IMG/VR virus record: IMGVR_UViG_3300049217_000071
Coordinates: 186,001-250,000 of that record
Length of the DNA stretch: 64,000 bases
Reading direction: 5' to 3' (one strand)
In this document: positions 1-64,000 of the stretch, piece after piece
Layout: each line of letters begins with the position of its first letter
Position numbering within the stretch: position 1 is the first letter of the stretch
Made by a program: the position numbers and the translations under genes
Notes under the pieces: generated by a model
What the model saw: only the letters and a program-made list of their open reading frames with translations
What the model was told of the DNA's origin: nothing
Database searches by the model: none

Positions 1-56
1 CGGAGAGGATATTTACGTATCTCTTTCCAAACTAACATAACGGAGGCTCATGTAGA

Positions 57-82
57 TTATCATGTCAAAGAAAACATGATAA
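57..82. promoter_or_regulatory. Perfect 9-bp inverted repeat TTATCATGT-N8-ACATGATAA upstream of the R-M genes (possible operator)
   Basis: Seen directly; a third TCATGT lies at 48-53. Confidence 0.45.
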
Positions 83-152
83 ATTCGTTTCATTCTATCA
101 TTAGTTTAGCATATATTTCATACACTTACGTTTCGGAGGTTCAACAGTTCAT

Positions 153-881
153 ATGAGCGGTTCGGATAAGTTACGACAGACGATTACAGATAACAAGATT
201 GGTAACGCAAAGGCTCAGAAAGTAGAAAAGGAAGTAGTTGCTGCTACGCGAAAAGCTGTAAAGAAAATGCAAGCTACACATTCAGATTATACGTTTCTTT
301 GGGAAGAAGAGCTGAAGAAATTTGATATACACGCCCATTTGAGAGATCAGTTTTCTGATCCGGCAGTCGGATCAAATTTGACTGTGAATGAGAGTGGAAT
401 CAAGCCAGATGGAGGTTTTCTTTTTCTAGTTGCGCCGGGCAAGCGTAAGTTCCTGTTAGGTGCTGTGGAAGCTAAAAAGCAAGGAACTAACGACGTGAGA
501 GCGGAAGAGGGGAAAGATAAACAAGCACGCGGAAATGCTATTGAAAGAACTTGCAAGAATTATGTTGAGATCGCAAACGCTTTCCTAGGTGAGGATATCT
601 TCTCCTATCTCATTTTCATGAGAGGCTGTGATCTAGAGGACCTTGACTCCTCTATTAGAGACAGGGTAACCAACATGAATCTAGGGTGCCCATTCAATGA
701 GCTATATGTAGATAAAATTGCAGACAAGATGGGAAAATTACATCCAAGGGCGAGTTTGTTTGTGGGAATTACTGACGTTGAGGCTATGTCAGAAAAGATA
801 TTCGAAATGTTAGAAGCCTCCATGAAATATTACTTAAACAAGTATGCGGGAGAGTTTAATGACGCTACTCAACGAAAATGA
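153..881 (+). CDS. EcoRI-family type II restriction endonuclease
   Basis: IKPDGG, EAKKQG, GNAIERxxKN and EIANxF match EcoRI catalytic and recognition motifs; GGAGG SD. Confidence 0.85.
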   Translation: MSGSDKLRQTITDNKIGNAKAQKVEKEVVAATRKAVKKMQATHSDYTFLWEEELKKFDIHAHLRDQFSDPAVGSNLTVNESGIKPDGGFLFLVAPGKRKFLLGAVEAKKQGTNDVRAEEGKDKQARGNAIERTCKNYVEIANAFLGEDIFSYLIFMRGCDLEDLDSSIRDRVTNMNLGCPFNELYVDKIADKMGKLHPRASLFVGITDVEAMSEKIFEMLEASMKYYLNKYAGEFNDATQRK

Positions 882-1965
882 GAATTATCTATCAGAGCAA
901 CTCATTACCTACATCGGCAATAAAAGAAAGCTGCTCAATTTTATTGAGACTGCCGTTCTCAAAGTCAAAGAAGATTTAGGAAAGGATAAACTGTCTCTAT
1001 TAGACGGTCTGGCTGGCTCAGGAGTTGTTAGTCGAGCCTTTAAGAAGCACGCTTCAATTCTTTACTCGAACGACTTAGAGTATTACTCATATATAATTGG
1101 ACAGTGCTATCTAACCAATGAATCAGATGTTCCACTCAAAGAATTGGGCACTCATATCGAACATTTAGAGAAAATAAAACTTCAGAATCGTAAAGGCATC
1201 ATGCGGAAGTTGTATTCTCCGCAAAACGACCAAGACATCAAAAAAGGGGAAAGAACTTTTTTCACTAATCGGAATGCCAAAATCATAGATAACGCCATGC
1301 ACTATATACATAGTAGTGATGTATCTGATAAGGTTAGACCATTTCTTCTTGCGCCGCTTCTATCAGAAGTCTCCATTCATGCTAATACCTCTGGTGTATT
1401 CAAAGGTTTTTACAAGAACTCTAAAACAGGCATAGGTCAATTTGGCGGTGATGGACAAAATGCACTCCAAAGAATACTGGGCGATATTGAAATCAAGAGC
1501 CCCGTTTTTAGTAATTTTTCGTGCCATTGTGAAATGTATAATCAGGATATAAATATTCTGGTTAAAAGTCTACCAGAAGTAGATTTGGCATATTATGATC
1601 CGCCATACAACCAACACCCATATGGTTCAAACTATTTCATGCTCAATATCGTAGCTAAAAATGAAGAACCACAAGAGGTGAGTGAAGTGTCTGGCATTCC
1701 TACTAATTGGAATAAATCAGCCTACAACAAAAGGAAAGAGGCTGAGATTTTTCTTGACGATCTTATCAAGAACACTAATGCTAAGTATGTTGCCCTGTCA
1801 TATAATGATGAGGGAATAATTCCAATTGACAAGATTAAAGACATACTATCTAATTATGGTACAACCTCTCTATTAGAGAAAGATTATAATACCTTTAGGG
1901 GTAGTAGAAATTTAAATGATAGAGACCTCAAAGTAAAAGAGATTCTCTTTTTACTTAAAAAGTAA
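859..1965 (+). CDS. N6-adenine DNA methyltransferase (D12 class, M.NlaIII/M.HpyI-like)
   Basis: YIGNKRKL, DGLAGSGVV, SNDLEYYS, DPPY; start 844 or 859. Confidence 0.9.
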   Translation: MTLLNENENYLSEQLITYIGNKRKLLNFIETAVLKVKEDLGKDKLSLLDGLAGSGVVSRAFKKHASILYSNDLEYYSYIIGQCYLTNESDVPLKELGTHIEHLEKIKLQNRKGIMRKLYSPQNDQDIKKGERTFFTNRNAKIIDNAMHYIHSSDVSDKVRPFLLAPLLSEVSIHANTSGVFKGFYKNSKTGIGQFGGDGQNALQRILGDIEIKSPVFSNFSCHCEMYNQDINILVKSLPEVDLAYYDPPYNQHPYGSNYFMLNIVAKNEEPQEVSEVSGIPTNWNKSAYNKRKEAEIFLDDLIKNTNAKYVALSYNDEGIIPIDKIKDILSNYGTTSLLEKDYNTFRGSRNLNDRDLKVKEILFLLKK

Positions 1966-1977
1966 TGGAAAGGTAAA

Positions 1978-2586
1978 ATGAATATTGTAGAAGATAAAGA
2001 GTTGAATCAAGTTTTGTGGGCTATTTTTGCCAAGAAATATCAGCAAGGGGTGACATTTAAGTGCCTCCATGTATCTGATTTCAAGGAGTCTTTTCAACTG
2101 AAAGCACAAGAGGTTTTCTTTACCCTATCCAATAAAAAATTGGTCAAATCTTATACAGATATTCGAGACTACGTAACGATAGGAGATTTTCAGTTTGCTG
2201 ATTTACGAGATTTGGCACTAAAGAATTTTTCTACTCAGACCAGAGAAATCATTTTTGACTACATCAGACGAGAATTTGCGAATGGTGTACGCGGACATTT
2301 TCAAGCTCATCCTTTCCTCCCCATGCAACTTGGTATTGTTAATAGCTGCCAGATAGTGAACTGCGTAAACGATAAGTGTGAAGATCATCGCTATAGGGAT
2401 ACGCTGAAAGATTTATCTAATTGTGGGGTGTTAGTTAGTGAATCTTCGATCAGATTTACAACTCCACATTTCCGGGATTTTGGATTGCATGAGCCGTCTC
2501 TTTATATTAGGCATTTGTTAGATGTAGCTCCCGCTGATTCCCGATTGTATAGCGATATGCTTTCCTTTCCTCAAAGTTTGGTGTAA
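1978..2586 (+). CDS. Hypothetical protein
   Basis: 202-aa ORF with SD-like AAGG, coupled to the next gene. Confidence 0.6.
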   Translation: MNIVEDKELNQVLWAIFAKKYQQGVTFKCLHVSDFKESFQLKAQEVFFTLSNKKLVKSYTDIRDYVTIGDFQFADLRDLALKNFSTQTREIIFDYIRREFANGVRGHFQAHPFLPMQLGIVNSCQIVNCVNDKCEDHRYRDTLKDLSNCGVLVSESSIRFTTPHFRDFGLHEPSLYIRHLLDVAPADSRLYSDMLSFPQSLV

Positions 2587-3404
2587 TGAAAACGTGTTCT
2601 AAGTGCGGTCATCCCAAAGATGATGAATGTTTTAGTAAGGACGGTCATGGCGGTCGTAAAGCGCAATGCCAAGACTGCGACAAACAGTATCGTCTTGATC
2701 ACAAAGCAGAACAACAAGCCTACGATAAACAGTATTATCAGGATAAGAAAAAGCCGCTTTATGAAGCTAATAAGCCTCTTTTCAAAGAAAAGAATGCCAG
2801 GTATTACCAAGAGAATAGAGAAGACATTATAGACAGGGTTCGTGAATATGCGGACAAGAACGCGGACAAAGTCAAAGAAAGTCGAAAGCAGTATTACGAG
2901 GATAATAAAGATGTCATACTTGAAAAACAGGGCGTCTACTATGAAAGTAATTTTGGCAGGATCAGACTTGTTAAAGAGGCTTATCGACTTACCCATAAAA
3001 AAGAGCGCAATAAGAATCAAAAAGCGAGATATGAAAATGATCCGGTTTTTAGATTAAGGATGAACCTATCTACTGCGATATCTGGTTTCTTGAAAAGAGG
3101 CGGCTCTTCCAAAAATGGAAACTCGTGTTCAGAGCATTTGTCTTACACAATGAGTGAGTTGAAAGATCATCTCGAAAAACAATTTGAGCCGTGGATGACC
3201 TGGAACAATCAAGGACGATATAATCGTGAGAGCTGGGATGATAATGATCCGACCACTTGGACATGGCAAATTGATCACATCATCCCGCATTCTTCTCTGC
3301 CATATACAGATATGAGTGATGATAACTTCAAGAAGTGTTGGGCGCTAGAAAACTTACGCCCACTATCAGCAAAGCAAAACCTAATTGATGGGAACAGAAG
3401 ATAA
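2586..3404 (+). CDS. HNH-type homing endonuclease with N-terminal Cys4 ribbon and Y/K/E-rich helical region
   Basis: CSKC..CQDC; WQIDHIIP...NLRPLSAKQN. Confidence 0.75.
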   Translation: MKTCSKCGHPKDDECFSKDGHGGRKAQCQDCDKQYRLDHKAEQQAYDKQYYQDKKKPLYEANKPLFKEKNARYYQENREDIIDRVREYADKNADKVKESRKQYYEDNKDVILEKQGVYYESNFGRIRLVKEAYRLTHKKERNKNQKARYENDPVFRLRMNLSTAISGFLKRGGSSKNGNSCSEHLSYTMSELKDHLEKQFEPWMTWNNQGRYNRESWDDNDPTTWTWQIDHIIPHSSLPYTDMSDDNFKKCWALENLRPLSAKQNLIDGNRR

Positions 3405-3913
3405 TGTCTAAGAAGACGCTATTATTAAATGCAAGTTATGAGGTATTAAGCTTTATCCATGAGAGAAAAGTCTTCAAGCTCTTGTTCAAGGATAAGGTTG
3501 AAGTCATCTCTACTTGGGAGGATGTTGTCGTGTGGGGAACCGGCAAAGTCAAGCACCCGTCTATCTTGAGATTGAAGAACCACGTCAAACGCAATTACTT
3601 CAACTCTAACTTCAGTCGTAAGGCTCTAGTCAAAAGAGACAGAAACACCTGTCAATACTGTGGTAGGAAGCTGACGGCATCTCAAATCACCATTGACCAT
3701 GTGCTGCCAAGAGCACAAGGGGGCATTACGTCCTTCGTCAACTGTGTGGTGGCTTGCCAAATCTGCAACAATAAGAAGGCTGCTCAAACGCCGGATCAGG
3801 CAGGAATGAAGTTATTGCGAAAGCCTACCCATCCTTCCTTTTCTGCCCAGTATTATGTGGCAGATCCGCAAGAACATTGGCACGCCGATTGGGACGATTT
3901 TATGACCGGCTAA
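3404..3913 (+). CDS. HNH endonuclease (McrA-like)
   Basis: LLLNASYE; RDRNTCQYCG..TIDHVLPRAQGG..NCVVACQICNNKK. Confidence 0.9.
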   Translation: MSKKTLLLNASYEVLSFIHERKVFKLLFKDKVEVISTWEDVVVWGTGKVKHPSILRLKNHVKRNYFNSNFSRKALVKRDRNTCQYCGRKLTASQITIDHVLPRAQGGITSFVNCVVACQICNNKKAAQTPDQAGMKLLRKPTHPSFSAQYYVADPQEHWHADWDDFMTG

Positions 3914-3954
3914 TGTCTTTATGTCAATGGATATGCATATATTGATATCAGGAT

Positions 3955-4419
3955 ATGATAAACGAAGACATAAAGACTTGTATAGTATGTAAGTCGCTTA
4001 AACCCATCGCTATGTTTAATAAGAACAAGAACAATAGCGATGGGCACTCTAATTTTTGCAGAGAGTGCGGAAAGATTTACAATAAAACATACTACACAAA
4101 CAACAAGAGAAAATCACACGACAAACGAAACCAATACAGAAGGAAACAAAGACGGCTCAACAAAAAATTTGTTTTGACCTTTCTGAAAGAGCACGGCTGC
4201 ACAGATTGTCCTGAAAAAGACCCGATAGTATTAGAGTTTGATCACGTTACTGGAATCAAGACTAACAATATCTGCACTATGATAGCCGAGGGTCGTTCGC
4301 TCGTGACGTTGGCTGATGAGATTGCTAAATGTGAAGTTAGGTGCGCTAACTGTCATAAAAGAAAAACCGCTAAAGAACAAAACTGGTGTAAGTTAGATGA
4401 AGATTACTTAGAGAAGTGA
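3955..4419 (+). CDS. HNH endonuclease
   Basis: CIVC..CREC; CTDC..LEFDHV..EIAKCEVRCANCH. Confidence 0.8.
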   Translation: MINEDIKTCIVCKSLKPIAMFNKNKNNSDGHSNFCRECGKIYNKTYYTNNKRKSHDKRNQYRRKQRRLNKKFVLTFLKEHGCTDCPEKDPIVLEFDHVTGIKTNNICTMIAEGRSLVTLADEIAKCEVRCANCHKRKTAKEQNWCKLDEDYLEK

Positions 4420-4667
4420 GAAATAAAATGCAAGATAGAAAAACAGATGTCGCACTAGACAAGCTTGTAGAATTTGGTCATATTGCAGGTTATCATTATA
4501 CTATGATTGAAGATGAACCGGGCTCTGGTAGTCGAGAAACCGAAAGACTGGTGTTGATTTTCAACAACGGTTTCGCTCTCAAAATTAACACGTTCTGCTC
4601 TGGTAGTGCGGAGAATACGGTAATGGAATTTGATACAAAACCCATTATTGAGGGCTTTGATGATTGA
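4416..4667 (+). CDS. Hypothetical protein
   Basis: 83-aa ORF with GTGA overlap. Confidence 0.5.
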   Translation: MRNKMQDRKTDVALDKLVEFGHIAGYHYTMIEDEPGSGSRETERLVLIFNNGFALKINTFCSGSAENTVMEFDTKPIIEGFDD

Positions 4668-4696
4668 GGTTGGTTTATGACTGGGTAAACCTGAGA

Positions 4697-4724
4697 AAGG
4701 GGATAATCAAAAGATTATCCCCTT
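4697..4724. terminator. Perfect 12-bp hairpin AAGGGGATAATC-aaaa-GATTATCCCCTT
   Basis: Intergenic stem-loop after the accessory operon; weak U-tract. Confidence 0.6.
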
Positions 4725-4780
4725 ACTTCGGTCAATAATAAGGAATACCTATATACTTTCTCCGATATATAGGAAGCACC

Positions 4781-5044
4781 ATGACCCAGGTAAGCGCTTG
4801 TAACTGCATTGTTTGTGCCAAGGAGTTCGATCCCGAAGAACTTCAGAGCGTTGCTCTGTCCAAAATCAATGTTACACGCTTCAAGATTTGTCAGGCCTGT
4901 TTAGATCAGTGCGACCCTACGGAAGATTACCGTGAAGCTCGCGATTTAGTGTCATCCTATCTCTGGTTTGCAGAGACTAAGGGTATGTTCAAGCAAGCTG
5001 CCGATATCCTCGATGATTTGTCTTCTAAGAAGAAATCAGAATAA
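4781..5044 (+). CDS. Small Zn-finger protein
   Basis: CIVC..CQAC; CGATATAT motif 10 nt upstream. Confidence 0.6.
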   Translation: MTQVSACNCIVCAKEFDPEELQSVALSKINVTRFKICQACLDQCDPTEDYREARDLVSSYLWFAETKGMFKQAADILDDLSSKKKSE

Positions 5045-5188
5045 TTCAATCACGATCATATAAGGTTCTTCTTCAACCTTCTCTTGCTTTTGAGGGGGTG
5101 GCGGCGGTTCCAACTCAATCTGAAGTTGTTCCGGTTCGTCTTGCTTCTTTTTCTTTATTTGGTGAATATAAGGAAAGAAATCATTCAT
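5036..5188 (-). CDS. Small protein missing from the ORF track (50 aa, MNDFFPYIHQIKKKKQDEPEQLQIELEPPPPPQ...)
   Basis: GAGGTG SD, fills the intergenic gap, TAAT-N6-TCAT motif upstream. Confidence 0.6.
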   Translation of the reverse strand: MNDFFPYIHQIKKKKQDEPEQLQIELEPPPPPQKQEKVEEEPYMIVIELF

Positions 5189-5226
5189 TGAACACCTCTA
5201 TACGGATATGATAGAATATTAGCAAG

Positions 5227-5424
5227 ATGATGTGCGCAGCTTGCTCCAAATTAGCCTTTCTCTATACCAAGAAACCTTGTCGTCGTTGTTCGTCCGTAGT
5301 TTTGATAACCATTGCCGTCTTGTGCGAGGTTTGCTCTCTAAACGATCGAATATGCTCGGTGTGCTTGAAAAAGGTGCCTAATTTGTCTAACCGTAATCGC
5401 GGTTGTGGATGCGGCAAGAAGTGA
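5227..5424 (+). CDS. Cys-rich small Zn-binding protein
   Basis: Four CxxC pairs plus a GCGCG tail in 65 aa. Confidence 0.6.
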   Translation: MMCAACSKLAFLYTKKPCRRCSSVVLITIAVLCEVCSLNDRICSVCLKKVPNLSNRNRGCGCGKK

Positions 5425-5443
5425 TCGGATATATAAGTAAGAG

Positions 5444-5983
5444 ATGATAATCACTAATAACGAAGACCTTCTACGAGTCAAATGTGATCCCGTCACTTCA
5501 GACGAAGTTGGGGCTCTAATAGAGACCTTAGAGAAGGAACTAGAATATGCTAATCGTTTGGGAAAGGGCGGCATTGGTTTGGCAGCTTCGCAGATTGGTC
5601 TTGCCAAAGACATTGCCATCGTGCGTCTTCCCAAAGTTAGCTTCAATCTGGTCAATGCCAGGTTAGAAAAAGGATTTGATCAGGCCCTCTTTACAGAGGA
5701 AGGTTGCCTCTCATTCCCTGGTCGTGTAGAGGACACTCTCCGATTTCAGGAAGTATACATCGTCAACAATCTGGTGGAGCCCCATACCTTGGTGGCTACC
5801 GGATTGGTAGCAGTGGTGTGTCAGCACGAATTAGATCATTGCAACTCTACCCTTTTTATGGATCGTGCCGCCCCTAAACTGGAGGTGGACGCGCCCCTTG
5901 TTCGTTCTACTGTCAAAGTAGGCCCCAACGAAAAATGCCCCTGCAACTCGGGCAAAAAATACAAGAGATGTTGCGGAAGGTAA
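5444..5983 (+). CDS. def: Peptide deformylase with C-terminal SEC-C motif
   Basis: GIGLAASQ, EGCLS, QHELDH; KVGPNEKCPCNSGKKYKRCC. Confidence 0.95.
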   Translation: MIITNNEDLLRVKCDPVTSDEVGALIETLEKELEYANRLGKGGIGLAASQIGLAKDIAIVRLPKVSFNLVNARLEKGFDQALFTEEGCLSFPGRVEDTLRFQEVYIVNNLVEPHTLVATGLVAVVCQHELDHCNSTLFMDRAAPKLEVDAPLVRSTVKVGPNEKCPCNSGKKYKRCCGR

Positions 5984-5985
5984 TT

Positions 5986-6228
5986 ATGACTGACAAGACC
6001 GGAAAGAAAAACATAACTAGTGATGTGATGTTGGCAGACCTAATGTTGCGCGTGACTTCTTTGGAATCCATACTTATTGCTAAAGGCATTTTTACCAAGG
6101 AAGAATTTTCTGCTGTCAATGAGGAAATTGCCAAGAAAGTTGCTAAGATTGTTTTAGAGCAAAATAAAACTCCTAAAGAAGCTGATGAGTTTATTGCTAA
6201 TTTCGAGGCCAATAAAGATAAGAACTAA
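5986..6228 (+). CDS. Hypothetical protein
   Basis: ATG at 5986 (MTDKTGK) just after the def stop. Confidence 0.55.
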   Translation: MTDKTGKKNITSDVMLADLMLRVTSLESILIAKGIFTKEEFSAVNEEIAKKVAKIVLEQNKTPKEADEFIANFEANKDKN

Positions 6229-6230
6229 TA

Positions 6231-6539
6231 ATGCTATTCATTACGCAGGAGGAAGAAATACAGATGAATACTCCTGTGCAAGCATTATATTTCTATGCAC
6301 CTTGGATGCCATTCCATCATAGATTTATGAAGTTGATTGATAATGTAGAAGGAAAACATAAGGAACTACATTTTTTTGCTATTGATGTAGATCAATTTGA
6401 TAGTCAGTGCAAGCGTTTTTCTATTGACTCCGTTCCGACCGTTCTAATTCTGAAAAATGGTAAGGAGGTCGATAGGATCGGTGGATTGGTTCTAACTGCT
6501 CCTTTCGAGCGCGCTTTTGCTGATATATGTGATCATTGA
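6231..6539 (+). CDS. Thioredoxin-fold protein lacking CxxC
   Basis: FYAPW(MPFH), IDVD, SVPTVLILKNGKEVDRIGG. Confidence 0.8.
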   Translation: MLFITQEEEIQMNTPVQALYFYAPWMPFHHRFMKLIDNVEGKHKELHFFAIDVDQFDSQCKRFSIDSVPTVLILKNGKEVDRIGGLVLTAPFERAFADICDH

Positions 6540-6560
6540 ATCGTATAAACGGAGAAACCT

Positions 6561-7028
6561 ATGCCTAAGAAGACCGCTAAGAAAACCAAGAAAAACACCA
6601 AGAGAATCGTGAAGAAAGCTGCCAAGAAGGCCACCAAGAAAGTGACTAAGAAGGTAGTTCGCAAGAGTAAGCCGACCGTGGTAGCAACCCCGCAAGTTGT
6701 GGTAGCACCTCCAGTTGTTGTAGAAACTCCTGTGGTTCCCGTAGCTCCACCTCCCCCTCCAGCGCCGGTGCCCGTTCCTATGTCTAATATGATTTGGAAC
6801 GAGATCGAAAATATGCCTCTGCAAATGTTTGGTTTGCCAGGACAAACTGTTGCAATGCATTGCACGCCAGTGCCTATTGAGCCTAGCAAGCTGTATGTGT
6901 CAATTCGATCTCAAGCCACTTTACCAGCTTTAGAGACGGCTTTGTCCGATAGATTCATAGTTGAAATGGTTGACAAGTGGGTAGCCATTGCACTCAAGCC
7001 GCAGCCTTTGACTCCGGCCAAGAGATAA
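6561..7028 (+). CDS. Hypothetical protein with Lys/Ala-rich histone-H1-like N-terminus and Pro-rich linker
   Basis: KKTAKKTKK..KKAAKKATKK; GGAGA SD. Confidence 0.65.
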   Translation: MPKKTAKKTKKNTKRIVKKAAKKATKKVTKKVVRKSKPTVVATPQVVVAPPVVVETPVVPVAPPPPPAPVPVPMSNMIWNEIENMPLQMFGLPGQTVAMHCTPVPIEPSKLYVSIRSQATLPALETALSDRFIVEMVDKWVAIALKPQPLTPAKR

Positions 7029-7043
7029 TCCCATTGAGGTTGT

Positions 7044-7541
7044 ATGCCATTTGACGAGAAAAAAGAATATACCCCTAAGCAAACGCTGAAGCAAATGCCC
7101 GGCCAGAAGTCGATGTTTGATAACAAACCTCGCCCTCCGACCCAGCAAGAATTTCAGCAGCAGGTGCAAGAATCTCAAGATCAAGTGGCCGGCTATAAGA
7201 AGCGTGCAGCTGAATTGTTTATGCAGTTCAACAAACTAATGGCTGATAAGACGATTCCACGGAATAAGAATATTTTAAATATGGAAACAGAAAAAGAGTT
7301 GATTGGGAATATGGTCAAACTAGCCCAAGCAATGAACCGGGATCCCAATGAACAAGAGGGAGACGGAACTCTTACTTGGGTGATCGCCCTTCTTACTACT
7401 ACGTTGAGACAGCGTGATAGAATCAATGAATTAGAATACTCTCTCAGCTCATTGCAGAAAAAATTGGAATCAACCGCTTTTACTGACTACATAAACAAAG
7501 AAATAAACAAAGCGCTTGACAAACGAAAATCCAATGAATAA
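7044..7541 (+). CDS. Hypothetical coiled-coil protein
   Basis: GAGG SD, 165 aa. Confidence 0.6.
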   Translation: MPFDEKKEYTPKQTLKQMPGQKSMFDNKPRPPTQQEFQQQVQESQDQVAGYKKRAAELFMQFNKLMADKTIPRNKNILNMETEKELIGNMVKLAQAMNRDPNEQEGDGTLTWVIALLTTTLRQRDRINELEYSLSSLQKKLESTAFTDYINKEINKALDKRKSNE

Positions 7542-7611
7542 GTTGGCATTTGTGGGAGTTTAGTATGCTCCACAACTATTTTCTGATTATCAATTTTTGG
7601 GAAATGCAAGC

Positions 7612-7791
7612 ATGACGCCCAAGGAACTACTTCTGTCTTTAGTTGCGGAAGAGAAAGAGCGTTATGGGGAGTATTCGCAATTATGTGCCCTCTATCAAGT
7701 CCAACCAGACCCGTTAGTAACGGCGAGACATCTTGGGAAACTGGAGATCCTACAGCTTCTGTTGCGGGAGAAAACTCTTATCAAGACATAA
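7612..7791 (+). CDS. Hypothetical small protein
   Basis: MTPKELLL.. ORF overlapping the next gene; start uncertain. Confidence 0.4.
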   Translation: MTPKELLLSLVAEEKERYGEYSQLCALYQVQPDPLVTARHLGKLEILQLLLREKTLIKT

Positions 7792-8303
7792 CTAATTTAG
7801 CCGACTCGGTTCCTCTAGAATTTGTCTTGCGTCATTACGGCATAGCCATCAGTCCTCATGCCAACATTACTTGTCCTTTCAAGTCGCATAAGGGCGGTCG
7901 AGAGAGCACCGGCTCTTTTAGATTCTATCCAGATCGCAATGCTTACAAATGTTATGGTTGCGGATCTTATGGTCATACCTGTAGCTTTGTGGCCATTATG
8001 GATAAGTGTAGCAGGCACGCCGCTGCTACTAAGATTTTGCGATTGTTTGGTTCGGACGCAGATCCCGATAAGATTCCAGATACCATCAACTCGCCAGAGC
8101 GATTAGAAATAATGATGGACTTTTCCAATACTGTTAGGGATTTCCGCCAGGCGTACACGGACGCTAAATCACAAGAGTTTATAGAGTTCGTATGTCGGGT
8201 ATATGATCGACACAACCTGAAGCATAAGAACCTCGATAATGAGGCTTTGCGCCGCCTGGTTGAGACGATCAAAGAGAAAATCACTCTACACACCCCACAA
8301 TAA
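7683..8303 (+). CDS. CHC2 zinc-finger protein (DnaG zinc-binding-domain-like)
   Basis: CPFKSH..E.TGSF..YKCYGCG; start uncertain. Confidence 0.8.
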   Translation: MCPLSSPTRPVSNGETSWETGDPTASVAGENSYQDITNLADSVPLEFVLRHYGIAISPHANITCPFKSHKGGRESTGSFRFYPDRNAYKCYGCGSYGHTCSFVAIMDKCSRHAAATKILRLFGSDADPDKIPDTINSPERLEIMMDFSNTVRDFRQAYTDAKSQEFIEFVCRVYDRHNLKHKNLDNEALRRLVETIKEKITLHTPQ

Positions 8304-8309
8304 GGTTGA

Positions 8310-9503
8310 ATGCAAGCTATCATTCTAGGTGATCCACACGTAGGTAAAGGGCTGTCCATTGGCAAGTCTGGCATCGGGGCCACGCTCAATAGTCGCATTG
8401 TCGATCAACTCAATCTGTTGGATTGGACGCTGGAACGTGCCATTGAGTATCATGTGGATCACATTATCATCACAGGCGATGTTTTCGAGGATCCTAAGCC
8501 GCTGCCCTCACTCATCACACATTTTATAGCGTGGCTCAAGAAATGTCAAGTGTACGGTATTCATGTCCACATCGTGATGGGCAACCACGATGTCTTCCGC
8601 AATGGGTTCGTCTACAACTCTACGCTGGATATTATCAGCGAAGTGGATTTGGATAACGTAGATGTCTATAAGGACATCAACACCATTACGATTGGGACGA
8701 CCGCTTTTACATTGGTCCCTTATCGTGATAGAAAAGCTTTTAGTGTTCCATCTAACGCAGAAGCCATTGCGTTGGTGCGAGATAGCCTTGTCTACGAACT
8801 GGCCGCTATACCCATCACCTATCGCAAGGTATTGATAGGTCATTTAGCCATCGAGGGTTCTATCCCGGTGGGTGATGAAATTGATGATCTAACCAACGAA
8901 CTATTCTGCCCCCTGGATATGTTCCAAGGATACGATTATGTGTGGATGGGTCACGTCCATAAGCCACAGGTAATGCAGAAAGCTAATCCATACATTGCTC
9001 ATATCGGTAGTATGGATATCTCCAACTTTGGTGAGACCGACCACAAAAAGCATATCGTCATTTTCAACTGTGATGAAGATAATGGATGGATTGCCGAGGA
9101 TCTGCCGACTCGCCAGCTCAAGAAGGTGGCTATCACCGTCCCCAAAGACACGGAAGACACAACTGCTTACGTTCTGGATGAACTGAAGAAATTGGGCTCG
9201 GTGGACAAGGCCATCGTCAGAGTGGAGATCGGCCTGGGCGCTCCTGAGCTAACGTCGGTCAATAAATCTACTATTGAGAAGTATTTGTCTTCCCAAGGTG
9301 CCTTCAACATTACCGGCATTTCCGAATCCAGAAAATTGGCCCTCATCAAGAAGGACATCAATAACACTATCGATACTAAGATGGATGTGCCAGCCGCTAT
9401 CAAGACTTATGGTCAGACCTATGTGCCAGACAAAGAAAGACCAGCCTTCATTGAGTTGGCTATGGAGATTCATAATCTCTATAAGATGGAGGGTAAAGAA
9501 TGA
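8310..9503 (+). CDS. sbcD: SbcD/Mre11-like nuclease
   Basis: GDPHVG, TGDVFE, GNHD, GHL, MGHVHK. Confidence 0.9.
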   Translation: MQAIILGDPHVGKGLSIGKSGIGATLNSRIVDQLNLLDWTLERAIEYHVDHIIITGDVFEDPKPLPSLITHFIAWLKKCQVYGIHVHIVMGNHDVFRNGFVYNSTLDIISEVDLDNVDVYKDINTITIGTTAFTLVPYRDRKAFSVPSNAEAIALVRDSLVYELAAIPITYRKVLIGHLAIEGSIPVGDEIDDLTNELFCPLDMFQGYDYVWMGHVHKPQVMQKANPYIAHIGSMDISNFGETDHKKHIVIFNCDEDNGWIAEDLPTRQLKKVAITVPKDTEDTTAYVLDELKKLGSVDKAIVRVEIGLGAPELTSVNKSTIEKYLSSQGAFNITGISESRKLALIKKDINNTIDTKMDVPAAIKTYGQTYVPDKERPAFIELAMEIHNLYKMEGKE

Positions 9504-11707
9504 ACCCTTTGAGACTATACATTGAAGGCTTTATGTGTTATGACTGGGCCTATATTGACTTCTCCCAATTTAGTTCTGCTTTGATAGTGGGCAAGATTGA
9601 GGGTAATGACGCTGACTCTAATGGCGCTGGTAAGACTACCATTTTCAAGGCTATCGAATATGTCTTGTTCAATCAATCAGACTTCAATTTGGAAAGAATT
9701 GTTCGAGATGATTGTGCTTCCTGTAAGATAGTTTTTGATTTTGTCATCGGCACACAGGAGTATAGGCTTGCACGCACACGTACGCGCAAAGGTGCAACGG
9801 ATCTTTCTCTCTACGAAAGAAATGGCGTGGATGGTTCTACTGAAGAAGTTTTGCATACGGACAAGTATCAAGCATTGTTTGATGAGAAATACTGGAAGGA
9901 CATTTCTGGTAGACGCACTACTGATACCGAGAAAGATTTAGCTAAACTGTTGAAGATCAATCTCAAGTCTTTCCGAATCTTCGTTCACTTCATCCAAAAC
10001 GATTTTGTCGGTTTGGCCACTGCTACCCCCGAAAAACGCAAGGGTATTCTCAAAGACGCCCTCAATTTGGCTGTGTATGCTAAGTTAGAGAAGATAGCTA
10101 AAGACAAGTGCAGCTTACTTAGTAAAGAGGCAGAAAAAATCCGCCTCCTTATCGATGGCGTAGGAGATCCTGATTTAGCTCTTACTGATTTAGTTCTTCA
10201 ACTATCTAATGTGGAAGTGGGTATCGAGGCGAGCACTACGCACGTAGCGCGTTTGGAAGAATTTCTGGTTGGAAGAAATGAAGACCTGAACAAACTAACC
10301 AACGAATACTCTAACCTGGAAAGCCGATTCTCTAATCTGATTGCTAAAGAGAAAGCACTAACTGCTGAAAAATCTAGACTAGAGATTTCTGTCAAGGAAT
10401 ACACCTCTAAGAAAGCTAATGTCGTCAAAGCTGCCCGTGATTTAGTGGCCGAGATGAAGCAACTGGAAGAGACCCGGAAGCAGTTAGTAGAGATCGATTT
10501 CAACCAAATTGACATCTTGTCGGAGCTGATTATCACCAACAAAGAAAGAGCCGCTCAACTCAGCCTTACTATCCAAACTGATACGGTCCGCTATGAGAAA
10601 CTCAAGAAGCCTATCCCCAAAGATGGTGAGTGCGAGGAATGTCGTCAGCCCATCACATCCGAACATAGGAAAATCTGCCAGGCCAAGCTGGACCAAGAGC
10701 GCACGGAGCGTCAGCAGAATATTCAGACTTGTAAGAAAGAAATTGGTGTATTGACCACGCAGAACGGGTTGCACCAACAGACCATCAATACTCTAACTTT
10801 GTCTAAGCAGCATTTGGAAGGGGTCAACGTCAAGATTGCTTCCAAGAAGAAAGAGCATGCGGATAAGCGTGAAACTCATGACGAATACAAAACCCTGTTG
10901 GATAAATTCACAACTGAACTAGAAGCTAAAAACACTGAGATTGAGAAGGTTAATGAGGATTTACAGAGTTCCTATACAGAGGTAGCAACGGCTCTCAATG
11001 AAAAAATTCAAGAGGCCAAACAGAAAGTGTCTCGCGATAGTGCGAGTTTGTTGGCAGCCAATAAAGAGCTGACGCAGTTCATCAGTAGTAAAGCGGTTAT
11101 TCAACATAGTATCAATCAAAAGACAGAAGATAAGCGTAAAAAGCTGGATTATGGTAAGCTCCTCAAAGAATTGGAGGACAAGCTCAGCGTGTATCCTTCA
11201 ATTTTGCAAGCCTTTTCTAGCACCGGTATTCCCAATCTAATCATCCATAATATCTTAGACGACCTTCAGTTAGAAGTCAATACGCTACTGAATCAATTCA
11301 AACCAGGATTGCAATTGACTTTTACTATCGAAAAAACTAAGGGAGATGGCACGGAAGCTGATACGCTGGACATAGATTACAAACTCAATGGTAAAGATCG
11401 ATACTATGAACAGCTATCTGGGGCTATGAGGTTGATTGTCAATTTCAGTCTAAAGTTGGGGCTATCCTTTCTCCTACAAAAGATGTTAGGCGTAGATATC
11501 AAGTTCTTACTGTTGGATGAACTGGATCAATCTCTGGACAAGTCGAGAGCAGATGCTTTTGCCGATATCATCAGGTTCTTGCATAAGGACTTCAATATCT
11601 TAGTAGTCACTCACAATGACCGTCTCAAGGATAAGTTTTCGCACGCCGTTCTGGTGGAGCAGGATATAAATATGGTATCGCATGCGCAACTGGTTTCTTC
11701 TTGGTAA
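9500..11707 (+). CDS. sbcC: SbcC/Rad50-like ATPase
   Basis: NGAGKTT, coiled coil with CEEC hook, LSGA signature, LLLDE, VTH. Confidence 0.92.
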   Translation: MNPLRLYIEGFMCYDWAYIDFSQFSSALIVGKIEGNDADSNGAGKTTIFKAIEYVLFNQSDFNLERIVRDDCASCKIVFDFVIGTQEYRLARTRTRKGATDLSLYERNGVDGSTEEVLHTDKYQALFDEKYWKDISGRRTTDTEKDLAKLLKINLKSFRIFVHFIQNDFVGLATATPEKRKGILKDALNLAVYAKLEKIAKDKCSLLSKEAEKIRLLIDGVGDPDLALTDLVLQLSNVEVGIEASTTHVARLEEFLVGRNEDLNKLTNEYSNLESRFSNLIAKEKALTAEKSRLEISVKEYTSKKANVVKAARDLVAEMKQLEETRKQLVEIDFNQIDILSELIITNKERAAQLSLTIQTDTVRYEKLKKPIPKDGECEECRQPITSEHRKICQAKLDQERTERQQNIQTCKKEIGVLTTQNGLHQQTINTLTLSKQHLEGVNVKIASKKKEHADKRETHDEYKTLLDKFTTELEAKNTEIEKVNEDLQSSYTEVATALNEKIQEAKQKVSRDSASLLAANKELTQFISSKAVIQHSINQKTEDKRKKLDYGKLLKELEDKLSVYPSILQAFSSTGIPNLIIHNILDDLQLEVNTLLNQFKPGLQLTFTIEKTKGDGTEADTLDIDYKLNGKDRYYEQLSGAMRLIVNFSLKLGLSFLLQKMLGVDIKFLLLDELDQSLDKSRADAFADIIRFLHKDFNILVVTHNDRLKDKFSHAVLVEQDINMVSHAQLVSSW

Positions 11708-11718
11708 GAGGTTAGAGA

Positions 11719-12315
11719 ATGTATAAGGTAGCAATTTCCGGCTTAGCCAATACGGGGAAGAACACCCTCAGCAAGATGATCGTCAAGCAGCTTCGCACAC
11801 GGAAGAAGGAATTGTATTATGTCAAGTATATGGCTTTTGCCGATCCCATCAAGAAGATGGTGCAGATTATGTTTCCCAATCTGCCCAAGAAGTTTCTTTA
11901 CGGCTCTTCCAAGTATCGCAACGAAATCGTTCCCGATGCTTTCAAGGATGGTAAACCCTTGACGGTGCGCCAACTCCTATGTGATCTAGGAACCTCGGTA
12001 GGTCGAGGTTATCAAGACGCTATCTGGCTCAACAATTTTGATGCCCGTTTTGAAGCAGAAACTAAGTGGAAGCAGATGGTGCTCGTAACTGACACTAGAT
12101 TCCGTAATGAGTTCGAGCATCTCAAGCAAAAAGGTTTCTATCAAGTGCGACTCTACCGAGAAACAGACGCCCCCAAGGTAGCTCACATAAGTGAAACCAA
12201 TCAGGGCGAAATCAAAGACCAAGAGTTCGACTATGTCATTCATAATGATAAAGGGTTGCACGATCTCAAAAGAGAGGTGCAAGATAACATCATACCGTAT
12301 TTGAAAAGTAAGTGA
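11719..12315 (+). CDS. Deoxynucleoside monophosphate kinase (T4 gp1-like)
   Basis: GLANTGK, FADPIK, RQLL..LGT, DTRFRNE. Confidence 0.8.
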   Translation: MYKVAISGLANTGKNTLSKMIVKQLRTRKKELYYVKYMAFADPIKKMVQIMFPNLPKKFLYGSSKYRNEIVPDAFKDGKPLTVRQLLCDLGTSVGRGYQDAIWLNNFDARFEAETKWKQMVLVTDTRFRNEFEHLKQKGFYQVRLYRETDAPKVAHISETNQGEIKDQEFDYVIHNDKGLHDLKREVQDNIIPYLKSK

Positions 12316-12339
12316 TGTATATTTCGGTATATATTCATC

Positions 12340-12654
12340 ATGAGCGTAGAAGCGCTAAAGGAAAAATTCGTCCCACAATATATGGCTACCGGCGAGCCTA
12401 AGTTCTATCGCCTTCTGCTTCTCATTGCTCTCAACAAATTAGTATGCATTAGCAAGGGCACCTATAAAGGAACGTCTCCAGAAGTAGAGTTTTTAGACTA
12501 TTATGATCAGTTCATAATCTTGTATAGGAGAGAAGGAGAGGAAGTTTATTTGGATTTAGCTCGCGTCTTTCGTCGAGCCGGTCATAAAATCTACCGCATT
12601 ATGCTCAAGAAAAAAATGACTGAGCGCAATCCAAGATTCCTCAATCTGGTATAA
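12340..12654 (+). CDS. Hypothetical protein
   Basis: 104-aa ORF in operon context. Confidence 0.55.
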   Translation: MSVEALKEKFVPQYMATGEPKFYRLLLLIALNKLVCISKGTYKGTSPEVEFLDYYDQFIILYRREGEEVYLDLARVFRRAGHKIYRIMLKKKMTERNPRFLNLV

Positions 12655-12655
12655 A

Positions 12656-13684
12656 ATGGCCGTTATTTGCGTTACTATCACAGAATCCCGTGAACAAGTT
12701 GTAGCGGGTATTCCTAAGACGATCTCTATCTCTACTAACGTAGCGGCTACCATCTTCTATACTTTGGATGGTACTACCCCGACCCTTTTCTCTACGATGT
12801 ATACGGGCCCCATTTTTTTGCCCTTCAATTCTTTGGTCGTCCATCTCAGTGTATTAGCCACCAACGGCACAGATTACTCCCCTGTGGTAACGGAAACCTA
12901 TCAAACTAATATGGTCCATGGCAACGCACGTCTTCCACATGCGGCTACTAATGCTCGCCCAGGAGATGTTTTGCCAGATACCTATCCGTTTGGAACTCCT
13001 CCCTATCAGCCCAATCAAAAATTCAGAAACCCAGCCGATTCGGGTGTGACGGTTTACAACCCAGAGAAACCAGCCACTCCTACCGGATTTGATGCCAATG
13101 GTAATCCAACCGGGTTTACCAACAAGCCTTTCAATTCCAAGCACTATCAAATCACTTATACCACCACCAATGCAGAGGGTGAAACTGGCCCCAACATTGG
13201 CAACCTTCCAGGCCAGGTAGATTTACCTTATCCTTCTGATATTCAGCCAGATATGGGACAGGAATCTAACCAAGGGCCCGAACAGACTAATCAGTTTACT
13301 ACTACTTTTGATCCCCGAGCTATGGTGATCTTTCAAGACTTTAGCAAAGAGGATCCTAACGATCCGCCACAAATCAATCGTCAGTTTTTCTCTATGGAGA
13401 ATCCAGAGCGTGCCAGAGACGGCACCTTCTTTTACAACACGGGCGTAGATGCTACTGCTCCCGTTAGCGGTTCTTTTGTGCGAGCCCATTTCAATCCAAG
13501 AGACAATACGATTACGCATTACTATCGAGATTCTTGGTCGAACAAATGGATCATTTCTACCGCACCTTATGTGCCTAATGGTTCTTATGATGGCAATCTG
13601 TCCCAGATTCCTCAAGGACTCAAGGGTTCCGGTGCAGGTGTAGTTTTTGAGTGGATTCCATTTCAGAGACGCGTTCTGTTTTAA
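12656..13684 (+). CDS. Protein with N-terminal Fn3-associated/chitobiase C-terminal Ig-like domain
   Basis: ATIFYTLDGTTPT..YTGPI. Confidence 0.65.
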   Translation: MAVICVTITESREQVVAGIPKTISISTNVAATIFYTLDGTTPTLFSTMYTGPIFLPFNSLVVHLSVLATNGTDYSPVVTETYQTNMVHGNARLPHAATNARPGDVLPDTYPFGTPPYQPNQKFRNPADSGVTVYNPEKPATPTGFDANGNPTGFTNKPFNSKHYQITYTTTNAEGETGPNIGNLPGQVDLPYPSDIQPDMGQESNQGPEQTNQFTTTFDPRAMVIFQDFSKEDPNDPPQINRQFFSMENPERARDGTFFYNTGVDATAPVSGSFVRAHFNPRDNTITHYYRDSWSNKWIISTAPYVPNGSYDGNLSQIPQGLKGSGAGVVFEWIPFQRRVLF

Positions 13685-13737
13685 TTGACAATATTTGTCC
13701 GATATATAGCTATTACACATTAAACGAAAAGATTATT

Positions 13738-14526
13738 ATGACAGACGAAGAATTGCGCCTCTCGGTTAGCAAAACCAAAACTTTTTTGGACTGCAAAGCC
13801 AAATATAAGTTCTGTTACGTGGAAAAGTTGCCCCGCAAGGATTGGGACTTCCACACTTTCGGCAAGTTCTGCCATAGAGTCTTAGAGTATTTCCATCAGC
13901 AATACATTGACGGTTGCCTACTCCCTTACAACGTCACTATGACGGATGGGTTCAAGGTAGCTTGGGCAGAATACAAAGACAAGATGACTCCCGAGATGAA
14001 GAAGGAATGCTGGGGAATTGTGGATCAATATCTGCGTCTGGTGACCAAAGATAAAAAAAGCGGACTGCCGGCCAACGTAATTCACGTAGAAAAGCGATTT
14101 GATTTTCAAATCGCCGATAATCTTGTGCTAAACGGAGCAATTGACAGGATTCAGATAGATGCTGATAATGTCATTCACGTAGCGGACTATAAGACGACCA
14201 AACACAAAAAATATCTGAAGAACGATTGGTTTCAACTCCTGACGTATGCCTATGTTATAGTGTCGCAGGATCCGAGCATCGAAAAGGTGAGAGCTTCTTA
14301 CATCTTGCTAAGACACGATTTTGAGTATATGACTACCGAGTTTACCAAGAAAGAGATTTTGGAAGTCAAAGGCAAGTTTGAGAACTATGCCGCTCAGATA
14401 TTGGCTGAAAAAGAATTCGTGCCTACTACAAGCAATCTGTGCAACTACTGTGATTATCAGCAACTGTGTCCCGCAGGAAAATCTATGTCGAGAGACAACA
14501 ACATTTATGGCGAAGTCGCCTGGTGA
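13738..14526 (+). CDS. PD-(D/E)XK RecB/AddB/Cas4-like nuclease, likely Fe-S
   Basis: N-terminal Cys, GAIDRI, DYKT, QLLTYA, CNYCDYQQLCP. Confidence 0.85.
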   Translation: MTDEELRLSVSKTKTFLDCKAKYKFCYVEKLPRKDWDFHTFGKFCHRVLEYFHQQYIDGCLLPYNVTMTDGFKVAWAEYKDKMTPEMKKECWGIVDQYLRLVTKDKKSGLPANVIHVEKRFDFQIADNLVLNGAIDRIQIDADNVIHVADYKTTKHKKYLKNDWFQLLTYAYVIVSQDPSIEKVRASYILLRHDFEYMTTEFTKKEILEVKGKFENYAAQILAEKEFVPTTSNLCNYCDYQQLCPAGKSMSRDNNIYGEVAW

Positions 14527-14532
14527 GGAATT

Positions 14533-15777
14533 ATGCAAATCGAAATTACCGAAGTAGAACCTTGTAAGCTGGTCGTTCATTATGAAGCTAACTTCCTAGA
14601 GATTTCTGACAAGCGAATGGAAGTTCAGAATGCTTTCAAGAAGGCGCCAGTTTCTGGTTTTAGACCCGGACACGCCTCTATGGATGCCATCAAGATGACC
14701 TATGGCAAGCAGATTGACGAAGCGCTCAAGCGTGCTTTGGCAGAAGATGCTTATCATAACACACTCTTCGAGAAGAAGCTCCGCCCACATGGCGCCCCTC
14801 GCTTCAACAATCTACTCTTGGATGGTGGCAAGTTCGTCTGTGAGTTCGAGCTATACACCAAGCCAGAGTTTGAATTGGCTGATTGGAAGGGAATGGAGAT
14901 CCCACAACCGCATCAAACTATGAATGCCAATATGGTTTTGGAGCAGATGCTGCAAGAAATGCGAACCAAGCTGGGAACGGCAGAACCTTACGGTGAAACC
15001 GATTTCGTCCAAAACGGAGACAGCATCATCGTGGATTACGAAGCTTCTATTGATGGAGTCAAGATCGACAATTTGAGCGTAGCTGGCGAGATGATGGTGG
15101 TCGGACAAAATCCTCTCAAGGGATTTGATGACAACTTTTTGGGAATGATTTCGGGTGAAACTCGTGAGTTTGATTTCGATGCTCCTGAAGGTGGCTTACC
15201 ATCTGTCTCTGGCAAGAGAGTTCACTTCAAGGTAACCGTAGCCACGGGTGCCAAGAATATTCCGTGTCCGTTGGATGATGAGTTGGCCAAGAAACTTGGT
15301 AAGAAAGATTATGCCGAGCTATTGGATCATGTTTCTCAAGCCGCCGCAATGCGTGTAGAAACCAACAAGAAGACACTTCTTCACGCAGCCATCGGTAATA
15401 AGATGGTGGCCGATACCAAAATTGCGGTCCCCAACTGGATGACTCTGTCAGAGGCGCAGTATTTGGCCGCTAATGCTCAGATGGATTGGAATGTTATGCA
15501 AGACACTGACAAAGAAAAGATGTTGCAGATGGCAGAAGGAAATGTCAAGCTAACCCTCATCTTGGATAAAGTTAGGGAATTAGAGCCTGCCGCTCAGTTG
15601 ACCGACCAGGAAGTGTTTGGGATTATCAAACACAACTTAGCTCAAAGCCAACAGGGCAATTTAGACGAAGTGATTCAGAATATGAATCGCACAGGTCAAT
15701 TACAGATTATGTTCTCTCGTATTAGGGACGTCAACGCTTTGGATTGCATTTCTAAACAGATCAAAGTAATCGAATAA
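14533..15777 (+). CDS. tig: Trigger factor
   Basis: GFRPGH ribosome-binding signature, FKBP-like middle domain (GFDDNFLGM), LDDELAK; 414 aa. Confidence 0.85.
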   Translation: MQIEITEVEPCKLVVHYEANFLEISDKRMEVQNAFKKAPVSGFRPGHASMDAIKMTYGKQIDEALKRALAEDAYHNTLFEKKLRPHGAPRFNNLLLDGGKFVCEFELYTKPEFELADWKGMEIPQPHQTMNANMVLEQMLQEMRTKLGTAEPYGETDFVQNGDSIIVDYEASIDGVKIDNLSVAGEMMVVGQNPLKGFDDNFLGMISGETREFDFDAPEGGLPSVSGKRVHFKVTVATGAKNIPCPLDDELAKKLGKKDYAELLDHVSQAAAMRVETNKKTLLHAAIGNKMVADTKIAVPNWMTLSEAQYLAANAQMDWNVMQDTDKEKMLQMAEGNVKLTLILDKVRELEPAAQLTDQEVFGIIKHNLAQSQQGNLDEVIQNMNRTGQLQIMFSRIRDVNALDCISKQIKVIE

Positions 15778-15790
15778 CAGGAGAAGATCA

Positions 15791-16102
15791 ATGAGCAAAG
15801 ATGATAAAGACACGGGGCCCGCTATTCTCCCCGAAAAGTGGTTCAAGGTTATTGAGAAGATGCCAGAGTTCAAGGAAACGGCAGATGCTGCCAGCGTAGA
15901 GGATCTCAAAAAGATCATTGTCTCTTGCGAAGGCAACCTGCACGACCTAGCCAAAGAAGAGGCCGCTAACACCAAGCTGTCTAGCGCTAAGGCCATTGCT
16001 AAAGATGAGTCCTTGCAATATAGGGAGGGTCGAAAGGCACAAAATGCCAAGATTCAGTACGCCCTCTTTCTTTTGGAAAGTAAGGGAGTCGATCTCGGAT
16101 GA
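15791..16102 (+). CDS. Hypothetical protein
   Basis: AGGAG SD. Confidence 0.6.
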   Translation: MSKDDKDTGPAILPEKWFKVIEKMPEFKETADAASVEDLKKIIVSCEGNLHDLAKEEAANTKLSSAKAIAKDESLQYREGRKAQNAKIQYALFLLESKGVDLG

Positions 16103-16377
16103 AAGTTGAAAGGTTTGTTATACAAGCCTGCTGTAATAAAAAGGCGATCGTCTTCAAGATTGACCGCCCCATAGGTATGTCTCTACTCCAATTTTTGACA
16201 AGTAACGGGTTTACATTAGCTGATCACTTCACCAAGGCAGGGATGCTGTATGCCGATAATTCGGCCTTAATAATAACAGGTCCCATCGGTTCTGATAAGA
16301 TCAATGCCAAGTGCAAGAAACCCGAGTGCGACCAAATCTTCAATGATTTCGAGGCATTGCTTGTCAAAATGGGGTGA
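16099..16377 (+). CDS. Hypothetical protein
   Basis: ATGA coupling. Confidence 0.55.
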   Translation: MKVERFVIQACCNKKAIVFKIDRPIGMSLLQFLTSNGFTLADHFTKAGMLYADNSALIITGPIGSDKINAKCKKPECDQIFNDFEALLVKMG

Positions 16378-16973
16378 GAATGGTCAAAGAGGCCGAAATA
16401 CACGAGTTGATATCGACGGCCTATCACGAGGCAGGTCATACGGTGTATGCCTTGCTCAATTTTATGAAGGTTGATTTGGTCTCTATTATTAGACCCAAGG
16501 GAAGCAAAAGAATAGGCGAAACTTGCTATTCTCATCCTGCTAACCTTAACTCTGTTAAGAGTGCAAAGCTTTTTCGTATGCTCTCTGAAATAGAGTTAGG
16601 GGTATGTTATGCGGGCGAAGAAGTCGAAAAGATGTTATTCAAGTCTCTTTCCGGCTCTGATCAAGTGCCTCAGTTTATCAAAGATGGTGCCAGCGGCGAT
16701 ATAAAGAGAGCAACGAATTTCATTAGGAAGTATAATCTGTTGCCTCTCGGCAAAAATAAGAAGAGGAGTAATTTCAAGAAGAGATTGTCGAAAAAAATTC
16801 AAGGCGAGCTAAACAATAATTGGGATGCCATTACGTTGATAGCTCATAGCTTGTATCATCACCGCAAGCTGACTTTCGACGATCTACAAAAGCTGCTCAC
16901 TACCAAAACACGCAACAAGAAGTTTTGGAAGAGTCAGTTCAAGAAGATGATCGCTTTTTATAGCGTGCCTTGA
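16374..16973 (+). CDS. Stand-alone peptidase M41 (FtsH protease domain)-like protein
   Basis: TAYHEAGH, YAGEEVE, GASGDIKRAT; no AAA or TM domain. Confidence 0.75.
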   Translation: MRMVKEAEIHELISTAYHEAGHTVYALLNFMKVDLVSIIRPKGSKRIGETCYSHPANLNSVKSAKLFRMLSEIELGVCYAGEEVEKMLFKSLSGSDQVPQFIKDGASGDIKRATNFIRKYNLLPLGKNKKRSNFKKRLSKKIQGELNNNWDAITLIAHSLYHHRKLTFDDLQKLLTTKTRNKKFWKSQFKKMIAFYSVP

Positions 16974-17104
16974 TAGCGTGATATTTACACCGTATTCCCT
17001 AACACTCACATACGCAGTCTACATATATTAGACTGAAAACGCCCCTCAGATGCGGGTTAGATATGTAATTGCTGTTATAATACCCAACCCATATCGGAGG
17101 TCTT

Positions 17105-20100
17105 ATGACCGACTTTGTTTCATTGCATAATCAGACTGATTTTTCTATTCTCGATTCACTTATCTCTCCCAAGGCGCTGTTCAAGCGAGCCAAAGAATTG
17201 GGACAAACGGCCATCGCTATTACAGATCACGGATCGGTGGCAGCCGCCTGGGATGCCTGGAAGGCTTCCAAAGACACCGGAGTCAAGCTCATTATTGGGT
17301 GCGAGTGTTATTTTCAGAATGATGCCGCCAATGTCAATGAGAAGTTCCGACACATTGTTCTGTTGGCCAAGAATGCGGTAGGCTATCGCAATCTACTTAC
17401 ACTCAACAAAAAAGGTTTCGACCAGAGTTCCTTCGTAGGTAAGCGAGTGTATTCCGTTCTGGACTGGAAATTGTTGGAGCAATACTCTGAGGGGCTAATT
17501 TGTTTGACGGCCTGCGGTAATGGTGTGGTGAGTCAATTATTGATGAACCATAAGATGGATGAAGCGGAAGATACTGTGCTGCGCCTCAAGCAGATTTTCG
17601 GCCCTAATTTGGGTTTGGAAGTGCAGCCCAATAATATGAAGCGTGGTTCTAACATCTTCAATGATGAGATTGATCAGTTCTTTCTCAATCGCCAGCTCAT
17701 CAATCTGGGTAAGAAGCACAACATTAGAGTGGTGGCCGCCTGCAACGCCCACTATCTCAAGAAGGAAGAATCGGAAACACACGATGTCTTTTTGGCCATC
17801 GGTTCTCATCAACCTATCTTTTCCAACTTCCGTTTGCGTTATCCCGTCCCAGATTTTTACCTGAAGACCGGCGATGAGGTGAAGGCTTTCTTCACCAGAA
17901 ATTATGGCGAAGTTGTGGCACAAGAACTGTGCGACAACAGCCTTCATTTTGCCAATCTGTGCGAGAAGCCAGAGTGGATTGATCCCAAATACTCTAATCC
18001 TACTGGTAAAGAGCTTCCTATCTTTCCCGTCAAGGACGAGCCTGATTACCAAGAGTTCCTAGAATGGAGACGTGCTCGTCCAGCAGCAGAGCGGGTTTTG
18101 GATGAGGACAAGGCTTTCTTGCGCTTTCATTGCTCTAAGTATTTCGATGCTCGCATCAAGGGATTGAATGATTCCAATGTAGAGCAGTATCAAAACCGTT
18201 TAGTGGAAGAGTTGGATGTTATTGAGTATCACGGTTTCTCCAGCTATATGCTCATCGTGGCCGACTTCATTGATTGGGCTCGTAAACACGACATTGCAGT
18301 AGGTGATGGTCGTGGATCGGTAGGAGGTTCTCTGATTGGGTTCTTGTTAGGAATCCATCAAGCGGATCCTATCAAGTATAATCTGATCTTCGCCCGATTC
18401 CACAACAAGGAGAAGTCTAGCTTCCCAGATATTGATACGGACTTTGCTCCATCAGGTCGTGAGAAAGTGCAGAACTATCTCCGACAGAAATATGGTGACG
18501 ACCACGTAGCTCACGTGTCCAACGTCAATACCATTACGCCCAAAGTGTATGCCAGAGATATTGCACGTGCTTGCGAACTAGGCGGTTCCAAAGATGAGGC
18601 GGTCAAGATTGGTAATGAGGTGGCAGACTGTTTGCCAGCCGAAATCCATTCCATCGATGAAGCTTTGACCAAAGTTCCTTTGTTTGCCGAGTATGTCAAG
18701 AAGTATCCTGAGTTTGAGAAATACAAAGACATCTGTGGCAAGTATCGTGCTTGGTCTACTCACGCAGGTGGTATCGTTATCTCAGCCCGTCCTTTGACCG
18801 GATTGGTGCCGCTCAGAAAAGATAAGGATGGCGCTCTCGCTATTGAGTATGATAAGGATAAGGCCGAAGAAAACGGTCTGGTCAAGATGGATACCTTGGG
18901 CCTTTCTACCCTGGATATCATTGGTCAAACTATGCAACTGATCAAGGAAGCTGGTAAGCCATTGCCTGCTGAACCTATGGATTATGATGTGTATGACAAG
19001 GAAACCTATGACGTCATTTCTGGTGGCGATACCTTCTGCGTTTTCCAGTTGGGAACCAGCGGAGGCACGGTGGATTTGTGCCGTCGTATCAAGCCTAACA
19101 GCATCAATGATTTGGCCAACATCAACGCTTTGGCCAGACCTTCCGCTCGTGATATGCGCAATGACTTTATCAAGACGCGTAATGGGGAAAGGCCTATGTC
19201 TCTCTTGCACCCCAACCTAGGCCGTGCTTTCAATAGCACCTACGGATTCGGTTTGTATGAAGAGTGTTTGATGTATCTGGCTCAGGATATTGCCGGTTGG
19301 AGTTTGCATTCGGCTGACCGTTTGCGTAAGCTGACCAAAGAAAAAGGCAAGAACCCCAAGAAGGCTCAGGAATGGAGAACAGAGTTCATCAATGACGCTG
19401 TCAAAAACAATGTCAATGAAACCATTGCCAAGAGAATCTGGGACGAAGTTGTGGATAAGTTCCAAGGCTACGGCTTCAACGTTTCTCACGCTGTGCTGTA
19501 TTCGATGACTGGCTACAAGACGGCCTTTCTGAAAGCTCATTATCCAATTGAGTTTCTAATGGCCAACTTGATGGCGGAAGTCAAATCTAATACTCCTGAT
19601 GCTAGAGGCAACATTGAGAAGATCAAGAAAGAGCTACGCAAGCATCGTGTCAAGGTAGTGCCGCCCGATGTCAATAAGTCCCAACTGGTTTACACCATTG
19701 AAGATGGCAATCGACTCATCACCGGCTTGGATGCTATCAAGTTTGTGGGTGAGGACGCCATTAAAGACATTATCAGTAAGAGGCCCTTCAAGGACTTTTT
19801 CGATTTTATGGTGCGTGTCAGCTCTAAAGCTGTGCGAGCCAATAGCATTCAAGCTCTGGCTGCCTGTGGCGCCTTGGACTCTTTCAAGATTCCGCGTAAG
19901 CTAATGTTCTTGTATTGCTCGGACTATCGCAAGAAGCTACAAGTTTGGTTGAAGAAGCACGATCCCAATGTGGATCAGTTTGTGTATCCATATCCGTCCG
20001 AACCGGATTGGAGCGATCCTGAGCTATATGCTTTGGAACAGTATTATTTGGGTGAGTCTTTCATCTGTCGACCGGCCCTGGCCTATGGCAATTTCTTCAA

Positions 20101-20626
20101 GGATGATCACAAGACAACCCAAGATGTCAAGAAGGCCAAAGACAAAACCAACGTCAGTTCTTTCAAGGGAATTGTGCGTAGCTTCTTTGAGTTCCGAGTC
20201 AAAAAGGAAACCAGTAAGTATTACGGCAAGCCAATGATCAAAGCTGTCTTGGAAGATAAGAATGGTGATCAATGCACCTGCACCATCTTCCCCGATCGTT
20301 GGGAAACGGTCAAGCAACGTATTCAGGAACTCAACAAGAAGGTGGAATTTGGGGTGGGCATTGCTCTGCACTTTGCTGGCAACACCAATAGCTATGAAGA
20401 TTATATGGGTATCATCTTGGACAATCTGTTCAATATAGCTATTCCGCCTGGATTGCCGGTTGACTTGAAAGCCAAGAGAATCAATCTCAAGGAAGCTAGA
20501 GCCAAGCTTTCGCCGCAAGAGTTGGGTAAAAAGGTCAGAGATATCAAGGACTTGTTTGAGGAAATTGAAGACGTCCTATATGACGAGGGCCTCATCGATT
20601 TAGAGGATGATCCCGAAGATGACTGA
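17105..20626 (+). CDS. dnaE: DNA polymerase III alpha subunit
   Basis: PHP domain (AITDHG), GRGSVGGS, FPDIDTDF, HAGG, KMDTLGL, GYGFNVSHA; no intein seen. Confidence 0.97.
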   Translation: MTDFVSLHNQTDFSILDSLISPKALFKRAKELGQTAIAITDHGSVAAAWDAWKASKDTGVKLIIGCECYFQNDAANVNEKFRHIVLLAKNAVGYRNLLTLNKKGFDQSSFVGKRVYSVLDWKLLEQYSEGLICLTACGNGVVSQLLMNHKMDEAEDTVLRLKQIFGPNLGLEVQPNNMKRGSNIFNDEIDQFFLNRQLINLGKKHNIRVVAACNAHYLKKEESETHDVFLAIGSHQPIFSNFRLRYPVPDFYLKTGDEVKAFFTRNYGEVVAQELCDNSLHFANLCEKPEWIDPKYSNPTGKELPIFPVKDEPDYQEFLEWRRARPAAERVLDEDKAFLRFHCSKYFDARIKGLNDSNVEQYQNRLVEELDVIEYHGFSSYMLIVADFIDWARKHDIAVGDGRGSVGGSLIGFLLGIHQADPIKYNLIFARFHNKEKSSFPDIDTDFAPSGREKVQNYLRQKYGDDHVAHVSNVNTITPKVYARDIARACELGGSKDEAVKIGNEVADCLPAEIHSIDEALTKVPLFAEYVKKYPEFEKYKDICGKYRAWSTHAGGIVISARPLTGLVPLRKDKDGALAIEYDKDKAEENGLVKMDTLGLSTLDIIGQTMQLIKEAGKPLPAEPMDYDVYDKETYDVISGGDTFCVFQLGTSGGTVDLCRRIKPNSINDLANINALARPSARDMRNDFIKTRNGERPMSLLHPNLGRAFNSTYGFGLYEECLMYLAQDIAGWSLHSADRLRKLTKEKGKNPKKAQEWRTEFINDAVKNNVNETIAKRIWDEVVDKFQGYGFNVSHAVLYSMTGYKTAFLKAHYPIEFLMANLMAEVKSNTPDARGNIEKIKKELRKHRVKVVPPDVNKSQLVYTIEDGNRLITGLDAIKFVGEDAIKDIISKRPFKDFFDFMVRVSSKAVRANSIQALAACGALDSFKIPRKLMFLYCSDYRKKLQVWLKKHDPNVDQFVYPYPSEPDWSDPELYALEQYYLGESFICRPALAYGNFFKDDHKTTQDVKKAKDKTNVSSFKGIVRSFFEFRVKKETSKYYGKPMIKAVLEDKNGDQCTCTIFPDRWETVKQRIQELNKKVEFGVGIALHFAGNTNSYEDYMGIILDNLFNIAIPPGLPVDLKAKRINLKEARAKLSPQELGKKVRDIKDLFEEIEDVLYDEGLIDLEDDPEDD

Positions 20627-20767
20627 TATATATGATAAGAATCGACACAGAAAATAACAAATAATAACAAAACCTACTAATAGTTGGTCATTTCGATATG
20701 CACGATGTCAAAAAGTGTTATATATGTGATGACACCAGGCTCTCTGGGAAATGATAAGAAAGTATTT

Positions 20768-21769
20768 ATGAAGCTGAATGATTGGGCCAAAAAGGCAGGA
20801 GTGAAGTATTTGACCGCTTACAGGTGGTTCAAGAACGGCACCCTACCTGTGCCAGCTTATCAAACTGATTCAGGAACCATCATTGTGCAAGACAATTCTG
20901 AAGTATCGGAGCAAAATATGTCTGGCAACTCTGGTGATGCAATGTCCGTCTTATTGAAAAAGACGGTCGAGTTTAGTAAGAACAATTCTTCTATCGAAGA
21001 CTTTGCCGCTTATGTTATTTCCAACTTTCAACTAAAATTGAATGGCACAGCTCCCGATGGTCCAAGATATTCCAAGAACAAGCCAAAGTCAGAAGATATA
21101 CAGAAGCATTTTCAGCAGTTTATTCCTGATAAAGGAAAAGAAGAACAGCTAAAGAGTATCAAAGCTCTTATCAAAGAACAAAACAAGGGAAAAGAAACTC
21201 TCTGTTATCCAGCCTCTGCTGTTGACAAGAGGATGAATGAAGACAAACAAAATCTCGGCCAGCTACCAACCACCGATGATCTAGGATTTATCAGCTCTGA
21301 TGAATTCGTAAGTGATGATCGTGTCGATGATTGGTGTGCCGGCGATATTGTTGAAGGTTCGGTTACACAAAGTGTTGATTTAGATTCAACTCCACAACAA
21401 ATCAACTATACTGGCTCTACTAATCTAGCCTTCAACAATAACTCTAATACTCTATCAGCCAATGATAACACTATGCCTGGCACCAACTTAGGCAGTAGTG
21501 GCACCGTATCTAGTGCTTTGGCCGATTATCGCACACTTGCTGCTGTTCTTGGTGGCACTGCAACTGCCTGTTCCGCTACCCCTTTTCAGGGCACGGCATC
21601 TTCCTGGGCCCCAACTGATGGTGGCGTTTATTTCAACTCGGTTCAGCAGTCGGCTACTCCCTTTATGCCTACCAAAAAGGAACTACAATCGGCTGTCAAG
21701 GTTATAGAAACGGCAGATACTGATCAACCACGTAGCAGACGCGGCCGTAAGCCGTTCAAGAAGGTATAA
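20768..21769 (+). CDS. Protein with N-terminal IS607-TnpA/MerR-like HTH and no recombinase domain
   Basis: MKLNDWAKKAGVKYLTAYRWFKNGTLPVPAYQTDSGTIIV. Confidence 0.65.
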   Translation: MKLNDWAKKAGVKYLTAYRWFKNGTLPVPAYQTDSGTIIVQDNSEVSEQNMSGNSGDAMSVLLKKTVEFSKNNSSIEDFAAYVISNFQLKLNGTAPDGPRYSKNKPKSEDIQKHFQQFIPDKGKEEQLKSIKALIKEQNKGKETLCYPASAVDKRMNEDKQNLGQLPTTDDLGFISSDEFVSDDRVDDWCAGDIVEGSVTQSVDLDSTPQQINYTGSTNLAFNNNSNTLSANDNTMPGTNLGSSGTVSSALADYRTLAAVLGGTATACSATPFQGTASSWAPTDGGVYFNSVQQSATPFMPTKKELQSAVKVIETADTDQPRSRRGRKPFKKV

Positions 21770-21858
21770 TGACTAAGTTTATCAAGAAACATCCCTGGCT
21801 TTTATTTCAAGAAGGTATAATGACTAAGTTTATCAAGAAACATCCCTGGCTTTTATTT
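21755..21858 (+). repeat. Perfect 51-bp tandem duplication covering a stop/start junction
   Basis: TTCAAGAAGGTATAATGACTAAGTTTATCAAGAAACATCCCTGGCTTTTAT x2. Confidence 0.95.
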
Positions 21859-22338
21859 AAGTGCATTGCACTTACCTCCTGGTTTTGCGGCTTCTTGGCC
21901 AAGCATTTGACCAAAGCTATGCTCCTTTTGCTAGACCTCAAGAATAAAGATCCTAACCCACCTCCGCCACCCGCTCCAAGAGAGCCTTCTTTCGAAGATC
22001 AGATGCAAACTACCGCTCAAAAAGGCAATCTCTTCTCCGTTGCGACTCGTGAGAGACCTAAATTCAATTTCCCGTATATTCCTGAGTGGGTAGCCAAGTC
22101 TTTCAAGGATCATACTAAGCACCCGCTTCATAATGTGAAGTTGAAGCCACCATCATTTTTGCCAATGGCCTCCAAACCGGCTCCAGAAGCACCGCTGGCT
22201 CCTACCGTAGCTCTCGAAACCACGCTTGAGGTAGGACGTGCAGCGATTGATAATCTGCGCCAAGCTGTTTCCAATATAGAAAAGGCTGTAGAGCTACCAC
22301 CAACCCGCAAACTCAAGAAATCAAGTAAGAAGGGCTAA
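21769..22338 (+). CDS. Hypothetical Pro-rich protein with duplicated N-terminus and a hydrophobic segment
   Basis: MTKFIKKHPWLLF occurs twice. Confidence 0.55.
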   Translation: MTKFIKKHPWLLFQEGIMTKFIKKHPWLLFKCIALTSWFCGFLAKHLTKAMLLLLDLKNKDPNPPPPPAPREPSFEDQMQTTAQKGNLFSVATRERPKFNFPYIPEWVAKSFKDHTKHPLHNVKLKPPSFLPMASKPAPEAPLAPTVALETTLEVGRAAIDNLRQAVSNIEKAVELPPTRKLKKSSKKG

Positions 22339-22339
22339 T

Positions 22340-23509
22340 ATGCAATTACATCCTACTCAACTCGTCAAGACTTTTCTTCAGGACAAACCAGATTTAATGC
22401 AATCCTATGTGGATTGGGGAACTGTATTTGTGGAATACGCCCTTGCTCCTTTGGGAGGCATTCTATTGTATCTAATAGATGTGCAAGGATTAGACCCAAA
22501 CACTTCATCTATCCAAAAGTATTGCCGAGAATTAGAAGAGGCTGTGGCTAATGTGCAAGACACCAAAGATTTCGATTCTGATTATGATCTTTCTTGGGTA
22601 ACTAAGAAGTGGCAAGATGCCAATAGGGGACTGAAGGCTGTGCAATTGACTCAGGAGAAATTCAGGGAACTAACTGATTTGAGCGATATAGCAGATAAGC
22701 CGGCCGAAGTAGTCGTCAATGGTCGAGTAGCAGACAGTGAGGATGAGTTCTTTGCCAAATGCACCGAAATCAACCGTGTAGCGCCCCCTGCCCCAAAGCG
22801 AGAAATTCCTATCACCACTGAAGAGCAAGAAGCTCGTGATCAGCGTAAGCGCGATGTTCTAGAAAAAATGAAAGCCAAGATAGATTTGAGCAGCAAGTAT
22901 GGTCGTCAAGAGTATAGAAAAGTGGTAGCAGAAGAGGATATCTTGGACAATAATACCAAGTTCAATCCAGGTGGTTTTATGGAAGACAAGCTTAATGAAT
23001 TAGAAGAGCTACTTCAAAAAATGGAAAAGGACTCTCCTCCAAAGTCTAAGCCAACCAAGAAGGCTAACAAGATTACTAAGGTCAATCGAATCAATAAGCG
23101 CCCTTTCATCAAGAAGGAGCCGGCTACTCGTTTGTCCGATGATAATCTGTTGCGTGCCGAGAAGTTAGCTCGTGAAATGGTGGTCAAGGGGCTTTGCGAT
23201 GACAACAATGTTGCCATTGAAGCACAGATTGCTGAATTGGCTAGTCTCTCGAAGCCTTTAGAGGATTTGGCAAAGATTATCAAACGTCATACGCCCAAGA
23301 TACAGTTTTCCAAACGGGCTCATAAAGAAGCAGAGGAGATACAAACCCTAATCAAAAAGGGTCATTTAGATCCGAAAGATTTAGATGAACTGGTAAACAA
23401 TGGTGCTCGTCAAGAAAGTGTTGATTGTTGGAAGCAACAACATAATCACGAGTATAATGAAGCTACCAAGTTCAAGGGCAACTTCAGAAGGTCTCCTTCC
23501 AAAGGATAA
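22340..23509 (+). CDS. Hypothetical protein whose C-terminal part is paralogous to the scaffold C-terminus
   Basis: LAREMVVKGLC..RHTP and KEAEEIQTLIKKGHLDPKD..W match segments of 53149..56838. Confidence 0.7.
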   Translation: MQLHPTQLVKTFLQDKPDLMQSYVDWGTVFVEYALAPLGGILLYLIDVQGLDPNTSSIQKYCRELEEAVANVQDTKDFDSDYDLSWVTKKWQDANRGLKAVQLTQEKFRELTDLSDIADKPAEVVVNGRVADSEDEFFAKCTEINRVAPPAPKREIPITTEEQEARDQRKRDVLEKMKAKIDLSSKYGRQEYRKVVAEEDILDNNTKFNPGGFMEDKLNELEELLQKMEKDSPPKSKPTKKANKITKVNRINKRPFIKKEPATRLSDDNLLRAEKLAREMVVKGLCDDNNVAIEAQIAELASLSKPLEDLAKIIKRHTPKIQFSKRAHKEAEEIQTLIKKGHLDPKDLDELVNNGARQESVDCWKQQHNHEYNEATKFKGNFRRSPSKG

Positions 23510-23511
23510 TT

Positions 23512-23970
23512 ATGCCAATCAGAAGAGTCAAGCAATATTCCGATCGCGGAAGTATCAAGAACCTGCACAACGAGGACGATGACAACTATCCTCCGACTGA
23601 TTTAGAGCTACGACTTAAGCAACTGTATGAGCGTGCCGTAGAAACCAGAGACCAGGGCCTATCGGATTCCTTAGGTTTCATTACGATGAATAGTAAATCT
23701 ATTGATCCGGTATCTGTTTATAGACACCGAGAATATGTTGAGTCTCTAAAGTCTAAACTAACTACTACTGAAAATATGAAGCAGATAGTGGATGCTATGC
23801 CCTTTGTTGACCCAGCGCTCGCTTGCCATCCACTTTCTCTATCCGATATCAGGAAAGCGCAGGCCAACTCTACTTACGCCATTCATCGAGTAGAAGAGTT
23901 TGTCAAGACGGCTGACGCCAATGGAAACATTTCCCACCGCAGCCTTAGAAGTTTTAGAAGAGTGAGTTAA
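23512..23970 (+). CDS. Hypothetical protein
   Basis: AAGGA SD. Confidence 0.55.
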   Translation: MPIRRVKQYSDRGSIKNLHNEDDDNYPPTDLELRLKQLYERAVETRDQGLSDSLGFITMNSKSIDPVSVYRHREYVESLKSKLTTTENMKQIVDAMPFVDPALACHPLSLSDIRKAQANSTYAIHRVEEFVKTADANGNISHRSLRSFRRVS

Positions 23971-23971
23971 T

Positions 23972-24799
23972 ATGAAGTGTATAAGCTGTGAAACAGAAAT
24001 CAATCCAAAGTGGAAACACGCCATTGATATCAACGTCTGCCCTTTTTGTGGACAGAACATTCTCGAAGAGCATCTCAAGAACTTGTTGGCGGATCTAGCC
24101 AAAACGATGCTCGCTTTGCAACAGTATCCTGATCAAGTCAATGATTGGCTGCTCTCTAACTACAACTATGTCAAGACCGACTCCCCAGATCTAGCCTCTT
24201 TCATTCCAAAGGATACTATCAAGGAACTTCGTAAGGCCATTGATGATGAAGAGTTTGAGAATAAGAAGCGCACTATCAAAGTCAAGACCGCTGACGGGGA
24301 ACAGGAGGTGGAGGTGCAAAAGATTCAATCTGATGCGAAAACCAACTCCTTTTTCGAGCGAGCCGAAGCCCTCCGAGATCCTCCCAAGAAAAAAGGAGAG
24401 GAGCCGGAAGCCCCTAAAAGTATTGCCGAAAAGACTCAGCATATTAAGCAAATGGCGCAGCGAATCAAAAAAGAAGCCTCCCAAGGTATTGTCGGCCAAG
24501 CTGACCTGGCATCTATGATGTCGGCCGAGGGCGGTGGTGAAGTAGAAAATCCTGAGTTCGTGGCCGAATTACAGTCCGTGCTTTCGGGCGGTGATATAGT
24601 CAGTTCAGCCTTGCCAGAACCGGCCGGAGGTGACGATGACGTTATTCCGGGTGCCGAGAATGTAGTTTCTAGAATGGCTAATATGGTGGGTAACAAGACT
24701 ACAGCTCAAGAACGCGATATGAAGACTTTGCAGGAAATGCAAAACAGAGTGCAGAACACCTCTAAGAAATTGGGTAAGGGTGGTTTCAGTCGAGCTTGA
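23972..24799 (+). CDS. Zn-ribbon protein
   Basis: CISC..CPFC at the N-terminus. Confidence 0.6.
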   Translation: MKCISCETEINPKWKHAIDINVCPFCGQNILEEHLKNLLADLAKTMLALQQYPDQVNDWLLSNYNYVKTDSPDLASFIPKDTIKELRKAIDDEEFENKKRTIKVKTADGEQEVEVQKIQSDAKTNSFFERAEALRDPPKKKGEEPEAPKSIAEKTQHIKQMAQRIKKEASQGIVGQADLASMMSAEGGGEVENPEFVAELQSVLSGGDIVSSALPEPAGGDDDVIPGAENVVSRMANMVGNKTTAQERDMKTLQEMQNRVQNTSKKLGKGGFSRA

Positions 24800-24820
24800 T
24801 TTTCAGAAAGAGTAAGTGCA

Positions 24821-25111
24821 ATGGGAATCCGAGTAGTCGACAACAAAAAGCTGGATATGACGGATGATGAGTGGACGATGTATCAGCAAATCATCAAGTC
24901 TTACACAACCCTCAGTAATAAGGGCGAAGACCTTTTTATGGAGCTTTTCGAAACTGATGACGAAGGAATTATTGTCTTTCTTAGGCCACCTTCCAAACGT
25001 CAAACCAGCTTGCAGGTCTTCCTCTTTTTGATGGCCCTGATGCAGCACCAACACCTGCGATCTATGCGGAAACAGGTGACCGAAGCCATCGCGGAAATGA
25101 AGAAGAAATAA
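24821..25111 (+). CDS. Hypothetical protein
   Basis: 96-aa ORF. Confidence 0.55.
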   Translation: MGIRVVDNKKLDMTDDEWTMYQQIIKSYTTLSNKGEDLFMELFETDDEGIIVFLRPPSKRQTSLQVFLFLMALMQHQHLRSMRKQVTEAIAEMKKK

Positions 25112-25179
25112 GCGCGTTCATTAGTTTATTTTGTCGAGATAAAGTTCGTTATATTACGTATTACAGAAAGAAGACAGAC

Positions 25180-25689
25180 ATGAGCCAACAAGTAAGACTT
25201 GGTGATTTGATAGGTTCTAACCCTGAGGAAGACTTCAGGAATTTCGACCTCACCGAGGTGCAGCAAGTGCTGAACCAACTTCAACAGGTAGACGCCATTG
25301 ACTTGGCGCACGCAGAATTTTTACAGCAACAAGCATTGAGAGGAGCCGACATCCTGGTAGAGTTTATGGCCAAGGTTGTCAAGACAGTAGGATATCTAGA
25401 AGCGAGAGTAAATAGCACGAAGAACAAAGTATCATTAGAATATGTGGCACCGGACGGTGCACGAACGACAGCAGATATGAAAAGATGGGCAGCCGATACA
25501 TCGCCCGAAGTAGAAAATGTGCAAAACAGACTAGCAGAAGCCAAGGGAGCCAAGGTTGCCCTGGAACGAAAATTCGATATAATCGTCAAAGCCCATCATC
25601 ATTATAAAGACATTGCGACCGGGCTGCGCAAGACGATCCTCGGATATAGTTCAGACATCAACGAAAAGGCGCCCGAAGGCTACGAATGA
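25180..25689 (+). CDS. Helical protein coupled to recA (possible UvsY-like mediator)
   Basis: Size, helical character and position; function is inference. Confidence 0.4.
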   Translation: MSQQVRLGDLIGSNPEEDFRNFDLTEVQQVLNQLQQVDAIDLAHAEFLQQQALRGADILVEFMAKVVKTVGYLEARVNSTKNKVSLEYVAPDGARTTADMKRWAADTSPEVENVQNRLAEAKGAKVALERKFDIIVKAHHHYKDIATGLRKTILGYSSDINEKAPEGYE

Positions 25690-26903
25690 TGGGAGATAAA
25701 ATGTCAGATGATAAGAAAAAGAAAGACGATAAGCTAACCGCGTTTTTCCGAAGTTTCGCCGAAGCTGATGCTGAATTGGATTTCAAGATGGCTCACGAAA
25801 TGGTGGGCGCCAAATTGCCAGGTAGTTCAACTGGTTCATTAGCATTAGATGATGCGTTATCATCTGGTAATCTGCCAAAGGGCAGGCTCTTTCAATATTA
25901 CGGTCCCACCGGTTCTGGTAAGACGCTGATGGCGATGCTAGCCCTCAAAGAAGCTCAGATTGCGGAACCAGGCACTCAGCAAGTTTTTATCGATGCTGAA
26001 GGCACTTTCGATTCTAATTGGGCAGAGGCTCTAGGATTAGACACTTCTAGGATCATCCATATCTTCGGTGAACAAGCCGTCAACGGACGTGATTGTTTCG
26101 AGATGCTTTTGGGTGTTCCCAAAGAAGATAAGAAGACTCACGAGTTGGTCGGCAAAAGCAAGGAAGGTTTGCTAGACAACATTATGAACGGTACCTTCAA
26201 CATCAATTTCGTGGTGTTGGATTCTCTGGGCGCCATCATCCCGCCAGGGGAAGATATCTCCCGAGTTGGTAAGATGAATATGGCCTTGCAGGCTAGATTC
26301 CTTACTACTACTTTCCGTAAGCTGTCTCTAGACGCCAACAAGGCTCAAGTCCCCTTTATTTTCATCAACCATCAGAAAGCTGGTATGGATCCTTACGGAC
26401 CTGACCACACCTTCTCGGGTGGTAATAGCTACGCTCACTTTTTGTCTGCCAACATCTATTTCGAGGCAGTGCAGAGAGCAGACGCTCAGATTCTAGATGC
26501 CAAGGAGCAGAAAATTGGGCATACGATGCGCGCCACTATTGAAAAGTCCAAGTTTGGACCGTGGCCAAGAAAATGTGAATTCAAGGTAAACTTCGGAATC
26601 GGTGTTATAGACAGGCACGAGGAAATCGCCCAACTGGCCGTGGATTACAACGTCGTTGTCAAGACGTCCACTGTCTCCCATGAATACGGAGATAAAAAGT
26701 GGGTAGGCTTTCCCAAGTTTTGTGAAGCAGTAAAAGAGGACCAAAACTTTGCGAATGAACTAGTTGTCAAAATTAGTGCAGCTCGTGAAGCAAAATGGGA
26801 AACAGCACGTAAAGAACAAGAAGCAAAAAAGAATGCCCTACTTGGAGTTGCAGTATCTGAAGAGGATATTGAAGCTTCTAAGAAAGGTAAGAAGGGTAAG
26901 TAA
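25686..26903 (+). CDS. recA: RecA recombinase
   Basis: STGSLALDDAL, GPTGSGKT, FIDAEG, VVLDSLGA, FINHQ, SGG. Confidence 0.93.
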   Translation: MMGDKMSDDKKKKDDKLTAFFRSFAEADAELDFKMAHEMVGAKLPGSSTGSLALDDALSSGNLPKGRLFQYYGPTGSGKTLMAMLALKEAQIAEPGTQQVFIDAEGTFDSNWAEALGLDTSRIIHIFGEQAVNGRDCFEMLLGVPKEDKKTHELVGKSKEGLLDNIMNGTFNINFVVLDSLGAIIPPGEDISRVGKMNMALQARFLTTTFRKLSLDANKAQVPFIFINHQKAGMDPYGPDHTFSGGNSYAHFLSANIYFEAVQRADAQILDAKEQKIGHTMRATIEKSKFGPWPRKCEFKVNFGIGVIDRHEEIAQLAVDYNVVVKTSTVSHEYGDKKWVGFPKFCEAVKEDQNFANELVVKISAAREAKWETARKEQEAKKNALLGVAVSEEDIEASKKGKKGK

Positions 26904-26905
26904 TA

Positions 26906-27283
26906 ATGCCAAGTGATATTGCCGTTGGGGCTAATATAAATACTCCAGAAGGGGCGTTTGCAGTTCTCCCCCGAGGAGCCGCACAACTCAAGAAGCCTCC
27001 CTATCTAATTACATTGATAGAGACCAGCGGCAAAACGCAAACAGTTTCCAGGTTCGTATCTTTGGATAAACCAGAACTCCAGAATGGGTTTATTCAAGTT
27101 AGAGGAATCTTTTGCGACAAAGCGGAAGACGTAATTGTCAAAAGCTTTCAAGACATCTTGACGACTGAACCCAAGGAATCAATCTTGGAGATGATGTTTC
27201 CCATCCATAGAATACACAGCATTAGAAGTTTAGTGTATAGTGCTGTCAAAACGCTAACACCAACTAAGCAAGAAGGAAAGTGA
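26906..27283 (+). CDS. Hypothetical protein
   Basis: Operon context. Confidence 0.55.
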   Translation: MPSDIAVGANINTPEGAFAVLPRGAAQLKKPPYLITLIETSGKTQTVSRFVSLDKPELQNGFIQVRGIFCDKAEDVIVKSFQDILTTEPKESILEMMFPIHRIHSIRSLVYSAVKTLTPTKQEGK

Positions 27284-27621
27284 GCAGTATAATGAAGAGC
27301 AATGTGAGGAAAGTTTATCTAGGAACTGTGTGGCCAGATAATATAGATGTGAATGAATTAACTTTTACGAAGCTTATTACGGTAATAGAAAACCTCTCTG
27401 GGAGAACCTGGACCGGCACGATGACTAATTTGACGACAGCTCTGAACAAAGTTTCGAGTCGCAATCAAAGAAATCTTCTACCCCGTTCCCCAGGTGCTCT
27501 GAGAGTGGTGATAAACAGAATAGCCAACAGGCTACGCAACAGAGGTATTGGCGTCAAGTTTGCACGTACCACTGATCACGCAAGAACACGCACCGTAAGA
27601 TTTACACGCACATCATTCTGA
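27280..27621 (+). CDS. Basic, probably DNA-binding (winged-helix-like) protein
   Basis: WTGTMTNL..LPRSPGALRVVINRIANRLRNRGIGV. Confidence 0.5.
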   Translation: MSSIMKSNVRKVYLGTVWPDNIDVNELTFTKLITVIENLSGRTWTGTMTNLTTALNKVSSRNQRNLLPRSPGALRVVINRIANRLRNRGIGVKFARTTDHARTRTVRFTRTSF

Positions 27622-27708
27622 TGTGATGAATAGATTACGATCGATGTTTGTTAAGTAGATAGTAAACGTACCTTTGTGTACAATAGAAAATAACAGTTAG
27701 GAGATCAT

Positions 27709-28416
27709 ATGACTACATTCGGTGAAATTAATTGGAGTGATGACGTTTTTGGTGGCCAAGATGGCAAAAAGAACACCAACTCTAAGGACCTGTTCCTTAG
27801 ACTAGATGAAGGCCCAAACGAGGTGAGACTGATTACTCAGCCTTTCCAGTATTTGGTCCACAAGTACAAGAAGGCTGATGACACTGGCTTCGGTCAGAAG
27901 GTCCCATGCTCCGCTATCCACGGAAGCTGCCCGCTCTGTGCTATGGGCGACAAGGCCAAGCCACGTTGGTTGCTCGGTGTAATTAGCCGCAAGACCAACA
28001 CCTACAAGATCTTGGACATTTCTTTCGCTGTTTTCGGACAGATCAGAAAGTACGCTAAGAACGCTGCTCGTTTTGGTGATCCAACCAAGTACGATATCAA
28101 CATTGAGGTGGATAAGAACGGTGGAGCCACTGGCTACTACTCAGTTCAAGCGCTCAATAAAGAAGCTCTTTCCGCTACGGATCAAGACATCAAAGACAAA
28201 GTTGACTTCGATGATTTGAAGCGTAGGGTCACTCCTCCAACTCCTGACATCGTTCAGAAGAGAATGGATAAGATTGACGGCGTTGCTACCCCAGCAACCG
28301 GAACTGCCCCAGCTTCGGCTGCCAAGAAAGCTGCGCCTAAGGCTGCAACCCCTCCAGTTAGCATGACTGATGAAGAGACTTTAGATGAGTCCTTCCCCGC
28401 TCATGATGCATCATAA
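27709..28416 (+). CDS. Single-stranded DNA-binding protein (gp32-like)
   Basis: H..C..CPLC Zn site, DPTKYDINI, acidic C-terminal tail, AGGAG SD. Confidence 0.7.
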   Translation: MTTFGEINWSDDVFGGQDGKKNTNSKDLFLRLDEGPNEVRLITQPFQYLVHKYKKADDTGFGQKVPCSAIHGSCPLCAMGDKAKPRWLLGVISRKTNTYKILDISFAVFGQIRKYAKNAARFGDPTKYDINIEVDKNGGATGYYSVQALNKEALSATDQDIKDKVDFDDLKRRVTPPTPDIVQKRMDKIDGVATPATGTAPASAAKKAAPKAATPPVSMTDEETLDESFPAHDAS

Positions 28417-28438
28417 TCTAAGTTCCCCTTAGAGAACA

Positions 28439-28472
28439 AAAAGGTCCAAGGCTCCCCCGCTTTGGTCCTTTT
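28439..28472 (+). terminator. Intrinsic terminator-like hairpin
   Basis: AAAAGGTCCAAGGC...GCTTTGGTCCTTTT after the SSB gene. Confidence 0.6.
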
Positions 28473-28482
28473 CTATTTACAC

Positions 28483-28490
28483 TGATATAT
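28483..28490 (+). promoter_or_regulatory. Representative of candidate promoter motif A, (T/C)G(A/T)TATAT
   Basis: Also at 4763, 5427 (GGATATAT), 6521, 13700, 20624, 20716, 25147, 31168, 31708, 45857, 59289, 60081 and 43932(-). Confidence 0.65.
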
Positions 28491-28498
28491 TACTTGGT

Positions 28499-29059
28499 AT
28501 GTCCAAGATTATATTAGGGTTTGACGTTTCCAGTACCACCATCGGTTGGTGCGTTTTGAGTCTCGATGAGAAAAACAATATCTCTTTTGTCAAAGCAGAT
28601 TATGTGAAGCCAGTCAAGAAAGGCTCTATTATTGAGAGAATAGTAGATACCAGAGATAAAATCCAAAAAATCATTGACGAAGTCAAGCCAGACTATATTG
28701 GTATCGAAGATATCATCAAGTTTATGGCAGGGAAGAGTAGCGCTCAAACCATCATAATGCTAACTACATTCAATCGAATGATTGGATTATGTGCTTATGA
28801 TTATCTACATAGGTCTCCTGAATTGTTTAGTGTTATGACCATCAGACACGGACTCAAACTGGATAATGTCTTTCCAAAAAAAGAAGATATGCCCGCTCTT
28901 GTCTCGCAACGTTTAGGAATTATATTCCCTTACCAGCTCGGAAAAAAGGGCGCTCTCAAAGTGGAGAACTATGATATGGCGGACGGTATTGCCGTAGCGT
29001 TATATTATGCATTGGTTCTGACCGGGCAAACCAAGGTCAAGCGCAAGGGTAAGAAATGA
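28499..29059 (+). CDS. RuvC-like Holliday junction resolvase
   Basis: ILGFDVSSTTIGW, IGIED, DMADGIAVA. Confidence 0.8.
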   Translation: MSKIILGFDVSSTTIGWCVLSLDEKNNISFVKADYVKPVKKGSIIERIVDTRDKIQKIIDEVKPDYIGIEDIIKFMAGKSSAQTIIMLTTFNRMIGLCAYDYLHRSPELFSVMTIRHGLKLDNVFPKKEDMPALVSQRLGIIFPYQLGKKGALKVENYDMADGIAVALYYALVLTGQTKVKRKGKK

Positions 29060-30015
29060 ATCTCAAGGAAGCCTACGCAACTCTAGAACTTGCCGAGGGT
29101 GATACCCCGGAAGAGGCTAAGAAACAATACCGCAAGTTGACCAAGAAATATCATCCAGATGTTAGCAAAGAAAAAGATGCGGATGAGAAGATCAAGAAGA
29201 TCAATGAAGCCTATGAGTGTGTCAAGAATGGCAAAGGCAATGATCGCGAACCCGCTATGCAGCGTGGTAATGGGAGGTATAACCCTTTCCATAGACAACA
29301 AGTTGTGCAAATAGAGAATGTAGAGCTGCATCTAAGTATTGATTTCAAGGAATCCGTTTTAGGTTGTAAGAAAGAGGTCAAGTATTCTCGCAAAACCAAG
29401 TGTCAAAGCTGCGATGGATCTGGAGAGGTTGTTCTCAACAATGGATGTAAGAAATGTGGTGGTCGTGGTCAAGTAACCAGTCAGAGAAGTGGCATGATCT
29501 TTATGCAAACTTGTCCCGAGTGTTTTGGCAAGACCCACGTAACCGAGTGTACGGTTTGTCACGCGCAGGGGCTCACACAGACGGACGTGTCTGTGCAGGT
29601 GTCCGTACCTGCGGGCATAACTGATAAAGCCGTTTTGCGTTTGCAGGGTATGGGTAACTATGCTGGTTCGCTGATGGGATTTGTAGATCAGTATGCGGAT
29701 GTCTTTTGCCATGTCAATGTAGCTTCAGAGCCGGGCCTTCGTATAGAGGGTAAAAGCGTAGTAACGGATCTCAGTATCTCTTTGTTAGACGCTTTGCGCG
29801 GCTGTGAACGACAGGTCAAGACCATTTTTGGTACCAAGGGTATTACCATAAAGCCACATTCTAGAAACCATGACGAGGTGATTATTCCCCATCATGGAGT
29901 GGGTGGAACGGGAGATCAAAAGGTCATTCTGGACGTCCAATACCCCAAGAACGTAGATAAACTGATTGCTCTTTTAGCAGATGAGGTGAACCATGGCTTT
30001 GGCTCTGTACTGTAA
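29056..30015 (+). CDS. dnaJ: DnaJ co-chaperone
   Basis: J domain with HPD, four CxxCxxxG/K repeats, C-terminal domain. Confidence 0.92.
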   Translation: MNLKEAYATLELAEGDTPEEAKKQYRKLTKKYHPDVSKEKDADEKIKKINEAYECVKNGKGNDREPAMQRGNGRYNPFHRQQVVQIENVELHLSIDFKESVLGCKKEVKYSRKTKCQSCDGSGEVVLNNGCKKCGGRGQVTSQRSGMIFMQTCPECFGKTHVTECTVCHAQGLTQTDVSVQVSVPAGITDKAVLRLQGMGNYAGSLMGFVDQYADVFCHVNVASEPGLRIEGKSVVTDLSISLLDALRGCERQVKTIFGTKGITIKPHSRNHDEVIIPHHGVGGTGDQKVILDVQYPKNVDKLIALLADEVNHGFGSVL

Positions 30016-30355
30016 TAATACCTATGTGGATGCTTTTGGTAAGACCAAGAGGTGTGGTCAGATGGAGCCCTTCATCGATCCTAAAACCGATAAGGTCTAT
30101 TGTGCTAACTGCGAGCAAGAGATGTCGGGTGTGACACATTTCACCAAGGTGACGCTCAAGAACCTCAAGCAATTTAGAGCTAAGAAAGTCATTGCCTTCG
30201 GGGTCAAGTGTCAAAACTGTGGTCGTGAGGATCGCCCCAAGATTGTAGGTGATGATATAGTGTGTCCAGCGTGCAACAAGCCGCATACGCATCTCAGCGC
30301 CCCTTTCAAGGCGATGTTGAAGGAGAAGCTCAAGACGGCCGGAAAAGACGTGTAA
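29993..30355 (+). CDS. Double Zn-ribbon protein
   Basis: C..C/CANC and CQNC/CPAC; GAGGTG SD. Confidence 0.65.
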   Translation: MALALYCNNTYVDAFGKTKRCGQMEPFIDPKTDKVYCANCEQEMSGVTHFTKVTLKNLKQFRAKKVIAFGVKCQNCGREDRPKIVGDDIVCPACNKPHTHLSAPFKAMLKEKLKTAGKDV

Positions 30356-30361
30356 GGTCCT

Positions 30362-31138
30362 ATGTTAGATAAGATAGTTCAAGAGTGCCACTTCCTGTTG
30401 AAGAATTTTCCAGGAGCGGAAGGGTGCCGATCCTACTTGGACGCTCGCCTGAGCGCTCAAGCACAGGAAGAGTTCCAGTTTGGTTATTTCCCTGGGGTGC
30501 AAAATATGCCAGTCCTGACCGATTTGGTTGGGGAGGATCTGCTTCGTCAAGCGGAACTGTATGGCACCCGTATGATTGAAGATTCTCTGTTTCCTCGCAC
30601 CATCGGATGGAGTTCCTTCGAGAACCATCCTTTGATTATGCCTTATCGCAATCCTTATGGTCAGGTGGTGGCTTTGGTAGGCAGAACCATCTTGCCAGAG
30701 ACAGAGTATAAAGAAAAGAAAATCTCCAAATACAAGAATACCGCAGAGAGCGGTTTGTTTGTCAAAGGCAACAATTTATTCGGTTTATACGAGAATAAGC
30801 AAGCTATTGTAGATCTTGGCTGCGTTTACATCGTAGAAGGACAGTTCGATGTAATTAAGGCTTATGAGATCGGTTTTAGGAATATTGTGGCATTAGGCAA
30901 CAATAATATGACAGCCTATCAATTTTCTGTCATTAGCAGATACTCCAACAACCTGTTTTTGTTGCTGGATAACGATGAAGCTGGACAAAAAGGGAGGAAA
31001 AGCATCATTAGTAAGTTCGGCGCACATGCCGACATTCGTAATTTTTACTTGCCAGATGAATACAAAGATGTAGACGAATACATTACTAAGGGGAAGATTA
31101 GTAGTTATGCGGAGATGTCTTTTCTGATCAAAGGTTGA
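30362..31138 (+). CDS. dnaG: DnaG-type primase catalytic core (TOPRIM) without Zn-binding domain
   Basis: GR, KYKNT, LFGL, IVEGQFDV, LDNDEAG, KDVDEY. Confidence 0.88.
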   Translation: MLDKIVQECHFLLKNFPGAEGCRSYLDARLSAQAQEEFQFGYFPGVQNMPVLTDLVGEDLLRQAELYGTRMIEDSLFPRTIGWSSFENHPLIMPYRNPYGQVVALVGRTILPETEYKEKKISKYKNTAESGLFVKGNNLFGLYENKQAIVDLGCVYIVEGQFDVIKAYEIGFRNIVALGNNNMTAYQFSVISRYSNNLFLLLDNDEAGQKGRKSIISKFGAHADIRNFYLPDEYKDVDEYITKGKISSYAEMSFLIKG

Positions 31139-31238
31139 AATAAAAGAAATTCTCAGCCTTTCTCTATTGTTATATTGCAATTGCATATTCACAGGTTTAT
31201 ATCGCAGTGTTCAATAATCAACGGGGAAATGAGGTTCT

Positions 31239-31679
31239 ATGGTCAAGAGACAAAACAGAAGTGATCGCTACCAGTGGGTGCTCTTGGAAACAGTGTGTTC
31301 CAATGATATGATGGAAGCTTTTTGCAATGAAGACAGCATCTCGGCAAGACTGAATCCTTTCGAGTATAACGAAAACCTGATCGAGTTGGAAGAACAACTC
31401 AAGAAAGAGTTTTGGAGAGTGGTAGATACTCTACTCACCCCACGACAGAAGCAAGTGATCCGCCTGTATGCTGACGGCTATACCCAAATGGAGATAGCTA
31501 AGATGCTAAATGTGAACCAGAGTTCCATTACCAAGTCTCTCAACGGTAATGTCGATTACAAGAATGGTAAAAAGGTATACGGCGGGGCCAGGAAAAAGAT
31601 CAAGAAGATCATAGAGATGGACGACAAGATCAAATCCATTTTGGAGCAGATGCGGGCTTGTCGTGACGAAAAATGGTAA
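31239..31679 (+). CDS. Sigma-70 region-4-like HTH transcription factor
   Basis: LTPRQKQVIRLYADGYTQMEIAKMLNVNQSSITKSL. Confidence 0.75.
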   Translation: MVKRQNRSDRYQWVLLETVCSNDMMEAFCNEDSISARLNPFEYNENLIELEEQLKKEFWRVVDTLLTPRQKQVIRLYADGYTQMEIAKMLNVNQSSITKSLNGNVDYKNGKKVYGGARKKIKKIIEMDDKIKSILEQMRACRDEKW

Positions 31680-31723
31680 GAAAAAATATTGAGAGCACGC
31701 AATAAGCTGATATATGTATCAGT

Positions 31724-32629
31724 ATGAAAACTTGCTCTATGTGCGGAAAACCCAAAGATATCGGCTGCTTTGTCAAACAGGCAAAGTCAGCCGATGGTCT
31801 TTTTCCGTGGTGTGAAGATTGTCGTCGACAATACCGTAAAGATAAGTATAACGAAGATTTACAGAAGAGTCGCGATTACACCAATGATTGGAGAGCCTCT
31901 CGCATTCAATGGTTTCAAGAGCTAAAGTCTAACACGCCCTGTGTAGATTGTGTTCAGATATACGAACCATTCTGTATGGACTATGATCACGTCCCAGGTC
32001 GAGGTGAAAAAATCAAGAGTGTTAGTCGTATGGTAATAGATAACACATCAAAGGAAGTTATCCTTGCCGAGATAGAGAAGTGTGATCTTGTGTGCTTGTT
32101 GTGCCACAATAAACGCACATATAGTCGTTTTGATGAAGTTTTAGGAAGCGACAGAAAATATCCGCCACATGTGCAACGAAACATTGATATGATCAATAAG
32201 TTCAAGACGCATCTGTGCGTCATCTGTGGTAATCAATATGAGCATTATAATATGCAGATTGATCACATTGATTCGATGACTAAGCTGTATGATGTATGTC
32301 AGTTGAAAAGTTGTAAAGTGGAAAAACTATTGATCGAGCTAGCAAAATGCCAAGTTCTATGCGCCCTGTGTCATCGTAGAAAATCCATTGTTGAGCAGCA
32401 GGACGACAAATACTCGGCACCCCGCCATACCCCACCCAAGCGTCAGCAGTTGTTCTACGATCCTATCACCAACACAAAAGAATGTGGACTATGTCATCAA
32501 ATCAAAGATGGATCATTATTTCGCGCAAACAGTAAAACTGTGTCAGGGTTGGATACATATTGTAAGGAGTGTTTCAATGAGTATCGAAGAGAAAAACGAG
32601 CAGGAGAGGCACATACAAAAACTTCGTAA
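31724..32629 (+). CDS. Tandem double-HNH homing endonuclease
   Basis: Two CxxC..DH..E..KC..C..CH units flanked by Cys4 ribbons. Confidence 0.8.
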   Translation: MKTCSMCGKPKDIGCFVKQAKSADGLFPWCEDCRRQYRKDKYNEDLQKSRDYTNDWRASRIQWFQELKSNTPCVDCVQIYEPFCMDYDHVPGRGEKIKSVSRMVIDNTSKEVILAEIEKCDLVCLLCHNKRTYSRFDEVLGSDRKYPPHVQRNIDMINKFKTHLCVICGNQYEHYNMQIDHIDSMTKLYDVCQLKSCKVEKLLIELAKCQVLCALCHRRKSIVEQQDDKYSAPRHTPPKRQQLFYDPITNTKECGLCHQIKDGSLFRANSKTVSGLDTYCKECFNEYRREKRAGEAHTKTS

Positions 32630-32642
32630 TGCTATCGATCTG

Positions 32643-32786
32643 ATGAAGATATTAGGTATCTCAACTGTGAATGAAGCTCGAAATAGTTATGCATATGTGT
32701 CGGTGCTTGATCTGTATGACATCCTGATGGATGACAAGAAATACAAAGACCTGATCTCCAAGCTCAAATTGAAAGCTTTTTGGTAG
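32643..32786 (+). CDS. Possible small protein ending in KLKLKAFW
   Basis: Short ORF in the gap; the only plausible gene seen that ends in TAG; start uncertain. Confidence 0.35.
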   Translation: MKILGISTVNEARNSYAYVSVLDLYDILMDDKKYKDLISKLKLKAFW

Positions 32787-32818
32787 TCGGCAAAGTCGTT
32801 TTGTTGTGGAGATGGTAA

Positions 32819-32867
32819 TATTCTGTAATTTATCTAGCGGGTCCGCCTGCTGATAAAGTGCAGAATA
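32819..32867 (+). other. Long (about 21 bp) imperfect hairpin at the replication/head boundary
   Basis: TATTCTGTA/TGCAGAATA, TTTATC/GATAAA, AGCGGG/CCTGCT, with G-U pairs on the + strand. Confidence 0.55.
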
Positions 32868-32920
32868 GTATCAATATTCTTCTATCTAAGGTAGGTAGAT
32901 TCTGCGCAATGGGAGACGTA

Positions 32921-33382
32921 ATGCCGAAAATTAGTATCGATTACTCAAGTTTAGCCACACAGATCACTAAAAAAGCGTATCGACTTGCTGATGTCAAAGA
33001 TCAGTTGGAGACGGTAGCATTCGACATTGTGAGATTCAAGGACGGCGATAAAGGCGCGGACTTATGGCAAGTTCAGAACGCCTCCGATGGTGATTACATC
33101 GTAGCGCTGTATGATGACGAAGAGGCCGAGAAGACCGCCGCCTCCGTGTGGGGAGTGTTGGTTTCTAAGGGCGGCAATGATTTGCAGATCTCCTACAAGG
33201 GCGATCCTTTGGTTCGACTCTCGGCTGCTAAGCTGGGTATCCCAAGTTCCGAATTACATAAGGCTGAGCAGTATCTACCAGAAAGATTGGCCACCAATCA
33301 AAAGTTGGTCAAGGCTCTTCTTAGTGAATTGACGGACGCAGCTAGACTAGAGGTATCCAAGAGATACCCAGAACTGGTATAA
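32921..33382 (+). CDS. Putative virion/head-region protein
   Basis: GGGAGA SD before ATG 32921; first gene of the late block. Confidence 0.55.
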   Translation: MPKISIDYSSLATQITKKAYRLADVKDQLETVAFDIVRFKDGDKGADLWQVQNASDGDYIVALYDDEEAEKTAASVWGVLVSKGGNDLQISYKGDPLVRLSAAKLGIPSSELHKAEQYLPERLATNQKLVKALLSELTDAARLEVSKRYPELV

Positions 33383-33399
33383 CGGAATAGGTGTATAAT

Positions 33400-35007
33400 A
33401 TGAGCCTCGACAAATTACATCAGATGGTAGGTTCTCTAACAAAGGCAATAGAGGACAATCAAAAACTGGCTACTCCTATTTTGGCTGCCAAGCTAAACAG
33501 GTATTCGGCTGCTAATCCACATGACCAAACCATCGGAACGATGGCTAGAGTTATGGGCGATTTGGTGGATCATAACACTCTCTTCATTCGCAAGTCTGAA
33601 TTGAAGTCTCTCTACAATAAGCTCTATTCTCGTGGCACCAAGTTTGCCGAGTTGTTTCAAGAAGAGTTAGGAGAAACTCCTAAGGAGCCAGAGCTTACCC
33701 TCAATCAACGCGATGAATCCTTTAAGCACAATCCATATCATGTGGGTGATCAGGTATTGGCTAACGCTCTAGAGAGTGTTTTCGATAAGCATACTCCACT
33801 CAAGATGTATTCCCAGCCGTTGGCTGATAAGGCTATCAAGTCAGTTGCTACTACCTTGAATGCCTGGAACCTACGTCCTTCTAAGCTCTCCGTCAGTGAT
33901 GGTAGCGATAAGTTCATCGTTATCAAGGCTGACTACGAAACTCCTAAGGGAGTGACTAGCTTCTACGTTCCCGTGGAAGTAACCAAGACAGACGCTATTG
34001 ATCCAGAAGTTTTTATGGGCAACACTGGCCCCCAAGATCTCAACAACACCACCATCAAAGCTTACTTGCACCAGCAAGCTGGCACTAAGATGAAAGTGGC
34101 CGGCACCGATATCCTCAAGGCTCTTACTACCGCTTCTTCCGAGAAGCGTGAAGTAACGGCTGCGGAACTAGCTGTGACCCGACTCAACGCTACCCGTCAG
34201 GGCAGGTCTGAGTTTGCCGGTTCACCAGACGGTTGGCTTGGTCTCAAGGTGGAAGCTGCTGCTAAGGAAGATGTCAAGCTTCCTAAGTCAGATGAGTTCT
34301 TCTCTTTCGAGAAGCAGTTTACCTCTCCTCAGGGCCTAGCCTCTTGGAGATTTGGTGCTGACAAAGTAGTGGCTGCTCGCGACCATATCGCTCGTGAATT
34401 GGTCTCTATCGGTTTCACTCGTCCACAAGTCGTGGTGCGTGATAACGATGAGAACACCATTTTCTACAGTGTCTCTTTGGACACCGGCAAAGTTGCCTTT
34501 ACCGTTCCAGTCAAGATTGCGGATGGTAAGATTACTAAACCAACTATCTTACTATGCAACGGTTCTATTGCTCCGTTTGATAGAGAAGGTATCAATCAAC
34601 TCGTCAGCACTAATAAGGTTGATGCTAAGGCTGCTGCCGTCGCCTCTACTATGGCCTCTCTCAAGCCAAGCGAAGTCATCACCGACCTACGCAAGGCTGT
34701 TTCTGAAGGCAATCTTTCCAAGGCGGAAGACGCCCTCAACGTATTGGCCAATTCAGGAGATGCCAAGGCTTATGCCACCGCATTCTCTATCTATATGACT
34801 GCCATGGCTGGCAACAAGGTCGAAGAGACTCACTGTGCCAAGATGGTCAAGGGTAAAGTTAGCGAATACCCAATCTGTACACACACCGGTTTGCCCATCA
34901 ACAAGGTATACCAAGACAAGGATGGAAACTGTCGTCCATTGTATCGTAGAGGTATGGATGAGACTTACGAGGGAGCTTCTTTTCTCAACGCTAAGATCTT
35001 AGGGTGA
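33400..35007 (+). CDS. Putative virion/head-region protein
   Basis: Long ORF with highly biased codon usage; Cys cluster at the C-terminus. Confidence 0.55.
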   Translation: MSLDKLHQMVGSLTKAIEDNQKLATPILAAKLNRYSAANPHDQTIGTMARVMGDLVDHNTLFIRKSELKSLYNKLYSRGTKFAELFQEELGETPKEPELTLNQRDESFKHNPYHVGDQVLANALESVFDKHTPLKMYSQPLADKAIKSVATTLNAWNLRPSKLSVSDGSDKFIVIKADYETPKGVTSFYVPVEVTKTDAIDPEVFMGNTGPQDLNNTTIKAYLHQQAGTKMKVAGTDILKALTTASSEKREVTAAELAVTRLNATRQGRSEFAGSPDGWLGLKVEAAAKEDVKLPKSDEFFSFEKQFTSPQGLASWRFGADKVVAARDHIARELVSIGFTRPQVVVRDNDENTIFYSVSLDTGKVAFTVPVKIADGKITKPTILLCNGSIAPFDREGINQLVSTNKVDAKAAAVASTMASLKPSEVITDLRKAVSEGNLSKAEDALNVLANSGDAKAYATAFSIYMTAMAGNKVEETHCAKMVKGKVSEYPICTHTGLPINKVYQDKDGNCRPLYRRGMDETYEGASFLNAKILG

Positions 35008-35010
35008 TCC

Positions 35011-35976
35011 ATGAGGCTATTTAGACTAGCTGCCCTGATGGAAAACAAATACCACCTTACTTCCACGGCAGCCGCTTGGAACGAGGAGGCTAAGAGGGCG
35101 GTGAAGAATGCCTTCAATTTGTATGTCAATCCAGATAGTCCTTCTTTGAAGGAACCCATTCTACAGATGTTGGCTGACAGCGGAGAGCCTGTTTCTAAGA
35201 GCATTCTCGCCAAAATGAATAGCGTAGTGGCTAATCTAGATCACCCAAATCACGAAAAGATTTTAGGTCTGATCAAGGAGGTAGTCGACACCATCACTCC
35301 AGAATCCAAAAAGGAAGTGAGAAACTTCATTCATACTCATACTAAAGGAACTACTGAGGCTCAGCGTAATCATCGTGAGCGCCTCAAGTCTAAGTTTGAT
35401 ACCGTGACCGTTCCTCTCATCTCCGTTCTTTCCAAGATCGTGGGTAAGGAGAGAGTTCTGCCAATTCAGAGAATGGAATTGAGTAAAGAGAAACTGCTGA
35501 TGTTCTCTCGCACAGCCGCCGCCCAGAAATATGGCTTCGATAATCTAGATGTTTTACAGCGTTTACTGCAATATCCTGACCTAAAAGAAAGACTAACTAC
35601 TCTTATTAATGCCGTGGATCGAGGCCATATTCCAGTAGATGGACCTGAGATTATGAAGGAAACCGGCGAAATCAAAGCTTTATTGGCACAGAAAGCTGCT
35701 ACTAATGAGCCATTTTTAGAGGCAGGTGAGGATGAAGCTCAAAGAGCACTACAACAACCAGCTCCGGAGACTATAGTGTCTAAACAAATGCTAGCTCGTA
35801 AAGAAGAGATCAAACAAGAGCGTGAAGAAGAAGAGGCAGCCCAACAAAGAGATGCCGAAAATGCTGAGAGAGAAAAAGCCTTTCAACAAGAACAGATAGA
35901 AAAAGATAGGGAACGTCACATCGGGCACAACACTAGCAGTCTTTCCCTAGAGAGACTATTGAGGAAATATCAATGA
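35011..35976 (+). CDS. Hypothetical protein (head region)
   Basis: 321 aa with charged C-terminus. Confidence 0.55.
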   Translation: MRLFRLAALMENKYHLTSTAAAWNEEAKRAVKNAFNLYVNPDSPSLKEPILQMLADSGEPVSKSILAKMNSVVANLDHPNHEKILGLIKEVVDTITPESKKEVRNFIHTHTKGTTEAQRNHRERLKSKFDTVTVPLISVLSKIVGKERVLPIQRMELSKEKLLMFSRTAAAQKYGFDNLDVLQRLLQYPDLKERLTTLINAVDRGHIPVDGPEIMKETGEIKALLAQKAATNEPFLEAGEDEAQRALQQPAPETIVSKQMLARKEEIKQEREEEEAAQQRDAENAEREKAFQQEQIEKDRERHIGHNTSSLSLERLLRKYQ

Positions 35977-36686
35977 GAACCGCTGAATTACTACAGGCCA
36001 TGGCTTCGTGGCTAGAAAGTCCAAACAATGAAGCGATGCTGCTAGCCGAAGGTGACGAAAAGTGCCTGAGTGTAGTCGCCGAGTCTTGTGTTTTGGCCGC
36101 CGCCCTCCTCAAGAAGGCTGCCGAAGAAGTGGATGCTATCGAGCCTCCAGACCCTTCCACCATCACTCCACAATCCGTAGCAGAGATCGCTGCTTTAGCT
36201 GACGCTTTGGATGCTTCTGGTGATCTTCAACTTAAGAAGCAAGCTTCTGTTTTGGATGAACTATTGATGACCATTGCTGCTCCGCCTAATGCTTATGCCG
36301 CTAGAAAAGATTTGCAAGACCAACGAGCCATTGAACTCAAGAAAAAGTATGAGCAGCCTGGTGAAGAATTGCGTAAGCAAATGAAGGTTAGCGAGACTGA
36401 GAAGGCTATCGAGAAGAGCAATATGACTAAGCAGTACAAGATCCTAGAAGCTCCCCTCAGTACCCGCTATTGTCCAGACCATGCCGGTGCTCAAATCGCC
36501 CGTATCGGTGAACACATGTGGCAGTGCGAATTAGATAAGAAGACCTATAATTTCGAGACTGGTTTTGAGCTGAACAACGGTGTCAGAGTTCCGGGTGGAG
36601 ATGTAGCTCAGCAGACCCAAGGTCTCAACATCCCTTACCACGCTATCTTCGATACTCGTGAAGGCCGTCTTGGATACAACAAGTGA
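35973..36686 (+). CDS. Putative head-region protein
   Basis: LADALDASG module; LSTRYCPDH..WQC. Confidence 0.55.
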   Translation: MRTAELLQAMASWLESPNNEAMLLAEGDEKCLSVVAESCVLAAALLKKAAEEVDAIEPPDPSTITPQSVAEIAALADALDASGDLQLKKQASVLDELLMTIAAPPNAYAARKDLQDQRAIELKKKYEQPGEELRKQMKVSETEKAIEKSNMTKQYKILEAPLSTRYCPDHAGAQIARIGEHMWQCELDKKTYNFETGFELNNGVRVPGGDVAQQTQGLNIPYHAIFDTREGRLGYNK

Positions 36687-36691
36687 ACGAA

Positions 36692-36832
36692 ATGATCAAC
36701 AAATCTTACGAAGCTATTAAAGAAGCCCTCTCAAGAATGCCTCTTGAAGAAGCTAAAGAGTTTGTGAGACTTTTCAACGAGAAACTAGATGAACAAAAAC
36801 GCACTCAAGAAAATTCTGGAGCACCCAGATAA
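36692..36832 (+). CDS. Small protein missing from the ORF track (MINKSYEAIKEALSRMPLEEAK...)
   Basis: Fills the gap; GTG at 36683 would give GTGA coupling. Confidence 0.45.
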   Translation: MINKSYEAIKEALSRMPLEEAKEFVRLFNEKLDEQKRTQENSGAPR

Positions 36833-37544
36833 AGATGAAATCATTACCAAGTTAGTCTTGGATTTCCCAGCCAAAGATATTCACGAGTGGTTAAAAGATA
36901 AATACACCAATGTAAATGAAGCTAAACTAGTTATTCCAGAAAAGAACATCAAGACATTCAGAGATAATTACCTCGACATCTACAATATGATTCGAGATGA
37001 TATTGCCAAGAGTAAGCAGGCCTTGGCCACCAGCACAGAAGTGGCCTTGGAGTTATCTGTTCAGAATAATCCAACTTATAAGAGTAAGATGTTGGAACTG
37101 GCTGATAAAGAAATCGATGTACGTAAAACGGTGGCCCGTATGTGTGCTGCCCTGGAAACCCGTTTTGGTCAACTTTTGGATAGGATTCAAGAGGACCCAA
37201 GCGATATCAACACTAAAGTAGAGCGCGTCACCATTGAATATGGTGAATTGCTCGGCGGCCTTCTAGAGAAATACTATAAGTTCACTGAGTCCCCAGCCGA
37301 CCAGATTATTCAGCACAATGTCACCGTCCAAATGGTGGATCAGCATATTTCCGTATTTCATGATGTAGTCCGCGAGGTTCTATCTCAAATGGATTTGGAA
37401 AGCTCTATGCTATTTATGGAGCTTTTCAGTGAGAAAATGGCCAAACTAAAAGCCACTCTTCCTGAACCAGGTCTCAATACAGATATGAAGGTTGCGGAAG
37501 CCAAACTACTCAACGAAACCATCAATCAAAAGCTGAACAAATAA
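36789..37544 (+). CDS. Hypothetical helical protein
   Basis: 251-aa ORF coupled to the next gene. Confidence 0.55.
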   Translation: MNKNALKKILEHPDKDEIITKLVLDFPAKDIHEWLKDKYTNVNEAKLVIPEKNIKTFRDNYLDIYNMIRDDIAKSKQALATSTEVALELSVQNNPTYKSKMLELADKEIDVRKTVARMCAALETRFGQLLDRIQEDPSDINTKVERVTIEYGELLGGLLEKYYKFTESPADQIIQHNVTVQMVDQHISVFHDVVREVLSQMDLESSMLFMELFSEKMAKLKATLPEPGLNTDMKVAEAKLLNETINQKLNK

Positions 37545-39451
37545 TGCCGCACGATCCTTCCTACCCAGTTTCTTCTCCTAAAGTGCAGGAAGCGATCCGT
37601 CCATATTCTGATGAAGAACTATCTACCGATAAAGATATGGATGAAAAAATCGAGAAGCTAATGAAGTTTTTCGATGAGCACGGTATCACTTATGATAAGT
37701 TTGTTTCTCCGTCCAGAGATTTTATGGACACCAGTAAGAAAGCCTATCCTAACTATGAGCATTTTGCGTATGTGCCAGGTCAGCATGACACACAGAAATG
37801 GTTGATGGCCGTTAAGGACATGTATTACAAGAAGAAGAGGGGCGTACCCTTTGAAGAGGCTGTTCGCCAGACAACGGGTGGTTGGAAGAAAATGGAGACT
37901 TATGACTTCCTAAATTGGCTCAAGTTTTACGAAGAGGGTGCACACATGAAATACAAATTCGCACAGGTATGGTATGAAAATGGACAGCCAGGATACTTTC
38001 TGCACATCAAGCAGGACACCCAGCAGGTCGCCACACCAACTGTGGATGTGGATGCCGCCCGTGAAGAAGTAAGTCACCAAGAAGAGAAAAGGCAGATCAT
38101 TGAGAAGCAACGAGCCAAGATTATTGGTCGTTTGGATTCCGCTGAAAAGCTACTTCGCTCTCCTGATGGACAAATTTTTGCCGGTCCCGAATTAGAAGGT
38201 TTGATGGAGGCCATTTATGGTCTCAAGAAAAAGGTTCAGTTAGTCAATAAGCTTAGCGTTTCTACTCGTCTCTATGAAGATATGATTGTTCGTGAGTCCA
38301 ACGTTTTGAGACGTAAAGGTTTTGTCAAAGCCGCTAGCTTGCTTTACTCTGTAGCTCAAACCCCCGGTGCGGATGCTGTACTCGGTCCCGATGGACAAGC
38401 TACCGGTGGTGCCGTACCTCCTCCAGCTCCTCCGCCCGATCCCTCTGGTGCAGGCCAATCAGGAACTATGGTAGGCTTACCAGCTACTACCCCAGGTACT
38501 AACCCAAATACTCCAGTGGATGGCGCGGCCCAAACAGAAAGCCAACCATCTGCCGCAGGTCTTCAGCCGCCAGCCGGCCCTCCTGGGACCGCTCAGTCTA
38601 GTCCTGCCATTATGCCTCAAGAAGATCCGCAGCCAGCCGGTATCAAAGAGTTCATGGAGAATATGAACGATGGCAATAAAACCGATGCAGATGATTTGGA
38701 AGTGACTGACAATTTGGAAGTGGATGATCCAGAGCAACAACTCATGGTATCAGAAGCTCAAGCTATGCCCACCGCCCCAGGTGGACCACCTCCAGCTACT
38801 TTGGAAGATGTTCCTATGACGGACACTCCTCCACCAGCACCACTCAATCCGGTAGATCCAATTCCTGCTATTCCTGAAGCTAAACCTGTCGCAGCTCCAG
38901 TAGCTCCAGCTGGTGAAGAACCTTTGGAAGTAACAGAAGACGATATCCCACAAGACACTCCATCAGGTGGTAGCAGTGGTAGTTTAGAGAGCAAGCTAGA
39001 CAGCACATTTGAGAGCGTCACGATGGAAGAAATTGTGGCCGAGCTAAAGGACATTTCCCAATACTACAAGGTTAGAGAAATGCCAAGACGTCTTGCCCGC
39101 CTAGACATGATGTTTGATAGCAAGGGTATTTCTGCTTACTTCCCTTCTTTAGCAGAAGCTCAAAGAAGCGCCCTAGAAGCTAACAACTATATCTCTACCC
39201 GTATCGATGATATCTTATCTAAGGTCAGCGGTTCCCTTGCTTCCAAGGATGTAGGCGCCAAACTCAAGGAAGATCAAGATAAAGAGAAGGCTCGTAAGCA
39301 GATGAGAAAAGATCAAGAGAATGCCGAACTAGAAGGTGGCGGGGCTGCCCCTGCCGCTGGTAAAGAAACTCCACAAGTAGAGATGGGTGAGTTAGCTCCT
39401 CCAGCCGGTGCTCCCGCTAAAGCTCCGGTAGCTCCACGACCGTTAGGCTAA
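37544..39451 (+). CDS. Putative head protein with Pro/Ala/Gly-rich linkers
   Basis: KKAY, KFAQ, SVAQ, SEAQ motifs; low complexity. Confidence 0.55.
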   Translation: MPHDPSYPVSSPKVQEAIRPYSDEELSTDKDMDEKIEKLMKFFDEHGITYDKFVSPSRDFMDTSKKAYPNYEHFAYVPGQHDTQKWLMAVKDMYYKKKRGVPFEEAVRQTTGGWKKMETYDFLNWLKFYEEGAHMKYKFAQVWYENGQPGYFLHIKQDTQQVATPTVDVDAAREEVSHQEEKRQIIEKQRAKIIGRLDSAEKLLRSPDGQIFAGPELEGLMEAIYGLKKKVQLVNKLSVSTRLYEDMIVRESNVLRRKGFVKAASLLYSVAQTPGADAVLGPDGQATGGAVPPPAPPPDPSGAGQSGTMVGLPATTPGTNPNTPVDGAAQTESQPSAAGLQPPAGPPGTAQSSPAIMPQEDPQPAGIKEFMENMNDGNKTDADDLEVTDNLEVDDPEQQLMVSEAQAMPTAPGGPPPATLEDVPMTDTPPPAPLNPVDPIPAIPEAKPVAAPVAPAGEEPLEVTEDDIPQDTPSGGSSGSLESKLDSTFESVTMEEIVAELKDISQYYKVREMPRRLARLDMMFDSKGISAYFPSLAEAQRSALEANNYISTRIDDILSKVSGSLASKDVGAKLKEDQDKEKARKQMRKDQENAELEGGGAAPAAGKETPQVEMGELAPPAGAPAKAPVAPRPLG

Positions 39452-39456
39452 AATGA

Positions 39457-40230
39457 ATGAAACTCCGAGAGCTACTAGATATGATGCAAAAAACTGCTGT
39501 CGAAATTGGTGCCTCTGCTCCAATGATTTGCGGTGGTACGCCCAGAGATAAGTTTCTTGGACGTTTGGAAAACATTGCAGATATCGATGTAACGACCGGT
39601 GATAAGACGGTAGACTATCTTTCCCAAGAGTTTGCTATCAAGTTGCGTAAGCAATTCAACATTACCAGAAAAACGATGGAAGACGGTCATAGCACCATTT
39701 TTGTGGGTAGCTTGAAGGTGGATTTCTCATCCAATTTCATGGTGCCCAATATCGACACCATCCTGGGTCAGATGAACATCCCTAACCCTTCCGATATGCA
39801 AAGAGAGATGTATAGTCGAGACTTCACTTGCAACGCTCTATTGCTGTCGCTAGATCTCAAGAAGATTACCGATCCTACGGGGCACGGCTTTCAAGACATT
39901 CGAGACCGTAAAATCAAGACTTGCCTATCGCCTGAGATTACTCTTACCTCTAATAGAAACCGTGTCGTCAGGGCCATCTATTTGGCTTGCAAGTTGGATT
40001 TCGATATCGATGAGGCTATTATCGATTACGTGCGAAAGAACCCTCAGACAGTCAAGATATCCACTACTAAATCAATGTCAGATAAGCTAACAGAAGCTTT
40101 TACCAGAGATGCCGATAAAGCTTCTAAACTGATTACTAGAATGGGTTTATGGAATTACATTCCTATCAATGAAAAGATGTATCCATACTATCAAGCACAA
40201 CTGAAAGGTAATCTCAATGTCGGTCAATAA
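39457..40230 (+). CDS. Class II tRNA nucleotidyltransferase/poly(A) polymerase family protein
   Basis: GGTPRD..DIDV, RDFTCNAL, DPTG.GFQD, RVVRA. Confidence 0.85.
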   Translation: MKLRELLDMMQKTAVEIGASAPMICGGTPRDKFLGRLENIADIDVTTGDKTVDYLSQEFAIKLRKQFNITRKTMEDGHSTIFVGSLKVDFSSNFMVPNIDTILGQMNIPNPSDMQREMYSRDFTCNALLLSLDLKKITDPTGHGFQDIRDRKIKTCLSPEITLTSNRNRVVRAIYLACKLDFDIDEAIIDYVRKNPQTVKISTTKSMSDKLTEAFTRDADKASKLITRMGLWNYIPINEKMYPYYQAQLKGNLNVGQ

Positions 40231-41551
40231 GAAGGCTTATTTTCAAGGTGGGGGCGGAGTCAACGAACCTACGCCAGGCAAAAAGAAATACAAGTCAGAT
40301 CCGGCCCTGGTGGTGCAGCCCCGTTTTAAAGAGCCATTTTATCGCAACTACGATTTGTATACGATTCCAGGAATGGAAGAGGTGGGTCCTGGCACCGGTT
40401 GGCATGGCCTGCAAAATTATAAAAGCGTTCAGAACTTCTTGAAAGATCGAAGAAAGCGCCTGCAACCCCGTTATGTAGCCGATGATTCTTGGCAAATTGA
40501 TTCAGGGGAAAGAGTCAAGAAGAACCCAGACAAAAAAGCCAGAATGACTATTCTAGAAAGAATCATCAAACAAGCGGTAGCCTGTCAAGATTCGGATATT
40601 GAGTATTCTGATGGAAGAGACGCTTGGATTTGCGGCAATTGCTTACACATGGGACCAAATGCCGGAGGTCCAACTCCATCTGTCAAGGAGCTACACGCTG
40701 GTAAAAATCATAACTCGGATAAGATAGATTGGCGAAATGGCCACTATGAAAATGACCCTAAGTATCTGGCTCTCAAAGAAGAGAGGCGCCACAGAGATGA
40801 AAACGATGGTCCCAATTTCGATTATGGTCATGGGGCTTATGACGCCATGAACAAAGGCGAAAAGATGAAGACTATCACCGATTTCAAGCGCACTAGCCCA
40901 GGTGCCCTAATGGGTGTCAAAGCTGATCATATGATGGCACCTAAAGAACACGGCACCAGTATTTACAACTGGAAGAATAGTCCTTATCAAGGAACTCCGG
41001 GTGCCAAGAACAAGAGAAAGAAAGATACCAACAATATCGATTTCCCCATTGATGAAGAAGTAAATCATCAAGGTGAAATGGTGTATCCCGGAGAAGAGAA
41101 CTATCAAGCTCCTAAGCACTTAGTTGGTCCCGCAGGACCTCCTGGTGATGTCAGCACCTATCCTGGTGATGTAGGGCCAACCGACCAATCTTCCTACATC
41201 AACTCCGCTCAGATAGCCGGAGAGCATTCTTATCTTCCCAAGTCAGATGAAGAGTCTAGATCCGATGAGGCTTTGGATTTCGGAAGAGATTATACAGACG
41301 AAACTCTCTTAGGCCGCCCTAATGGTGGGGGTGAGTCTTTGTCTGATGAGATGCAAGATGACGATAAAGAAATGGATTTGGATGCGCTAGAGGCTAAGTA
41401 TCTAGGATCCACAGAAATTGGATTATTTGGCTTGCCAGATGGGGTAGATCCCGAAGGCCATGATGCCGATCAAACCGAACAAATAGAACAGCCTTTTACT
41501 GGCACATCTGATATTGGCACTCAAATGTATGAAGACAAATGGAACATCTAA
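40217..41551 (+). CDS. Putative head protein with N-terminal YFQGGGGVNEPTP module
   Basis: Module shared with the protease-scaffold. Confidence 0.6.
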   Translation: MSVNKKAYFQGGGGVNEPTPGKKKYKSDPALVVQPRFKEPFYRNYDLYTIPGMEEVGPGTGWHGLQNYKSVQNFLKDRRKRLQPRYVADDSWQIDSGERVKKNPDKKARMTILERIIKQAVACQDSDIEYSDGRDAWICGNCLHMGPNAGGPTPSVKELHAGKNHNSDKIDWRNGHYENDPKYLALKEERRHRDENDGPNFDYGHGAYDAMNKGEKMKTITDFKRTSPGALMGVKADHMMAPKEHGTSIYNWKNSPYQGTPGAKNKRKKDTNNIDFPIDEEVNHQGEMVYPGEENYQAPKHLVGPAGPPGDVSTYPGDVGPTDQSSYINSAQIAGEHSYLPKSDEESRSDEALDFGRDYTDETLLGRPNGGGESLSDEMQDDDKEMDLDALEAKYLGSTEIGLFGLPDGVDPEGHDADQTEQIEQPFTGTSDIGTQMYEDKWNI

Positions 41552-41609
41552 AACCAAGCAATATCATTGCATATAACCATATGAAGAAAGCAGACCCAGA
41601 GGTATCTCA

Positions 41610-42572
41610 ATGACTTTACAATCCCAAGCCCAAGAGCTATTCGTTATGGATATGAGCCCGCCTAAGGCTTCGCAGTTGCCAGCTATGGATACTCATATGA
41701 TGGACGAGCAGCAACACGAGCATCACCACGAAATGGAAAGTGGCCACCACATGATGGGAGGCCCAGCCGCCATTGAAGTGGGTGAACCAGTTGATATCTC
41801 TATCGTAGTAGAAGAGTTGCCAGGCGCACCAGCCGGCACCAAAGACCCTGAGCCGATGATTGAGGTTCAAGAGGAACCTATTCACGCCACCGAAAAAGAA
41901 GATGCCAATGATGCGAAGAAAAGCGACAAGGGCGGCAAAGGCGAAAAGTGGGATTGGGCTAAGCAAGGTCCACACGGTTTCGTGGCTTGGATCAAGAGTA
42001 GAATCGAAGATGTGCCACAGCACTCTGGTTATGATTCTGCCGGTCTAGAACGTGCTATGGCTTATATGGAAAGAGTGGACAACGAAATCTCCAAGGCTAT
42101 GAGAATGGACTTGGATGGTGAACTAGACGCTAACAAGATTGAGAAAGTGCGTTCCGAGTTAGATGAAGGTATCGCTAGACTACAAGCTCGTCTTGATAAA
42201 GTCAAGGACGCTAAGAAGTCCTCCAAAAAGCGTAAGAAGTCCGCTGAATATGAAATGGACAGCGAAGGGTTTGTCAAAGAAGCTCAGAAGATTACTGGTG
42301 TGCAAGGCGTTTACGTCACCGTTCCACTTCTCATTTCTAGAGTAGCTCGTGTATGTGTCAACGGCACCGTATCAGCAGGTCACGACATTGAAGACTTGTA
42401 TGCACGTCAAGTCAAGATGTATAATCTTGACAAGCGTGAGCAGGCTGAAGTAATGCAGCTTTTGTTTGATATGGGATACCCACTTCGTCAAGATCGTGGC
42501 TTTATGCCAGACGACAACTTGGAAATTTGGGACAGCGACAATATGGATTGGGCCGCCAACTATAGAGGTTAA
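41610..42572 (+). CDS. Putative head protein
   Basis: GAGG SD; His-rich N-terminus; DANDAKK, KEAQ. Confidence 0.55.
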   Translation: MTLQSQAQELFVMDMSPPKASQLPAMDTHMMDEQQHEHHHEMESGHHMMGGPAAIEVGEPVDISIVVEELPGAPAGTKDPEPMIEVQEEPIHATEKEDANDAKKSDKGGKGEKWDWAKQGPHGFVAWIKSRIEDVPQHSGYDSAGLERAMAYMERVDNEISKAMRMDLDGELDANKIEKVRSELDEGIARLQARLDKVKDAKKSSKKRKKSAEYEMDSEGFVKEAQKITGVQGVYVTVPLLISRVARVCVNGTVSAGHDIEDLYARQVKMYNLDKREQAEVMQLLFDMGYPLRQDRGFMPDDNLEIWDSDNMDWAANYRG

Positions 42573-42574
42573 TA

Positions 42575-43237
42575 ATGGCTAAACAACCAAGACAACAGCC
42601 GGTCATTCACCGTCAGTCTGAAGAAGAGGTCAGTGAAGACCATTGGCTGCGTCAGTTCGAGCAGAAGCTACAAAAGACCAGCGTGCAACCACGTGGTAAT
42701 GAGTCTTTGTTCGAGCAGATCAATACCATTATGAATGGCAAATCTAAGTATCCTTCCGTGCAAGCTGCCGTGGATGATATGATGCACCGTAGTGGTTTGT
42801 CTGGTTATCTAGACAATGTCAAGACTTCCGAAACAGAAGCTCCTACCCAGCCGAAAAAAGTGGCCCAGCAAGTGGATCGAGCTAGACTGCAAGAAGTCAA
42901 AACTAATCCGAAGACACCTAAGGTCATCGAAGAGAAGCCAAGCATTCTACACACTCTGGAAAACATCATTCGAGACTCCAAGGGTAATCTTTCTGTGCCA
43001 ACCATCATCAGCCGTCTTCACGCTTTGCATGCCTCTGATGTGACGGATGAATCGGCTTGGGACGATGATAAACTCATTCGTTTGGTTAGCTATTTCAACA
43101 TCAAGGCCAAGAAAGACAACCCAGCTAACTTCGAGAATTTCGATAACCTGGGCAAGCGAGATCATTCTACCGCCGACTCCGATATTGATCCATCCAACAC
43201 AGACGCTTTCAATGTGTTGATGCCTGCCAAACTTTGA
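42575..43237 (+). CDS. Putative head-region protein
   Basis: GAGG SD; KKVAQ. Confidence 0.55.
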   Translation: MAKQPRQQPVIHRQSEEEVSEDHWLRQFEQKLQKTSVQPRGNESLFEQINTIMNGKSKYPSVQAAVDDMMHRSGLSGYLDNVKTSETEAPTQPKKVAQQVDRARLQEVKTNPKTPKVIEEKPSILHTLENIIRDSKGNLSVPTIISRLHALHASDVTDESAWDDDKLIRLVSYFNIKAKKDNPANFENFDNLGKRDHSTADSDIDPSNTDAFNVLMPAKL

Positions 43238-43923
43238 GGTTTTTCTGGTGGATATTTAGCGAGAGATATCTTGCTACAATTACAGTTGAAACATAAAGCC
43301 TGCAATCCTAGGTTTTGTGGGAATTCGTGATTTATTAACCAACGATAAAAGGCTGATCCGGTTTTGTATCCATATTTACGACGTTGTTCTGCTCCGTCAT
43401 TATTTTTATGGTCGATGGTTAGTCGCTCGATTCTATCTTCTGAACATTCTGCACAACAACCACCATATATTGCAATTACTATCTTCTTTTTCTGTAGTGC
43501 ACGTTTATCTTTGTAAACGACATTTTTACTACAATTGCAGTTGTAGCATAGAACTTGGTATACATCTCTATTTATCAAATTGTTATACAAGTGATCAATT
43601 AGGTTTCCTGTCATTTCTCTACGATGGGCATTCCCACCACCATTGATGTGATCGATAGTGAGTTTGGTATAATCATCTTCTCCACAACCAGCGCATTGAT
43701 TGCCATAAAAAAGAATAACCGCACTACGTCTCATACGTTGTCTGTCAAGTTGTTTTTTACCGTAGTTAGGATCACTTTTATGGTATGTTCTGCCGTACTC
43801 TCGGAAACAGGGCGTGCATAGATAATTGCTGCGTTTGACCAGATATTTGAGCCAGTTTTCCCTGGTTAGCTTTACATTGCATTTGATACATCTTTTGAGA
43901 CTACGATTTTTTTGTGAGTGCAT
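43162..43923 (-). CDS. Antisense tandem double-HNH homing endonuclease
   Basis: Two YG..CxxC..LTIDH..G..QxLCxNCN units. Confidence 0.85.
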   Translation of the reverse strand: MHSQKNRSLKRCIKCNVKLTRENWLKYLVKRSNYLCTPCFREYGRTYHKSDPNYGKKQLDRQRMRRSAVILFYGNQCAGCGEDDYTKLTIDHINGGGNAHRREMTGNLIDHLYNNLINRDVYQVLCYNCNCSKNVVYKDKRALQKKKIVIAIYGGCCAECSEDRIERLTIDHKNNDGAEQRRKYGYKTGSAFYRWLINHEFPQNLGLQALCFNCNCSKISLAKYPPEKPQSLAGINTLKASVLDGSISESAVE

Positions 43924-43950
43924 ATAGAGTAATATATCACTATTCCTAGT

Positions 43951-45828
43951 ATGCCCACTCTAGAAATCGAAAATAAAGACATGTTCAATAAGCTGAAGAA
44001 ACAGCTAATGATGTACGATCCTGTTTATTTCGCAGAGGAGAATCTAACCTTAGAAGGTAAGCCCTTCACCTTACACGGCAACGGATATAAGCCCTTCAGC
44101 GAAATCTACCGATACGTAGGAGTCAAAGCTTTAGAGCCAGATTCTAAACCGATTCTCATCGTGAAAGGCCGTCAGGTTGGCGCTACTACTATGGCTAGTG
44201 CCCTAGAGATGTATTTTATGGGCTGTGGGCTTTTTGGCAACGGTATTCGTCCACCTATCCGTGTCATTCACGCTTTTCCACAGTTAGAACTAGCTGCCGC
44301 TTATTCTAAGACCAAGCTCAATCAGATTATTGCTACTGCCAAAATCCCAGAAGGCACCAATACAACCAAAGGTTCCCGCCCTAAGTCTTGTATGCAACTT
44401 CTCTTGGATCAATCAGCAGCTACCAACGATTCCTTGCACTTCAAGCAGTTTGCAGGCGGCAACCATTTATGGGTAGAGTCTACTGGTATTGATGCTGACA
44501 GAATTATGGGTCGTACTGCCGACATCATCTTTTTTGACGAAGTGCAGAAGACGACTGCCCAGGCTATGGGAAATGCTCTCAAGATTTTGACCAACGCCGC
44601 CTATGGTAGACCTACTAAAGGCGTGCAAGTTTACTTCGGAACCCCGAGACGTAAAGGCTCTGATTTTCACGGTATGTGGGAGAAGTCTTCTCAACAGTAT
44701 TACTACCTAGGATGTGAGAAATGCGAAAAGCACTTTCCATTTTACACTCCAGGCTCTGATGACTGGGAAAAGATTTGGATCCATGGTAAGGTAGTCAAGT
44801 GCCCATTGTGCGGCCACGAGCAAGATAAACTAGAAGCTCAAGAACGTGGCAAGTGGGTTGGTCTGAAAGATGCCAGCGAGTCCGATTTCATTGGGTTTCA
44901 CATCAATCAACTCTACATGCCAAGATTTACCCGTGAAGACATAGAAAATGAAAAGCCGGGCAAGCATCCTATCAACACGGAGAGAGTTTATCAGAACGAA
45001 GTTTTGGGAGAGTTCTTTCAAGGAGATTCCAGTCCTATTACTCCAGAAGAGATTCGTTTGCTATGCAGAGATGAGGGTAGAAAATTCAGTGCTCGTATTG
45101 TGCCCACCAAGGGATTGACGCAGCAACTAGCTATTCTGGGCATCGACTATGGTGCTCGTTCCGATTTGGAGCAGTTAGCTCAGCCCGATAAAATCAAAGC
45201 TACCGGGCAATCTTACAGTACGGCCGTAGTTCTATTGACTAAGGGCCCAGGATTACTTTCTATCGAGATGGCTCTCAAGTTCAAGCGCAATGACCCGGCC
45301 AGTAAGAAAGGTATCATCGATCAATTGATGAGGCAATACAACATCAGTTTGGCGGTAGGAGATATTGGTTATTCCAATGACTTCTCTTATGACTTGCACC
45401 AAACTTATGGAGACAAATATCTCGTCTCTCGTGCTCATAACAGAGTCAATGATCACGTCAAGGTCAATGCAGATGCCTTTCCTAAAGAGATCATCTTTGA
45501 GAGAGATTTCTATATCGGTGAACTGTATGAACAAATGAAGAAGGGTATGATCAGATTTCCTTATGGTGATTATGAGAAGATAGCTTGGTTAATTGATCAT
45601 TGTTGCAGTATGGAACTCAAGCCCTCTATTTCTAGATACGGAGATCCTAGCATCCATTATGTCAAGGGCGGCACCCCAAACGACGGTTTCATGGCGTTAT
45701 TGAACGCCTACATTGCCTATAAGTTTTTGGTTAGTCGAGGCTTTACCAATAACAATCCACTCTTGCAAACCACTAAAAATGCCAATAAACCATTGGTTAT
45801 CTCTGGGTATGTGCCCCGAAGAATATGA
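43951..45828 (+). CDS. terL: Terminase large subunit (lambda GpA-like)
   Basis: KGRQVGATT, FFDE, GTP, CxxC..CxxC, GFHINQLY, NEVLGE, GIDYG. Confidence 0.9.
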   Translation: MPTLEIENKDMFNKLKKQLMMYDPVYFAEENLTLEGKPFTLHGNGYKPFSEIYRYVGVKALEPDSKPILIVKGRQVGATTMASALEMYFMGCGLFGNGIRPPIRVIHAFPQLELAAAYSKTKLNQIIATAKIPEGTNTTKGSRPKSCMQLLLDQSAATNDSLHFKQFAGGNHLWVESTGIDADRIMGRTADIIFFDEVQKTTAQAMGNALKILTNAAYGRPTKGVQVYFGTPRRKGSDFHGMWEKSSQQYYYLGCEKCEKHFPFYTPGSDDWEKIWIHGKVVKCPLCGHEQDKLEAQERGKWVGLKDASESDFIGFHINQLYMPRFTREDIENEKPGKHPINTERVYQNEVLGEFFQGDSSPITPEEIRLLCRDEGRKFSARIVPTKGLTQQLAILGIDYGARSDLEQLAQPDKIKATGQSYSTAVVLLTKGPGLLSIEMALKFKRNDPASKKGIIDQLMRQYNISLAVGDIGYSNDFSYDLHQTYGDKYLVSRAHNRVNDHVKVNADAFPKEIIFERDFYIGELYEQMKKGMIRFPYGDYEKIAWLIDHCCSMELKPSISRYGDPSIHYVKGGTPNDGFMALLNAYIAYKFLVSRGFTNNNPLLQTTKNANKPLVISGYVPRRI

Positions 45829-45910
45829 AAGCGGCCTAAATACTTGGGTTTTCTACTGATATATCACATATAGGGTATTAGTAGAGAGTATAGTGGAACT
45901 ATGAGGCAAT

Positions 45911-47824
45911 ATGGGCAGCATTAAAAAATCAGGTTTAGGGAATGATCAATCCTTCTCAGCAAGGTTTATTTCCAACAGATCTAATATTCCACACGTTAGT
46001 GCGATTATGGCTAACGGTATTTCTGAAGAGAGAAGGGTTATTCTTTCTGATGAAGTCGATCAAGGTTTCTTTCGAGACGGCTCTGGCCCCAATTACAACA
46101 AGCTTTCGATGGAAAATGCAGAAACGACCAATGCCCGTGTAGTGTCTTCCGCTCATTCTCAGCCATCCATCATTTCCAAATACGCTCAATCTGTCAGCAG
46201 TGTAGGTGGTATGTTCCGTGGTATCCACGGAGACTCTGTCAAACAGACTCCAGAAGTATATTCTCCTCTTTGGTTGAATTCTAACCTCAATCTTCCACGT
46301 GATCGTGCTACTATCAATGCTTGGTGCCGCAGCTTTTTCGCCCTCAATCCCTTTGTGCATAACGCTATCAGCTTGCATAGCACTTATCCAATCAGTAAAT
46401 TGAACATCAAGTCTCCCAACAAGGACATCGAAAAGTTCTTCAATGACATGATCGAAGAAATCGATTTGATGAACATCTGCGTGCAGATCGCACAAGAGTA
46501 TTTTTTGCTGGGTGAAGCCTTTGTTTACGCTGAATTAGACGAAGGTAAGGGAAAATGGAGCCGCCTTCACATCCAAAACCCAGACTTCATGATTGTCAAG
46601 CGTACGGTAGTAGCTTCCGAGCCTATCATCATGCTTCGTCCTGATGAAAACCTCAAGAAGATCATCTTCTCTAACCGTCCCACCGATATTGAGCAGCGTA
46701 AGCAGCTCAACGCTCACATTATTGACTCCGTGAGACGTGGTGAGAACATTCCGCTCGACAATTTCCACGTTTCTCACTTAGCTCGTAGGATTAGCCCTTA
46801 TGAAATCAGAGGCACCGGTCTCCCCGTTTGTATTTTCCGTCAGTTGATGCTCTTTGACAAGCTAAGAGAGTCAAAGTATGCTCAAGCTGACAATATGATC
46901 AACCCACTTACCATCGTCAAGATTGGTTCGGCCGATTACAAGCCAACTTTTGCTGACTTGGAAGCTTGGAGAGGCGTCTTTGAGGGAGCTCAATACGATA
47001 AGGACTTCAAGATCTTTACCCACGAAGGTGTAGATGTTACCAGGGTCGGTTATGGCCAAGGTATCTACGATATCTCTAACGATATCACACAACTCATCAA
47101 GGAAATTTACGTAGGTTTACAGGTTCCACCTGTTATGATGGACGGTGGTGCGGATACTACTTACGCTAATGGTGGTGTAGCTTTAGATGTGTTGCGTCAG
47201 AGATACATGCAGTTCCGTAATATGATGTCTCACTGGCTGAAGACCAAAATCTTCGCCCCTATCTCTAAGATTCAGGGATTCTACGATTACTCGGGTGGTG
47301 ATAAGCAACTCATCGTTCCAGAAATCGATTGGAACCACATGAGTTTGTTTGATGCAGGCGACTACATCAACGGACTCGTGACTTTGACTCAAGGTGGTCC
47401 AGATCAGAAGAGAGTTTCTTTGCAAACTCTGTATCGTTCTATGGGCCTAGAGTTTGAGGACGAAATGCGTAAGATGCGTAAGGAAAATATCCAGCAAGCT
47501 ATCTCCAAGAAAGAAGTGGCCGCTTTGGAAAAGATGGATCTCAATGCTCTACGTGCTTTGGATGATGAGGACGAGATTCCAGAGCCATCTACCAGTGACC
47601 AAGCTGTGGAACCAGCCGTTCCGGGTGAAGTGGCGGGCGGACCTCCAGGAACACCTCCAGATGGTATGCCTGATCTAGGATTACCGGGTGGCGCACCAGG
47701 TGGTGGGCCTCCCCCTCCGCCCCCACCAGGTCCTCCACCACCAGCCGCTCCACCAGGAGGCGGAGCAGGCAGTCCAGGTGGCGGTGGCGCATCCCCAGCC
47801 GCTCCGGCAGCTCCTCCAGGCTAA
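45911..47824 (+). CDS. Portal protein with N-terminal extension and Pro/Gly-rich tail
   Basis: Directly follows TerL; GEAFVY..LHIQNPD, H.AR..SPYEIRGT; size. Confidence 0.8.
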   Translation: MGSIKKSGLGNDQSFSARFISNRSNIPHVSAIMANGISEERRVILSDEVDQGFFRDGSGPNYNKLSMENAETTNARVVSSAHSQPSIISKYAQSVSSVGGMFRGIHGDSVKQTPEVYSPLWLNSNLNLPRDRATINAWCRSFFALNPFVHNAISLHSTYPISKLNIKSPNKDIEKFFNDMIEEIDLMNICVQIAQEYFLLGEAFVYAELDEGKGKWSRLHIQNPDFMIVKRTVVASEPIIMLRPDENLKKIIFSNRPTDIEQRKQLNAHIIDSVRRGENIPLDNFHVSHLARRISPYEIRGTGLPVCIFRQLMLFDKLRESKYAQADNMINPLTIVKIGSADYKPTFADLEAWRGVFEGAQYDKDFKIFTHEGVDVTRVGYGQGIYDISNDITQLIKEIYVGLQVPPVMMDGGADTTYANGGVALDVLRQRYMQFRNMMSHWLKTKIFAPISKIQGFYDYSGGDKQLIVPEIDWNHMSLFDAGDYINGLVTLTQGGPDQKRVSLQTLYRSMGLEFEDEMRKMRKENIQQAISKKEVAALEKMDLNALRALDDEDEIPEPSTSDQAVEPAVPGEVAGGPPGTPPDGMPDLGLPGGAPGGGPPPPPPPGPPPPAAPPGGGAGSPGGGGASPAAPAAPPG

Positions 47825-47899
47825 AGAGCTAAATCCATAGATAATCCCTCTACATATTAGAGCATACTTTTAGTAATTGCACAAAGTAAAGGGACTGCT

Positions 47900-49138
47900 A
47901 TGCAGAAAACTGCTCAAAAACGAAGTCTTCTCAACCAATTAAGAGAAAAAGCCAACATTCCTGGCGCCATGATCGAGGGTTTCTTCAAGCCGGAACTCGA
48001 CAGGATTATGAACGATCTCAGAATGAAGGATGATAACATCCGCACCATCCTGACCGGTCAAAAGATTGGTAAGGCTGAGGTGAATTTCACTCCAGGTGCT
48101 TCTATCAAAGAATTGGTCAAGTCGGCCCGCAGAAACTTCAACCGTCGTGAGTACATGGCAGGAGTTGCTGATCTAGGACAGTTTCATAAGAGAATGTTCG
48201 AGGTCAAGAAGTATATCAAGGAGCTAGAACTAAGTGTGGCTAGAATTCATCATAACTTTTTGTTCCAACACCTGACCCCTAAGCAAAGAGAGCATATTGA
48301 AGGTTTAGAAAGCCATATGTCCGCCGTCCCCGAAGCTACTGCCGATCTACAAATCGATAACTTTATCAAGCGCGCTGGTTTGGTTGACTTTTTGCACAAC
48401 ATCGTTGATAAGCGTGGTCGTGCCTTAGCTATCTGGGAGAAAAAGTATCCTAACGTGGCTAAAGATTTGCGTGAAGGTGGCAATCGTCTCATTGATGCAG
48501 CCGATTCCATTTTAGCTGACACTCTTTCACTATTGAGAGAGATGGCTACCTACCGCGCCACTCGTAGTGTCGATAATTACCTAGAGTCTGCCAAGAAAAT
48601 CGTCAAGTGTTTTGATCGTTTTGATGCAGGCGACAGAGGTTTCCGTAGCTTCTATGAAAAAACCGTCAAGCCATATCTAATCACTCAGAAGCAAATAGAA
48701 AAAGAACAAGGCAGCTCTACTCCTGAACAAGCTCCAGCTCCTACCGCTACGGTTCCTGATCCAGGCGCTATGGGCGCCCAACCCGTAGCATCACCTGCGG
48801 AAGAGACCCCAGTTACCGAGAGAAGTGGTCCGCCATCTATGCAAGAAGATCCCGAAGCGTTTCTTGTCAATCAAAAACCAGCTACTCCACCAGCTAATGT
48901 GCCAGCTCAACTTGGTCCAACTCCCGACAAGTTGGCCCCAGTTGCTCCTGCGCCTAATCCACAACTTCCTTTGCCAGGAATTGCTCACAGCAAATTCATG
49001 GAATCACTAGAGTCTATGAGTGGGGAAGATCCTCGTATTTTGGCCAGCTACATTGCTAAGTATGCTAGATCAGTTCAGAGCAGTGATCCAGAAACGGCCC
49101 TCAAACTATTTGAAGTAGCAAGAAAAATCAAGGAGTAA
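47900..49138 (+). CDS. Putative head protein
   Basis: MQKTAQ start; Pro-rich linker. Confidence 0.55.
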   Translation: MQKTAQKRSLLNQLREKANIPGAMIEGFFKPELDRIMNDLRMKDDNIRTILTGQKIGKAEVNFTPGASIKELVKSARRNFNRREYMAGVADLGQFHKRMFEVKKYIKELELSVARIHHNFLFQHLTPKQREHIEGLESHMSAVPEATADLQIDNFIKRAGLVDFLHNIVDKRGRALAIWEKKYPNVAKDLREGGNRLIDAADSILADTLSLLREMATYRATRSVDNYLESAKKIVKCFDRFDAGDRGFRSFYEKTVKPYLITQKQIEKEQGSSTPEQAPAPTATVPDPGAMGAQPVASPAEETPVTERSGPPSMQEDPEAFLVNQKPATPPANVPAQLGPTPDKLAPVAPAPNPQLPLPGIAHSKFMESLESMSGEDPRILASYIAKYARSVQSSDPETALKLFEVARKIKE

Positions 49139-49140
49139 GA

Positions 49141-50289
49141 ATGGCCAATTTAGGATCCAATTTTTATCCTAAACTAGTTCAGATGACCACTGAGCTAGGG
49201 ATGAAACCAGAAGATCTCATCGCAGTGATGACGTCTGAATCTGGTATGAATCCGGACGCTCATAATCCTGGTGGTGCTTCTGGCCTGATTCAATTTATGC
49301 CTGGCACCCTCAAAGGCTTAGGATTTTCTGGGAGTACTGCCGAGTTTAGGCAGTTATCTGGAGAAGACCAACTTCCTTGGATAGAGAAGTATATCAAACA
49401 ACATATGGCCCAACAGGGTGGCAAATCATTTACCTCTGGTGGTCAATATTACGTAGCTAATCTCTGGCCGGTAGCTTTGCAACTACCAGGCGTACAACGA
49501 AGCGATCCTAATACTGTCATTCTAGAAAAGAATCCACAAGGACAGGGCGGATTTAGCCAAAAATATCTGGCTATCGGCTCTAAAATACCCGTATCAAATG
49601 AGGCTGCTGCCTATAAAGAAAACTACCCATTGTTTGACAAGGAAAAAAAGGGATACATCACATTAGGAGATCTAAATCGTCAGATAGATCAGAATAGGGG
49701 CACTCACATTTATCATAATAGCGTTTCCTCTATGCAAAATTCTACTGGATATCAGCCAACCAATCATCCAGTATTTCCGCAGCAAAACTTACCGCGTAAA
49801 GCGCCGGCTAACACCAATATGTTGGCCGAACTTAGTGGCCCTGGCGATCTAGACACCATTCTCAACAGATTCATTTCGATGTTTTCCGTAGCTTCCACAA
49901 AGATTTCTCTCAAGAGACTCTACAAGGAAGCTCTACCATCTCACGATATTCTCATCCAAATCAAAGCTCCTGATTATACGAGCGCTATCGAGTTCTCTCG
50001 AATTTTGTGCACAGCATTAGATGAGGAACTGCTCTCTACTTCTTTCACACACACGGATAGTCGTCAGGTGGAAGTGGAGTGCTCTATCCAAGGTCCCGCC
50101 AAGGAATGTTTTGCGGCCGTTCAGCAGTTAGCTCAGGCGGTAGCCGAAACTTTTCAAGATGCCACCGTTAAAATAGGTGGAATTGCAATTAAGACCAATT
50201 GCATTATGAATAAGAAGTCATTCTATCAACCTATTAGTTTGAGAACAGCCGACACTAACTATAGAAAATTCATCCTCAAATTTGTCTAA
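49141..50289 (+). CDS. SLT lytic transglycosylase domain protein
   Basis: ESGMNP.A..GASGLIQFMP. Confidence 0.85.
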   Translation: MANLGSNFYPKLVQMTTELGMKPEDLIAVMTSESGMNPDAHNPGGASGLIQFMPGTLKGLGFSGSTAEFRQLSGEDQLPWIEKYIKQHMAQQGGKSFTSGGQYYVANLWPVALQLPGVQRSDPNTVILEKNPQGQGGFSQKYLAIGSKIPVSNEAAAYKENYPLFDKEKKGYITLGDLNRQIDQNRGTHIYHNSVSSMQNSTGYQPTNHPVFPQQNLPRKAPANTNMLAELSGPGDLDTILNRFISMFSVASTKISLKRLYKEALPSHDILIQIKAPDYTSAIEFSRILCTALDEELLSTSFTHTDSRQVEVECSIQGPAKECFAAVQQLAQAVAETFQDATVKIGGIAIKTNCIMNKKSFYQPISLRTADTNYRKFILKFV

Positions 50290-50295
50290 GGAAAT

Positions 50296-50712
50296 GTGAT
50301 GCCATCAGAAAAAGAAGTCATAGATGCAATTAAGTTAGTCCAAGGCTCTGGCAAAACATTCGCTGAGTTCTTGGCCGAATTATTCAAGGACAAAATCATC
50401 GAAGTCTATGTAGGTGATGCCTATGAAGACGTCAGCACCGAACAAATCTCTACTACTTACCCTGCCGTCTTCTGTGGCAAGGTAGTGGCCGCTTACCGTG
50501 AATGTCTAGTTCTCAACTGTGCCTTCGTCAATAACAACCGCCATTTACAATTAGGTAATTTGATGTTTGTCAATGAGAGAGCCATCCGAGCCCTCAATGA
50601 AGTCGATGGTCTCGGCACTCTAGAAGATATGATGCTTCGCAGCAAAGAAACTTTGGATATCAAGCGATCTTTTCCAAATACTAAACCACATGTCAAACCA
50701 CCTACCAAATGA
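50296..50712 (+). CDS. Hypothetical protein
   Basis: 138-aa ORF with SD. Confidence 0.55.
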   Translation: MMPSEKEVIDAIKLVQGSGKTFAEFLAELFKDKIIEVYVGDAYEDVSTEQISTTYPAVFCGKVVAAYRECLVLNCAFVNNNRHLQLGNLMFVNERAIRALNEVDGLGTLEDMMLRSKETLDIKRSFPNTKPHVKPPTK

Positions 50713-51452
50713 ACGATGTCAACACTATCATACAACTGGCCAACGCCTATGAAAATGGGTGTTTAGAGAGCCTGGTCAAGCTTGCAAAAATTCGCAAGAT
50801 GCCAGACGGTAGGTATCGTGTATTGTCTCCAACGGGTAAGAATCTAGGGACTTATAAATCTCAAGAGGCTGCTAAGAAGCGTCATGAGCGAGAAGAGTTC
50901 GTCAAGAAATTTGATCATTCTAACGCAGAAGATGGGGCCAAGATCATTGACCTAACTGACATTGATGAATTCAGCTATTCAGCTATTATGCGTAAAGTTC
51001 GTGCTAAATGTAGTCCCGAACAGGTTAGGCAGTTTCTTGTTTTATACAAGAACCAATTTGATAGAGCTGTCAAGGGCAAGCTACACAGGCCAGAGCGAAT
51101 AGCTTTACAAACAGCTATGATCAAATTCAATAAGCTGTATAAGGTCAAGATTGATAAGAAGATGATCAAGAGTGCCGCTATTTCAGAATTGGGCAACTCT
51201 GAGCAAGTAGGGCAATATCTATCTGACATTGTCAAATTCGTTCTCAATAGATTGCCATTAGATAAGCGTCAACACGCCTTAGATAGTCTCAAACAAAAGT
51301 TTAGCACCTTGAGCGAACTAGATATTTCCAGCAAAGTGTTGCCACAGTCTTCCGCGCTGGGCCAATCTATTACCTTCGTCAAAACCGTCTTGTTCAACCA
51401 CGATGCCCGCTACGTTCGAGAAGTTCTAAACAGCCTGGTGAAACATCTATGA
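50709..51452 (+). CDS. Putative head-region protein
   Basis: KIRK..GRYRVLS..GKNLGTY.S...AKKR module. Confidence 0.55.
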   Translation: MNDVNTIIQLANAYENGCLESLVKLAKIRKMPDGRYRVLSPTGKNLGTYKSQEAAKKRHEREEFVKKFDHSNAEDGAKIIDLTDIDEFSYSAIMRKVRAKCSPEQVRQFLVLYKNQFDRAVKGKLHRPERIALQTAMIKFNKLYKVKIDKKMIKSAAISELGNSEQVGQYLSDIVKFVLNRLPLDKRQHALDSLKQKFSTLSELDISSKVLPQSSALGQSITFVKTVLFNHDARYVREVLNSLVKHL

Positions 51453-52216
51453 TTCAACGATTTCGCAAGGTGGCGCCTGGCTTGTATCGTGGTTCCGCAC
51501 CCGACCCGCAAGATGTTATGAAGCTCAAAGAACAATTGGGCATTCGCAAAATTGTGAGTCTAGATAAAGAGACTGGCGAAAAGATTGATCGTGCCTGTAA
51601 GTTATTGGGTATCAAACACATCAAACTATATTTGGATGGTAGTCGTAAAACTCTATTGCACTTTCTATCTCAAGATCTAAAAAAGGTTTTTTTAGAAGGT
51701 GGCCCCACTTTTATGCATTGCCACGAAGGCAAAGATAGAACTGGATTTGTTTCTGCTTTAGTGAAGTGTAAGTATTTAGGAATGGATCCTGAAAAAGCTA
51801 TTGAAGAGGCTAAATCCTTAGGCTTTGGTATTGGTGTGGATCCCTCTATTATACATCTCTACGAAAAGATCATTCGCTCTTGTAAAAAGGTCAAAGATAC
51901 TAATAATGCCGATATAGTGTCTACTGAAAGAGAATACCAAGGAGATAATCGTGATGGCTTTTTGGATGAAGTCAATCAAGGCTCCTTCGCCCCATATCTA
52001 GATCATACCCGTCAAAACCCAATGGACGCCCTTTATCCTTATACGCTAGATCAATCACCTACCCGTGAAAACTATCCAGATACATCATTATTTCAGTATG
52101 ATCCTAGTAAGGGAGACGCTGTTCCCAATGTTGGAGAGTTTGACAACGATGCAGGTCAGCGTGGTTTCGGCCCTTCCGAAAATTACAATGGATTCTTTTC
52201 AGATGTAGGTAAATAA
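51449..52216 (+). CDS. Cys-based protein tyrosine/dual-specificity phosphatase
   Basis: LYRGSAP, HCHEGKDRTG (CX5R). Confidence 0.88.
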   Translation: MIQRFRKVAPGLYRGSAPDPQDVMKLKEQLGIRKIVSLDKETGEKIDRACKLLGIKHIKLYLDGSRKTLLHFLSQDLKKVFLEGGPTFMHCHEGKDRTGFVSALVKCKYLGMDPEKAIEEAKSLGFGIGVDPSIIHLYEKIIRSCKKVKDTNNADIVSTEREYQGDNRDGFLDEVNQGSFAPYLDHTRQNPMDALYPYTLDQSPTRENYPDTSLFQYDPSKGDAVPNVGEFDNDAGQRGFGPSENYNGFFSDVGK

Positions 52217-52866
52217 TGATCAAGAAGGCATACAGTATACAAATGAGTTATGACGTGTCTGATAGTGAAAAACATCAGGCAGAGAAGGCACTTTTGTATT
52301 TCAATGTTACCGAGAAGTTGCTAATGCAAGCCTCGGACTACATGAATGTGATGAAGACTCCTTTTAAGGATAATCCAGACATGCAGCCAGATGACATTAT
52401 GAAGGCCCGCGCGGCTATCCGTCGTTTTAGAGATCATTGCATTGATGATTTCGATAAGTTCAAGCGTTCTGCTTTTCAGTGCGTCAATGCTATGCAGACT
52501 TTTTCCACTGACACCCAAACTCTCAAACTAATGAAGTCTTTCATCACCTCTATTGACGAATTAGAGACAAAAGTGAACGCTTTCTCAGATATCTTCAATG
52601 ACTTGCAATCCAAAGACTTTGCCAAGGACGTGGTAACGCACATCGAAGACATTCAGAAGCAGTGTGATGATATCGAAGAAATCATTGACGAAAGAGTCAA
52701 AAACCATATTCAGACTAATATTCTAGCTACCAGTTGGGTAGATGCTATTAGCAGCGATTTACAGATGAAGATTGAGCAAAAAACTCCTCTTATATTGGAT
52801 CTTTACAATAAAAGAGAAGATCAGCTCAACGATGCTATTGAAGAAAGGGGCACAGTGGGGAACTGA
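52216..52866 (+). CDS. Putative head-region helical protein
   Basis: MIKKAY start. Confidence 0.55.
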   Translation: MIKKAYSIQMSYDVSDSEKHQAEKALLYFNVTEKLLMQASDYMNVMKTPFKDNPDMQPDDIMKARAAIRRFRDHCIDDFDKFKRSAFQCVNAMQTFSTDTQTLKLMKSFITSIDELETKVNAFSDIFNDLQSKDFAKDVVTHIEDIQKQCDDIEEIIDERVKNHIQTNILATSWVDAISSDLQMKIEQKTPLILDLYNKREDQLNDAIEERGTVGN

Positions 52867-52886
52867 GGTTTCGGCTTCAAGGATGG

Positions 52887-52900
52887 TAATATCCTTACAT
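52887..52900 (+). promoter_or_regulatory. Representative of candidate late promoter motif B, YAAT-N6-RCAT
   Basis: Also at 41559, 47842 and 54123; variants at 32872, 52936, 32681 and 5208(-). Confidence 0.45.
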
Positions 52901-52981
52901 AATAAATGAAGTTGAGGCAACGCTGCAAATTGTAGCAATATTGCCTTATAATTATGTAGAGTCTCCGTTCGGAGAGAATAT

Positions 52982-53143
52982 ATGTCATTTATCAAACACG
53001 GTGATGGAAAAATAGTAGATGTTCTCGATGAGACCGATCTGACTGCTGAGCAAAAACAAGCGGTCAAGAAGATGTCGGAACAACTCGTCAAGCAATCTGA
53101 CGATGCAACTGATTCTTCTAAAACGAAGAAGTCAGGGAGTTAA
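52982..53143 (+). CDS. Small protein missing from the ORF track (MSFIKHGDGKIVDVLDE..., 53 aa)
   Basis: GGAGA SD; stop lies 5 nt before the protease start. Confidence 0.65.
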   Translation: MSFIKHGDGKIVDVLDETDLTAEQKQAVKKMSEQLVKQSDDATDSSKTKKSGS

Positions 53144-53148
53144 TATAC

Positions 53149-56100
53149 ATGACCATAATCAAACTGGGCGAAGCACACGAAATCAAACTAGAGTCGGCGG
53201 AGTCCTGTATTCCAGAAGTGAGCCCCGAGGTTCTAGAGAACTTTAGGAAGTTTGCTCAAAACCTCAAGAAGATCGCCCCTAAGGCTGAAGACTTCTTGTA
53301 TTTCTCTGCCGTTATGATGCATGCTGCCGAGGCCTCTTGTCTCAATGACGATGGCACTCCTAAACTAAATGTTCGAGGTGAAGCTGTCCAAGTAGGCTGG
53401 GATACCAGTAATGGAACTTGGAAATGGACTACCAATGATCCTAGCATTAAGCCTTATAAGAATTCTAATGGGGATATCTTCCCAGAATTAGAGTTAATCA
53501 AAGCTTACAAGAAATGGAAGCACAAGCCCCTCTGCGTGGATCATAAATCGAATTCGGTTGATCACGTCAGGGGCTTTATTGTTGATACTCACTACGATCG
53601 TAATCTCAAAAGAGTGATCGCATTATGTGCCTTAGATAAGGCTGGGTTTCCTCAACTAGCTCGTCAAATTTCTACTGGCGTTTCTAACTGCGTATCTATG
53701 GGTACGGCAGTGGGTCGTGCCATTTGCTATGATTGTCAAAGAGTCGCCCGCACGGAAGCCGATTTCTGCACTCATATGAAGAACAAGTCTTGCTACGGTG
53801 AAATAAACGTAGACCTCAATCCTATTGAACTTTCGATTGTGGTCAACGGTGCCGATCCTAGAGCCAGCATCAAGCATATTATCGCCGCAGCAAATACTCT
53901 TAATACCTATGTGGAGAATAAACAAAAGGAATTAGCTAAGTTAGCTGATCTTAACTTCAATGCTTCATTAAGTGTTGATGACCCACAAGGACAAGAAGGT
54001 TTGAGCCATACTCAGTTTCAAGTCAATGGCAATAATCTAGAAAAGTTCAAAGCTGACCTAGATCAAGCCTTTGCTAAACTATCTGAAATAGCCGGTACCG
54101 TAAAAAATACTGAAAAAGATACTAATCTTTCTGCATCTAATCAGTCGTCGGGTTCAATTGCGATGGATGAAGGCGCCCCGACTGATTCTGGATTGGCTCT
54201 CCAAACTCCGCAGACTGCAAGGTTTGCATCAGCAAGTGTAGAGGCGGAATCTCTAGCTGAACTTCACGAAATAACAGCCACTATTGAAGCAAAGCTAAAT
54301 CAAATGAAGCAGGGCTTAGAAAAACTAGCAGCTACTTCTACAAAAACACAAGAGGAAAATATGTCTGGATCAGAAAAACTAAAAGCACAAGGTTATTTCC
54401 AGGGCGCTGGTGGTGTTAACGAGCCTACTCCAGGCCAAGTTAAGTACCCTAAGGACCCACTTAATGAGCAACTTCGTGAACACGAAGACAAGCAGATGGT
54501 GGGCGAGCCTCCTTTCCCAGAAGTGGGACCAGTGGACGGCATGCATCCTTCTCCAAGTTCGGCTGATCCTTCCGACGAGTTAGCTCGTAAGAAGATGTTA
54601 GCTCGTGCTGATCTAGAAGAGCGCGCTATGAAGCGTAATGCCATCGTTCAGTTGGCAAAAGAAGCTCTAGAGAGCAAGTCTTACTTTCAAGGTGGCGGTG
54701 GCGTCAATGAGCCAACCCCAAACAAGCCAAAGTATCCAAAGGACAAGCTCAACGAAGAGCTACGTGAATACGAAGACAAGCAAATGGTTGGTCAACCACC
54801 ATTCCCAGGCGTAGGTCCTGTCGACGGTCTTCACCCATCCCCATTCTCCGCAGATCCAAAGGATGAATTGAAGCGTAAGAAAATGCTCGCCAGAGCTTCC
54901 TTGAGAGCCAGATTCGTCAAGGCTGCCAATGGTGACGGTACCCAGAACAAGTCCAAGAGTGCTTGGGAAGTTTTCCTAGGCGACAAGCTCCTATTGACTG
55001 CTTCTGTCGATGAACTATCCGGTGGACACACCGACATGTTGTATGACAGCATTGCTACCAAGGAATTTGGTGGTAAATTGATCGAAAAGGTCAAGGTCAA
55101 TGGTGCTCCAGCCGTAGCCCAACTAATCAAGAAGGCTCAGCCTATGCCTCCAGCCCCTCCGGGTGGTGATGCAGGTGCCCCTCCAGAAGCTCCAGACCCA
55201 GATGCTGGTCCTCCAGTAGAAGATGCTGGTAAGTCTGGTGATCCAAAGCAACACGCTATGGAATTGGCTAAGACAGTTAGAGACACTGCCTCCGATTTGA
55301 TGGAAGCTGTTCGCGCCCTTACCGGCGAGAGCGCTGAAATGGGTGGTGAAGGTTCTAGCGCACCAGAAGGTGGCGTTGGTGGACCAGCAGGTGGACCAGC
55401 CGCGATGGCTGATGACTCCTCAGGTTCCGGCTCTGCTACAGGCAAGACCTCTACCGCTGAAGGTTTTAGTACTGCAACTCTCAATAACTTGAGAAAGGAA
55501 CTCAACAGTTCTCTAACTCTCGCTATGAAAGAAGCTGTCGCTGAACTCAACGATCACGGTCAAGAATTGGACATGATTGTCAGCATGTACGACAAGGGTG
55601 CTGTTACCGATCAAAACTCTGACTTCGTCAACAACGTCGTAACCGACGCCTTGAATGAAGCCAAGACTACCGTGGCTGACGGATTCAAGCTAATGACCGC
55701 TTTCGTCAAGTATGCCCGTGGTACTCAAGCTATTGTCAAGCGTGCTGAGATCGAAACCGAACTTCAAGCACTTGCAACTGAAGGAGATACTATGAGCGAT
55801 ACAAAAGATAGTCACTCCGCAGATGGCGGTGACTTAATGGGACTAATCAACGACACCAACGCAGATCTAGACGCTGTCAAGATGATGGTTGATGATAATG
55901 ACCACGAAGGTGGCATGGAAGGACTAGATGACTTAGATGACTTAGGTGATCTAGGACTCGATGGTCTATCCGAAGGTTTAGTTGATGATAACGCTGGTGT
56001 GATGGTTGATACCCCAGCCAAAGCCGCAGAGGTTACCAAAATGAATCCAGATGCTAGTGTAAAAGTTGCCTCCTTTGATACCAAAGAGGGCCGCGCAGCT

Positions 56101-56838
56101 CTAAGAGCCAAGTTGGCCGCTGATGCTACCGGCAAGGAAGAGAATGGAGAAATCCAGGATGCTTCCAAGATTAAGTTCAGTGATATGTTGGATCAAGCCG
56201 ACAAGTTGACTGATGGTCAAACTCAATTGGATGTTAAGCCATCCGATAGTCTTGGATTGGTAGAAACTCTACCAGAAGTTAATAAGGCTATGTTGGAACT
56301 TGCTAAGGCTCCACCAAACGTCCGTAAGGAAGCTGCTGCAATCCAGAAACTCGTTTCTGAAGGCAAGCTAGATCCAAAGGATGTGGACGCTCTAGTCGCA
56401 GAAGGTCTAGACAAGGAAGCTGTCTCTTACTGGAAGAAATACTACGGTGAAGTTGATGGTGGCGGTGAATTTGCCAGTGAATTGGTGAAGGAACATGTCA
56501 AGTCCGCAATGGCCGAAGAACTAAACCAGTTCAGAGTCAAGCTAGCTCGTGCCTACGAATTAGCTTATGATATGGCTGACCGTGGACTATGTCATCACGA
56601 AAGACCAGCAATTAGCGCTCAAGTGGATGAAATCATGAAGTTCAATGATGAATCCTTTGACTCTCTCAAGAGAGTAGTTGCTCGTCACACTCCATTACTT
56701 CACAAGGAAGCTGGACGTATCCCACAAGTTGGTTTGAGAGGTGATCAAGATGTCACCCCATCTACCCAAGCAGTGGTTGAAGAGGATGCATATGCACAGC
56801 TATCTTCAATGTTCGGCACCAAACGCGGTGTGTTCTAA
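53149..56838 (+). CDS. Prohead maturation protease (HK97/assemblin clan)-scaffold fusion
   Basis: PLCVDH..VRGFIVD, VSMG, ELSIVVNGADP.A in the N-terminal ~260 aa; long helical/acidic remainder. Confidence 0.8.
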   Translation: MTIIKLGEAHEIKLESAESCIPEVSPEVLENFRKFAQNLKKIAPKAEDFLYFSAVMMHAAEASCLNDDGTPKLNVRGEAVQVGWDTSNGTWKWTTNDPSIKPYKNSNGDIFPELELIKAYKKWKHKPLCVDHKSNSVDHVRGFIVDTHYDRNLKRVIALCALDKAGFPQLARQISTGVSNCVSMGTAVGRAICYDCQRVARTEADFCTHMKNKSCYGEINVDLNPIELSIVVNGADPRASIKHIIAAANTLNTYVENKQKELAKLADLNFNASLSVDDPQGQEGLSHTQFQVNGNNLEKFKADLDQAFAKLSEIAGTVKNTEKDTNLSASNQSSGSIAMDEGAPTDSGLALQTPQTARFASASVEAESLAELHEITATIEAKLNQMKQGLEKLAATSTKTQEENMSGSEKLKAQGYFQGAGGVNEPTPGQVKYPKDPLNEQLREHEDKQMVGEPPFPEVGPVDGMHPSPSSADPSDELARKKMLARADLEERAMKRNAIVQLAKEALESKSYFQGGGGVNEPTPNKPKYPKDKLNEELREYEDKQMVGQPPFPGVGPVDGLHPSPFSADPKDELKRKKMLARASLRARFVKAANGDGTQNKSKSAWEVFLGDKLLLTASVDELSGGHTDMLYDSIATKEFGGKLIEKVKVNGAPAVAQLIKKAQPMPPAPPGGDAGAPPEAPDPDAGPPVEDAGKSGDPKQHAMELAKTVRDTASDLMEAVRALTGESAEMGGEGSSAPEGGVGGPAGGPAAMADDSSGSGSATGKTSTAEGFSTATLNNLRKELNSSLTLAMKEAVAELNDHGQELDMIVSMYDKGAVTDQNSDFVNNVVTDALNEAKTTVADGFKLMTAFVKYARGTQAIVKRAEIETELQALATEGDTMSDTKDSHSADGGDLMGLINDTNADLDAVKMMVDDNDHEGGMEGLDDLDDLGDLGLDGLSEGLVDDNAGVMVDTPAKAAEVTKMNPDASVKVASFDTKEGRAALRAKLAADATGKEENGEIQDASKIKFSDMLDQADKLTDGQTQLDVKPSDSLGLVETLPEVNKAMLELAKAPPNVRKEAAAIQKLVSEGKLDPKDVDALVAEGLDKEAVSYWKKYYGEVDGGGEFASELVKEHVKSAMAEELNQFRVKLARAYELAYDMADRGLCHHERPAISAQVDEIMKFNDESFDSLKRVVARHTPLLHKEAGRIPQVGLRGDQDVTPSTQAVVEEDAYAQLSSMFGTKRGVF
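54394..54897 (+). repeat. Two copies (288-nt period) of a ~72-aa module YFQG.GGVNEPTP...RKKMLARA
   Basis: Seen in the translation. Confidence 0.9.
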
Positions 56839-56868
56839 AGCTTAACCTGACTCCAAGAGGATGAATAA

Positions 56869-57651
56869 ATGAAAAACCAAAGCGTATCAGATTTTGTCGC
56901 TGCAACTATGGATGCAGTGCTAAACAGCCCAGAACACAAAGCCTTGTTCGGCTCCCAATACAAGTATGCACAGTCCAAGGATGCTATGTGCGCCAAGCAC
57001 GGCAAAATGGACTCTTGCGCAGCCGATGATCAAGATGCCAAGAAGAAGGACTCTAGCTCTGCCTCTGACATGAACGATGCCAGAAAAGTAAAGAAGTATG
57101 ACTCTTCTGATGCAGATGACCAGGATGCTAAGAAGAAAGACTCTTCCGATGCTGATGATCAAGATGCTAAGAAGATGCCACCATGGCTAAAGAAGAGGGA
57201 CGAATCTTCTGCTGACGATCAAGATGCCAAGAAGAAAGATTCTTCTGACGCAGATGATCAAGACGCCAAGAAGAAAGACTCTTCCGATGCTGACGATCAA
57301 GATGCCAAAAAGAAGGACTCTTCTGACGCTGATGATGACGACCTAGAGGCTTCTGCCGCTTTTGATATTGCTATCGATAGTTTGCTCACCGCCTCCGCCG
57401 CTCTTGATTCCGTGGGTCTCGGTAAGGGCTCTTCAGTTATCTTGAAGGTAGCTTCTTTGGTTGTTGAAGCCAAGAAGAAGGAAAAGGATTCCAAGAAAAA
57501 GAAGAAGGAAGACTCTAAGAAGAGTGATTCCAAGAAGTCTTCTACCAAGGATTCTCAATCCGCTAAGGACAAGAAGTCTCCTCCAAAGAAAGACTCCAAG
57601 AAGGATGAGAAGAAATCCTCTTCCAAGCCTTCCTCTTCTTCCAAGAAGTAA
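56869..57651 (+). CDS. Low-complexity D/K/S-rich putative internal head protein
   Basis: GAGGA SD; DSSDADDQDAKKK repeats. Confidence 0.65.
   Translation: MKNQSVSDFVAATMDAVLNSPEHKALFGSQYKYAQSKDAMCAKHGKMDSCAADDQDAKKKDSSSASDMNDARKVKKYDSSDADDQDAKKKDSSDADDQDAKKMPPWLKKRDESSADDQDAKKKDSSDADDQDAKKKDSSDADDQDAKKKDSSDADDDDLEASAAFDIAIDSLLTASAALDSVGLGKGSSVILKVASLVVEAKKKEKDSKKKKKEDSKKSDSKKSSTKDSQSAKDKKSPPKKDSKKDEKKSSSKPSSSSKK
57025..57340 (+). repeat. Tandem ~39-nt coding repeats (DSSDADDQDAKKK, about 7 copies)
   Basis: Units diverge at synonymous positions. Confidence 0.9.
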
Positions 57652-57664
57652 ATCGTAATAGTTG

Positions 57665-57734
57665 CACCCTCAGAAGGAATTGAACCTCCGCTCCCATAGT
57701 TTAGCAGACCTGGGCAGGAACCACCAATGAGGGT
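57665..57734 (-). tRNA. Non-canonical tRNA-Ser(GCU)-like RNA, 70 nt, with vestigial D-arm, short variable loop and no encoded CCA
   Basis: ACCCUCA/UGAGGGU acceptor stem plus G73; GGAGG-UUCAAUU-CCUUC T-arm; CU-GCU-AA loop. Confidence 0.7.
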
Positions 57735-57777
57735 GTAACTATATGTCGAATTAAACATACGTTACAGCTACTTATCG

Positions 57778-58338
57778 ATGAATACAACCATCTGTTCAAT
57801 ATATAAAATTGTCAATAATATGGACGGCAATGTATATATTGGGCAAACATGGATTCCTGTTCAAGCTAGATTTAGGAGGCACAAGTATGCTTCCAGTAAT
57901 TGCATCAAGCTTGCAAGAGCCATAAAAAAGTACGGAGAAGATAACTTCAAAGTCGAACTAATTACTGTCTGTGGCACCCAAGAGGTTGCAGATTATTTGG
58001 AAGCCTATTTTATCAACAAATTTGACTCTATCAGGAGTGGATACAACATACTGGCTGGTGGTAAGACAAGTAGCAGAAGGGGAGCAAAACACTCCCAAGA
58101 AACTAAGGATAAACTGTCAAAATTAGCCACAGGGCGTAGGCACTCGATCGAGACAAAAGAAACTCTGTCCGCACTAAGAAAAGGCATTCCACTCTCGATC
58201 GAACATAGATCCAAGTTATCAGAGGCTAAGAAAGGCAAAAAGTTCACCGAAGAGCATAAATCTAAATTACTTGGAAATCATAAGGGCATGACGTGGAATA
58301 TAGTAGACGGCAAAAGAGTGTGGATGGAGAAACGATGA
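57778..58338 (+). CDS. GIY-YIG homing endonuclease with NUMOD3 repeats
   Basis: SIYKI..VYIGQT, GYN, HSQETKDKLS repeats. Confidence 0.9.
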   Translation: MNTTICSIYKIVNNMDGNVYIGQTWIPVQARFRRHKYASSNCIKLARAIKKYGEDNFKVELITVCGTQEVADYLEAYFINKFDSIRSGYNILAGGKTSSRRGAKHSQETKDKLSKLATGRRHSIETKETLSALRKGIPLSIEHRSKLSEAKKGKKFTEEHKSKLLGNHKGMTWNIVDGKRVWMEKR

Positions 58339-58568
58339 GCGTCAAATTATTCAATATGTCTAATTTTGAGGACGAAATCTATCGTTCTATGGAAACAACC
58401 CTGGCCAAAAACCAGACGGAAAATACCTACCGGTTCCAAAAACTCGCCAAGGCTGTCGATTTCTTGAACACTGCCGCTGAGATCTTTGATCAAGCTGGCA
58501 TGTTAGAGGAATCTCGTCAAATCACTGAGATTTTACGTAGTTTAGCCAAGGACTTCTCCAATGAATAA
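58335..58568 (+). CDS. Small helical head-region protein, paralog of the next gene's N-terminus
   Basis: ATGA coupling; FEDE..M..KA...L..A.EIF...G. Confidence 0.6.
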   Translation: MSVKLFNMSNFEDEIYRSMETTLAKNQTENTYRFQKLAKAVDFLNTAAEIFDQAGMLEESRQITEILRSLAKDFSNE

Positions 58569-59265
58569 GAAGATGTTTGAGGACGAACTAATCGTTGGTA
58601 TGCAACAAGAGTTGCGCAAGCAAGCTTCGGCCGATCCGCCTAACCTTGTCAAGGCAGCAGAATGTTTGCATGCTGCCCTGGAAATCTTTGAGGGCGTTGG
58701 TTTACAAGCCAAGGCCGATCAAGTCCTACAAGTTTTGGAAGGTATTAGCAAGCAAGCTGTTCCATATTCTAAAGCAGAGAAAGTGCCCGCTCCTGAAGAA
58801 CTTATGGCCGCCGGCATTACGCAGCGCGACATGCAGGGTCTGGCCAAGGGTGATAAATCCTCTGTGGCAAAGTTTAACATTGTCCTACGTCAAATGGGAA
58901 TCTCTGACCATGCCATGGGCCAGCTCATCGGGCCCACCAATGTGATGTCTGAAGAAGATGCCCGCAAGGTCATCAATCCTAACCTCGCATTCAGTAAGGT
59001 ATGGGAAATGCAGGCTGTTGGTCAAGACGTTATGCAGGCTAAGCACAAGCAACCAAGTCGTCCAGATAAGATTCATGATCCTCATACCAAAGGACTCACT
59101 CCTGATAAAGAAGTAGAGAACCTCAAACATCATGGCATTGTTTTTAATATGGCCGATGATGGTGCTGCTGAAGATGCATTAATGAATATGGAAGTCCAAG
59201 ACGATGCTTTGGAAGTTTCCGATCAAGATGTTCCATTAGCTGATTTTGAGGACGAAAGAAACTGA
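58561..59265 (+). CDS. Putative head protein
   Basis: Shares its N-terminal module with 58335; KQAS, KQAV. Confidence 0.55.
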   Translation: MNKKMFEDELIVGMQQELRKQASADPPNLVKAAECLHAALEIFEGVGLQAKADQVLQVLEGISKQAVPYSKAEKVPAPEELMAAGITQRDMQGLAKGDKSSVAKFNIVLRQMGISDHAMGQLIGPTNVMSEEDARKVINPNLAFSKVWEMQAVGQDVMQAKHKQPSRPDKIHDPHTKGLTPDKEVENLKHHGIVFNMADDGAAEDALMNMEVQDDALEVSDQDVPLADFEDERN

Positions 59266-59331
59266 CCGTTTAGATAATCCTTTTGTTTCGTTATATGTAA
59301 TAGAGAGCCATATAGATGACGAAGGATATTT

Positions 59332-60021
59332 ATGCTTAGATTAGTACAAGTTGGTAATACTTTACCCGTCAGTTTTATTTGCGATCCCTCGGCTGAGTTC
59401 CAGCCTGGTATGGTAGCCGAACTTACTGTTATTGGTAATCAGGTAATGGCTACTGTTAGTAATGGAACTGCCCCAATTGGTATTATTGATGATATCAAAA
59501 CCAAAGCTTTTACCAACGTTTCCTGGAATGAAACGGTTATTGTGCCAGCCGTCCCTGCGGTAGGCCCCAACAATACCATCGTTACCCCAGTAGATATCAA
59601 GGCCGAATTACGCCGACCTAACATCATCCCTTCTAGTTTCAATTCTACTGTCAATGTGGTGCTCAATCCTATCAACGGTATTATTACCTTCATAGCGGGC
59701 ACCCCACTCAATATCGATTTAAATGGATCTGGTTCTCCCAATGGTATCAAGGCTATTGTTAGCTACACCTATATGGTATCCAATATTCCAGGTGATGATA
59801 GCACGGCCGGTTCTGGTAGAATGACCGTTTGGTTTGAGAGAATGTTCTTCCAAACCGAACAGTATGAAACTAACCAGCAATATCCAGTGCGCGCCAATGT
59901 GTATGTGAGTGAAGTGGGGCTTCTGACCACTCGTAGGCCAAGCCCAATTCATCCAGCCGTGGGTATGGTAACAGCCCCTCCTACCCCGATGAATGCTATG
60001 GTAGAAATTTTGTGGTTCTGA
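59332..60021 (+). CDS. Beta-rich virion protein (possible head decoration/cement protein)
   Basis: PIGIIDD, DDST.GSGR.TVW, LYVS-like/GLLTT, VGMVTAPP; function is inference. Confidence 0.45.
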   Translation: MLRLVQVGNTLPVSFICDPSAEFQPGMVAELTVIGNQVMATVSNGTAPIGIIDDIKTKAFTNVSWNETVIVPAVPAVGPNNTIVTPVDIKAELRRPNIIPSSFNSTVNVVLNPINGIITFIAGTPLNIDLNGSGSPNGIKAIVSYTYMVSNIPGDDSTAGSGRMTVWFERMFFQTEQYETNQQYPVRANVYVSEVGLLTTRRPSPIHPAVGMVTAPPTPMNAMVEILWF

Positions 60022-60096
60022 CCTAACCTGTTGATTTTGTTACGGTAATCGACTATGGGCCGCTAAAATATGTTCGTAGGTGATATATAGGTTTGT

Positions 60097-60816
60097 ATGG
60101 AAACGCACTACCTATACAAAATCACGGATACGCTAAATAACAAGGTTTACATCGGTCAAACGGCTGATAACAAAAAGAGATGGTCGCAACACAAGGCTTA
60201 CGCCAAACATCCTGAAAAAACGGGCCAATACATCCATCGTGCGATAGCAAAATATGGTGTGGAGAATTTTATATTCGAAATCATTGCTGCCTGCAAGACA
60301 CAAGAAGATACTGATGAAACTGAGAGTGTTCTAATTGAGCAATATGATAGTCGCAATAAAGAGCACGGATATAATCTGATGATTGGTGGCAGCCATGGAG
60401 GACATTCAGAAGAAACGAAGAAGAAACAATCCGATGCTACTTTCAAGCAAATTGCCGAGAAAGGTCATCCCGCCCAAGGCACCAAACGAACTCCCGAACA
60501 AATCCAACATCTTGTGCAAGCTCGTCAAGAAAACCCGGTGGAATATACACCAGAAATCAGACAACGAATGTCAGAAGCACATATAGGACATACGGAGTCA
60601 GAAGAAACCAAGCAAAAGAAATCGGAAGCTGCTACCTCAGATTGGGAGAAACGCAATGCCATCCGAGAGGCAACGGGAGAATTGAAATGCAACGCCCCTG
60701 GTTGTAATATCTCTGGCAGCAAGCAAGCCTACAAAATGATCAATGGTATCAGCTATTGCAACAAGCACGGACTGCGTCTGTGGCGCTATGGCAGACTAGA
60801 TCGCATAAACCCCTGA
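60097..60816 (+). CDS. GIY-YIG homing endonuclease with NUMOD3-like repeats and C-terminal Cys/His motif
   Basis: YLYKIT..VYIGQT..RW..H, GYNL. Confidence 0.9.
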   Translation: METHYLYKITDTLNNKVYIGQTADNKKRWSQHKAYAKHPEKTGQYIHRAIAKYGVENFIFEIIAACKTQEDTDETESVLIEQYDSRNKEHGYNLMIGGSHGGHSEETKKKQSDATFKQIAEKGHPAQGTKRTPEQIQHLVQARQENPVEYTPEIRQRMSEAHIGHTESEETKQKKSEAATSDWEKRNAIREATGELKCNAPGCNISGSKQAYKMINGISYCNKHGLRLWRYGRLDRINP

Positions 60817-60892
60817 ATACCTTTGTGATAATGTTTTGCTGGCCTATGCAAAATCCCGTATAATATTGACAATCTCCACCCGTTGAGGCCAA

Positions 60893-62056
60893 ATGACATT
60901 CAAGCACGTAAAATTCGCGGATTCTCCTACCATGCGATCCCTAGAAAAGGTAGCTTATGACAAAGGCTGGGTCAAACCAGAGCCATTGGTCAGAACATCC
61001 TCTCCAAAGGCGCCTAATTTGGCACCTACTGATAACCTGATGACCAACATACTCAAGTTGTGTGCTGGCCTTCGTGGAACTCAGAGTATGGAAAAGTATG
61101 CTGATGAATTAGAGACCTGCTACCTCAACTACAAGAGTGCCCAAACAATGTATGATGCACACGGTGAAAAAGGTGAAGATGTTATTCACTCGGCTCATCC
61201 AAAGGGGAGCCATAAGTTAGAGGGCGTAGATAGCAGCGAAGCTGTCTTCGAGGATATTCTTGACCAACACGTCAAGTCATTACAGATGATTGAGAAGAAG
61301 CCAAGTGGCAAATTGAGCGACGCTGCCCAGATTATGGGTGCCGTAAAAAAAGCCTTGGGGGCGGAAACAACTCTTGATGAACTTTATGCGACTGCCGGTG
61401 AGGCTTTCCAAAAGTTTAGAAGATTGTATTTTGCCATCGTTCTCAAGCTAGGTGAAGAGGGAACATATAACGAGCAATTTTTAGATGCCGTTCAAAACTA
61501 TAACCTTGGACAAAAAAAGATTGACAGTAGTATTAGGGACTCTGCTTTAGTTAGCTCACTTGATGGTCTAAAAGAAGAAAAGGCCCCAGGAATGTTGTCC
61601 GGTGGTACTGCCAGGGCTACTTGGGCAAATGAAATACTACCAATATTTAAGATTGCTTATCGATATGCAGAACAATTTAGAGATGCTATTGCTAAGATAC
61701 GTACACTGGAAGCAAGATCCGTGCAGCAGTCTACTACTAAAGAATTTGATCCCGAATCTCTTTCTGTTACACCAATTTCTTCCGATCCAACAACTAGCGG
61801 TGTAGCTCAACAATTGCTGCCGCTTTACAATGAGATTACACAAAGTATTGGGCAATCCAAAACTAAAGCTGCCACCCTACCTAATGGCGCCGCCCTTTCT
61901 GTTTGGTTTGACAAGGCTCAACAGCTTGCTAAAACCACTTTCGAACTTGGTTTTCAACAAGCCGCTAAAAATCCTGCGGCAGCTCAACAGCTCTTGAGTA
62001 AACTGACGGATATCAAAGCTAAAGTTGATAGGGCTCAGCAGAAATTATCGGTATGA
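60893..62056 (+). CDS. Putative virion protein
   Basis: GAGG SD; KSAQ; helical module. Confidence 0.55.
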   Translation: MTFKHVKFADSPTMRSLEKVAYDKGWVKPEPLVRTSSPKAPNLAPTDNLMTNILKLCAGLRGTQSMEKYADELETCYLNYKSAQTMYDAHGEKGEDVIHSAHPKGSHKLEGVDSSEAVFEDILDQHVKSLQMIEKKPSGKLSDAAQIMGAVKKALGAETTLDELYATAGEAFQKFRRLYFAIVLKLGEEGTYNEQFLDAVQNYNLGQKKIDSSIRDSALVSSLDGLKEEKAPGMLSGGTARATWANEILPIFKIAYRYAEQFRDAIAKIRTLEARSVQQSTTKEFDPESLSVTPISSDPTTSGVAQQLLPLYNEITQSIGQSKTKAATLPNGAALSVWFDKAQQLAKTTFELGFQQAAKNPAAAQQLLSKLTDIKAKVDRAQQKLSV

Positions 62057-63216
62057 ACAAACAAGCAATAGTCAGTCTGATCAAAAAGATGGGCCAGGGA
62101 TTAGAAGAAGCTCCGGGTCTGGGCGGAGGTTTGGAAGAAGCTCCAGGTCTAACCAAAATCGGACCTACTCCGAGTGGAGGTTTAGAAGAAGCCCCAGGCG
62201 TGACCAGGATAGGGCCAGGTGGTGTCATGCCTGGCACTGTAACCCCACCTTCCGCTAATGCCCTGCATTCTATCAAGGTGATGCAACAGGCTCTTGTTGA
62301 TTTGGCTAGAGACGTCATGCAACAGCTTAGCGTGCAGAACATTGCCCAACCAGGACAGCAGGCCGGACAAGCCGCTGGTAGAAATGCTTTCGGTGATTTT
62401 ATCACCAAAAACTATTTAGCTAACTCTGATGTACCTGGCGTGGAATTCAATCCTGATGCTAATGCACAATACATGGCACAGAAGCAGCCTACCGAGCCTA
62501 GCAAACTCAACGTGGTCATGGATACTATGCGAAGGATTGGCGATCCAAAGACCGGAGAGTTTGCCGTGGATGGTAAGTGGGGACCTCGTACCAATGCAGC
62601 CCTACACAACGCCTATGCTTATGGTTTCGCTTTACTCAAGTTGGCGGGAGACTTTCATTTCCAACCTACTTCCTACACGCCAGAAAATCTAGCCGCTTTC
62701 AGAGGTGAAATCCCGGCAGAATACACGGATTTCGATCTAACACAGAAAGTAGATGCGGCTCCTGACGCTGCTAAACAAATAGAAGCTATTCGTAAGTTGT
62801 TTGGTGAAGTCAAGACCCACATCTTAGAGAAGCCGGCCTATCGAGCCTATATCGAAGGTGACCAACCTCTACATACCTATACAAAACCAGGCTCCGCTTA
62901 CATGCTGGACCCTAAAGCTATTGATAGTATGAGTCAGCAATTCAATACTAGACTTCGTGTTAGCCTCAAGACTCCTAACGGAGGATGGGTGAACCAGCCT
63001 ATCACCGTCAACGATTTGACTAGCTTAGATGCGCTCAAGAAATGGCAACAGGCTCATGCTCCGCAGGCACCACTACCTACTATCCTCAATTCACTCAAAT
63101 CAAATCTCGATATGATGGACGGTAATCATCCTGTCAGTGCTGAACAACCAGTCCAAAGACCACAGCAACCTCAACCTACGCATCGTCAGCATAACAGAAG
63201 ACGCCAAGGCCAATAA
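62053..63216 (+). CDS. Putative virion protein with GLEEAPG x3 repeats and a peptidoglycan-binding-like motif
   Basis: VDGKWGPRTNAAL. Confidence 0.55.
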   Translation: MNKQAIVSLIKKMGQGLEEAPGLGGGLEEAPGLTKIGPTPSGGLEEAPGVTRIGPGGVMPGTVTPPSANALHSIKVMQQALVDLARDVMQQLSVQNIAQPGQQAGQAAGRNAFGDFITKNYLANSDVPGVEFNPDANAQYMAQKQPTEPSKLNVVMDTMRRIGDPKTGEFAVDGKWGPRTNAALHNAYAYGFALLKLAGDFHFQPTSYTPENLAAFRGEIPAEYTDFDLTQKVDAAPDAAKQIEAIRKLFGEVKTHILEKPAYRAYIEGDQPLHTYTKPGSAYMLDPKAIDSMSQQFNTRLRVSLKTPNGGWVNQPITVNDLTSLDALKKWQQAHAPQAPLPTILNSLKSNLDMMDGNHPVSAEQPVQRPQQPQPTHRQHNRRRQGQ

Positions 63217-64000
63217 TGTCTTTTCTACACACCGATCCACAACTACTTAGCGAGTTACTCAAATACGGCCAGAACCCTGACGCCTATGCGCAGCAGACTG
63301 CCAATTTTGCGAACATCCGTCAGTTGATTGGTAATTTGGAAAGCCAACTTGTGCCGGGTGCCGAGAACGAAGTGTCTCACGAGGGTGATCCGGGAACAGC
63401 CGCTGTCCTCCGAACGCAAAACCTAGAGAGCCTAGGAGCTTTGGTCAATTTTTTGGAGACCAACAAGATTACCATCAATGGCAAGAGAATTGCTTACTCT
63501 CCGGGCGAAAATCCGCACACCGAAGATTATGTTCCCTATCAATTAGAGCCGGGTGGATCTTTACTAGAGCCGGTCGACAGAAGCAAAATGACGCAAGGTT
63601 TCGTAGTCAACAAAGATCTCTTAGCTGCTTATCTAGTTTCGCTACAACAGCGTCAACAAGAGAAGCCTAATCCAGTGATGAATGTGATGCTAACTAAACT
63701 GATCAAAGAGACCAATGACCTCTTGGAAACCAAGATCAGTGAGAAGTATGTGGCGCCTGCTAAACCTGGACAAACTGTTGCGCCATCTGGTGCTAAATCA
63801 GAACAATCGGGGGCCGCTGTCCCAGATATGGGCGCTACTTTGGAATACTTGGCCGATTTGGTGCCTTTCAATAGTCAGTTTATCAACCTCGACTCTCTCA
63901 AAGATTTTGCTGATAGGTTTGCCGCCCTCATGCCTAATGATGCTGGTATTACTAATCAAGCTCGTCAAGTGGATCAGTCCATCGGTATTGCTAAGAGTTT
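63216..64000 (+). CDS. Partial ORF running off the window (MSFLHTDPQLLSELLKYGQ...)
   Basis: TAATG coupling; appears open to the window end. Confidence 0.6.
   Translation, partial: MSFLHTDPQLLSELLKYGQNPDAYAQQTANFANIRQLIGNLESQLVPGAENEVSHEGDPGTAAVLRTQNLESLGALVNFLETNKITINGKRIAYSPGENPHTEDYVPYQLEPGGSLLEPVDRSKMTQGFVVNKDLLAAYLVSLQQRQQEKPNPVMNVMLTKLIKETNDLLETKISEKYVAPAKPGQTVAPSGAKSEQSGAAVPDMGATLEYLADLVPFNSQFINLDSLKDFADRFAALMPNDAGITNQARQVDQSIGIAKS

What the first reader, a model, noticed from the sequence alone, without database searches (positions are those of the whole stretch)
5444..30015. Phage-encoded nascent-chain processing and proteostasis kit
Seen: peptide deformylase (5444), full-length trigger factor (14533), DnaJ (29056), a Trx-fold protein (6231) and a stand-alone M41 peptidase domain (16374). 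Known: PDF and trigger factor act at the ribosomal exit tunnel. Phage PDFs are known; to my knowledge, phage trigger factor is much less described. Inference: the phage replaces or supplements host exit-tunnel factors.
Basis: partly seen in the sequence, partly recalled or inferred. Interest (0 to 1): 0.6.

Follow-up and report, generated by a model that had tools for sequence, protein, structure and literature searches.

The report
Huge-phage nascent-protein maturation gene set
A roughly 430-kb environmental phage, and its whole lineage, carries its own intact trigger factor, a peptide deformylase fused to a SecA-type ribosome/SecB-binding zinc knuckle, a DnaJ co-chaperone and a bare FtsH-type protease domain, so it probably brings its own machinery for maturing newly made proteins on host ribosomes.

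Summary
All five genes are at the stated coordinates and are intact. The window lies in a 268-kb IMG/VR phage record (about 62% complete) with terminase and portal genes on the same strand.

The genes are neither recent host captures nor an assembly artefact. TF, PDF, the M41 domain and DnaJ occur in 23 of 23 related viral records (contigs up to 511 kb). Synteny is identical, catalytic and docking motifs are conserved, and purifying selection matches the core replication genes. No GTDB species genome carries this TF.

- The "Trx-fold protein" has no CXXC anywhere in the clade, so it is redox-dead.
- The genes are not one cassette. They are scattered through a replication/recombination block.
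It also includes bS21 and a YjoB-like AAA+ just upstream, two ClpP genes, GroES, 53 tRNAs and a tmRNA. Near-complete relatives add a type I methionine aminopeptidase.
- DnaK, GrpE, GroEL, SecB, SRP and Fmt are absent.

New point: the PDF's usual C-terminal helix is replaced by a SecA-like metal-binding domain. This fusion is widespread in metagenomic PDFs and I found it undescribed.

Function is inferred from sequence only. No expression or binding data exist.

The parts
5444..5983 (+). Peptide deformylase (type 1B-like core, residues 1-145) followed by a ~15-residue Pro/Lys linker and a C-terminal SecA-type metal-binding domain (residues ~157-179, KVGPNEKCPCNSGKKYKRCCGR)
   Evidence: PF01327 E=1.3e-24 and PF02810 E=1.3e-7. 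All three catalytic motifs are present. Motifs and the CxCx8(15)C[CH] tail are conserved in 22 clade sequences. Found in 23/23 viral records. Closest solved structures are Synechococcus PDF 4dr8 and Vibrio phage VP16T PDF 5mtc, which align only to residue ~135-153.
5912..5980 (+). SEC-C / SecA-like metal-binding domain sub-feature of the PDF gene
   Evidence: PF02810 covers residues 162-179. Several NCBIfam models also match the C-terminal tail: YchJ family (NF002486), a SWIM/SEC-C metal-binding-motif protein (TIGR04102) and several 'hypothetical protein' models. The Ser and Tyr that are conserved in the SecA MBD are kept.
6231..6539 (+). Thioredoxin-fold protein without a CXXC active site (W-M-P-x-H instead). 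Conserved neighbour of the PDF; its role is unknown and it is probably not a redox enzyme.
   Evidence: PF00085 E=2e-9. The W[MV]PxH motif holds across 26 clade sequences, none with CXXC. pN/pS is 0.41.
14533..15777 (+). Full-length three-domain trigger factor: N-terminal ribosome-binding domain with GFRPGHAS, an FKBP-like middle domain and a C-terminal arm domain
   Evidence: TIGR00115 scores 191.3 bits against a cut-off of 180.2. Pfam Trigger_N and Trigger_C hit. GFR[PE]G[KH] is conserved in 34/34 sequences. AF2 model pLDDT is 83.5; Foldseek finds E. coli TF 1w26 at 1.5e-21 and 2vrh at TMq 0.64, the N-domain at TMt 0.81 and FKBP at TMt 0.78. More than 120 clusters lie at 60-97% identity. Present in 33/33 loci.
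15791..16102 (+). Conserved 103-aa protein of unknown function between TF and M41, predicted helical
   Evidence: Present in 33/33 loci with median 59% identity and pN/pS 0.31. No Pfam or PHROG hit. The Atlas gave no usable feature hit.
16099..16377 (+). Conserved 92-aa Cys-containing protein of unknown function. It overlaps both neighbours by 4 nt, which suggests translational coupling of TF-o103-o92-M41.
   Evidence: Present in 33/33 loci. CC...KCK...C residues are conserved. The nearest Atlas clusters are viral hypothetical proteins.
16374..16973 (+). Stand-alone FtsH-type (M41) zinc-metallopeptidase domain, with no AAA+ module and no membrane anchor
   Evidence: PF01434 scores 30.9 bits against a cut-off of 29.9. 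It aligns to E. coli FtsH 409-502 with HEAGH and GASxD. HEAGH is invariant and the Asp is conserved in 34 sequences. AF2 gives pLDDT 93 and pTM 0.90. Foldseek's 17 matches at E<=0.001, and nearly all of the 50 listed, are FtsH/YME1/AFG3L2/FtsHi at probability 1.00. Found in 23/23 records.
29056..30015 (+). Type I-like DnaJ co-chaperone: J domain with HPD, a very short G/F linker, four Cys-pair zinc-finger repeats and a DnaJ C-terminal domain. It overlaps the upstream RuvC gene by 4 nt.
   Evidence: PF00226 E=4.1e-14, PF01556 E=2.6e-22, PF00684 E=3.1e-6. HPD and the four Cys pairs are conserved in 15 clade sequences. Found in 23/23 records. There is no HSP70 in 0/23 and no GrpE in 0/5. The RuvC-DnaJ-Zn-ribbon-primase order is conserved in 14/14.

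Best explanation
The window is part of a huge tailed phage, about 430 kb by CheckV's completeness estimate; near-complete relatives are 361-481 kb. It comes from moss, lake and soil metagenomes.

The lineage has long carried its own ATP-independent layer of the bacterial protein-maturation network. It is encoded in and around the replication/recombination block, alongside DNA replication genes.

Inferred mechanism:
1. Host ribosomes, possibly modified by the phage bS21 encoded 2.6 kb upstream of the window, translate phage mRNAs.
2. The phage trigger factor docks at the exit port through its conserved GFRxG loop and shields nascent phage proteins.
3. The phage PDF removes the N-formyl group. 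It lacks the usual ribosome-binding C-terminal helix. Instead it is probably tethered to the ribosome (or to SecB where one exists) by a SecA-type zinc-binding domain on a flexible linker.
4. In complete genomes, a phage type I methionine aminopeptidase then removes Met.
5. Downstream, the phage supplies co-factors and peptidases that plug into host ATP-driven machines it does not encode: DnaJ for host DnaK, GroES for host GroEL, and two ClpP subunits. It also supplies a bare FtsH-type Zn-protease domain for clipping or clearing unfolded chains.

The net effect would be to sustain and bias folding capacity toward the large phage proteome during a long infection. That means supplementing the host factors, not necessarily replacing them.

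Shown here: gene identity, intact motifs, folds, clade-wide conservation and selection, and the absence of the ATPase partners.
Inferred: ribosome docking, the MBD tether, the use of host DnaK/GroEL, the timing of expression, and the benefit to the phage.
For: Identity and intactness.

Phage context: an IMG/VR virus record of 268,344 bp at 62% completeness. Coding density is 91%, nearly all on one strand, with the standard code. TerL, portal and a head-protease domain are in the same window.

Vertical inheritance:
- Identical synteny on a 511-kb ENA contig and on others at 61-67% TF identity.
- 32 IMG/VR loci.
- In 23/23 records: DnaJ, PDF, M41 and bS21.
- Median amino-acid identities (TF 58, PDF 64, M41 45) bracket those of core genes (PolIIIa 78, Mre11 70, Rad50 56).
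- pS is saturated at about 0.75, with pN/pS of 0.31-0.45, like Mre11, Rad50 and the nuclease.
- Functional motifs are conserved clade-wide.
- No GTDB species genome has this TF. There is no DNA match in GenBank phages.

Exit-site completeness: type I MetAP scores above the TIGR00500 cut-off in 4/4 genomes that are at least 90% complete. It always lies about 140-150 kb past TF, beyond the end of this contig.

MBD as a tether: the SecA MBD binds SecB and ribosomes, and many bacterial MetAPs carry such an MBD (bioRxiv 10.1101/613315). SecB is absent from the phage.

Co-factor pattern: GroES is present without GroEL. DnaJ is present without DnaK or GrpE. Two ClpP genes are present without a clear Clp ATPase.

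Large translation toolkit: 53 tRNAs plus a tmRNA.
Against: - There is no expression, ribosome-binding or activity evidence. No RNA run holds this sequence.
- The genes are not a cassette. They are interleaved with nucleases, Mre11/Rad50, Pol III alpha, RecA, RuvC and primase, so co-function is inferred only from shared biology.
- DnaJ is locked between RuvC and primase in 14/14 relatives, which fits a replication role at least as well.
- PDF and DnaJ score below the NCBIfam equivalog cut-offs (85 vs 104 bits; 181 vs 377 bits), so they are divergent.
- TF is only about 21% identical to E. coli TF over the structural superposition, so docking on the unknown host's uL23 is assumed.
- The MBD could bind something other than ribosomes.
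- MetAP is not in the DNA held for this particular genome.
- The promoter and terminator scan gave nothing above shuffled sequence, so the transcription units are unknown.
Confidence: 0.6

Rival explanations
1. The genes are separate accessories with unrelated jobs, tied to the replication block they sit in. DnaJ would recruit host DnaK to remodel the phage replisome or helicase-loader complexes, as lambda needs DnaJ/DnaK. The CXXC-less Trx-fold protein would be a structural polymerase or nuclease accessory, as T7 uses thioredoxin non-redox. TF would act post-translationally as an assembly chaperone for large phage complexes, and M41 would be a specific processing protease. On this view there is no coordinated 'exit-tunnel kit'.
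For: All five genes are embedded among Mre11/Rad50, dNMP kinase, a Cas4-like nuclease, Pol III alpha, RecA, RuvC and primase. The RuvC-DnaJ-Zn-ribbon-primase order and the 4-nt overlap are conserved in 14/14 relatives. The Trx-fold protein lacks CXXC clade-wide. The lambda and T7 precedents rest on established knowledge and were not tested here.
Against: TF keeps the ribosome-docking signature in 34/34 sequences. PDF and MetAP have no known role other than N-terminal processing of nascent chains. The PDF carries a ribosome/SecB-binding type MBD. bS21, tmRNA and 53 tRNAs show a clade-wide investment in translation. Gene order in phage early regions is a weak guide to function.
Confidence: 0.22
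2. The set is mainly counter-defence or host takeover. Phage copies of TF, PDF, DnaJ and ClpP would decoy, titrate or bypass host immunity and stress circuits that monitor or use these factors. Examples would be DnaJ-dependent sensors, chaperone-addicted toxin-antitoxin systems, or host shut-off of def/tig.
For: A 2025 paper on other large phages raises this possibility for phage DnaJ/DnaK and cites DnaJ-dependent bNACHT25 sensing and SecB-dependent antitoxins (PMC12619734). Phage RB43's J-protein acts on host sigma32 through DnaK (cited there). A restriction-modification pair and methyltransferases flank the block.
Against: Catalytic and docking motifs are kept under purifying selection like housekeeping enzymes, which a decoy would not need. 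No defence or anti-defence domain was detected in these proteins. No padloc scan was run and no host is known, so this is essentially untested.
Confidence: 0.08
3. The genes are recent host captures, degenerate passengers, or the product of a chimeric or misbinned bacterial contig.
For: IMG/VR labels four related records 'provirus'. One family member is named in NCBI as a Candidatus Saccharimonadales MAG protein. GenBank 'phage' records with TF-like genes are mostly unannotated fragments.
Against: The same genes appear in the same order in 23-33 independent viral contigs at 44-67% identity. Synonymous sites are saturated and pN/pS is low. Motifs are intact. TF is only about 21% identical to E. 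coli TF over the structural superposition. No GTDB species genome holds this TF family. TerL and portal lie on the same strand of the same contig, with even GC content.
Confidence: 0.02

Closest known systems
Bacterial trigger factor (E. coli Tig; PDB 1W26, 2VRH)
   Same: It has the same three-domain architecture, with an N-domain carrying the GFRxG ribosome-docking loop, an FKBP-like domain and a C-terminal arm domain. It scores above the TIGR00115 equivalog cut-off and superposes full-length.
   Different: It is encoded by a phage lineage and is about 21% identical to E. coli TF over the structural superposition. It barely clears the cut-off (191 vs 180 bits). The final Pro of the signature is often replaced (GFRPGHAS). 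No GTDB species genome has this subfamily. PHROGs holds only an unannotated TF-like family, phrog_26774.
Known phage peptide deformylases (cyanophage S-SSM7 PDF, PDB 3UWA; Vibrio phage VP16T PDF, PDB 5MTC) and the PDFs listed for huge phages (Al-Shayeb 2020, PMC7162821)
   Same: It has the same catalytic core and motifs, and like those phage PDFs it lacks the bacterial C-terminal helix. PDF is already recognised as a phage translation-related gene.
   Different: This PDF adds a flexible linker and a SecA-type metal-binding domain. No GenBank phage PDF aligns beyond residue ~148. The solved phage PDFs stop at about residue 135-141 of the query.
SecA C-terminal metal-binding domain, and MBD-bearing proteins (YecA, YchJ, MBD-containing methionine aminopeptidases)
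   Same: It has the CxCx8C[CH] motif with the conserved Ser and Tyr and a basic KKYKK patch. It sits at the C-terminus after a flexible linker. The precedent is a nascent-chain enzyme (MetAP) that carries such an MBD.
   Different: Here it is fused to PDF, and in phages. The binding partner is untested. The phage MetAPs of this clade have no MBD.
Phage J-domain proteins and co-chaperones (RB43 Rki; DnaJ/DnaK of 'moraphages', PMC12619734; T4 gp31 as a GroES analogue)
   Same: The phage supplies a co-chaperone that must work with a host ATP-driven chaperone: an HPD J-domain without DnaK, and GroES without GroEL.
   Different: This is a full type I-like DnaJ with a zinc finger and C-terminal domain, not a minimal J-protein. 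It has a truncated G/F region. Unlike some moraphages, this clade has no DnaK. It is fixed between RuvC and primase.
FtsH / m-AAA / i-AAA proteases (family M41)
   Same: It has the protease-domain fold, the HEXXH motif and the Asp third ligand.
   Different: It has no AAA+ module and no transmembrane segments, and it is only 199 aa. The nearby AAA+ protein is YjoB-like and lacks a pore-1 loop, so it is not an obvious trans partner. Stand-alone M41 domains of 158-217 aa already form several ESM Atlas clusters.
Translation-gene repertoires of huge phages (Al-Shayeb et al. 2020), including phage bS21
   Same: This is a huge genome with tens of tRNAs, a tmRNA, bS21 and PDF.
   Different: That paper does not mention trigger factor, chaperones, DnaJ or FtsH. 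Here TF, PDF and MetAP, the complete bacterial exit-site trio, are a conserved feature of the clade.

Membership tests
Trigger factor (TIGR00115; Pfam Trigger_N + FKBP_C + Trigger_C) | Whole-protein score above the curated equivalog cut-off | tested here: met
   191.3 bits against a cut-off of 180.2
Trigger factor (TIGR00115; Pfam Trigger_N + FKBP_C + Trigger_C) | N-terminal domain with the ribosome-docking signature GFRxGxxP | tested here: met
   GFRPGHAS in the window. GFR[PE]G[KH] is found in 34/34 clade sequences, though the final Pro is variable. The N-domain superposes on 1oms at TMt 0.81.
Trigger factor (TIGR00115; Pfam Trigger_N + FKBP_C + Trigger_C) | Central FKBP-type PPIase domain | tested here: met
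   The fold is present, with Foldseek FKBP hits at TMt 0.7-0.78. The Pfam FKBP_C hit is only weak (E=0.0014, below the cut-off). PPIase activity cannot be tested here.
Trigger factor (TIGR00115; Pfam Trigger_N + FKBP_C + Trigger_C) | Binds uL23 at the ribosomal exit port and chaperones nascent chains | not testable with these tools
   The host and its ribosome are unknown. This needs co-sedimentation or cryo-EM.
Peptide deformylase (PF01327 / TIGR00079) | Three catalytic motifs G[IL]GLAAxQ, EGCLS and QHExDH (Cys/His/His metal ligands plus the catalytic Glu) | tested here: met
   All are present in the window and conserved in 22 clade sequences, with one exception that reads QHEIGH.
Peptide deformylase (PF01327 / TIGR00079) | Score above the curated cut-off | tested here: inconclusive
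   The Pfam score of 87 bits exceeds the 22.8 cut-off. TIGR00079 gives 85 bits, below its equivalog cut-off of 103.95.
Peptide deformylase (PF01327 / TIGR00079) | C-terminal amphipathic helix that docks E. coli-type PDF on the ribosome | tested here: not met
   After ...HELDHCNSTLFMDR come a Pro-rich linker of about 15-20 residues and an MBD. Alignments to solved PDFs end at residue ~145-153.
SecA-type metal-binding domain (PF02810 SEC-C) | CxCx8C[CH] metal ligands with the conserved Ser and Tyr | tested here: met
   The motif is CPCNSGKKYKRCC, with PF02810 at 31.8 bits against a 20.4 cut-off. It is conserved clade-wide, and three members have a 7-residue insertion.
SecA-type metal-binding domain (PF02810 SEC-C) | Binds SecB and/or the ribosome | not testable with these tools
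   This property is reported for the SecA MBD. No SecB is found in the phage, and the host is unknown.
Type I (class A) DnaJ/Hsp40 (TIGR02349) | J domain with an HPD tripeptide | tested here: met
   KKYHPDVSK, with PF00226 at 52.9 bits against a 27.8 cut-off. HPD is invariant in 15 clade sequences.
Type I (class A) DnaJ/Hsp40 (TIGR02349) | Gly/Phe-rich region after the J domain | tested here: not met
   There is only a variable linker of about 25 residues with one conserved Phe.
Type I (class A) DnaJ/Hsp40 (TIGR02349) | Four CxxCxGxG zinc-finger repeats and the C-terminal substrate-binding/dimerisation domains | tested here: met
   Four Cys pairs are conserved. PF01556 scores 79.9 bits. PF00684 scores 27.8 bits, below its 32.7 cut-off.
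Type I (class A) DnaJ/Hsp40 (TIGR02349) | Equivalog score above the cut-off | tested here: not met
   181.3 bits against a cut-off of 377.2. It is a divergent DnaJ-like protein, not an orthologue-grade DnaJ.
FtsH ATP-dependent zinc metalloprotease (TIGR01241) | M41 protease domain with HEXXH and an Asp third ligand | tested here: met
FtsH ATP-dependent zinc metalloprotease (TIGR01241) | AAA+ ATPase module in the same polypeptide | tested here: not met
   The 199-aa protein begins at the protease domain. TIGR01241 matches profile positions 418-510 only (26 bits against a 600 cut-off).
FtsH ATP-dependent zinc metalloprotease (TIGR01241) | N-terminal transmembrane anchor | tested here: not met
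   The protein begins at the protease domain: residues 12-119 align to FtsH-family profile positions 418-510 and to E. coli FtsH 409-502, so there is no N-terminal region that could hold a membrane anchor. No transmembrane predictor was run.
Thioredoxin (PF00085 / TIGR01068) | Thioredoxin fold | tested here: met
   PF00085 scores 37.8 bits against a 23.5 cut-off.
Thioredoxin (PF00085 / TIGR01068) | WCGPC (CXXC) redox-active site | tested here: not met
   WMPFH is at that position. None of the 26 clade sequences has CXXC there. TIGR01068 gives 43 bits against a 96.8 cut-off.

The most novel reading that the evidence does not exclude
This huge-phage lineage builds a phage-specified maturation platform on host ribosomes. 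It would combine a phage bS21 on the 30S subunit with phage trigger factor, an MBD-tethered PDF and a phage MetAP at the 50S exit port. These would be coupled to host DnaK, GroEL and Clp ATPases through phage DnaJ, GroES and ClpP. In other words, the virus would encode the entire ATP-independent layer of bacterial proteostasis and use it to channel folding capacity to its own proteome. As a corollary, the SecA-type MBD would be a general, portable ribosome tether for nascent-chain enzymes, widely exploited by uncultivated phages. At least 117 of the 150 nearest PDF cluster representatives carry it.
Probability: 0.3. Interest if true: 0.8.

Novelty: new variant of a known kind. Interest (0 to 1): 0.62.

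Why it matters
Phage-encoded translation genes (tRNAs, bS21, PDF, initiation and elongation factors) are known, and so are isolated phage co-chaperones. A conserved, intact, full-length trigger factor in phages was not described in anything I could find. Together with PDF and MetAP it gives the complete bacterial set of ribosome exit-site factors.

If these proteins act on host ribosomes, viral control of translation would extend from initiation and decoding to co-translational maturation and folding.

The PDF-MBD fusion offers a clean, testable case for the proposal that SecA-like MBDs are ribosome tethers.

The pattern of encoding the co-factor and borrowing the ATPase motor (DnaJ, GroES, ClpP) gives a simple rule for how huge phages economise on proteostasis genes.

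The proteins are small, soluble and easy to test in E. coli tig, dnaK and def backgrounds.

Tried and rejected
- **Near-DNA search against GenBank phages:** no match. The first attempt failed on a length limit.
- **Single-sequence scan of IMG/VR with TF:** found nothing. The alignment-based scan worked.
- **GTDB genome scan for this TF family:** none found, so there is no host clue from integrated or misbinned copies.
- **Split-FtsH idea** (the upstream AAA+ acting in trans with the M41 domain): weakened. The AAA+ is closest to B. subtilis YjoB (7w42, E=8e-32) and has a gap where VAT/p97 carry the aromatic pore-1 loop. It lies 20 kb from M41, and a more distant relative (L036) lacks it at that position.
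- **Sigma-70 promoter and intrinsic terminator scan of 4400-17300:** 30 promoter-like sites against 23.8 +/- 4.0 in shuffles, and 13 terminator-like sites against 10.5 +/- 3.6. This is uninformative.
- **Expression:** no run on record as RNA holds the sequence.
- **Complex prediction:** not used. The relevant partners (host uL23, DnaK, SecB) are unknown, and I make no specific pairwise binding claim.
- **Small ORFs between TF and M41:** no family found by Pfam, PHROGs or the Atlas.
- **Phylogeny against bacterial TFs:** not done. The tools returned only clade members among the top hits and no named bacterial TFs. The evidence for antiquity is therefore divergence and saturation, not a rooted tree.
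- **Names for PDF-MBD representatives outside the clade:** none on record.
- **Failed scripts:** one search failed on a division by zero and was rerun. One search was an empty script.

Full report
**1. What is in the window**

The window is bases 186,001-250,000 of a 268,344-bp IMG/VR virus record that CheckV rates 62% complete. That implies a genome of roughly 430 kb. The genome uses the standard code, is about 91% coding and is almost entirely on one strand. Inside the window, downstream of the finding, lie a large terminase (43951-45828), a portal (45911-47824), a baseplate-hub/lytic-tail-like protein and a head-maturation-protease domain protein. GC content is even across the window. It is therefore a huge tailed phage and not a chimera.

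**2. The five claimed genes are real**

- **PDF (5444-5983).** It has all three catalytic motifs. Unexpectedly, it also has a C-terminal SEC-C motif (KCPCNSGKKYKRCCGR; PF02810 E=1.3e-7).
- **Trigger factor (14533-15777).** It scores above NCBI's equivalog cut-off (191 vs 180 bits) and carries the docking loop GFRPGHAS. An AF2 model (pLDDT 83.5) superposes full-length on E. coli TF, including the ribosome-bound form 2vrh. Its N-domain and FKBP domain also match separately.
- **DnaJ (29056-30015).** It has HPD, four Cys-pair repeats and the C-terminal domain, but only a stub of a G/F region.
- **M41 protein (16374-16973).** It is borderline in Pfam (30.9 vs 29.9 bits). It aligns to E. coli FtsH 409-502 with HEAGH and the Asp ligand. 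It folds with pLDDT 93 into a structure whose significant PDB neighbours (E<=0.001) are all FtsH, YME1, AFG3L2 or FtsHi protease domains. It has no AAA+ module and no membrane anchor.
- **Trx-fold protein (6231-6539).** It matches PF00085 but reads WMPFH where thioredoxins read WCGPC.

**3. Surroundings**

The five genes are not a cassette. They are scattered through a replication/recombination block. The block contains:
- an EcoRI-like nuclease plus a Dam-type methylase, and an HNH endonuclease;
- a DnaG zinc ribbon, and Mre11-like and Rad50-like proteins;
- a dNMP kinase and a Cas4-like PD-(D/E)XK nuclease;
- Pol III alpha, RecA, RuvC, a Toprim primase and a sigma-region-4-like protein.

TF, a 103-aa ORF, a 92-aa ORF and M41 are packed tightly. 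The two small ORFs and M41 overlap by 4 nt. DnaJ overlaps RuvC by 4 nt.

Just upstream of the window lie:
- two tandem ClpP genes (G000 172,588-173,747);
- an FtsK/HerA-type ATPase and topoisomerase IA;
- a classical AAA+ protein (181,652-183,043);
- a ribosomal protein bS21 homologue (183,006-183,428; PF01165 E=1.3e-13);
- an MT-A70 methylase.

Elsewhere in the genome there are a GroES (74,995-75,276), 53 tRNAs and a tmRNA.

**4. Relatives**

TF has more than 120 90%-identity clusters at 60-97% identity. Many sit on contigs of 340-511 kb. On a 511-kb ENA contig and on others, the order is identical at 61-67% TF identity:

HNH - PDF:SEC-C - Trx - primase Zn ribbon - Mre11 - Rad50 - dNMP kinase - nuclease - TF - two small ORFs - ~220-aa ORF - Pol III alpha - RecA

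An alignment-based scan of IMG/VR returned 32 loci (44-66% identity).

Tallies across 23 of these records, including four that are at least 90% complete (361-481 kb):

| Gene | Found in |
|---|---|
| DnaJ | 23/23 |
| PDF | 23/23 |
| M41 | 23/23 |
| bS21 | 23/23 |
| ClpP (tandem pair) | 21/23; the two misses are short fragments (11% and 22% complete) |
| HSP70 | 0/23 |
| GroEL, GrpE, SecB, SRP54, formyltransferase, SmpB | 0/5 each |
| Convincing Clp ATPase | none |

A Peptidase_M24 gene is present in all four near-complete genomes. In each it scores above the TIGR00500 cut-off as a type I methionine aminopeptidase (207-232 vs 171 bits). Across the 23 records it appears in the seven whose sequence reaches about 140-150 kb beyond TF (checked for six of them). 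The records checked among those that lack it (G000, G007, G013) end before that point.

**5. Selection**

In 33 loci, the median amino-acid identities to the window are TF 58%, PDF 64%, M41 45% and Trx-like 53%. For comparison, Pol III alpha is 78%, Mre11 70%, the nuclease 66% and Rad50 56%.

Synonymous sites are saturated (pS about 0.75). pN/pS is 0.31-0.45 for the kit genes and 0.20-0.39 for the core genes.

Functional residues are conserved across the clade:
- the PDF motifs and the MBD Cys ligands;
- TF GFR[PE]G[KH];
- M41 HEAGH and the Asp;
- DnaJ HPD and the Cys pairs.

The Trx-like protein never has CXXC.

No GTDB species genome encodes this TF family.

**6. The PDF-MBD fusion**

Solved PDFs, including the two phage enzymes (5mtc, 3uwa), align only up to residue ~135-153. 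Beyond the core, this PDF has a Pro-rich linker and the MBD in place of the E. coli-type C-terminal helix.

An exhaustive HMMER search of 1.84 billion representatives shows that the fusion is not rare. By a strict rule, 94 of the best 150 representatives end in a CxCx6-16C[CH] motif. By a looser rule, 117 of 150 do, and 112 of the 121 full-length ones do.

The ten that I looked up have no name and no NCBI source. One belongs to a more distant branch of the same lineage (L036). Another sits in a different large phage that has a tail tube, clamp loader and sliding clamp (L037). No GenBank phage PDF extends into an MBD.

A bioRxiv paper (10.1101/613315) states that the SecA MBD binds SecB and ribosomes. 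It also states that the methionine aminopeptidases of many bacteria carry a SecA-like MBD. That is a direct precedent for an MBD-tethered nascent-chain enzyme.

I found no paper on PDF:SEC-C fusions or on phage trigger factor. Al-Shayeb et al. 2020 list PDF among huge-phage translation genes but do not mention TF, chaperones, DnaJ or FtsH.

**7. Interpretation**

The most economical reading is that this lineage carries the ATP-independent layer of bacterial protein maturation. That layer comprises the exit-site trio (TF, PDF, MetAP), co-factors (DnaJ, GroES) and peptidases (two ClpP genes, an M41 domain). It leaves the ATP-driven machines (DnaK, GroEL, Clp/FtsH ATPases) to the host.

Together with bS21, a tmRNA and about 50 tRNAs, this fits a strategy of sustaining and biasing translation and folding toward a very large phage proteome.

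Shown: gene identities, folds, motif integrity, clade-wide conservation and selection, and partner absences.
Inferred: ribosome docking of TF, the MBD as a ribosome tether, the use of host DnaK and GroEL, expression timing, and fitness benefit.

Confidence in this reading is about 0.6.

**8. Rivals**

(a) The genes have unrelated jobs tied to the replication block (about 0.22). DnaJ is fixed between RuvC and a Zn-ribbon protein plus primase in 14/14 relatives. This fits a lambda-like use of DnaJ/DnaK in replisome remodelling. The Cys-less Trx-fold protein may be a structural accessory.

(b) Counter-defence or host takeover (about 0.08). This was raised in the literature for other phage DnaJs and is untested here.

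(c) Recent capture or chimera (about 0.02). This is rejected as described above.

**9. Ideas that did not hold**

The upstream AAA+ is not an obvious trans partner for the M41 domain. Its closest solved relative is B. subtilis YjoB, and it lacks the aromatic pore-1 loop. The promoter and terminator scans were at chance level. No RNA-seq run holds the sequence. Its DNA occurs in moss (the likely source), lake-water and soil metagenomes, so expression is untested.

**10. Verdict**

It is strengthened for TF and PDF, extended by MetAP and bS21, wrong for the Trx-like protein, and open for DnaJ and M41.
- Novelty: a new variant of a known kind, namely phage-encoded translation and proteostasis genes. 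The newly described elements are a conserved phage trigger factor, the complete exit-site trio, and a widespread PDF-MBD fusion.
- Interest: about 0.6.

Noticed in passing
G000 183006-183428 (2.6 kb upstream of window base 1; locus L035:11007-11429): A 140-aa ribosomal protein bS21 homologue with an N-terminal extension (PF01165 E=1.3e-13). It is present in 23/23 related viral records, always about 4 kb upstream of the PDF.
   Followed up: partly
G000 181652-183043 (L035:9653-11044): A conserved 463-aa classical-clade AAA+ protein with an N-terminal domain of about 230 aa of unknown function. Its closest solved relative is B. subtilis YjoB (7w42, E=8e-32). It has no aromatic pore-1 loop, and its Walker B region reads FEDLD.
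   Followed up: partly
G000 172588-173133 and 173223-173747 (L035:589-1748): Two tandem full-length ClpP paralogues (about 158 bits each), found in 21/23 clade records. No convincing Clp ATPase was found in the phage genomes.
   Followed up: partly
G000 74995-75276: A GroES/Cpn10 gene (E=3e-21), also present in 3 of the 4 near-complete relatives. No GroEL was found in any of them. This is a T4 gp31-like situation.
   Followed up: no
G000 32453-165047 (outside the window): ARAGORN finds 53 tRNA genes in several clusters and a tmRNA (157740-158091, tag ADEFAFAEAA). Two of the tRNAs have a CUA anticodon and are labelled tRNA-Pyl (161750-161822, 163289-163362). TAG ends only 22 of 372 crude ORFs. 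No SmpB was found. No recoding is claimed, because genes in the window read open under table 11.
   Followed up: no
window 153-1965: An EcoRI-like restriction endonuclease (PF02963 E=2.6e-18) overlaps a D12-class N6-adenine methyltransferase, which looks like a phage-borne type II R-M pair. An MT-A70 methylase lies just upstream (G000 185444-186040).
   Followed up: no
window 12656-13684: A 342-aa protein with Fn3_assoc and CHB_HEX_C_1 domains, which are typical of secreted glycoside-hydrolase accessory regions. It sits in the middle of the replication block and is conserved in 32/33 loci.
   Followed up: no
window 53149-56838: A 1229-aa protein whose residues ~105-213 match a head-maturation-protease family (phrog_18299). 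This is unusually large for a prohead protease.
   Followed up: no
L036:16283-16861 (JGI contig Ga0163151_10002148): A more distant relative carries an Acb1/2'-5' RNA ligase-like phosphodiesterase gene inside the same block, between Rad50 and the Fn3_assoc gene. It is a candidate anti-CBASS nuclease, and the window has no equivalent at that position.
   Followed up: no
IMG/VR records G003, G007, G014, G016: Four related records of 267-481 kb are classed as 'provirus' by IMG/VR, although they look like complete or near-complete lytic-type huge-phage genomes. This may be a host-boundary call misled by the many bacterial-like genes (TF, PDF, MetAP, ClpP, tRNAs).
   Followed up: no
GenBank phage records (e.g. 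OR844993.1, OR846597.1, CAKLQH020000005.1): Several deposited 'phage' records of Staphylococcus, Enterococcus, Listeria and Acinetobacter contain TF-like genes at 24-28% identity to this one. Some are annotated tig. They may be host contamination rather than phage genes.
   Followed up: no

What the first reader, a model, noticed from the sequence alone, without database searches (positions are those of the whole stretch)
23147..23436. Permuted copy of the scaffold C-terminus inside a replication-region gene
Seen: ORF 22340 contains LLRAEKLAREMVVKGLCDDNNVAIEAQIAEL..LAKIIKRHTP followed by HKEAEEIQTLIKKGHLDPKDLDELVNNGARQESVDCWK. The protease-scaffold about 33 kb away (56323-56715) has RKEAAAIQKLVSEGKLDPKDVDALVAEGLDKEAVSYWK first and KLARAYELAYDMADRGLCHHERPAISAQVDEI..LKRVVARHTPLLHKEA second. 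These are the same two blocks in swapped order, joined at the shared KEA. A possible internal start (AGGTGG..ATG 22979) precedes them. Known: scaffold C-termini often bind coat protein (P22, herpesviruses). Inference: a capsid-targeting tag for cargo, or an early scaffold mimic that times assembly or interferes with related phages.
Basis: partly seen in the sequence, partly recalled or inferred. Interest (0 to 1): 0.7.

Follow-up and report, generated by a model that had tools for sequence, protein, structure and literature searches.

The report
Scaffold modules reshuffled into replication-block gene
A fast-evolving gene beside the DNA polymerase of a giant phage carries diverged, order-swapped copies of two small helical modules from the head protease-scaffold protein, which probably plug it into head assembly, though binding is not shown.

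Summary
ORF 22340-23509 (389 aa) contains two blocks homologous to the C-terminal region of the 1229-aa prohead protease-scaffold (53149-56838), in swapped order. BLASTP gives E 1e-8 and 4e-8; scaffold-only HMMs give E 6.6e-12 (block B) and 6e-7 (block A); 300 shuffles never exceed 23.5 bits against 44.7 and 41.6 observed.

It is not a simple circular permutation. The gene belongs to a family fixed between DnaE and RecA in a clade of ~450-500 kb phages. Relatives carry B-A (scaffold order), A-B, A-tail-B, A only, or neither.

- **Origin:** module trees fit one old capture from the scaffold, followed by rearrangement and loss.
- **Selection:** the modules are under purifying selection (dN/dS 0.11-0.26).
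- **Position:** they lie 40-170 residues upstream of the scaffold's C-terminal tail, which is not shared.
- **Extent:** in four complete relatives no other gene carries them, so there is no general tag system.
- **New finding:** the family's central helix resembles the major capsid protein's N-arm helix.

My best reading (about 0.4) is a passenger or adaptor docking onto the scaffold/coat network. Binding is untested: the one complex prediction gave no answer.

The parts
22340..23509 (+). ORF P0001 (389 aa). Member of a fast-evolving family fixed between DnaE and RecA in a ~450-500 kb phage clade.
   Evidence: Whole-gene dN/dS 0.12-0.15.
22340..22699 (+). Family-defining N-domain (res 1-120; motifs NPDL..Y, VQGLDP, DYDxSW, LTDLS). 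Function unknown.
   Evidence: Alignments. No Pfam, PHROG, PDB or Atlas match. AF2 pLDDT only 50-67.
22976..23032 (+). Central amphipathic helix (res 213-231), a degenerate copy of a family motif that resembles the capsid protein's N-arm helix.
   Evidence: Family-motif HMM hits the MCP N-arm at E 2.5e-4, the top non-self hit of 4675 ORFs. The reciprocal MCP N-arm HMM hits relatives at E 6.6e-6 to 0.2 but not this copy. SD-like context.
23123..23308 (+). Module A copy (res 262-323), three helices.
   Evidence: Scaffold-only HMM E 6e-7. BLASTP E 4e-8. AF2 pLDDT 80-90, helices 267-282, 290-302 and 307-316. dN/dS 0.12-0.26.
23309..23455 (+). Module B copy (res 324-372), three short helices.
   Evidence: Scaffold-only HMM E 6.6e-12. 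BLASTP E 1e-8. AF2 pLDDT about 90, helices 325-339, 345-353 and 358-367. dN/dS 0.11-0.19.
23468..23506 (+). Family-wide basic tail KFKGxFRR, kept even by relatives that lack A and B.
   Evidence: It does not match the scaffold tail.
53149..56838 (+). Prohead protease-scaffold fusion (1229 aa).
   Evidence: PHROG head maturation protease E 1.8e-11; Bacillus phage G gp19 E 7e-18. More than 325 homologs.
53248..53943 (+). Protease domain (res 34-265).
   Evidence: Most conserved part, 0.88 identity.
56311..56460 (+). Scaffold module B (res 1055-1104).
56521..56718 (+). Scaffold module A (res 1125-1190). Its first helix is continuous with a 40-residue helix that starts at res 1105.
56788..56835 (+). 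Scaffold terminal helix plus basic/aromatic end (res 1214-1229). Not shared with ORF 22340.
   Evidence: AF2 helix 185-193 of the model. Lower conservation, 0.45. Tail HMM negative.

Best explanation
SHOWN. ORF 22340 belongs to a rapidly evolving protein family that always sits between the DnaE polymerase and RecA genes in a clade of ~450-500 kb phages. An ancestor of this family captured two small three-helix modules (B then A) from the C-terminal third of the prohead protease-scaffold. In the window's lineage their order is A-B. Other lineages keep B-A, have A-tail-B, keep A alone, or have cleanly deleted both. The copies are old: 34-49% identity, no DNA similarity, and a separate branch from all scaffold copies. 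They are kept by purifying selection. The family core also contains a helix resembling the N-arm helix of the major capsid protein, a lysine-rich disordered linker and a basic KFKGxFRR tail.

INFERRED. A and B are portable interaction modules. They bind the same partner as in the scaffold, which is either neighbouring scaffold chains or the coat protein's inner face or N-arm. The protein is therefore drawn into the assembling prohead core as a passenger or adaptor, riding on the scaffold/coat network. It may then be trimmed by the prohead protease and leave with, or stay on, the DNA. Because order and presence vary, each module would act on its own and add avidity rather than being essential to the family's core job.
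For: Homology and significance.

Matching helix boundaries and high confidence for the A-B region (pLDDT 80-94).

Family architectures and strict synteny.

Single old origin:
- Family A copies separate from scaffold A copies by one branch (SH-aLRT 89).
- Family B copies of all orders sit on one side of a branch (96).
- Architecture changes at least 7 times on the N-domain tree.
- L011 looks like a clean deletion of the B-A cassette relative to its sisters P0139 and P0141.

Purifying selection on A and B.

The scaffold A/B region is well conserved (0.76-0.77 identity) while its extreme tail is not (0.45), and the coat protein is 90-97% conserved. This fits A/B contacting a conserved partner.

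Invariant polar Gln and the RGLC motif are shared by scaffold and family A copies.

Coat N-arm-like helix in the family.

A third, unrelated protein family (PheRS-N-like coiled coil) carries two B modules that nest among scaffold B copies, so B is portable.

Precedent: the scaffold C-terminal region of phage 80alpha, and its mimic CpmB, bind the coat N-arm helix (PMC5644958).
Against: - No binding evidence. The ESMFold2 complex of the coat protein with res 262-389 scored 0.17, below the mark of 0.32, so it gave no answer.
- The modules are not the scaffold's extreme C-terminus, which is the coat-binding element in 80alpha, P22, lambda and herpesviruses. Their partner in the scaffold is therefore unknown.
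- The gene lies among replication genes, not head genes. No expression data exist, because only DNA runs hold the sequence.
- Many relatives lack B or both modules, including three of four complete genomes. The modules are dispensable for the family.
- The N-arm-like helix is degenerate in this particular copy.
- No fold or family match gives the N-domain a function.
Confidence: 0.4

Rival explanations
1. Assembly regulator or competitor that is not packaged. It would be made with the replication genes and use scaffold-like modules, plus a coat N-arm-like helix, to occupy coat and/or scaffold interfaces. This would hold back or localise head assembly until DNA is ready.
For: Position in the DnaE-RecA block. 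Mimics of both sides of a presumed coat-scaffold interface. The CpmB precedent for competition at the scaffold site.
Against: No timing data. The modules are missing in many relatives, so any such control is optional. The modules are far more diverged than the scaffold's own, which argues against efficient competition for a 90-97% conserved coat protein.
Confidence: 0.2
2. Generic helical self-association modules. A and B serve only to oligomerise whichever protein carries them (scaffold, this family, the PheRS-N-like family). This gene's job would lie in replication or recombination with no link to capsids.
For: B occurs in a third protein family in a non-structural neighbourhood with TubZ, UvsW and sugar enzymes. 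The modules are upstream of the scaffold tail. Order and presence vary freely. Fold searches show only generic helical arrangements.
Against: The independent resemblance of the family's central helix to the coat N-arm is not expected for a pure replication protein. In the complete genomes searched, the modules occur nowhere else.
Confidence: 0.25
3. A nested product from the internal start at 22979 (M214). This would give a 176-aa scaffold-like protein (N-arm-like helix, linker, A, B, tail), in the manner of lambda C/Nu3 or herpesvirus UL26/UL26.5.
For: The ATG is in frame and is preceded by aggtgg-tttt, similar to Shine-Dalgarno-like sequences of other genes here. The start coincides with the beginning of the N-arm-like helix.
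Against: M214 is present only in the closest relatives and absent in the rest of the family. The purine-rich run is also the Gly-Gly codons. There are no transcript or ribosome data.
Confidence: 0.1
4. Chance similarity, or a decaying remnant without function.
For: None beyond the shortness of the blocks.
Against: E-values, shuffle controls and scaffold-only HMMs. dN/dS 0.11-0.26. Confident predicted folds.
Confidence: 0.02

Closest known systems
SaPI1 CpmB versus the phage 80alpha scaffolding protein
   Same: A second protein carries a diverged copy of part of the scaffold's C-terminal region. In 80alpha that region contacts the coat N-arm helix (PMC5644958).
   Different: CpmB is encoded by a parasite island and shares the extreme C-terminal helix-and-hook. 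Here the phage itself encodes the copy in a conserved replication block. The shared parts are two upstream modules of about 50-65 residues, permuted, and the terminal tail is not shared.
Nested protease/scaffold pairs (lambda C/Nu3; herpesvirus UL26/UL26.5)
   Same: The architecture of a protease fused to a scaffold. A shared scaffold C-terminal region brings a second polypeptide into the procapsid (own knowledge).
   Different: Those pairs share identical residues by in-frame nested translation. Here there is a separate gene 33 kb away with 34-49% identity and swapped order.
T4 capsid-targeting sequence and the internal or ejection proteins of giant phages (phiKZ, SPN3US)
   Same: Non-structural cargo directed into the prohead core, often basic and fast-evolving, and trimmed by the prohead protease (own knowledge; PMC5694885 and PMC10052503 listed, not read).
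   Different: The CTS is a short N-terminal leader used by several proteins of one phage. Here folded modules near the C-terminus occur in one gene per genome.
Encapsulin cargo-loading peptides, and engineered cargo fused to the P22 scaffold C-terminus
   Same: The concept of a C-terminal element that docks cargo to the inside of an HK97-fold shell (own knowledge).
   Different: Those use short peptides or a single helix-turn-helix with demonstrated binding. No binding is shown here.

Membership tests
Scaffold module B of this phage clade | Significant match to a profile built only from protease-scaffold proteins | tested here: met
   E 6.6e-12 among 4675 ORFs. BLASTP 49% identity, E 1e-8.
Scaffold module B of this phage clade | Same three-helix layout | tested here: met
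   Helices 325-339, 345-353 and 358-367 align with scaffold helices 1056-1071, 1076-1084 and 1089-1100.
Scaffold module A of this phage clade | Significant match to a scaffold-only profile, and the shared invariant residues (L, M, Q; RGLC motif) | tested here: met
   E 6e-7. Invariant L14, M18 and Q34 in alignment A6. Helix boundaries coincide.
True circular permutation of one domain | The same two segments in both orders in homologous proteins | tested here: met
   Scaffold B-A against this ORF's A-B. Both orders also occur within the family.
True circular permutation of one domain | A and B pack into a single compact domain whose termini are adjacent | not testable with these tools
   Model coordinates and contact maps are not returned. 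A occurs alone in many relatives, which argues for independent modules.
True circular permutation of one domain | A tandem-duplication intermediate (B-A-B or A-B-A) | tested here: not met
   One B and one A per carrier among 154-157 proteins, except the unrelated B-B family. Only a 4-residue RKEA echo follows scaffold A.
Capsid-targeting tag system (T4 CTS, encapsulin CLP type) | The same tag on several unrelated cargo proteins of one genome | tested here: not met
   In four complete relatives, and in the 268 kb held here, only the scaffold and this gene family carry A or B.
Capsid-targeting tag system (T4 CTS, encapsulin CLP type) | Physical binding to the shell or scaffold core | tested here: inconclusive
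   The complex prediction with the coat protein gave no answer, score 0.17 against a mark of 0.32.
Scaffold mimic of the CpmB kind | Shares the scaffold's terminal coat-binding helix-and-hook | tested here: not met
   A profile of the family tail does not find the scaffold terminus. The shared modules end about 40 residues before it.
Nested scaffold gene (lambda Nu3, UL26.5) | In-frame overlap with the protease-scaffold gene | tested here: not met
   Separate ORF 33 kb upstream, with no DNA similarity.

The most novel reading that the evidence does not exclude
The family is a natural, phage-encoded adaptor built from mimics of both sides of the coat-scaffold interface: a coat N-arm-like helix plus scaffold modules A and B. 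It would load itself, and perhaps bound DNA or replication factors, into the prohead of giant phages. The modules would be freely permutable and repeatedly lost, which would make this a cargo-loading principle in tailed phages distinct from short leader peptides.
Probability: 0.2. Interest if true: 0.75.

Novelty: new variant of a known kind. Interest (0 to 1): 0.55.

Why it matters
Giant phages package many proteins with their DNA, yet outside T4-like leader peptides the address labels are unknown. This locus offers a defined, testable candidate: two small scaffold-derived modules that moved into an unrelated, fast-evolving gene. They were reshuffled in every possible order and are still under selection.

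If they dock to the scaffold or coat, they would give a handle on how cargo enters megaphage heads. They would also map which part of a 1229-residue protease-scaffold makes the key contacts, and supply a portable natural tag for loading phage capsids. If they do not, they show that scaffold segments are reused as general oligomerisation modules.

Tried and rejected
- **Complex prediction.** Coat protein (337 aa, from just outside the window) with res 262-389 of the ORF gave no answer (score 0.17, mark 0.32). It counts neither for nor against binding.
- **Fold searches.** The ORF model against PDB (Foldseek, best E 1.8) and the scaffold C-terminal model against 48,161 chains (best Z 6.1, generic helices) gave nothing usable.
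- **Other annotation searches.** Pfam and PHROGs on the ORF found no family. tblastn of the ORF against 50,697 phage records found no match. The ESM Atlas gave nothing for the N-domain. A PDB sequence search with the protease domain found no hit.
- **Shared 'KGxF' tail.** The idea that the family tail KFKGxFRR copies the scaffold's terminal KGxF was rejected. A tail profile does not find the scaffold among 4675 ORFs.
- **Recent gene conversion from the resident scaffold.** Rejected, because there is no DNA similarity and the family copies branch apart from all scaffold copies.
- **Expression timing.** Only DNA metagenomes (moss, lake water, soil) hold the sequence and no RNA runs do.
- **Tree quality.** The careful tree for module A did not finish in time. 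Quick IQ-TREE trees were used and their support values are modest.

Full report
**Setting.** The window is bases 186001-250000 of a 268-kb IMG/VR virus record that CheckV rates 62% complete. Close relatives are complete genomes of 447-481 kb, so this is a giant phage. It comes from moss, lake-water and soil metagenomes. Around the finding lie a DnaE-type polymerase (17105-20626), a RecA/UvsX recombinase (25686-26903), trigger factor and DnaJ. The head module lies 20-45 kb further on: terminase 43951, portal 45911, and the 1229-aa protease-scaffold 53149-56838. The major capsid protein (MCP) lies just beyond the window at G000:C1:253810-254820 (PHROG major head protein, E 4e-78).

ORF 22340-23509 (389 aa, P0001) and the protease-scaffold (P0002) share two blocks.
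- Block B: P0001 329-369 against P0002 1060-1100, 49% identity, E 1e-8.
- Block A: P0001 270-344 against P0002 1132-1201, 34% identity, E 4e-8.
- The order is A-B in the ORF and B-A in the scaffold.

Three hundred shuffles of the scaffold never scored above 23.5 bits, against 44.7 and 41.6 observed. Profiles built from 126 other scaffolds alone pick out this ORF as the only other carrier among 4675 six-frame ORFs of the record (B at E 6.6e-12, A at E 6e-7). AlphaFold2 predicts three helices for each block, with boundaries that coincide in the two proteins. The A-B region is the confident part of the ORF model, with pLDDT 80-94. In the scaffold, the first helix of A is the end of a 40-residue helix that the ORF lacks. 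The two DNA stretches are not alike.

**What the gene is.** Homolog searches found a family with a conserved N-domain of about 120 residues. In 17 related viral contigs the gene always sits in the same block: DnaE, an HTH protein, sometimes a small ORF, this gene, three conserved ORFs, then RecA. The family evolves fast, at 25-37% identity between lineages. Meanwhile the MCP is 90-97% identical and the scaffold C-terminal 200 residues are 66-82% identical. All members keep four features: the N-domain, a central amphipathic helix, a lysine-rich linker and a basic tail KFKGxFRR.

What lies between linker and tail varies:
- A-B: this ORF, its close relatives, P0136 and P0155.
- B-A, the scaffold order: P0137, P0139 and P0141.
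- A-tail-B: P0140.
- A only: most IMG/VR loci.
- Nothing: L011, L012/13, L016 and L019/20.

L011 looks like a clean excision of the B-A cassette relative to its sisters.

**History.**
- On a tree of A modules, scaffold and family copies separate by one branch (SH-aLRT 89).
- On a tree of B modules, all family copies lie on one side of a branch whatever their order (96). The B pairs of a third family nest among scaffold copies.
- On the N-domain tree the architecture changes at least seven times.

The simplest reading is one old capture of B and A from the scaffold, followed by repeated swaps and losses. Support values are modest because the modules are short. No carrier has a B-A-B or A-B-A arrangement. 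The classical duplication-deletion route to a circular permutation is therefore not documented.

**Are the copies functional?** Between this ORF and two relatives for which DNA was available, dN/dS is 0.12-0.26 for A and 0.11-0.19 for B, against 0.12-0.15 for the whole gene. dS is near saturation, so these values are rough. The modules are maintained, not decaying. Scaffold and family A copies share an invariant glutamine and the RGLC motif.

**How far does the 'tag' idea go?** In four complete relatives, B occurs only in the scaffold. A occurs in the scaffold and, in one genome, in this gene's ortholog. There is thus no set of cargo proteins sharing the tag. However, a third, unrelated family (P0145 and P0154) has a PheRS-N-like coiled coil and sits in a phage contig with TubZ and UvsW. 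It carries two B modules, so B is portable.

The modules are not the scaffold's end. About 40 residues follow A, ending in a predicted helix and a basic/aromatic tail. That tail is not shared with the family. In 80alpha it is exactly such a terminal helix-and-hook that binds the coat N-arm (PMC5644958). On the other hand, the scaffold's A/B region is well conserved (0.76-0.77 identity) and its last 29 residues are not (0.45). This would fit A/B touching the nearly invariant coat protein. That is inference only.

**An unexpected addition.** The family's central helix resembles the N-arm helix of the MCP (res 13-33, conserved across the clade).
- A profile of the family helix alone finds the MCP N-arm as the best non-self hit in the genome, at E 2.5e-4, with the next hit at E about 2.
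- A profile of the MCP N-arm alone finds family members at the homologous position: L016 at 6.6e-6, L019 at 8.6e-3, P0137 at 0.044 and P0139 at 0.2. These rank ahead of all background, where noise starts at about 1.3.
- The copy in this window (res 213-231) is degenerate and is not hit.

The family may therefore carry likenesses of both partners of a coat-scaffold contact.

**Mechanism.** My best reading, at about 0.4, is that A and B are independent docking modules. They would bind what they bind in the scaffold, either neighbouring scaffold chains or the coat's inner face. The protein would then be carried into the prohead core as a passenger or adaptor. Its basic, disordered and fast-evolving nature fits an internal head protein.

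The rivals are:
- an unpackaged regulator or competitor of assembly (0.2);
- plain oligomerisation modules with no capsid role (0.25);
- a nested product from M214 (0.1, not exclusive of the others).

The one complex prediction allowed (MCP plus res 262-389) gave no answer. No RNA data exist. Nothing here demonstrates binding.

**Verdict.** This is a real, statistically solid and evolutionarily dynamic reuse of scaffold modules by a replication-block gene. It is a new variant of the known theme of proteins sharing scaffold C-terminal regions (CpmB, Nu3, UL26.5). The function is still open.

Noticed in passing
window 22976-23032; MCP at G000:C1:253810-254820 (L022:4811-5821); relatives L016, L019, P0137, P0139: The family's central helix resembles the N-arm helix of the major capsid protein, with reciprocal profile hits (E 2.5e-4; E 6.6e-6 to 0.2). 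The copy in this window is degenerate.
   Followed up: partly
window 54394-54609 and 54682-54897: The scaffold part of the protease-scaffold holds a 72-residue tandem duplication (res 416-487 and 512-583) with 59 of 72 residues identical. This region is well conserved across the clade (about 0.75 identity).
   Followed up: partly
window 57778-58338 and 60097-60816: Two GIY-YIG homing endonuclease genes (PHROG 314, E 1e-34 and 1e-37) sit inside the head gene module, between the scaffold and the paralogous 387-aa ORFs.
   Followed up: no
window 56869-57651: The ORF directly after the scaffold is built of repeats of the type DDQDAKKKDSS(D/S)A and ends in a Lys/Ser-rich tail. It has no family match.
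   Followed up: no
window 14533-15777, 29056-30015, 17105-20626: The phage encodes host-like chaperones, namely a full trigger factor and a DnaJ with zinc-finger domain. It also encodes a DnaE-type Pol III alpha subunit.
   Followed up: no
L014/L015/L017:6599-6985 (three contigs, identical loci): In this relative the N-domain and the A-plus-tail part of the family gene are in different frames. The shift is at a run of six C, and the downstream frame is intact. This could be an assembly error, a recent frameshift or phase variation.
   Followed up: partly
L103:6084-7802 (P0145) and P0154: An unrelated phage protein with a PheRS-alpha N-terminal-like coiled coil (PF02912) carries two copies of module B. 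Its neighbours are TubZ, a UvsW-like helicase and sugar-modifying enzymes.
   Followed up: partly
window 60893-62056, 62053-63216, 63216-end and onward in L022: A run of four or five similar-sized ORFs (about 370-410 aa) without family matches lies between the scaffold and the major capsid protein. They may be paralogous head proteins.
   Followed up: no
L016:8930-11179: In one relative the RecA gene is interrupted. The RecA matches cover residues 1-116 and 404-750 of a 750-aa ORF, which suggests an intein or another insertion.
   Followed up: no

Follow-up and report, generated by a model that had tools for sequence, protein, structure and literature searches.

The window analysed here is a stretch of 64,000 nucleotides (bases 186001-250000 of a 268,344-bp IMG/VR record that is estimated to be 62% complete) in which all genes lie on the + strand. 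Genes identified along it are, in order, those for RecA, DnaJ, a DnaG-type primase, a protein with a sigma-region-4/HTH domain and an HNH endonuclease. These are followed by six genes without recognisable function, the nucleotidyltransferase gene that is the subject of this study, three further unknown genes and the terminase. Beyond the terminase are genes for the portal, an SLT-domain protein and a 1229-aa protein with a protease-like N-terminus. The features of the locus are as follows:

37544..39451, + strand: upstream gene, 635 aa, with a long Pro/Ala-rich low-complexity region; no Pfam or PHROG family match
39457..40230, + strand: short class II nucleotidyltransferase (P0001), 257 aa, head and neck (Pfam PF01743, AF2, Foldseek)
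40217..40230, + strand: overlap of 14 nt between enzyme stop and partner start, +1 frame (from ORF coordinates)
40217..41551, + strand: partner protein, 444 aa, fused with the enzyme in P0121, P0122, P0123 and about 22/78 loci
43951..45828, + strand: terminase large subunit, TerL (phrog_675, 1.8e-54; Pfam GpA_ATPase, 53.7 bits)
45911..47824, + strand: portal protein (phrog_16240, 3.4e-49)

A preliminary description of this DNA had called the enzyme only 257 aa long, overlapping the next gene and placed among head genes. Its length was confirmed for the open reading frame at 39457..40230 (+), and the next frame does start at 40217, sharing 14 nt in the +1 frame. The placement stands in part: TerL and portal are encoded 3.7 kb and 5.7 kb downstream, but the immediate neighbours have no recognisable function. 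PHROGs and Pfam searches with these neighbours gave no match, PDB sequence searches with four neighbour proteins gave no hits, and an ESM Atlas feature search with a 538-aa upstream protein returned nothing usable. Assignment to a structural module would rest on closeness to the terminase, the portal and the SLT-domain protein, the immediate neighbours being unannotated.

The upstream 635-aa gene ends 5 nt before the enzyme start and shares an operon-like run with it; a counterpart of 501-663 aa occupies the same place in relatives. Gene order around the enzyme is kept in a 77%-identical relative, and the same order recurs in a 35%-identical relative (414-kb contig), where primase, sigma-like protein, five or six unknowns, the enzyme, an overlapping partner, a few unknowns, terminase and portal follow one another. 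No close cultured relative was found by megablast and tblastn among 50,697 phage records. The DNA was found in moss metagenome runs, which may be its source, with partial matches in runs from lake water, soil and sediment; none of the matching sequencing runs was of RNA.

Catalytic core and reduced architecture of the enzyme

The protein begins with MKLRELL, a start shared by all homologs. It scores 43.9 bits against the PolyA_pol head domain (PF01743, cut-off 23), which places it in the class II nucleotidyltransferase superfamily, and it matches phrog_2244 and phrog_24229, both labelled tRNA nucleotidyltransferase. Its original identification as a CCA-type nucleotidyltransferase agrees with the Pfam, PHROG, HMMER and fold matches. 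A word search recovered 681 homologs, and HMMER returned 2570 hits, 196 of them below 1e-10. The best 120 of the 681 homologs share 68-80% identity, are 242-273 aa long (most 245-260) and lie on contigs of up to 488 kb. Databases annotate the family, by homology only, as "tRNA nucleotidyltransferase/poly(A) polymerase," and our searches of the literature turned up no functional work on this short form. The conserved motifs are the following:

39526..39594, + strand: Motif A, GGTPRD...DIDV, residues 24-46, with the metal-binding carboxylates D42 and D44 (112-sequence alignment)
39721..39723, + strand: D89 in KVDFSSNF, third invariant acid (invariant in 112 sequences)
39814..39837, + strand: Motif B, SRDFTCNA, residues 120-127 (conservation; aligns with RRDLTINA of the canonical paralog)
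39871..39924, + strand: Motif C, residues 139-156, DPTGHGFQDIRDRKIKTC (aligned with motif C of solved enzymes)
39949..39972, + strand: altered Motif D, SNRNRVVR where EDxxRxxR is canonical, residues 165-172 (HMMER and BLASTP alignments, census, tree)
40069..40101, + strand: Motif E-like helix, KSMSDKLTEAF, residues 205-215 (aligned with motif E of a psychrophilic CCA enzyme)

The catalytic DxD (DIDV) and RDFTxNA, first described as intact, are indeed present as D42/D44 and SRDFTCNA, and the features that mark the superfamily (DxD, a third acid and the GG..RD triphosphate loop) are all found. Among 112 diverse members that are 25-30% identical, G26, G27, R30, D42, D44, D89, R121, D122 and R172 are invariant, S120, F123 and N126 are at least 90% conserved, and D139 and D147 of motif C (DPTGHGFQDIRDRKIKT in this protein) are nearly invariant. 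D89 is likely the third catalytic carboxylate, as judged from the Pol-beta fold. In motif B, Ser replaces the first Arg of the canonical RRD. Within the motif E-like helix, K205, K210, L211, A214 and F215 are invariant in the 20 close homologs. Because the catalytic and NTP-binding residues are invariant across the 112 members, the family appears to be under selection as an enzyme, and on the strength of its motifs we predict with little doubt that the protein is an active class II transferase.

An AF2 model built from the 112-sequence alignment is confident (pLDDT 96.6, pTM 0.91). Every one of the best 45 Foldseek matches in the PDB is a class II enzyme of the CCA-adding, A-adding or poly(A) polymerase type, with probability 1.00. 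These alignments span about 240 columns of target chains that have 342-517 residues, which indicates that the phage protein corresponds to head and neck only. It stops after the neck and about two helices, and the body and tail that bind tRNA are lacking. As modelled, it is a minimal class II nucleotidyltransferase without the tRNA-holding body and tail. The nearest ESM Atlas cluster (TM 0.93) has 169 members and is 100% viral, and BFVD returned full-length viral enzymes, or weak matches to short ones, and nothing else.

Bacterial class II CCA enzymes (Geobacillus stearothermophilus 1MIV, Thermotoga maritima 3H37, Planococcus 6IBP) share the head and neck fold, and have in common with the phage protein the motif A DxD, motif B RDxxxNA, motif C, motif E and the template Arg. 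In contrast to these enzymes of about 370-450 aa, the 257-aa protein has no body or tail, carries S-N in place of ED and Ser in RRD, and has a short helix-containing segment where they have a flexible loop. The best structural match is the A-adding enzyme of Aquifex aeolicus (1VFG, 4WBY-4WC6; E 8.7e-11, TM by query 0.65), which shares the catalytic core but has EDxxR and a tRNA-binding body and tail, both missing from the phage protein. Escherichia coli PcnB (3AQK-3AQN) belongs to the same family and has the same core fold; this poly(A) polymerase I keeps EDxxR (PMC2532741) and a C-terminal RNA-binding region, neither of which the phage protein has. Likewise truncated and class II-like, and annotated by homology only, are the short "tRNA nucleotidyltransferases" of small phages (phrog_24229; Friunavirus, about 184 aa). 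Those genes, however, lie among DNA-metabolism genes and are dispensable (PMC8092837), and their structural match to the present enzyme is weak (TM 0.43).

A conserved change in motif D

Class II CCA-adding enzymes select nucleotides with no nucleic-acid template, through a protein side-chain template (EDxxR). At this position the phage protein has S165-N166-R-N168-R169. HMMER alignment with solved CCA enzymes and BLASTP alignment with the paralog encoded in the same genome both place S-N at the E-D positions and R169 at that of the template Arg, confirming that the motif reads SNRNR, as had been noticed from the sequence. The possibility that an intact EDxxR lies elsewhere in the protein was also addressed: a scan of its whole length found neither EDxxR nor DDxxR. 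Of the EDxxR template that characterises CCA-adding enzymes, the Arg alone is kept.

N166, N168 and R169 are invariant in the 20 close homologs. In a wider set of 108 representatives, the template Arg is retained in 105, the Asp position is occupied by D in 56, N in 28 and S in 9, and Glu occurs at the first position of the motif in only 4. A quick maximum-likelihood tree (IQ-TREE, midpoint root) was computed after leaving out rows of less than 225 aa and those that covered under 180 profile positions, and P0247 (7704 aa, with four PolyA_pol domains and Cpn10), which looks like a merged gene call, was excluded. In this tree the enzyme of the window falls in a derived clade of 35 rows (aLRT 91), 23 of which have N at the Asp position, mostly as xNxNR. 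The Asp is kept by the basal groups and by a well-supported clade of 28 rows (27 with D, mostly DDPxR). The base-templating pair has thus changed from acid to amide (xNxNR), and the change is conserved. Conservation of xNxNR within the sub-clade indicates that the altered template is a trait and not decay.

Published mutants bear on what such a change may do. In the human CCA enzyme, randomisation of the three template positions, with codons for Asn and Ser among those offered, followed by selection for A-repair or CCA-repair, yielded no variant in which the Asp or the Arg was exchanged; the Glu was replaceable by Asp or Gly only (PMC11784652). By extension, textbook CCA synthesis would hardly be expected from xNxNR. 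Mutation of the template Arg makes E. coli poly(A) polymerase incorporate A, C and U randomly, and exchanges of template residues re-programme the NTP choice of poly(A) polymerases and CCA enzymes and can shift it to GTP (PMC2532741). An altered motif D that is conserved next to an intact catalytic core makes altered nucleotide choice a fair proposition here, and an altered or relaxed choice of NTP is, in our judgement, somewhat favoured by motif D over an unchanged one. In principle the amino group of C or A could still donate a hydrogen bond to Asn, in which case C/A specificity might survive.

A canonical CCA enzyme, tRNA genes and the downstream partner

The phage also encodes a class II CCA enzyme of the usual kind, in the part of the record beyond the window:

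genome 256072-257313, - strand: canonical class II CCA enzyme, 413 aa (GGCVRD...DWD, RRDLTINA, EDGLR)

This full-length paralog, which occurs in some relatives only, is 22% identical to the short enzyme over head and neck (BLASTP). It passes the NCBIfam CCA equivalog NF009814 (308.8 bits, cut-off 290), against which the short enzyme scores 48.7 bits. The short enzyme also falls below the cut-offs of the CCA-enzyme equivalog TIGR02692 (43.6 bits vs 438.8), of the PcnB models TIGR01942 (36.2 vs 305.65) and NF008634 (21.3 vs 702), and of the NCBIfam A-adding model (27.5 vs 1440). The whole genome has 52 tRNAs and one tmRNA, and CCA is encoded in the gene for 51 of the 52 tRNAs. Since a 413-aa EDxxR enzyme and CCA-encoding tRNA genes occur in the same genome, the short protein would not be the ordinary CCA enzyme of the phage. 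On these sequence comparisons we are fairly confident that it represents a divergent second transferase rather than a standard enzyme for CCA addition.

In five essentially complete relatives (433-481 kb) the short enzyme is always present and the canonical enzyme is found in two. A large clade of uncultivated jumbo phages, which carry 50-66 tRNAs, has the short enzyme as a core gene, with terminase and portal always following at a distance of about 4 kb. The two complete relatives with the most CCA-less tRNA genes (16/32 and 8/56) both lack the canonical CCA enzyme, a distribution that would fit a CCA-completing role. Comparing presence of the canonical enzyme with gene-encoded CCA gave a trend opposite to the naive expectation, and this trend does not separate the hypotheses.

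An RNA lacking CCA had been proposed as a substrate of the enzyme, and it lies further downstream in the window:

57665..57734, - strand: degenerate tRNA-like sequence, the "CCA-less RNA" (RF00005, 22.5 bits)
57778..58338, + strand: GIY-YIG homing endonuclease, immediately beside the element (phrog_314, 1.4e-34)

In the element, an acceptor-like stem of 7 perfect base pairs and a T-arm-like hairpin are combined with poor D and anticodon arms, and CAA, not CCA, follows. Its score against RF00005 (E 0.023) is below the gathering score of 29 for a tRNA, and it was missed both by the Rfam gathering scan and by ARAGORN, which found no tRNA in the window. It is antisense to every gene around it, 17.4 kb from the enzyme gene and directly upstream of the homing endonuclease gene. 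In four complete relatives, all with the enzyme, a DNA search for a counterpart gave chance-level short matches only. We read the element as a putative tRNA remnant tied to the mobile endonuclease. The suggestion that the enzyme matures or repairs this RNA is not supported, in view of its sub-threshold score, its antisense orientation and its absence from the four relatives. The proposed system of tRNA mimic and tailing enzyme fares no better, for co-occurrence of enzyme and RNA, the check that had been put forward for it, failed in all four complete enzyme-bearing relatives.

In most of 78 IMG/VR loci the enzyme gene and the one after it share 4-14 nt or form a single in-frame fusion (the latter at about 22 of the 78); the exceptions are a few loci with a gap of about 550-580 nt or without a partner hit. 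The gene overlap suggests coupled translation. The partner of the window, a separate gene, has a basic, conserved N-terminal region of about 120 aa (pI 9.8), an acidic, low-complexity disordered region and a conserved extreme C-terminus, with no recognisable domain (Pfam, ESM Atlas). Its ESM Atlas model has a pLDDT of 0.38, and feature and structure searches of that resource with the partner gave nothing usable.

About 30 of the 108 representatives have a C-terminal extension, and there are two main extension families, one of the type found in the window and one that is M15-peptidase-like. Members of the latter family also carry a phage tail lysozyme in P0208, Peptidase_M15_3 in P0224 and, in P0239, a HAD domain (HAD_SAK) known from RNA-repair proteins. 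The Phage_lysozyme2 and Peptidase_M15_3 cut-offs are passed by P0208 and P0224, and the synteny in relatives matches that of the window. One fusion also bears a PcfJ-like domain. DDPxR is retained by many relatives and one relative has the RNA-repair HAD fusion, both of which are compatible with plain tRNA-end repair.

Modelled by AF2, a natural fusion of 569 aa has a confident enzyme part, and the partner is mostly below pLDDT 50-60 with two helices at 60-74. The idea that the partner substitutes for the missing body and tail domains was rejected because of this low-confidence, disordered prediction. Complex prediction with the enzyme and partner residues 1-130 scored 0.00, the fold of the partner being itself uncertain, and this result does not count for binding or against it. 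From the overlaps and fusions it seems quite probable that the enzyme works with its downstream partner as one functional unit.

Proposed function and competing explanations

Taking these observations together, the best reading, to which we give about an even chance, is that of an RNA 3'-end transferase with re-tuned or relaxed nucleotide choice that forms a unit with its partner and is possibly carried in the virion. The short enzyme would add nucleotides at RNA 3' ends, most plausibly the acceptor ends of tRNAs or host transcripts. Since Asn stands in for the template Asp and the Glu that holds the Arg in position is gone, its choice of nucleotide would depart from strict C/A templating or be less stringent. 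The short enzyme probably does a different job at RNA ends from the normal CCA enzyme.

The enzyme-partner unit would be made late. It may travel in the virion and enter the host together with the DNA, and would then act before phage gene expression. The partner that would accompany the enzyme appears largely disordered in the lineage of the window and bears cell-wall hydrolase domains in others. Polyvalent phage proteins with lysozyme or DD-peptidase domains, encoded beside portal and terminase, have been argued to be packaged and injected (PMC5512222). The combination of an enzyme domain with lysozyme or peptidase domains and disordered segments, as in virion-delivered enzymes (T4 Alt, N4 virion RNA polymerase; Iyer et al., 2017, PMC5512222), also occurs in relatives of the present phage. 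Unlike polyvalent proteins, the enzyme and partner of the window, whose packaging is a prediction, are encoded by separate, overlapping genes. A term search of the text of PMC5512222 found no class II CCA/PAP-type domain. Synteny and fusions thus make delivery of the enzyme by the virion conceivable, a step on which we stop somewhat short of even confidence. More tentative again is the full picture, in which the unit would be a virion-carried "pilot" enzyme, threaded into the cell by its disordered or cell-wall-cutting partner and editing RNA 3' ends before phage genes are expressed.

The main competing explanation is that the protein is a minimal tRNA CCA-repair or A-adding enzyme serving the 52 tRNAs of the phage and those of the host, with Asn166 replacing the template Asp and the canonical paralog a redundant accessory. 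Such a role is consistent with a class II fold in which motifs A-C and E are intact, with the large tRNA sets of all relatives, and with the universal occurrence of the short enzyme while the canonical one is missing from 3/5 complete relatives, where CCA-less tRNA genes are more numerous. Retention of the template Asp by the basal and "DDPRR" relatives and the fusion of a HAD_SAK RNA-repair domain in one relative point the same way, and CCA enzymes of jumbo phages have been interpreted as tRNA-repair factors (PMC7824862). However, the enzyme is without the tRNA-binding body and tail, scores far under every CCA, PAP and A-adding equivalog cut-off, and has lost an Asp that proved irreplaceable in the human enzyme. 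Its gene position and the cell-wall hydrolase fusions are unlike those of tRNA-repair genes, and the genome already has CCA-encoding tRNA genes and a full enzyme. We therefore regard ordinary tRNA repair as unlikely, though as the principal competitor.

A poly(A)- or poly(N)-polymerase-like effector that tails host transcripts for decay, or blocks the 3' ends of host tRNAs, and so aids the takeover of translation with phage tRNAs, is less probable still. The family is shared with bacterial poly(A) polymerase I, untemplated tailing would suit an enzyme that has lost template fidelity residues, as the random addition by the Arg mutant of that enzyme illustrates, and the entry-type domain fusions suggest action at the start of infection. 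Yet the protein has no C-terminal RNA-binding region like that of poly(A) polymerase I and retains the template Arg, the main specificity residue in such polymerases; the target is only conjectured, and CCA ends are identical on phage and host tRNAs. That the domain is enzymatically dead and now has a structural or assembly role within a virion protein is very improbable: packaging genes are nearby and the fusion partners are of structural type, but all catalytic and NTP-binding residues are invariant across members that are 25-30% identical. The pairing with the RNA at 57665 is already largely refuted and now has next to no probability, for its acceptor-like stem, T-arm-like hairpin and trailing CAA have to be set against a score under the tRNA gathering threshold, a miss by ARAGORN, a position on the strand opposite to all regional genes, beside a homing endonuclease and 17.4 kb from the enzyme, and the lack of a DNA match in four complete relatives that keep the enzyme.

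The re-tuned or relaxed RNA 3'-end transferase that we favour has consequences beyond this phage. A natural change of the EDxxR template that persists across a clade, in a minimal scaffold, offers a ready-made test of how nucleotide specificity is encoded. If the enzyme is delivered by the virion, RNA 3'-end editing would join the short list of activities of phage-injected enzymes, such as ADP-ribosyltransferases and RNA polymerases, and would bear on how jumbo phages defend themselves or seize the translation apparatus. Should the tentative picture of an injected "pilot" enzyme prove true, it would represent a new class of phage effector, conserved in a clade of jumbo phages whose distribution is global.

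Junction of the short nucleotidyltransferase with its partner

The short class II nucleotidyltransferase (257 aa) and the mostly disordered 444-aa partner encoded directly downstream have repeatedly switched, across the clade, between an overlapping gene pair (+1 frame, sharing 4-14 nt) and one gene in which the two are fused in frame, as seen from the window's junction (40217-40230) and 78 related loci (L004-L083). No obvious slippery sequence was seen at the window's junction (40217-40230). The partner is low-complexity outside two conserved stretches in its C-terminal part (window 41400-41551): the extreme C-terminus, which ends in ...YEDKWNI, and, before this end, the sequence LDFGRDY...GLPDGVD. 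The conserved C-terminus may act as a peptide for targeting or docking.

We identified a homolog of the nucleotidyltransferase (47% identical) on a 383,427-bp contig binned as a Chitinophagales MAG (JAIXLO010000160.1, locus L102), the sole sizeable match among the 185,579 species genomes searched. This contig is probably that of a jumbo phage caught in the Chitinophagales bin, and its binning weakly suggests that the host belongs to the Bacteroidota.

Other genes of the window

The window also encodes three free-standing homing endonucleases and three proteins with little or no family assignment:

31724-32629, HNH homing endonuclease gene
43162-43923, minus strand, ORF just upstream of the terminase gene
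53149-56838, 1229-aa protein
56869-57651, 260-aa protein with a long, Lys/Ser/Asp-rich, low-complexity C-terminal tail
57778-58338, GIY-YIG homing endonuclease gene
60097-60816, GIY-YIG homing endonuclease gene

One relative has a GIY-YIG gene in place of the HNH gene. Within the 1229-aa protein only residues 105-213 match a head-maturation-protease PHROG, and the other ~1000 residues are without assignment. The 260-aa protein, for which no family match was found, may be a DNA-associated internal protein. The ORF upstream of the terminase gene, also without a family match, is the sole sizeable minus-strand ORF in its block; a minus-strand gene was called at the equivalent position in a relative (locus L003, 13823-14383), and none was called there in a distant relative.

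CCA addition and a suppressor tRNA lacking CCA

Beyond the window, the same genome carries a canonical CCA-adding enzyme gene and, among its RNA genes, the three listed here (positions on its contig C1):

33569-33647, tRNA with a four-base anticodon (taat), found with ARAGORN
157740-158091, phage-encoded tmRNA with the tag peptide ADEFAFAEAA, found with ARAGORN
163289-163362, plus strand, CUA-anticodon (amber suppressor) tRNA, well formed (RF00005, 60 bits)
256072-257313, minus strand (locus L001, 727..1968), canonical CCA-adding enzyme of 413 aa with the EDGLR motif intact

The 413-aa enzyme scores above the NCBIfam equivalog cut-off. A canonical CCA enzyme was found in just two of the five complete relatives. 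It is absent from both G002 (a complete genome of 451,956 bp with terminal repeats) and G003 (also complete), and these two have the highest counts of tRNA genes lacking CCA (16 of 32 and 8 of 56, respectively). Most such genes in G002 terminate in the discriminator base and C, followed by T or A.

There are two CUA-anticodon tRNAs in the genome under study, and the sole tRNA gene without an encoded CCA is the amber suppressor at 163289-163362. A CUA tRNA without CCA is again present in four relatives (G001, G003, G006, and G007), in which nearly all other tRNA genes encode CCA. The preliminary description had proposed the sub-threshold, tRNA-like element at window 57665..57734 (minus strand) as the CCA-less RNA; the suppressor tRNA is a better candidate. 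Of the 298 plus-strand ORFs of at least 100 aa in the genome, 17 end in TAG, far fewer than the 160 that end in TAA and the 121 that end in TGA. Because the standard code still yields a coding density of ~80%, we saw no evidence of recoding within the window. If its activity depends on CCA addition, the suppressor tRNA could constitute a regulatory switch.
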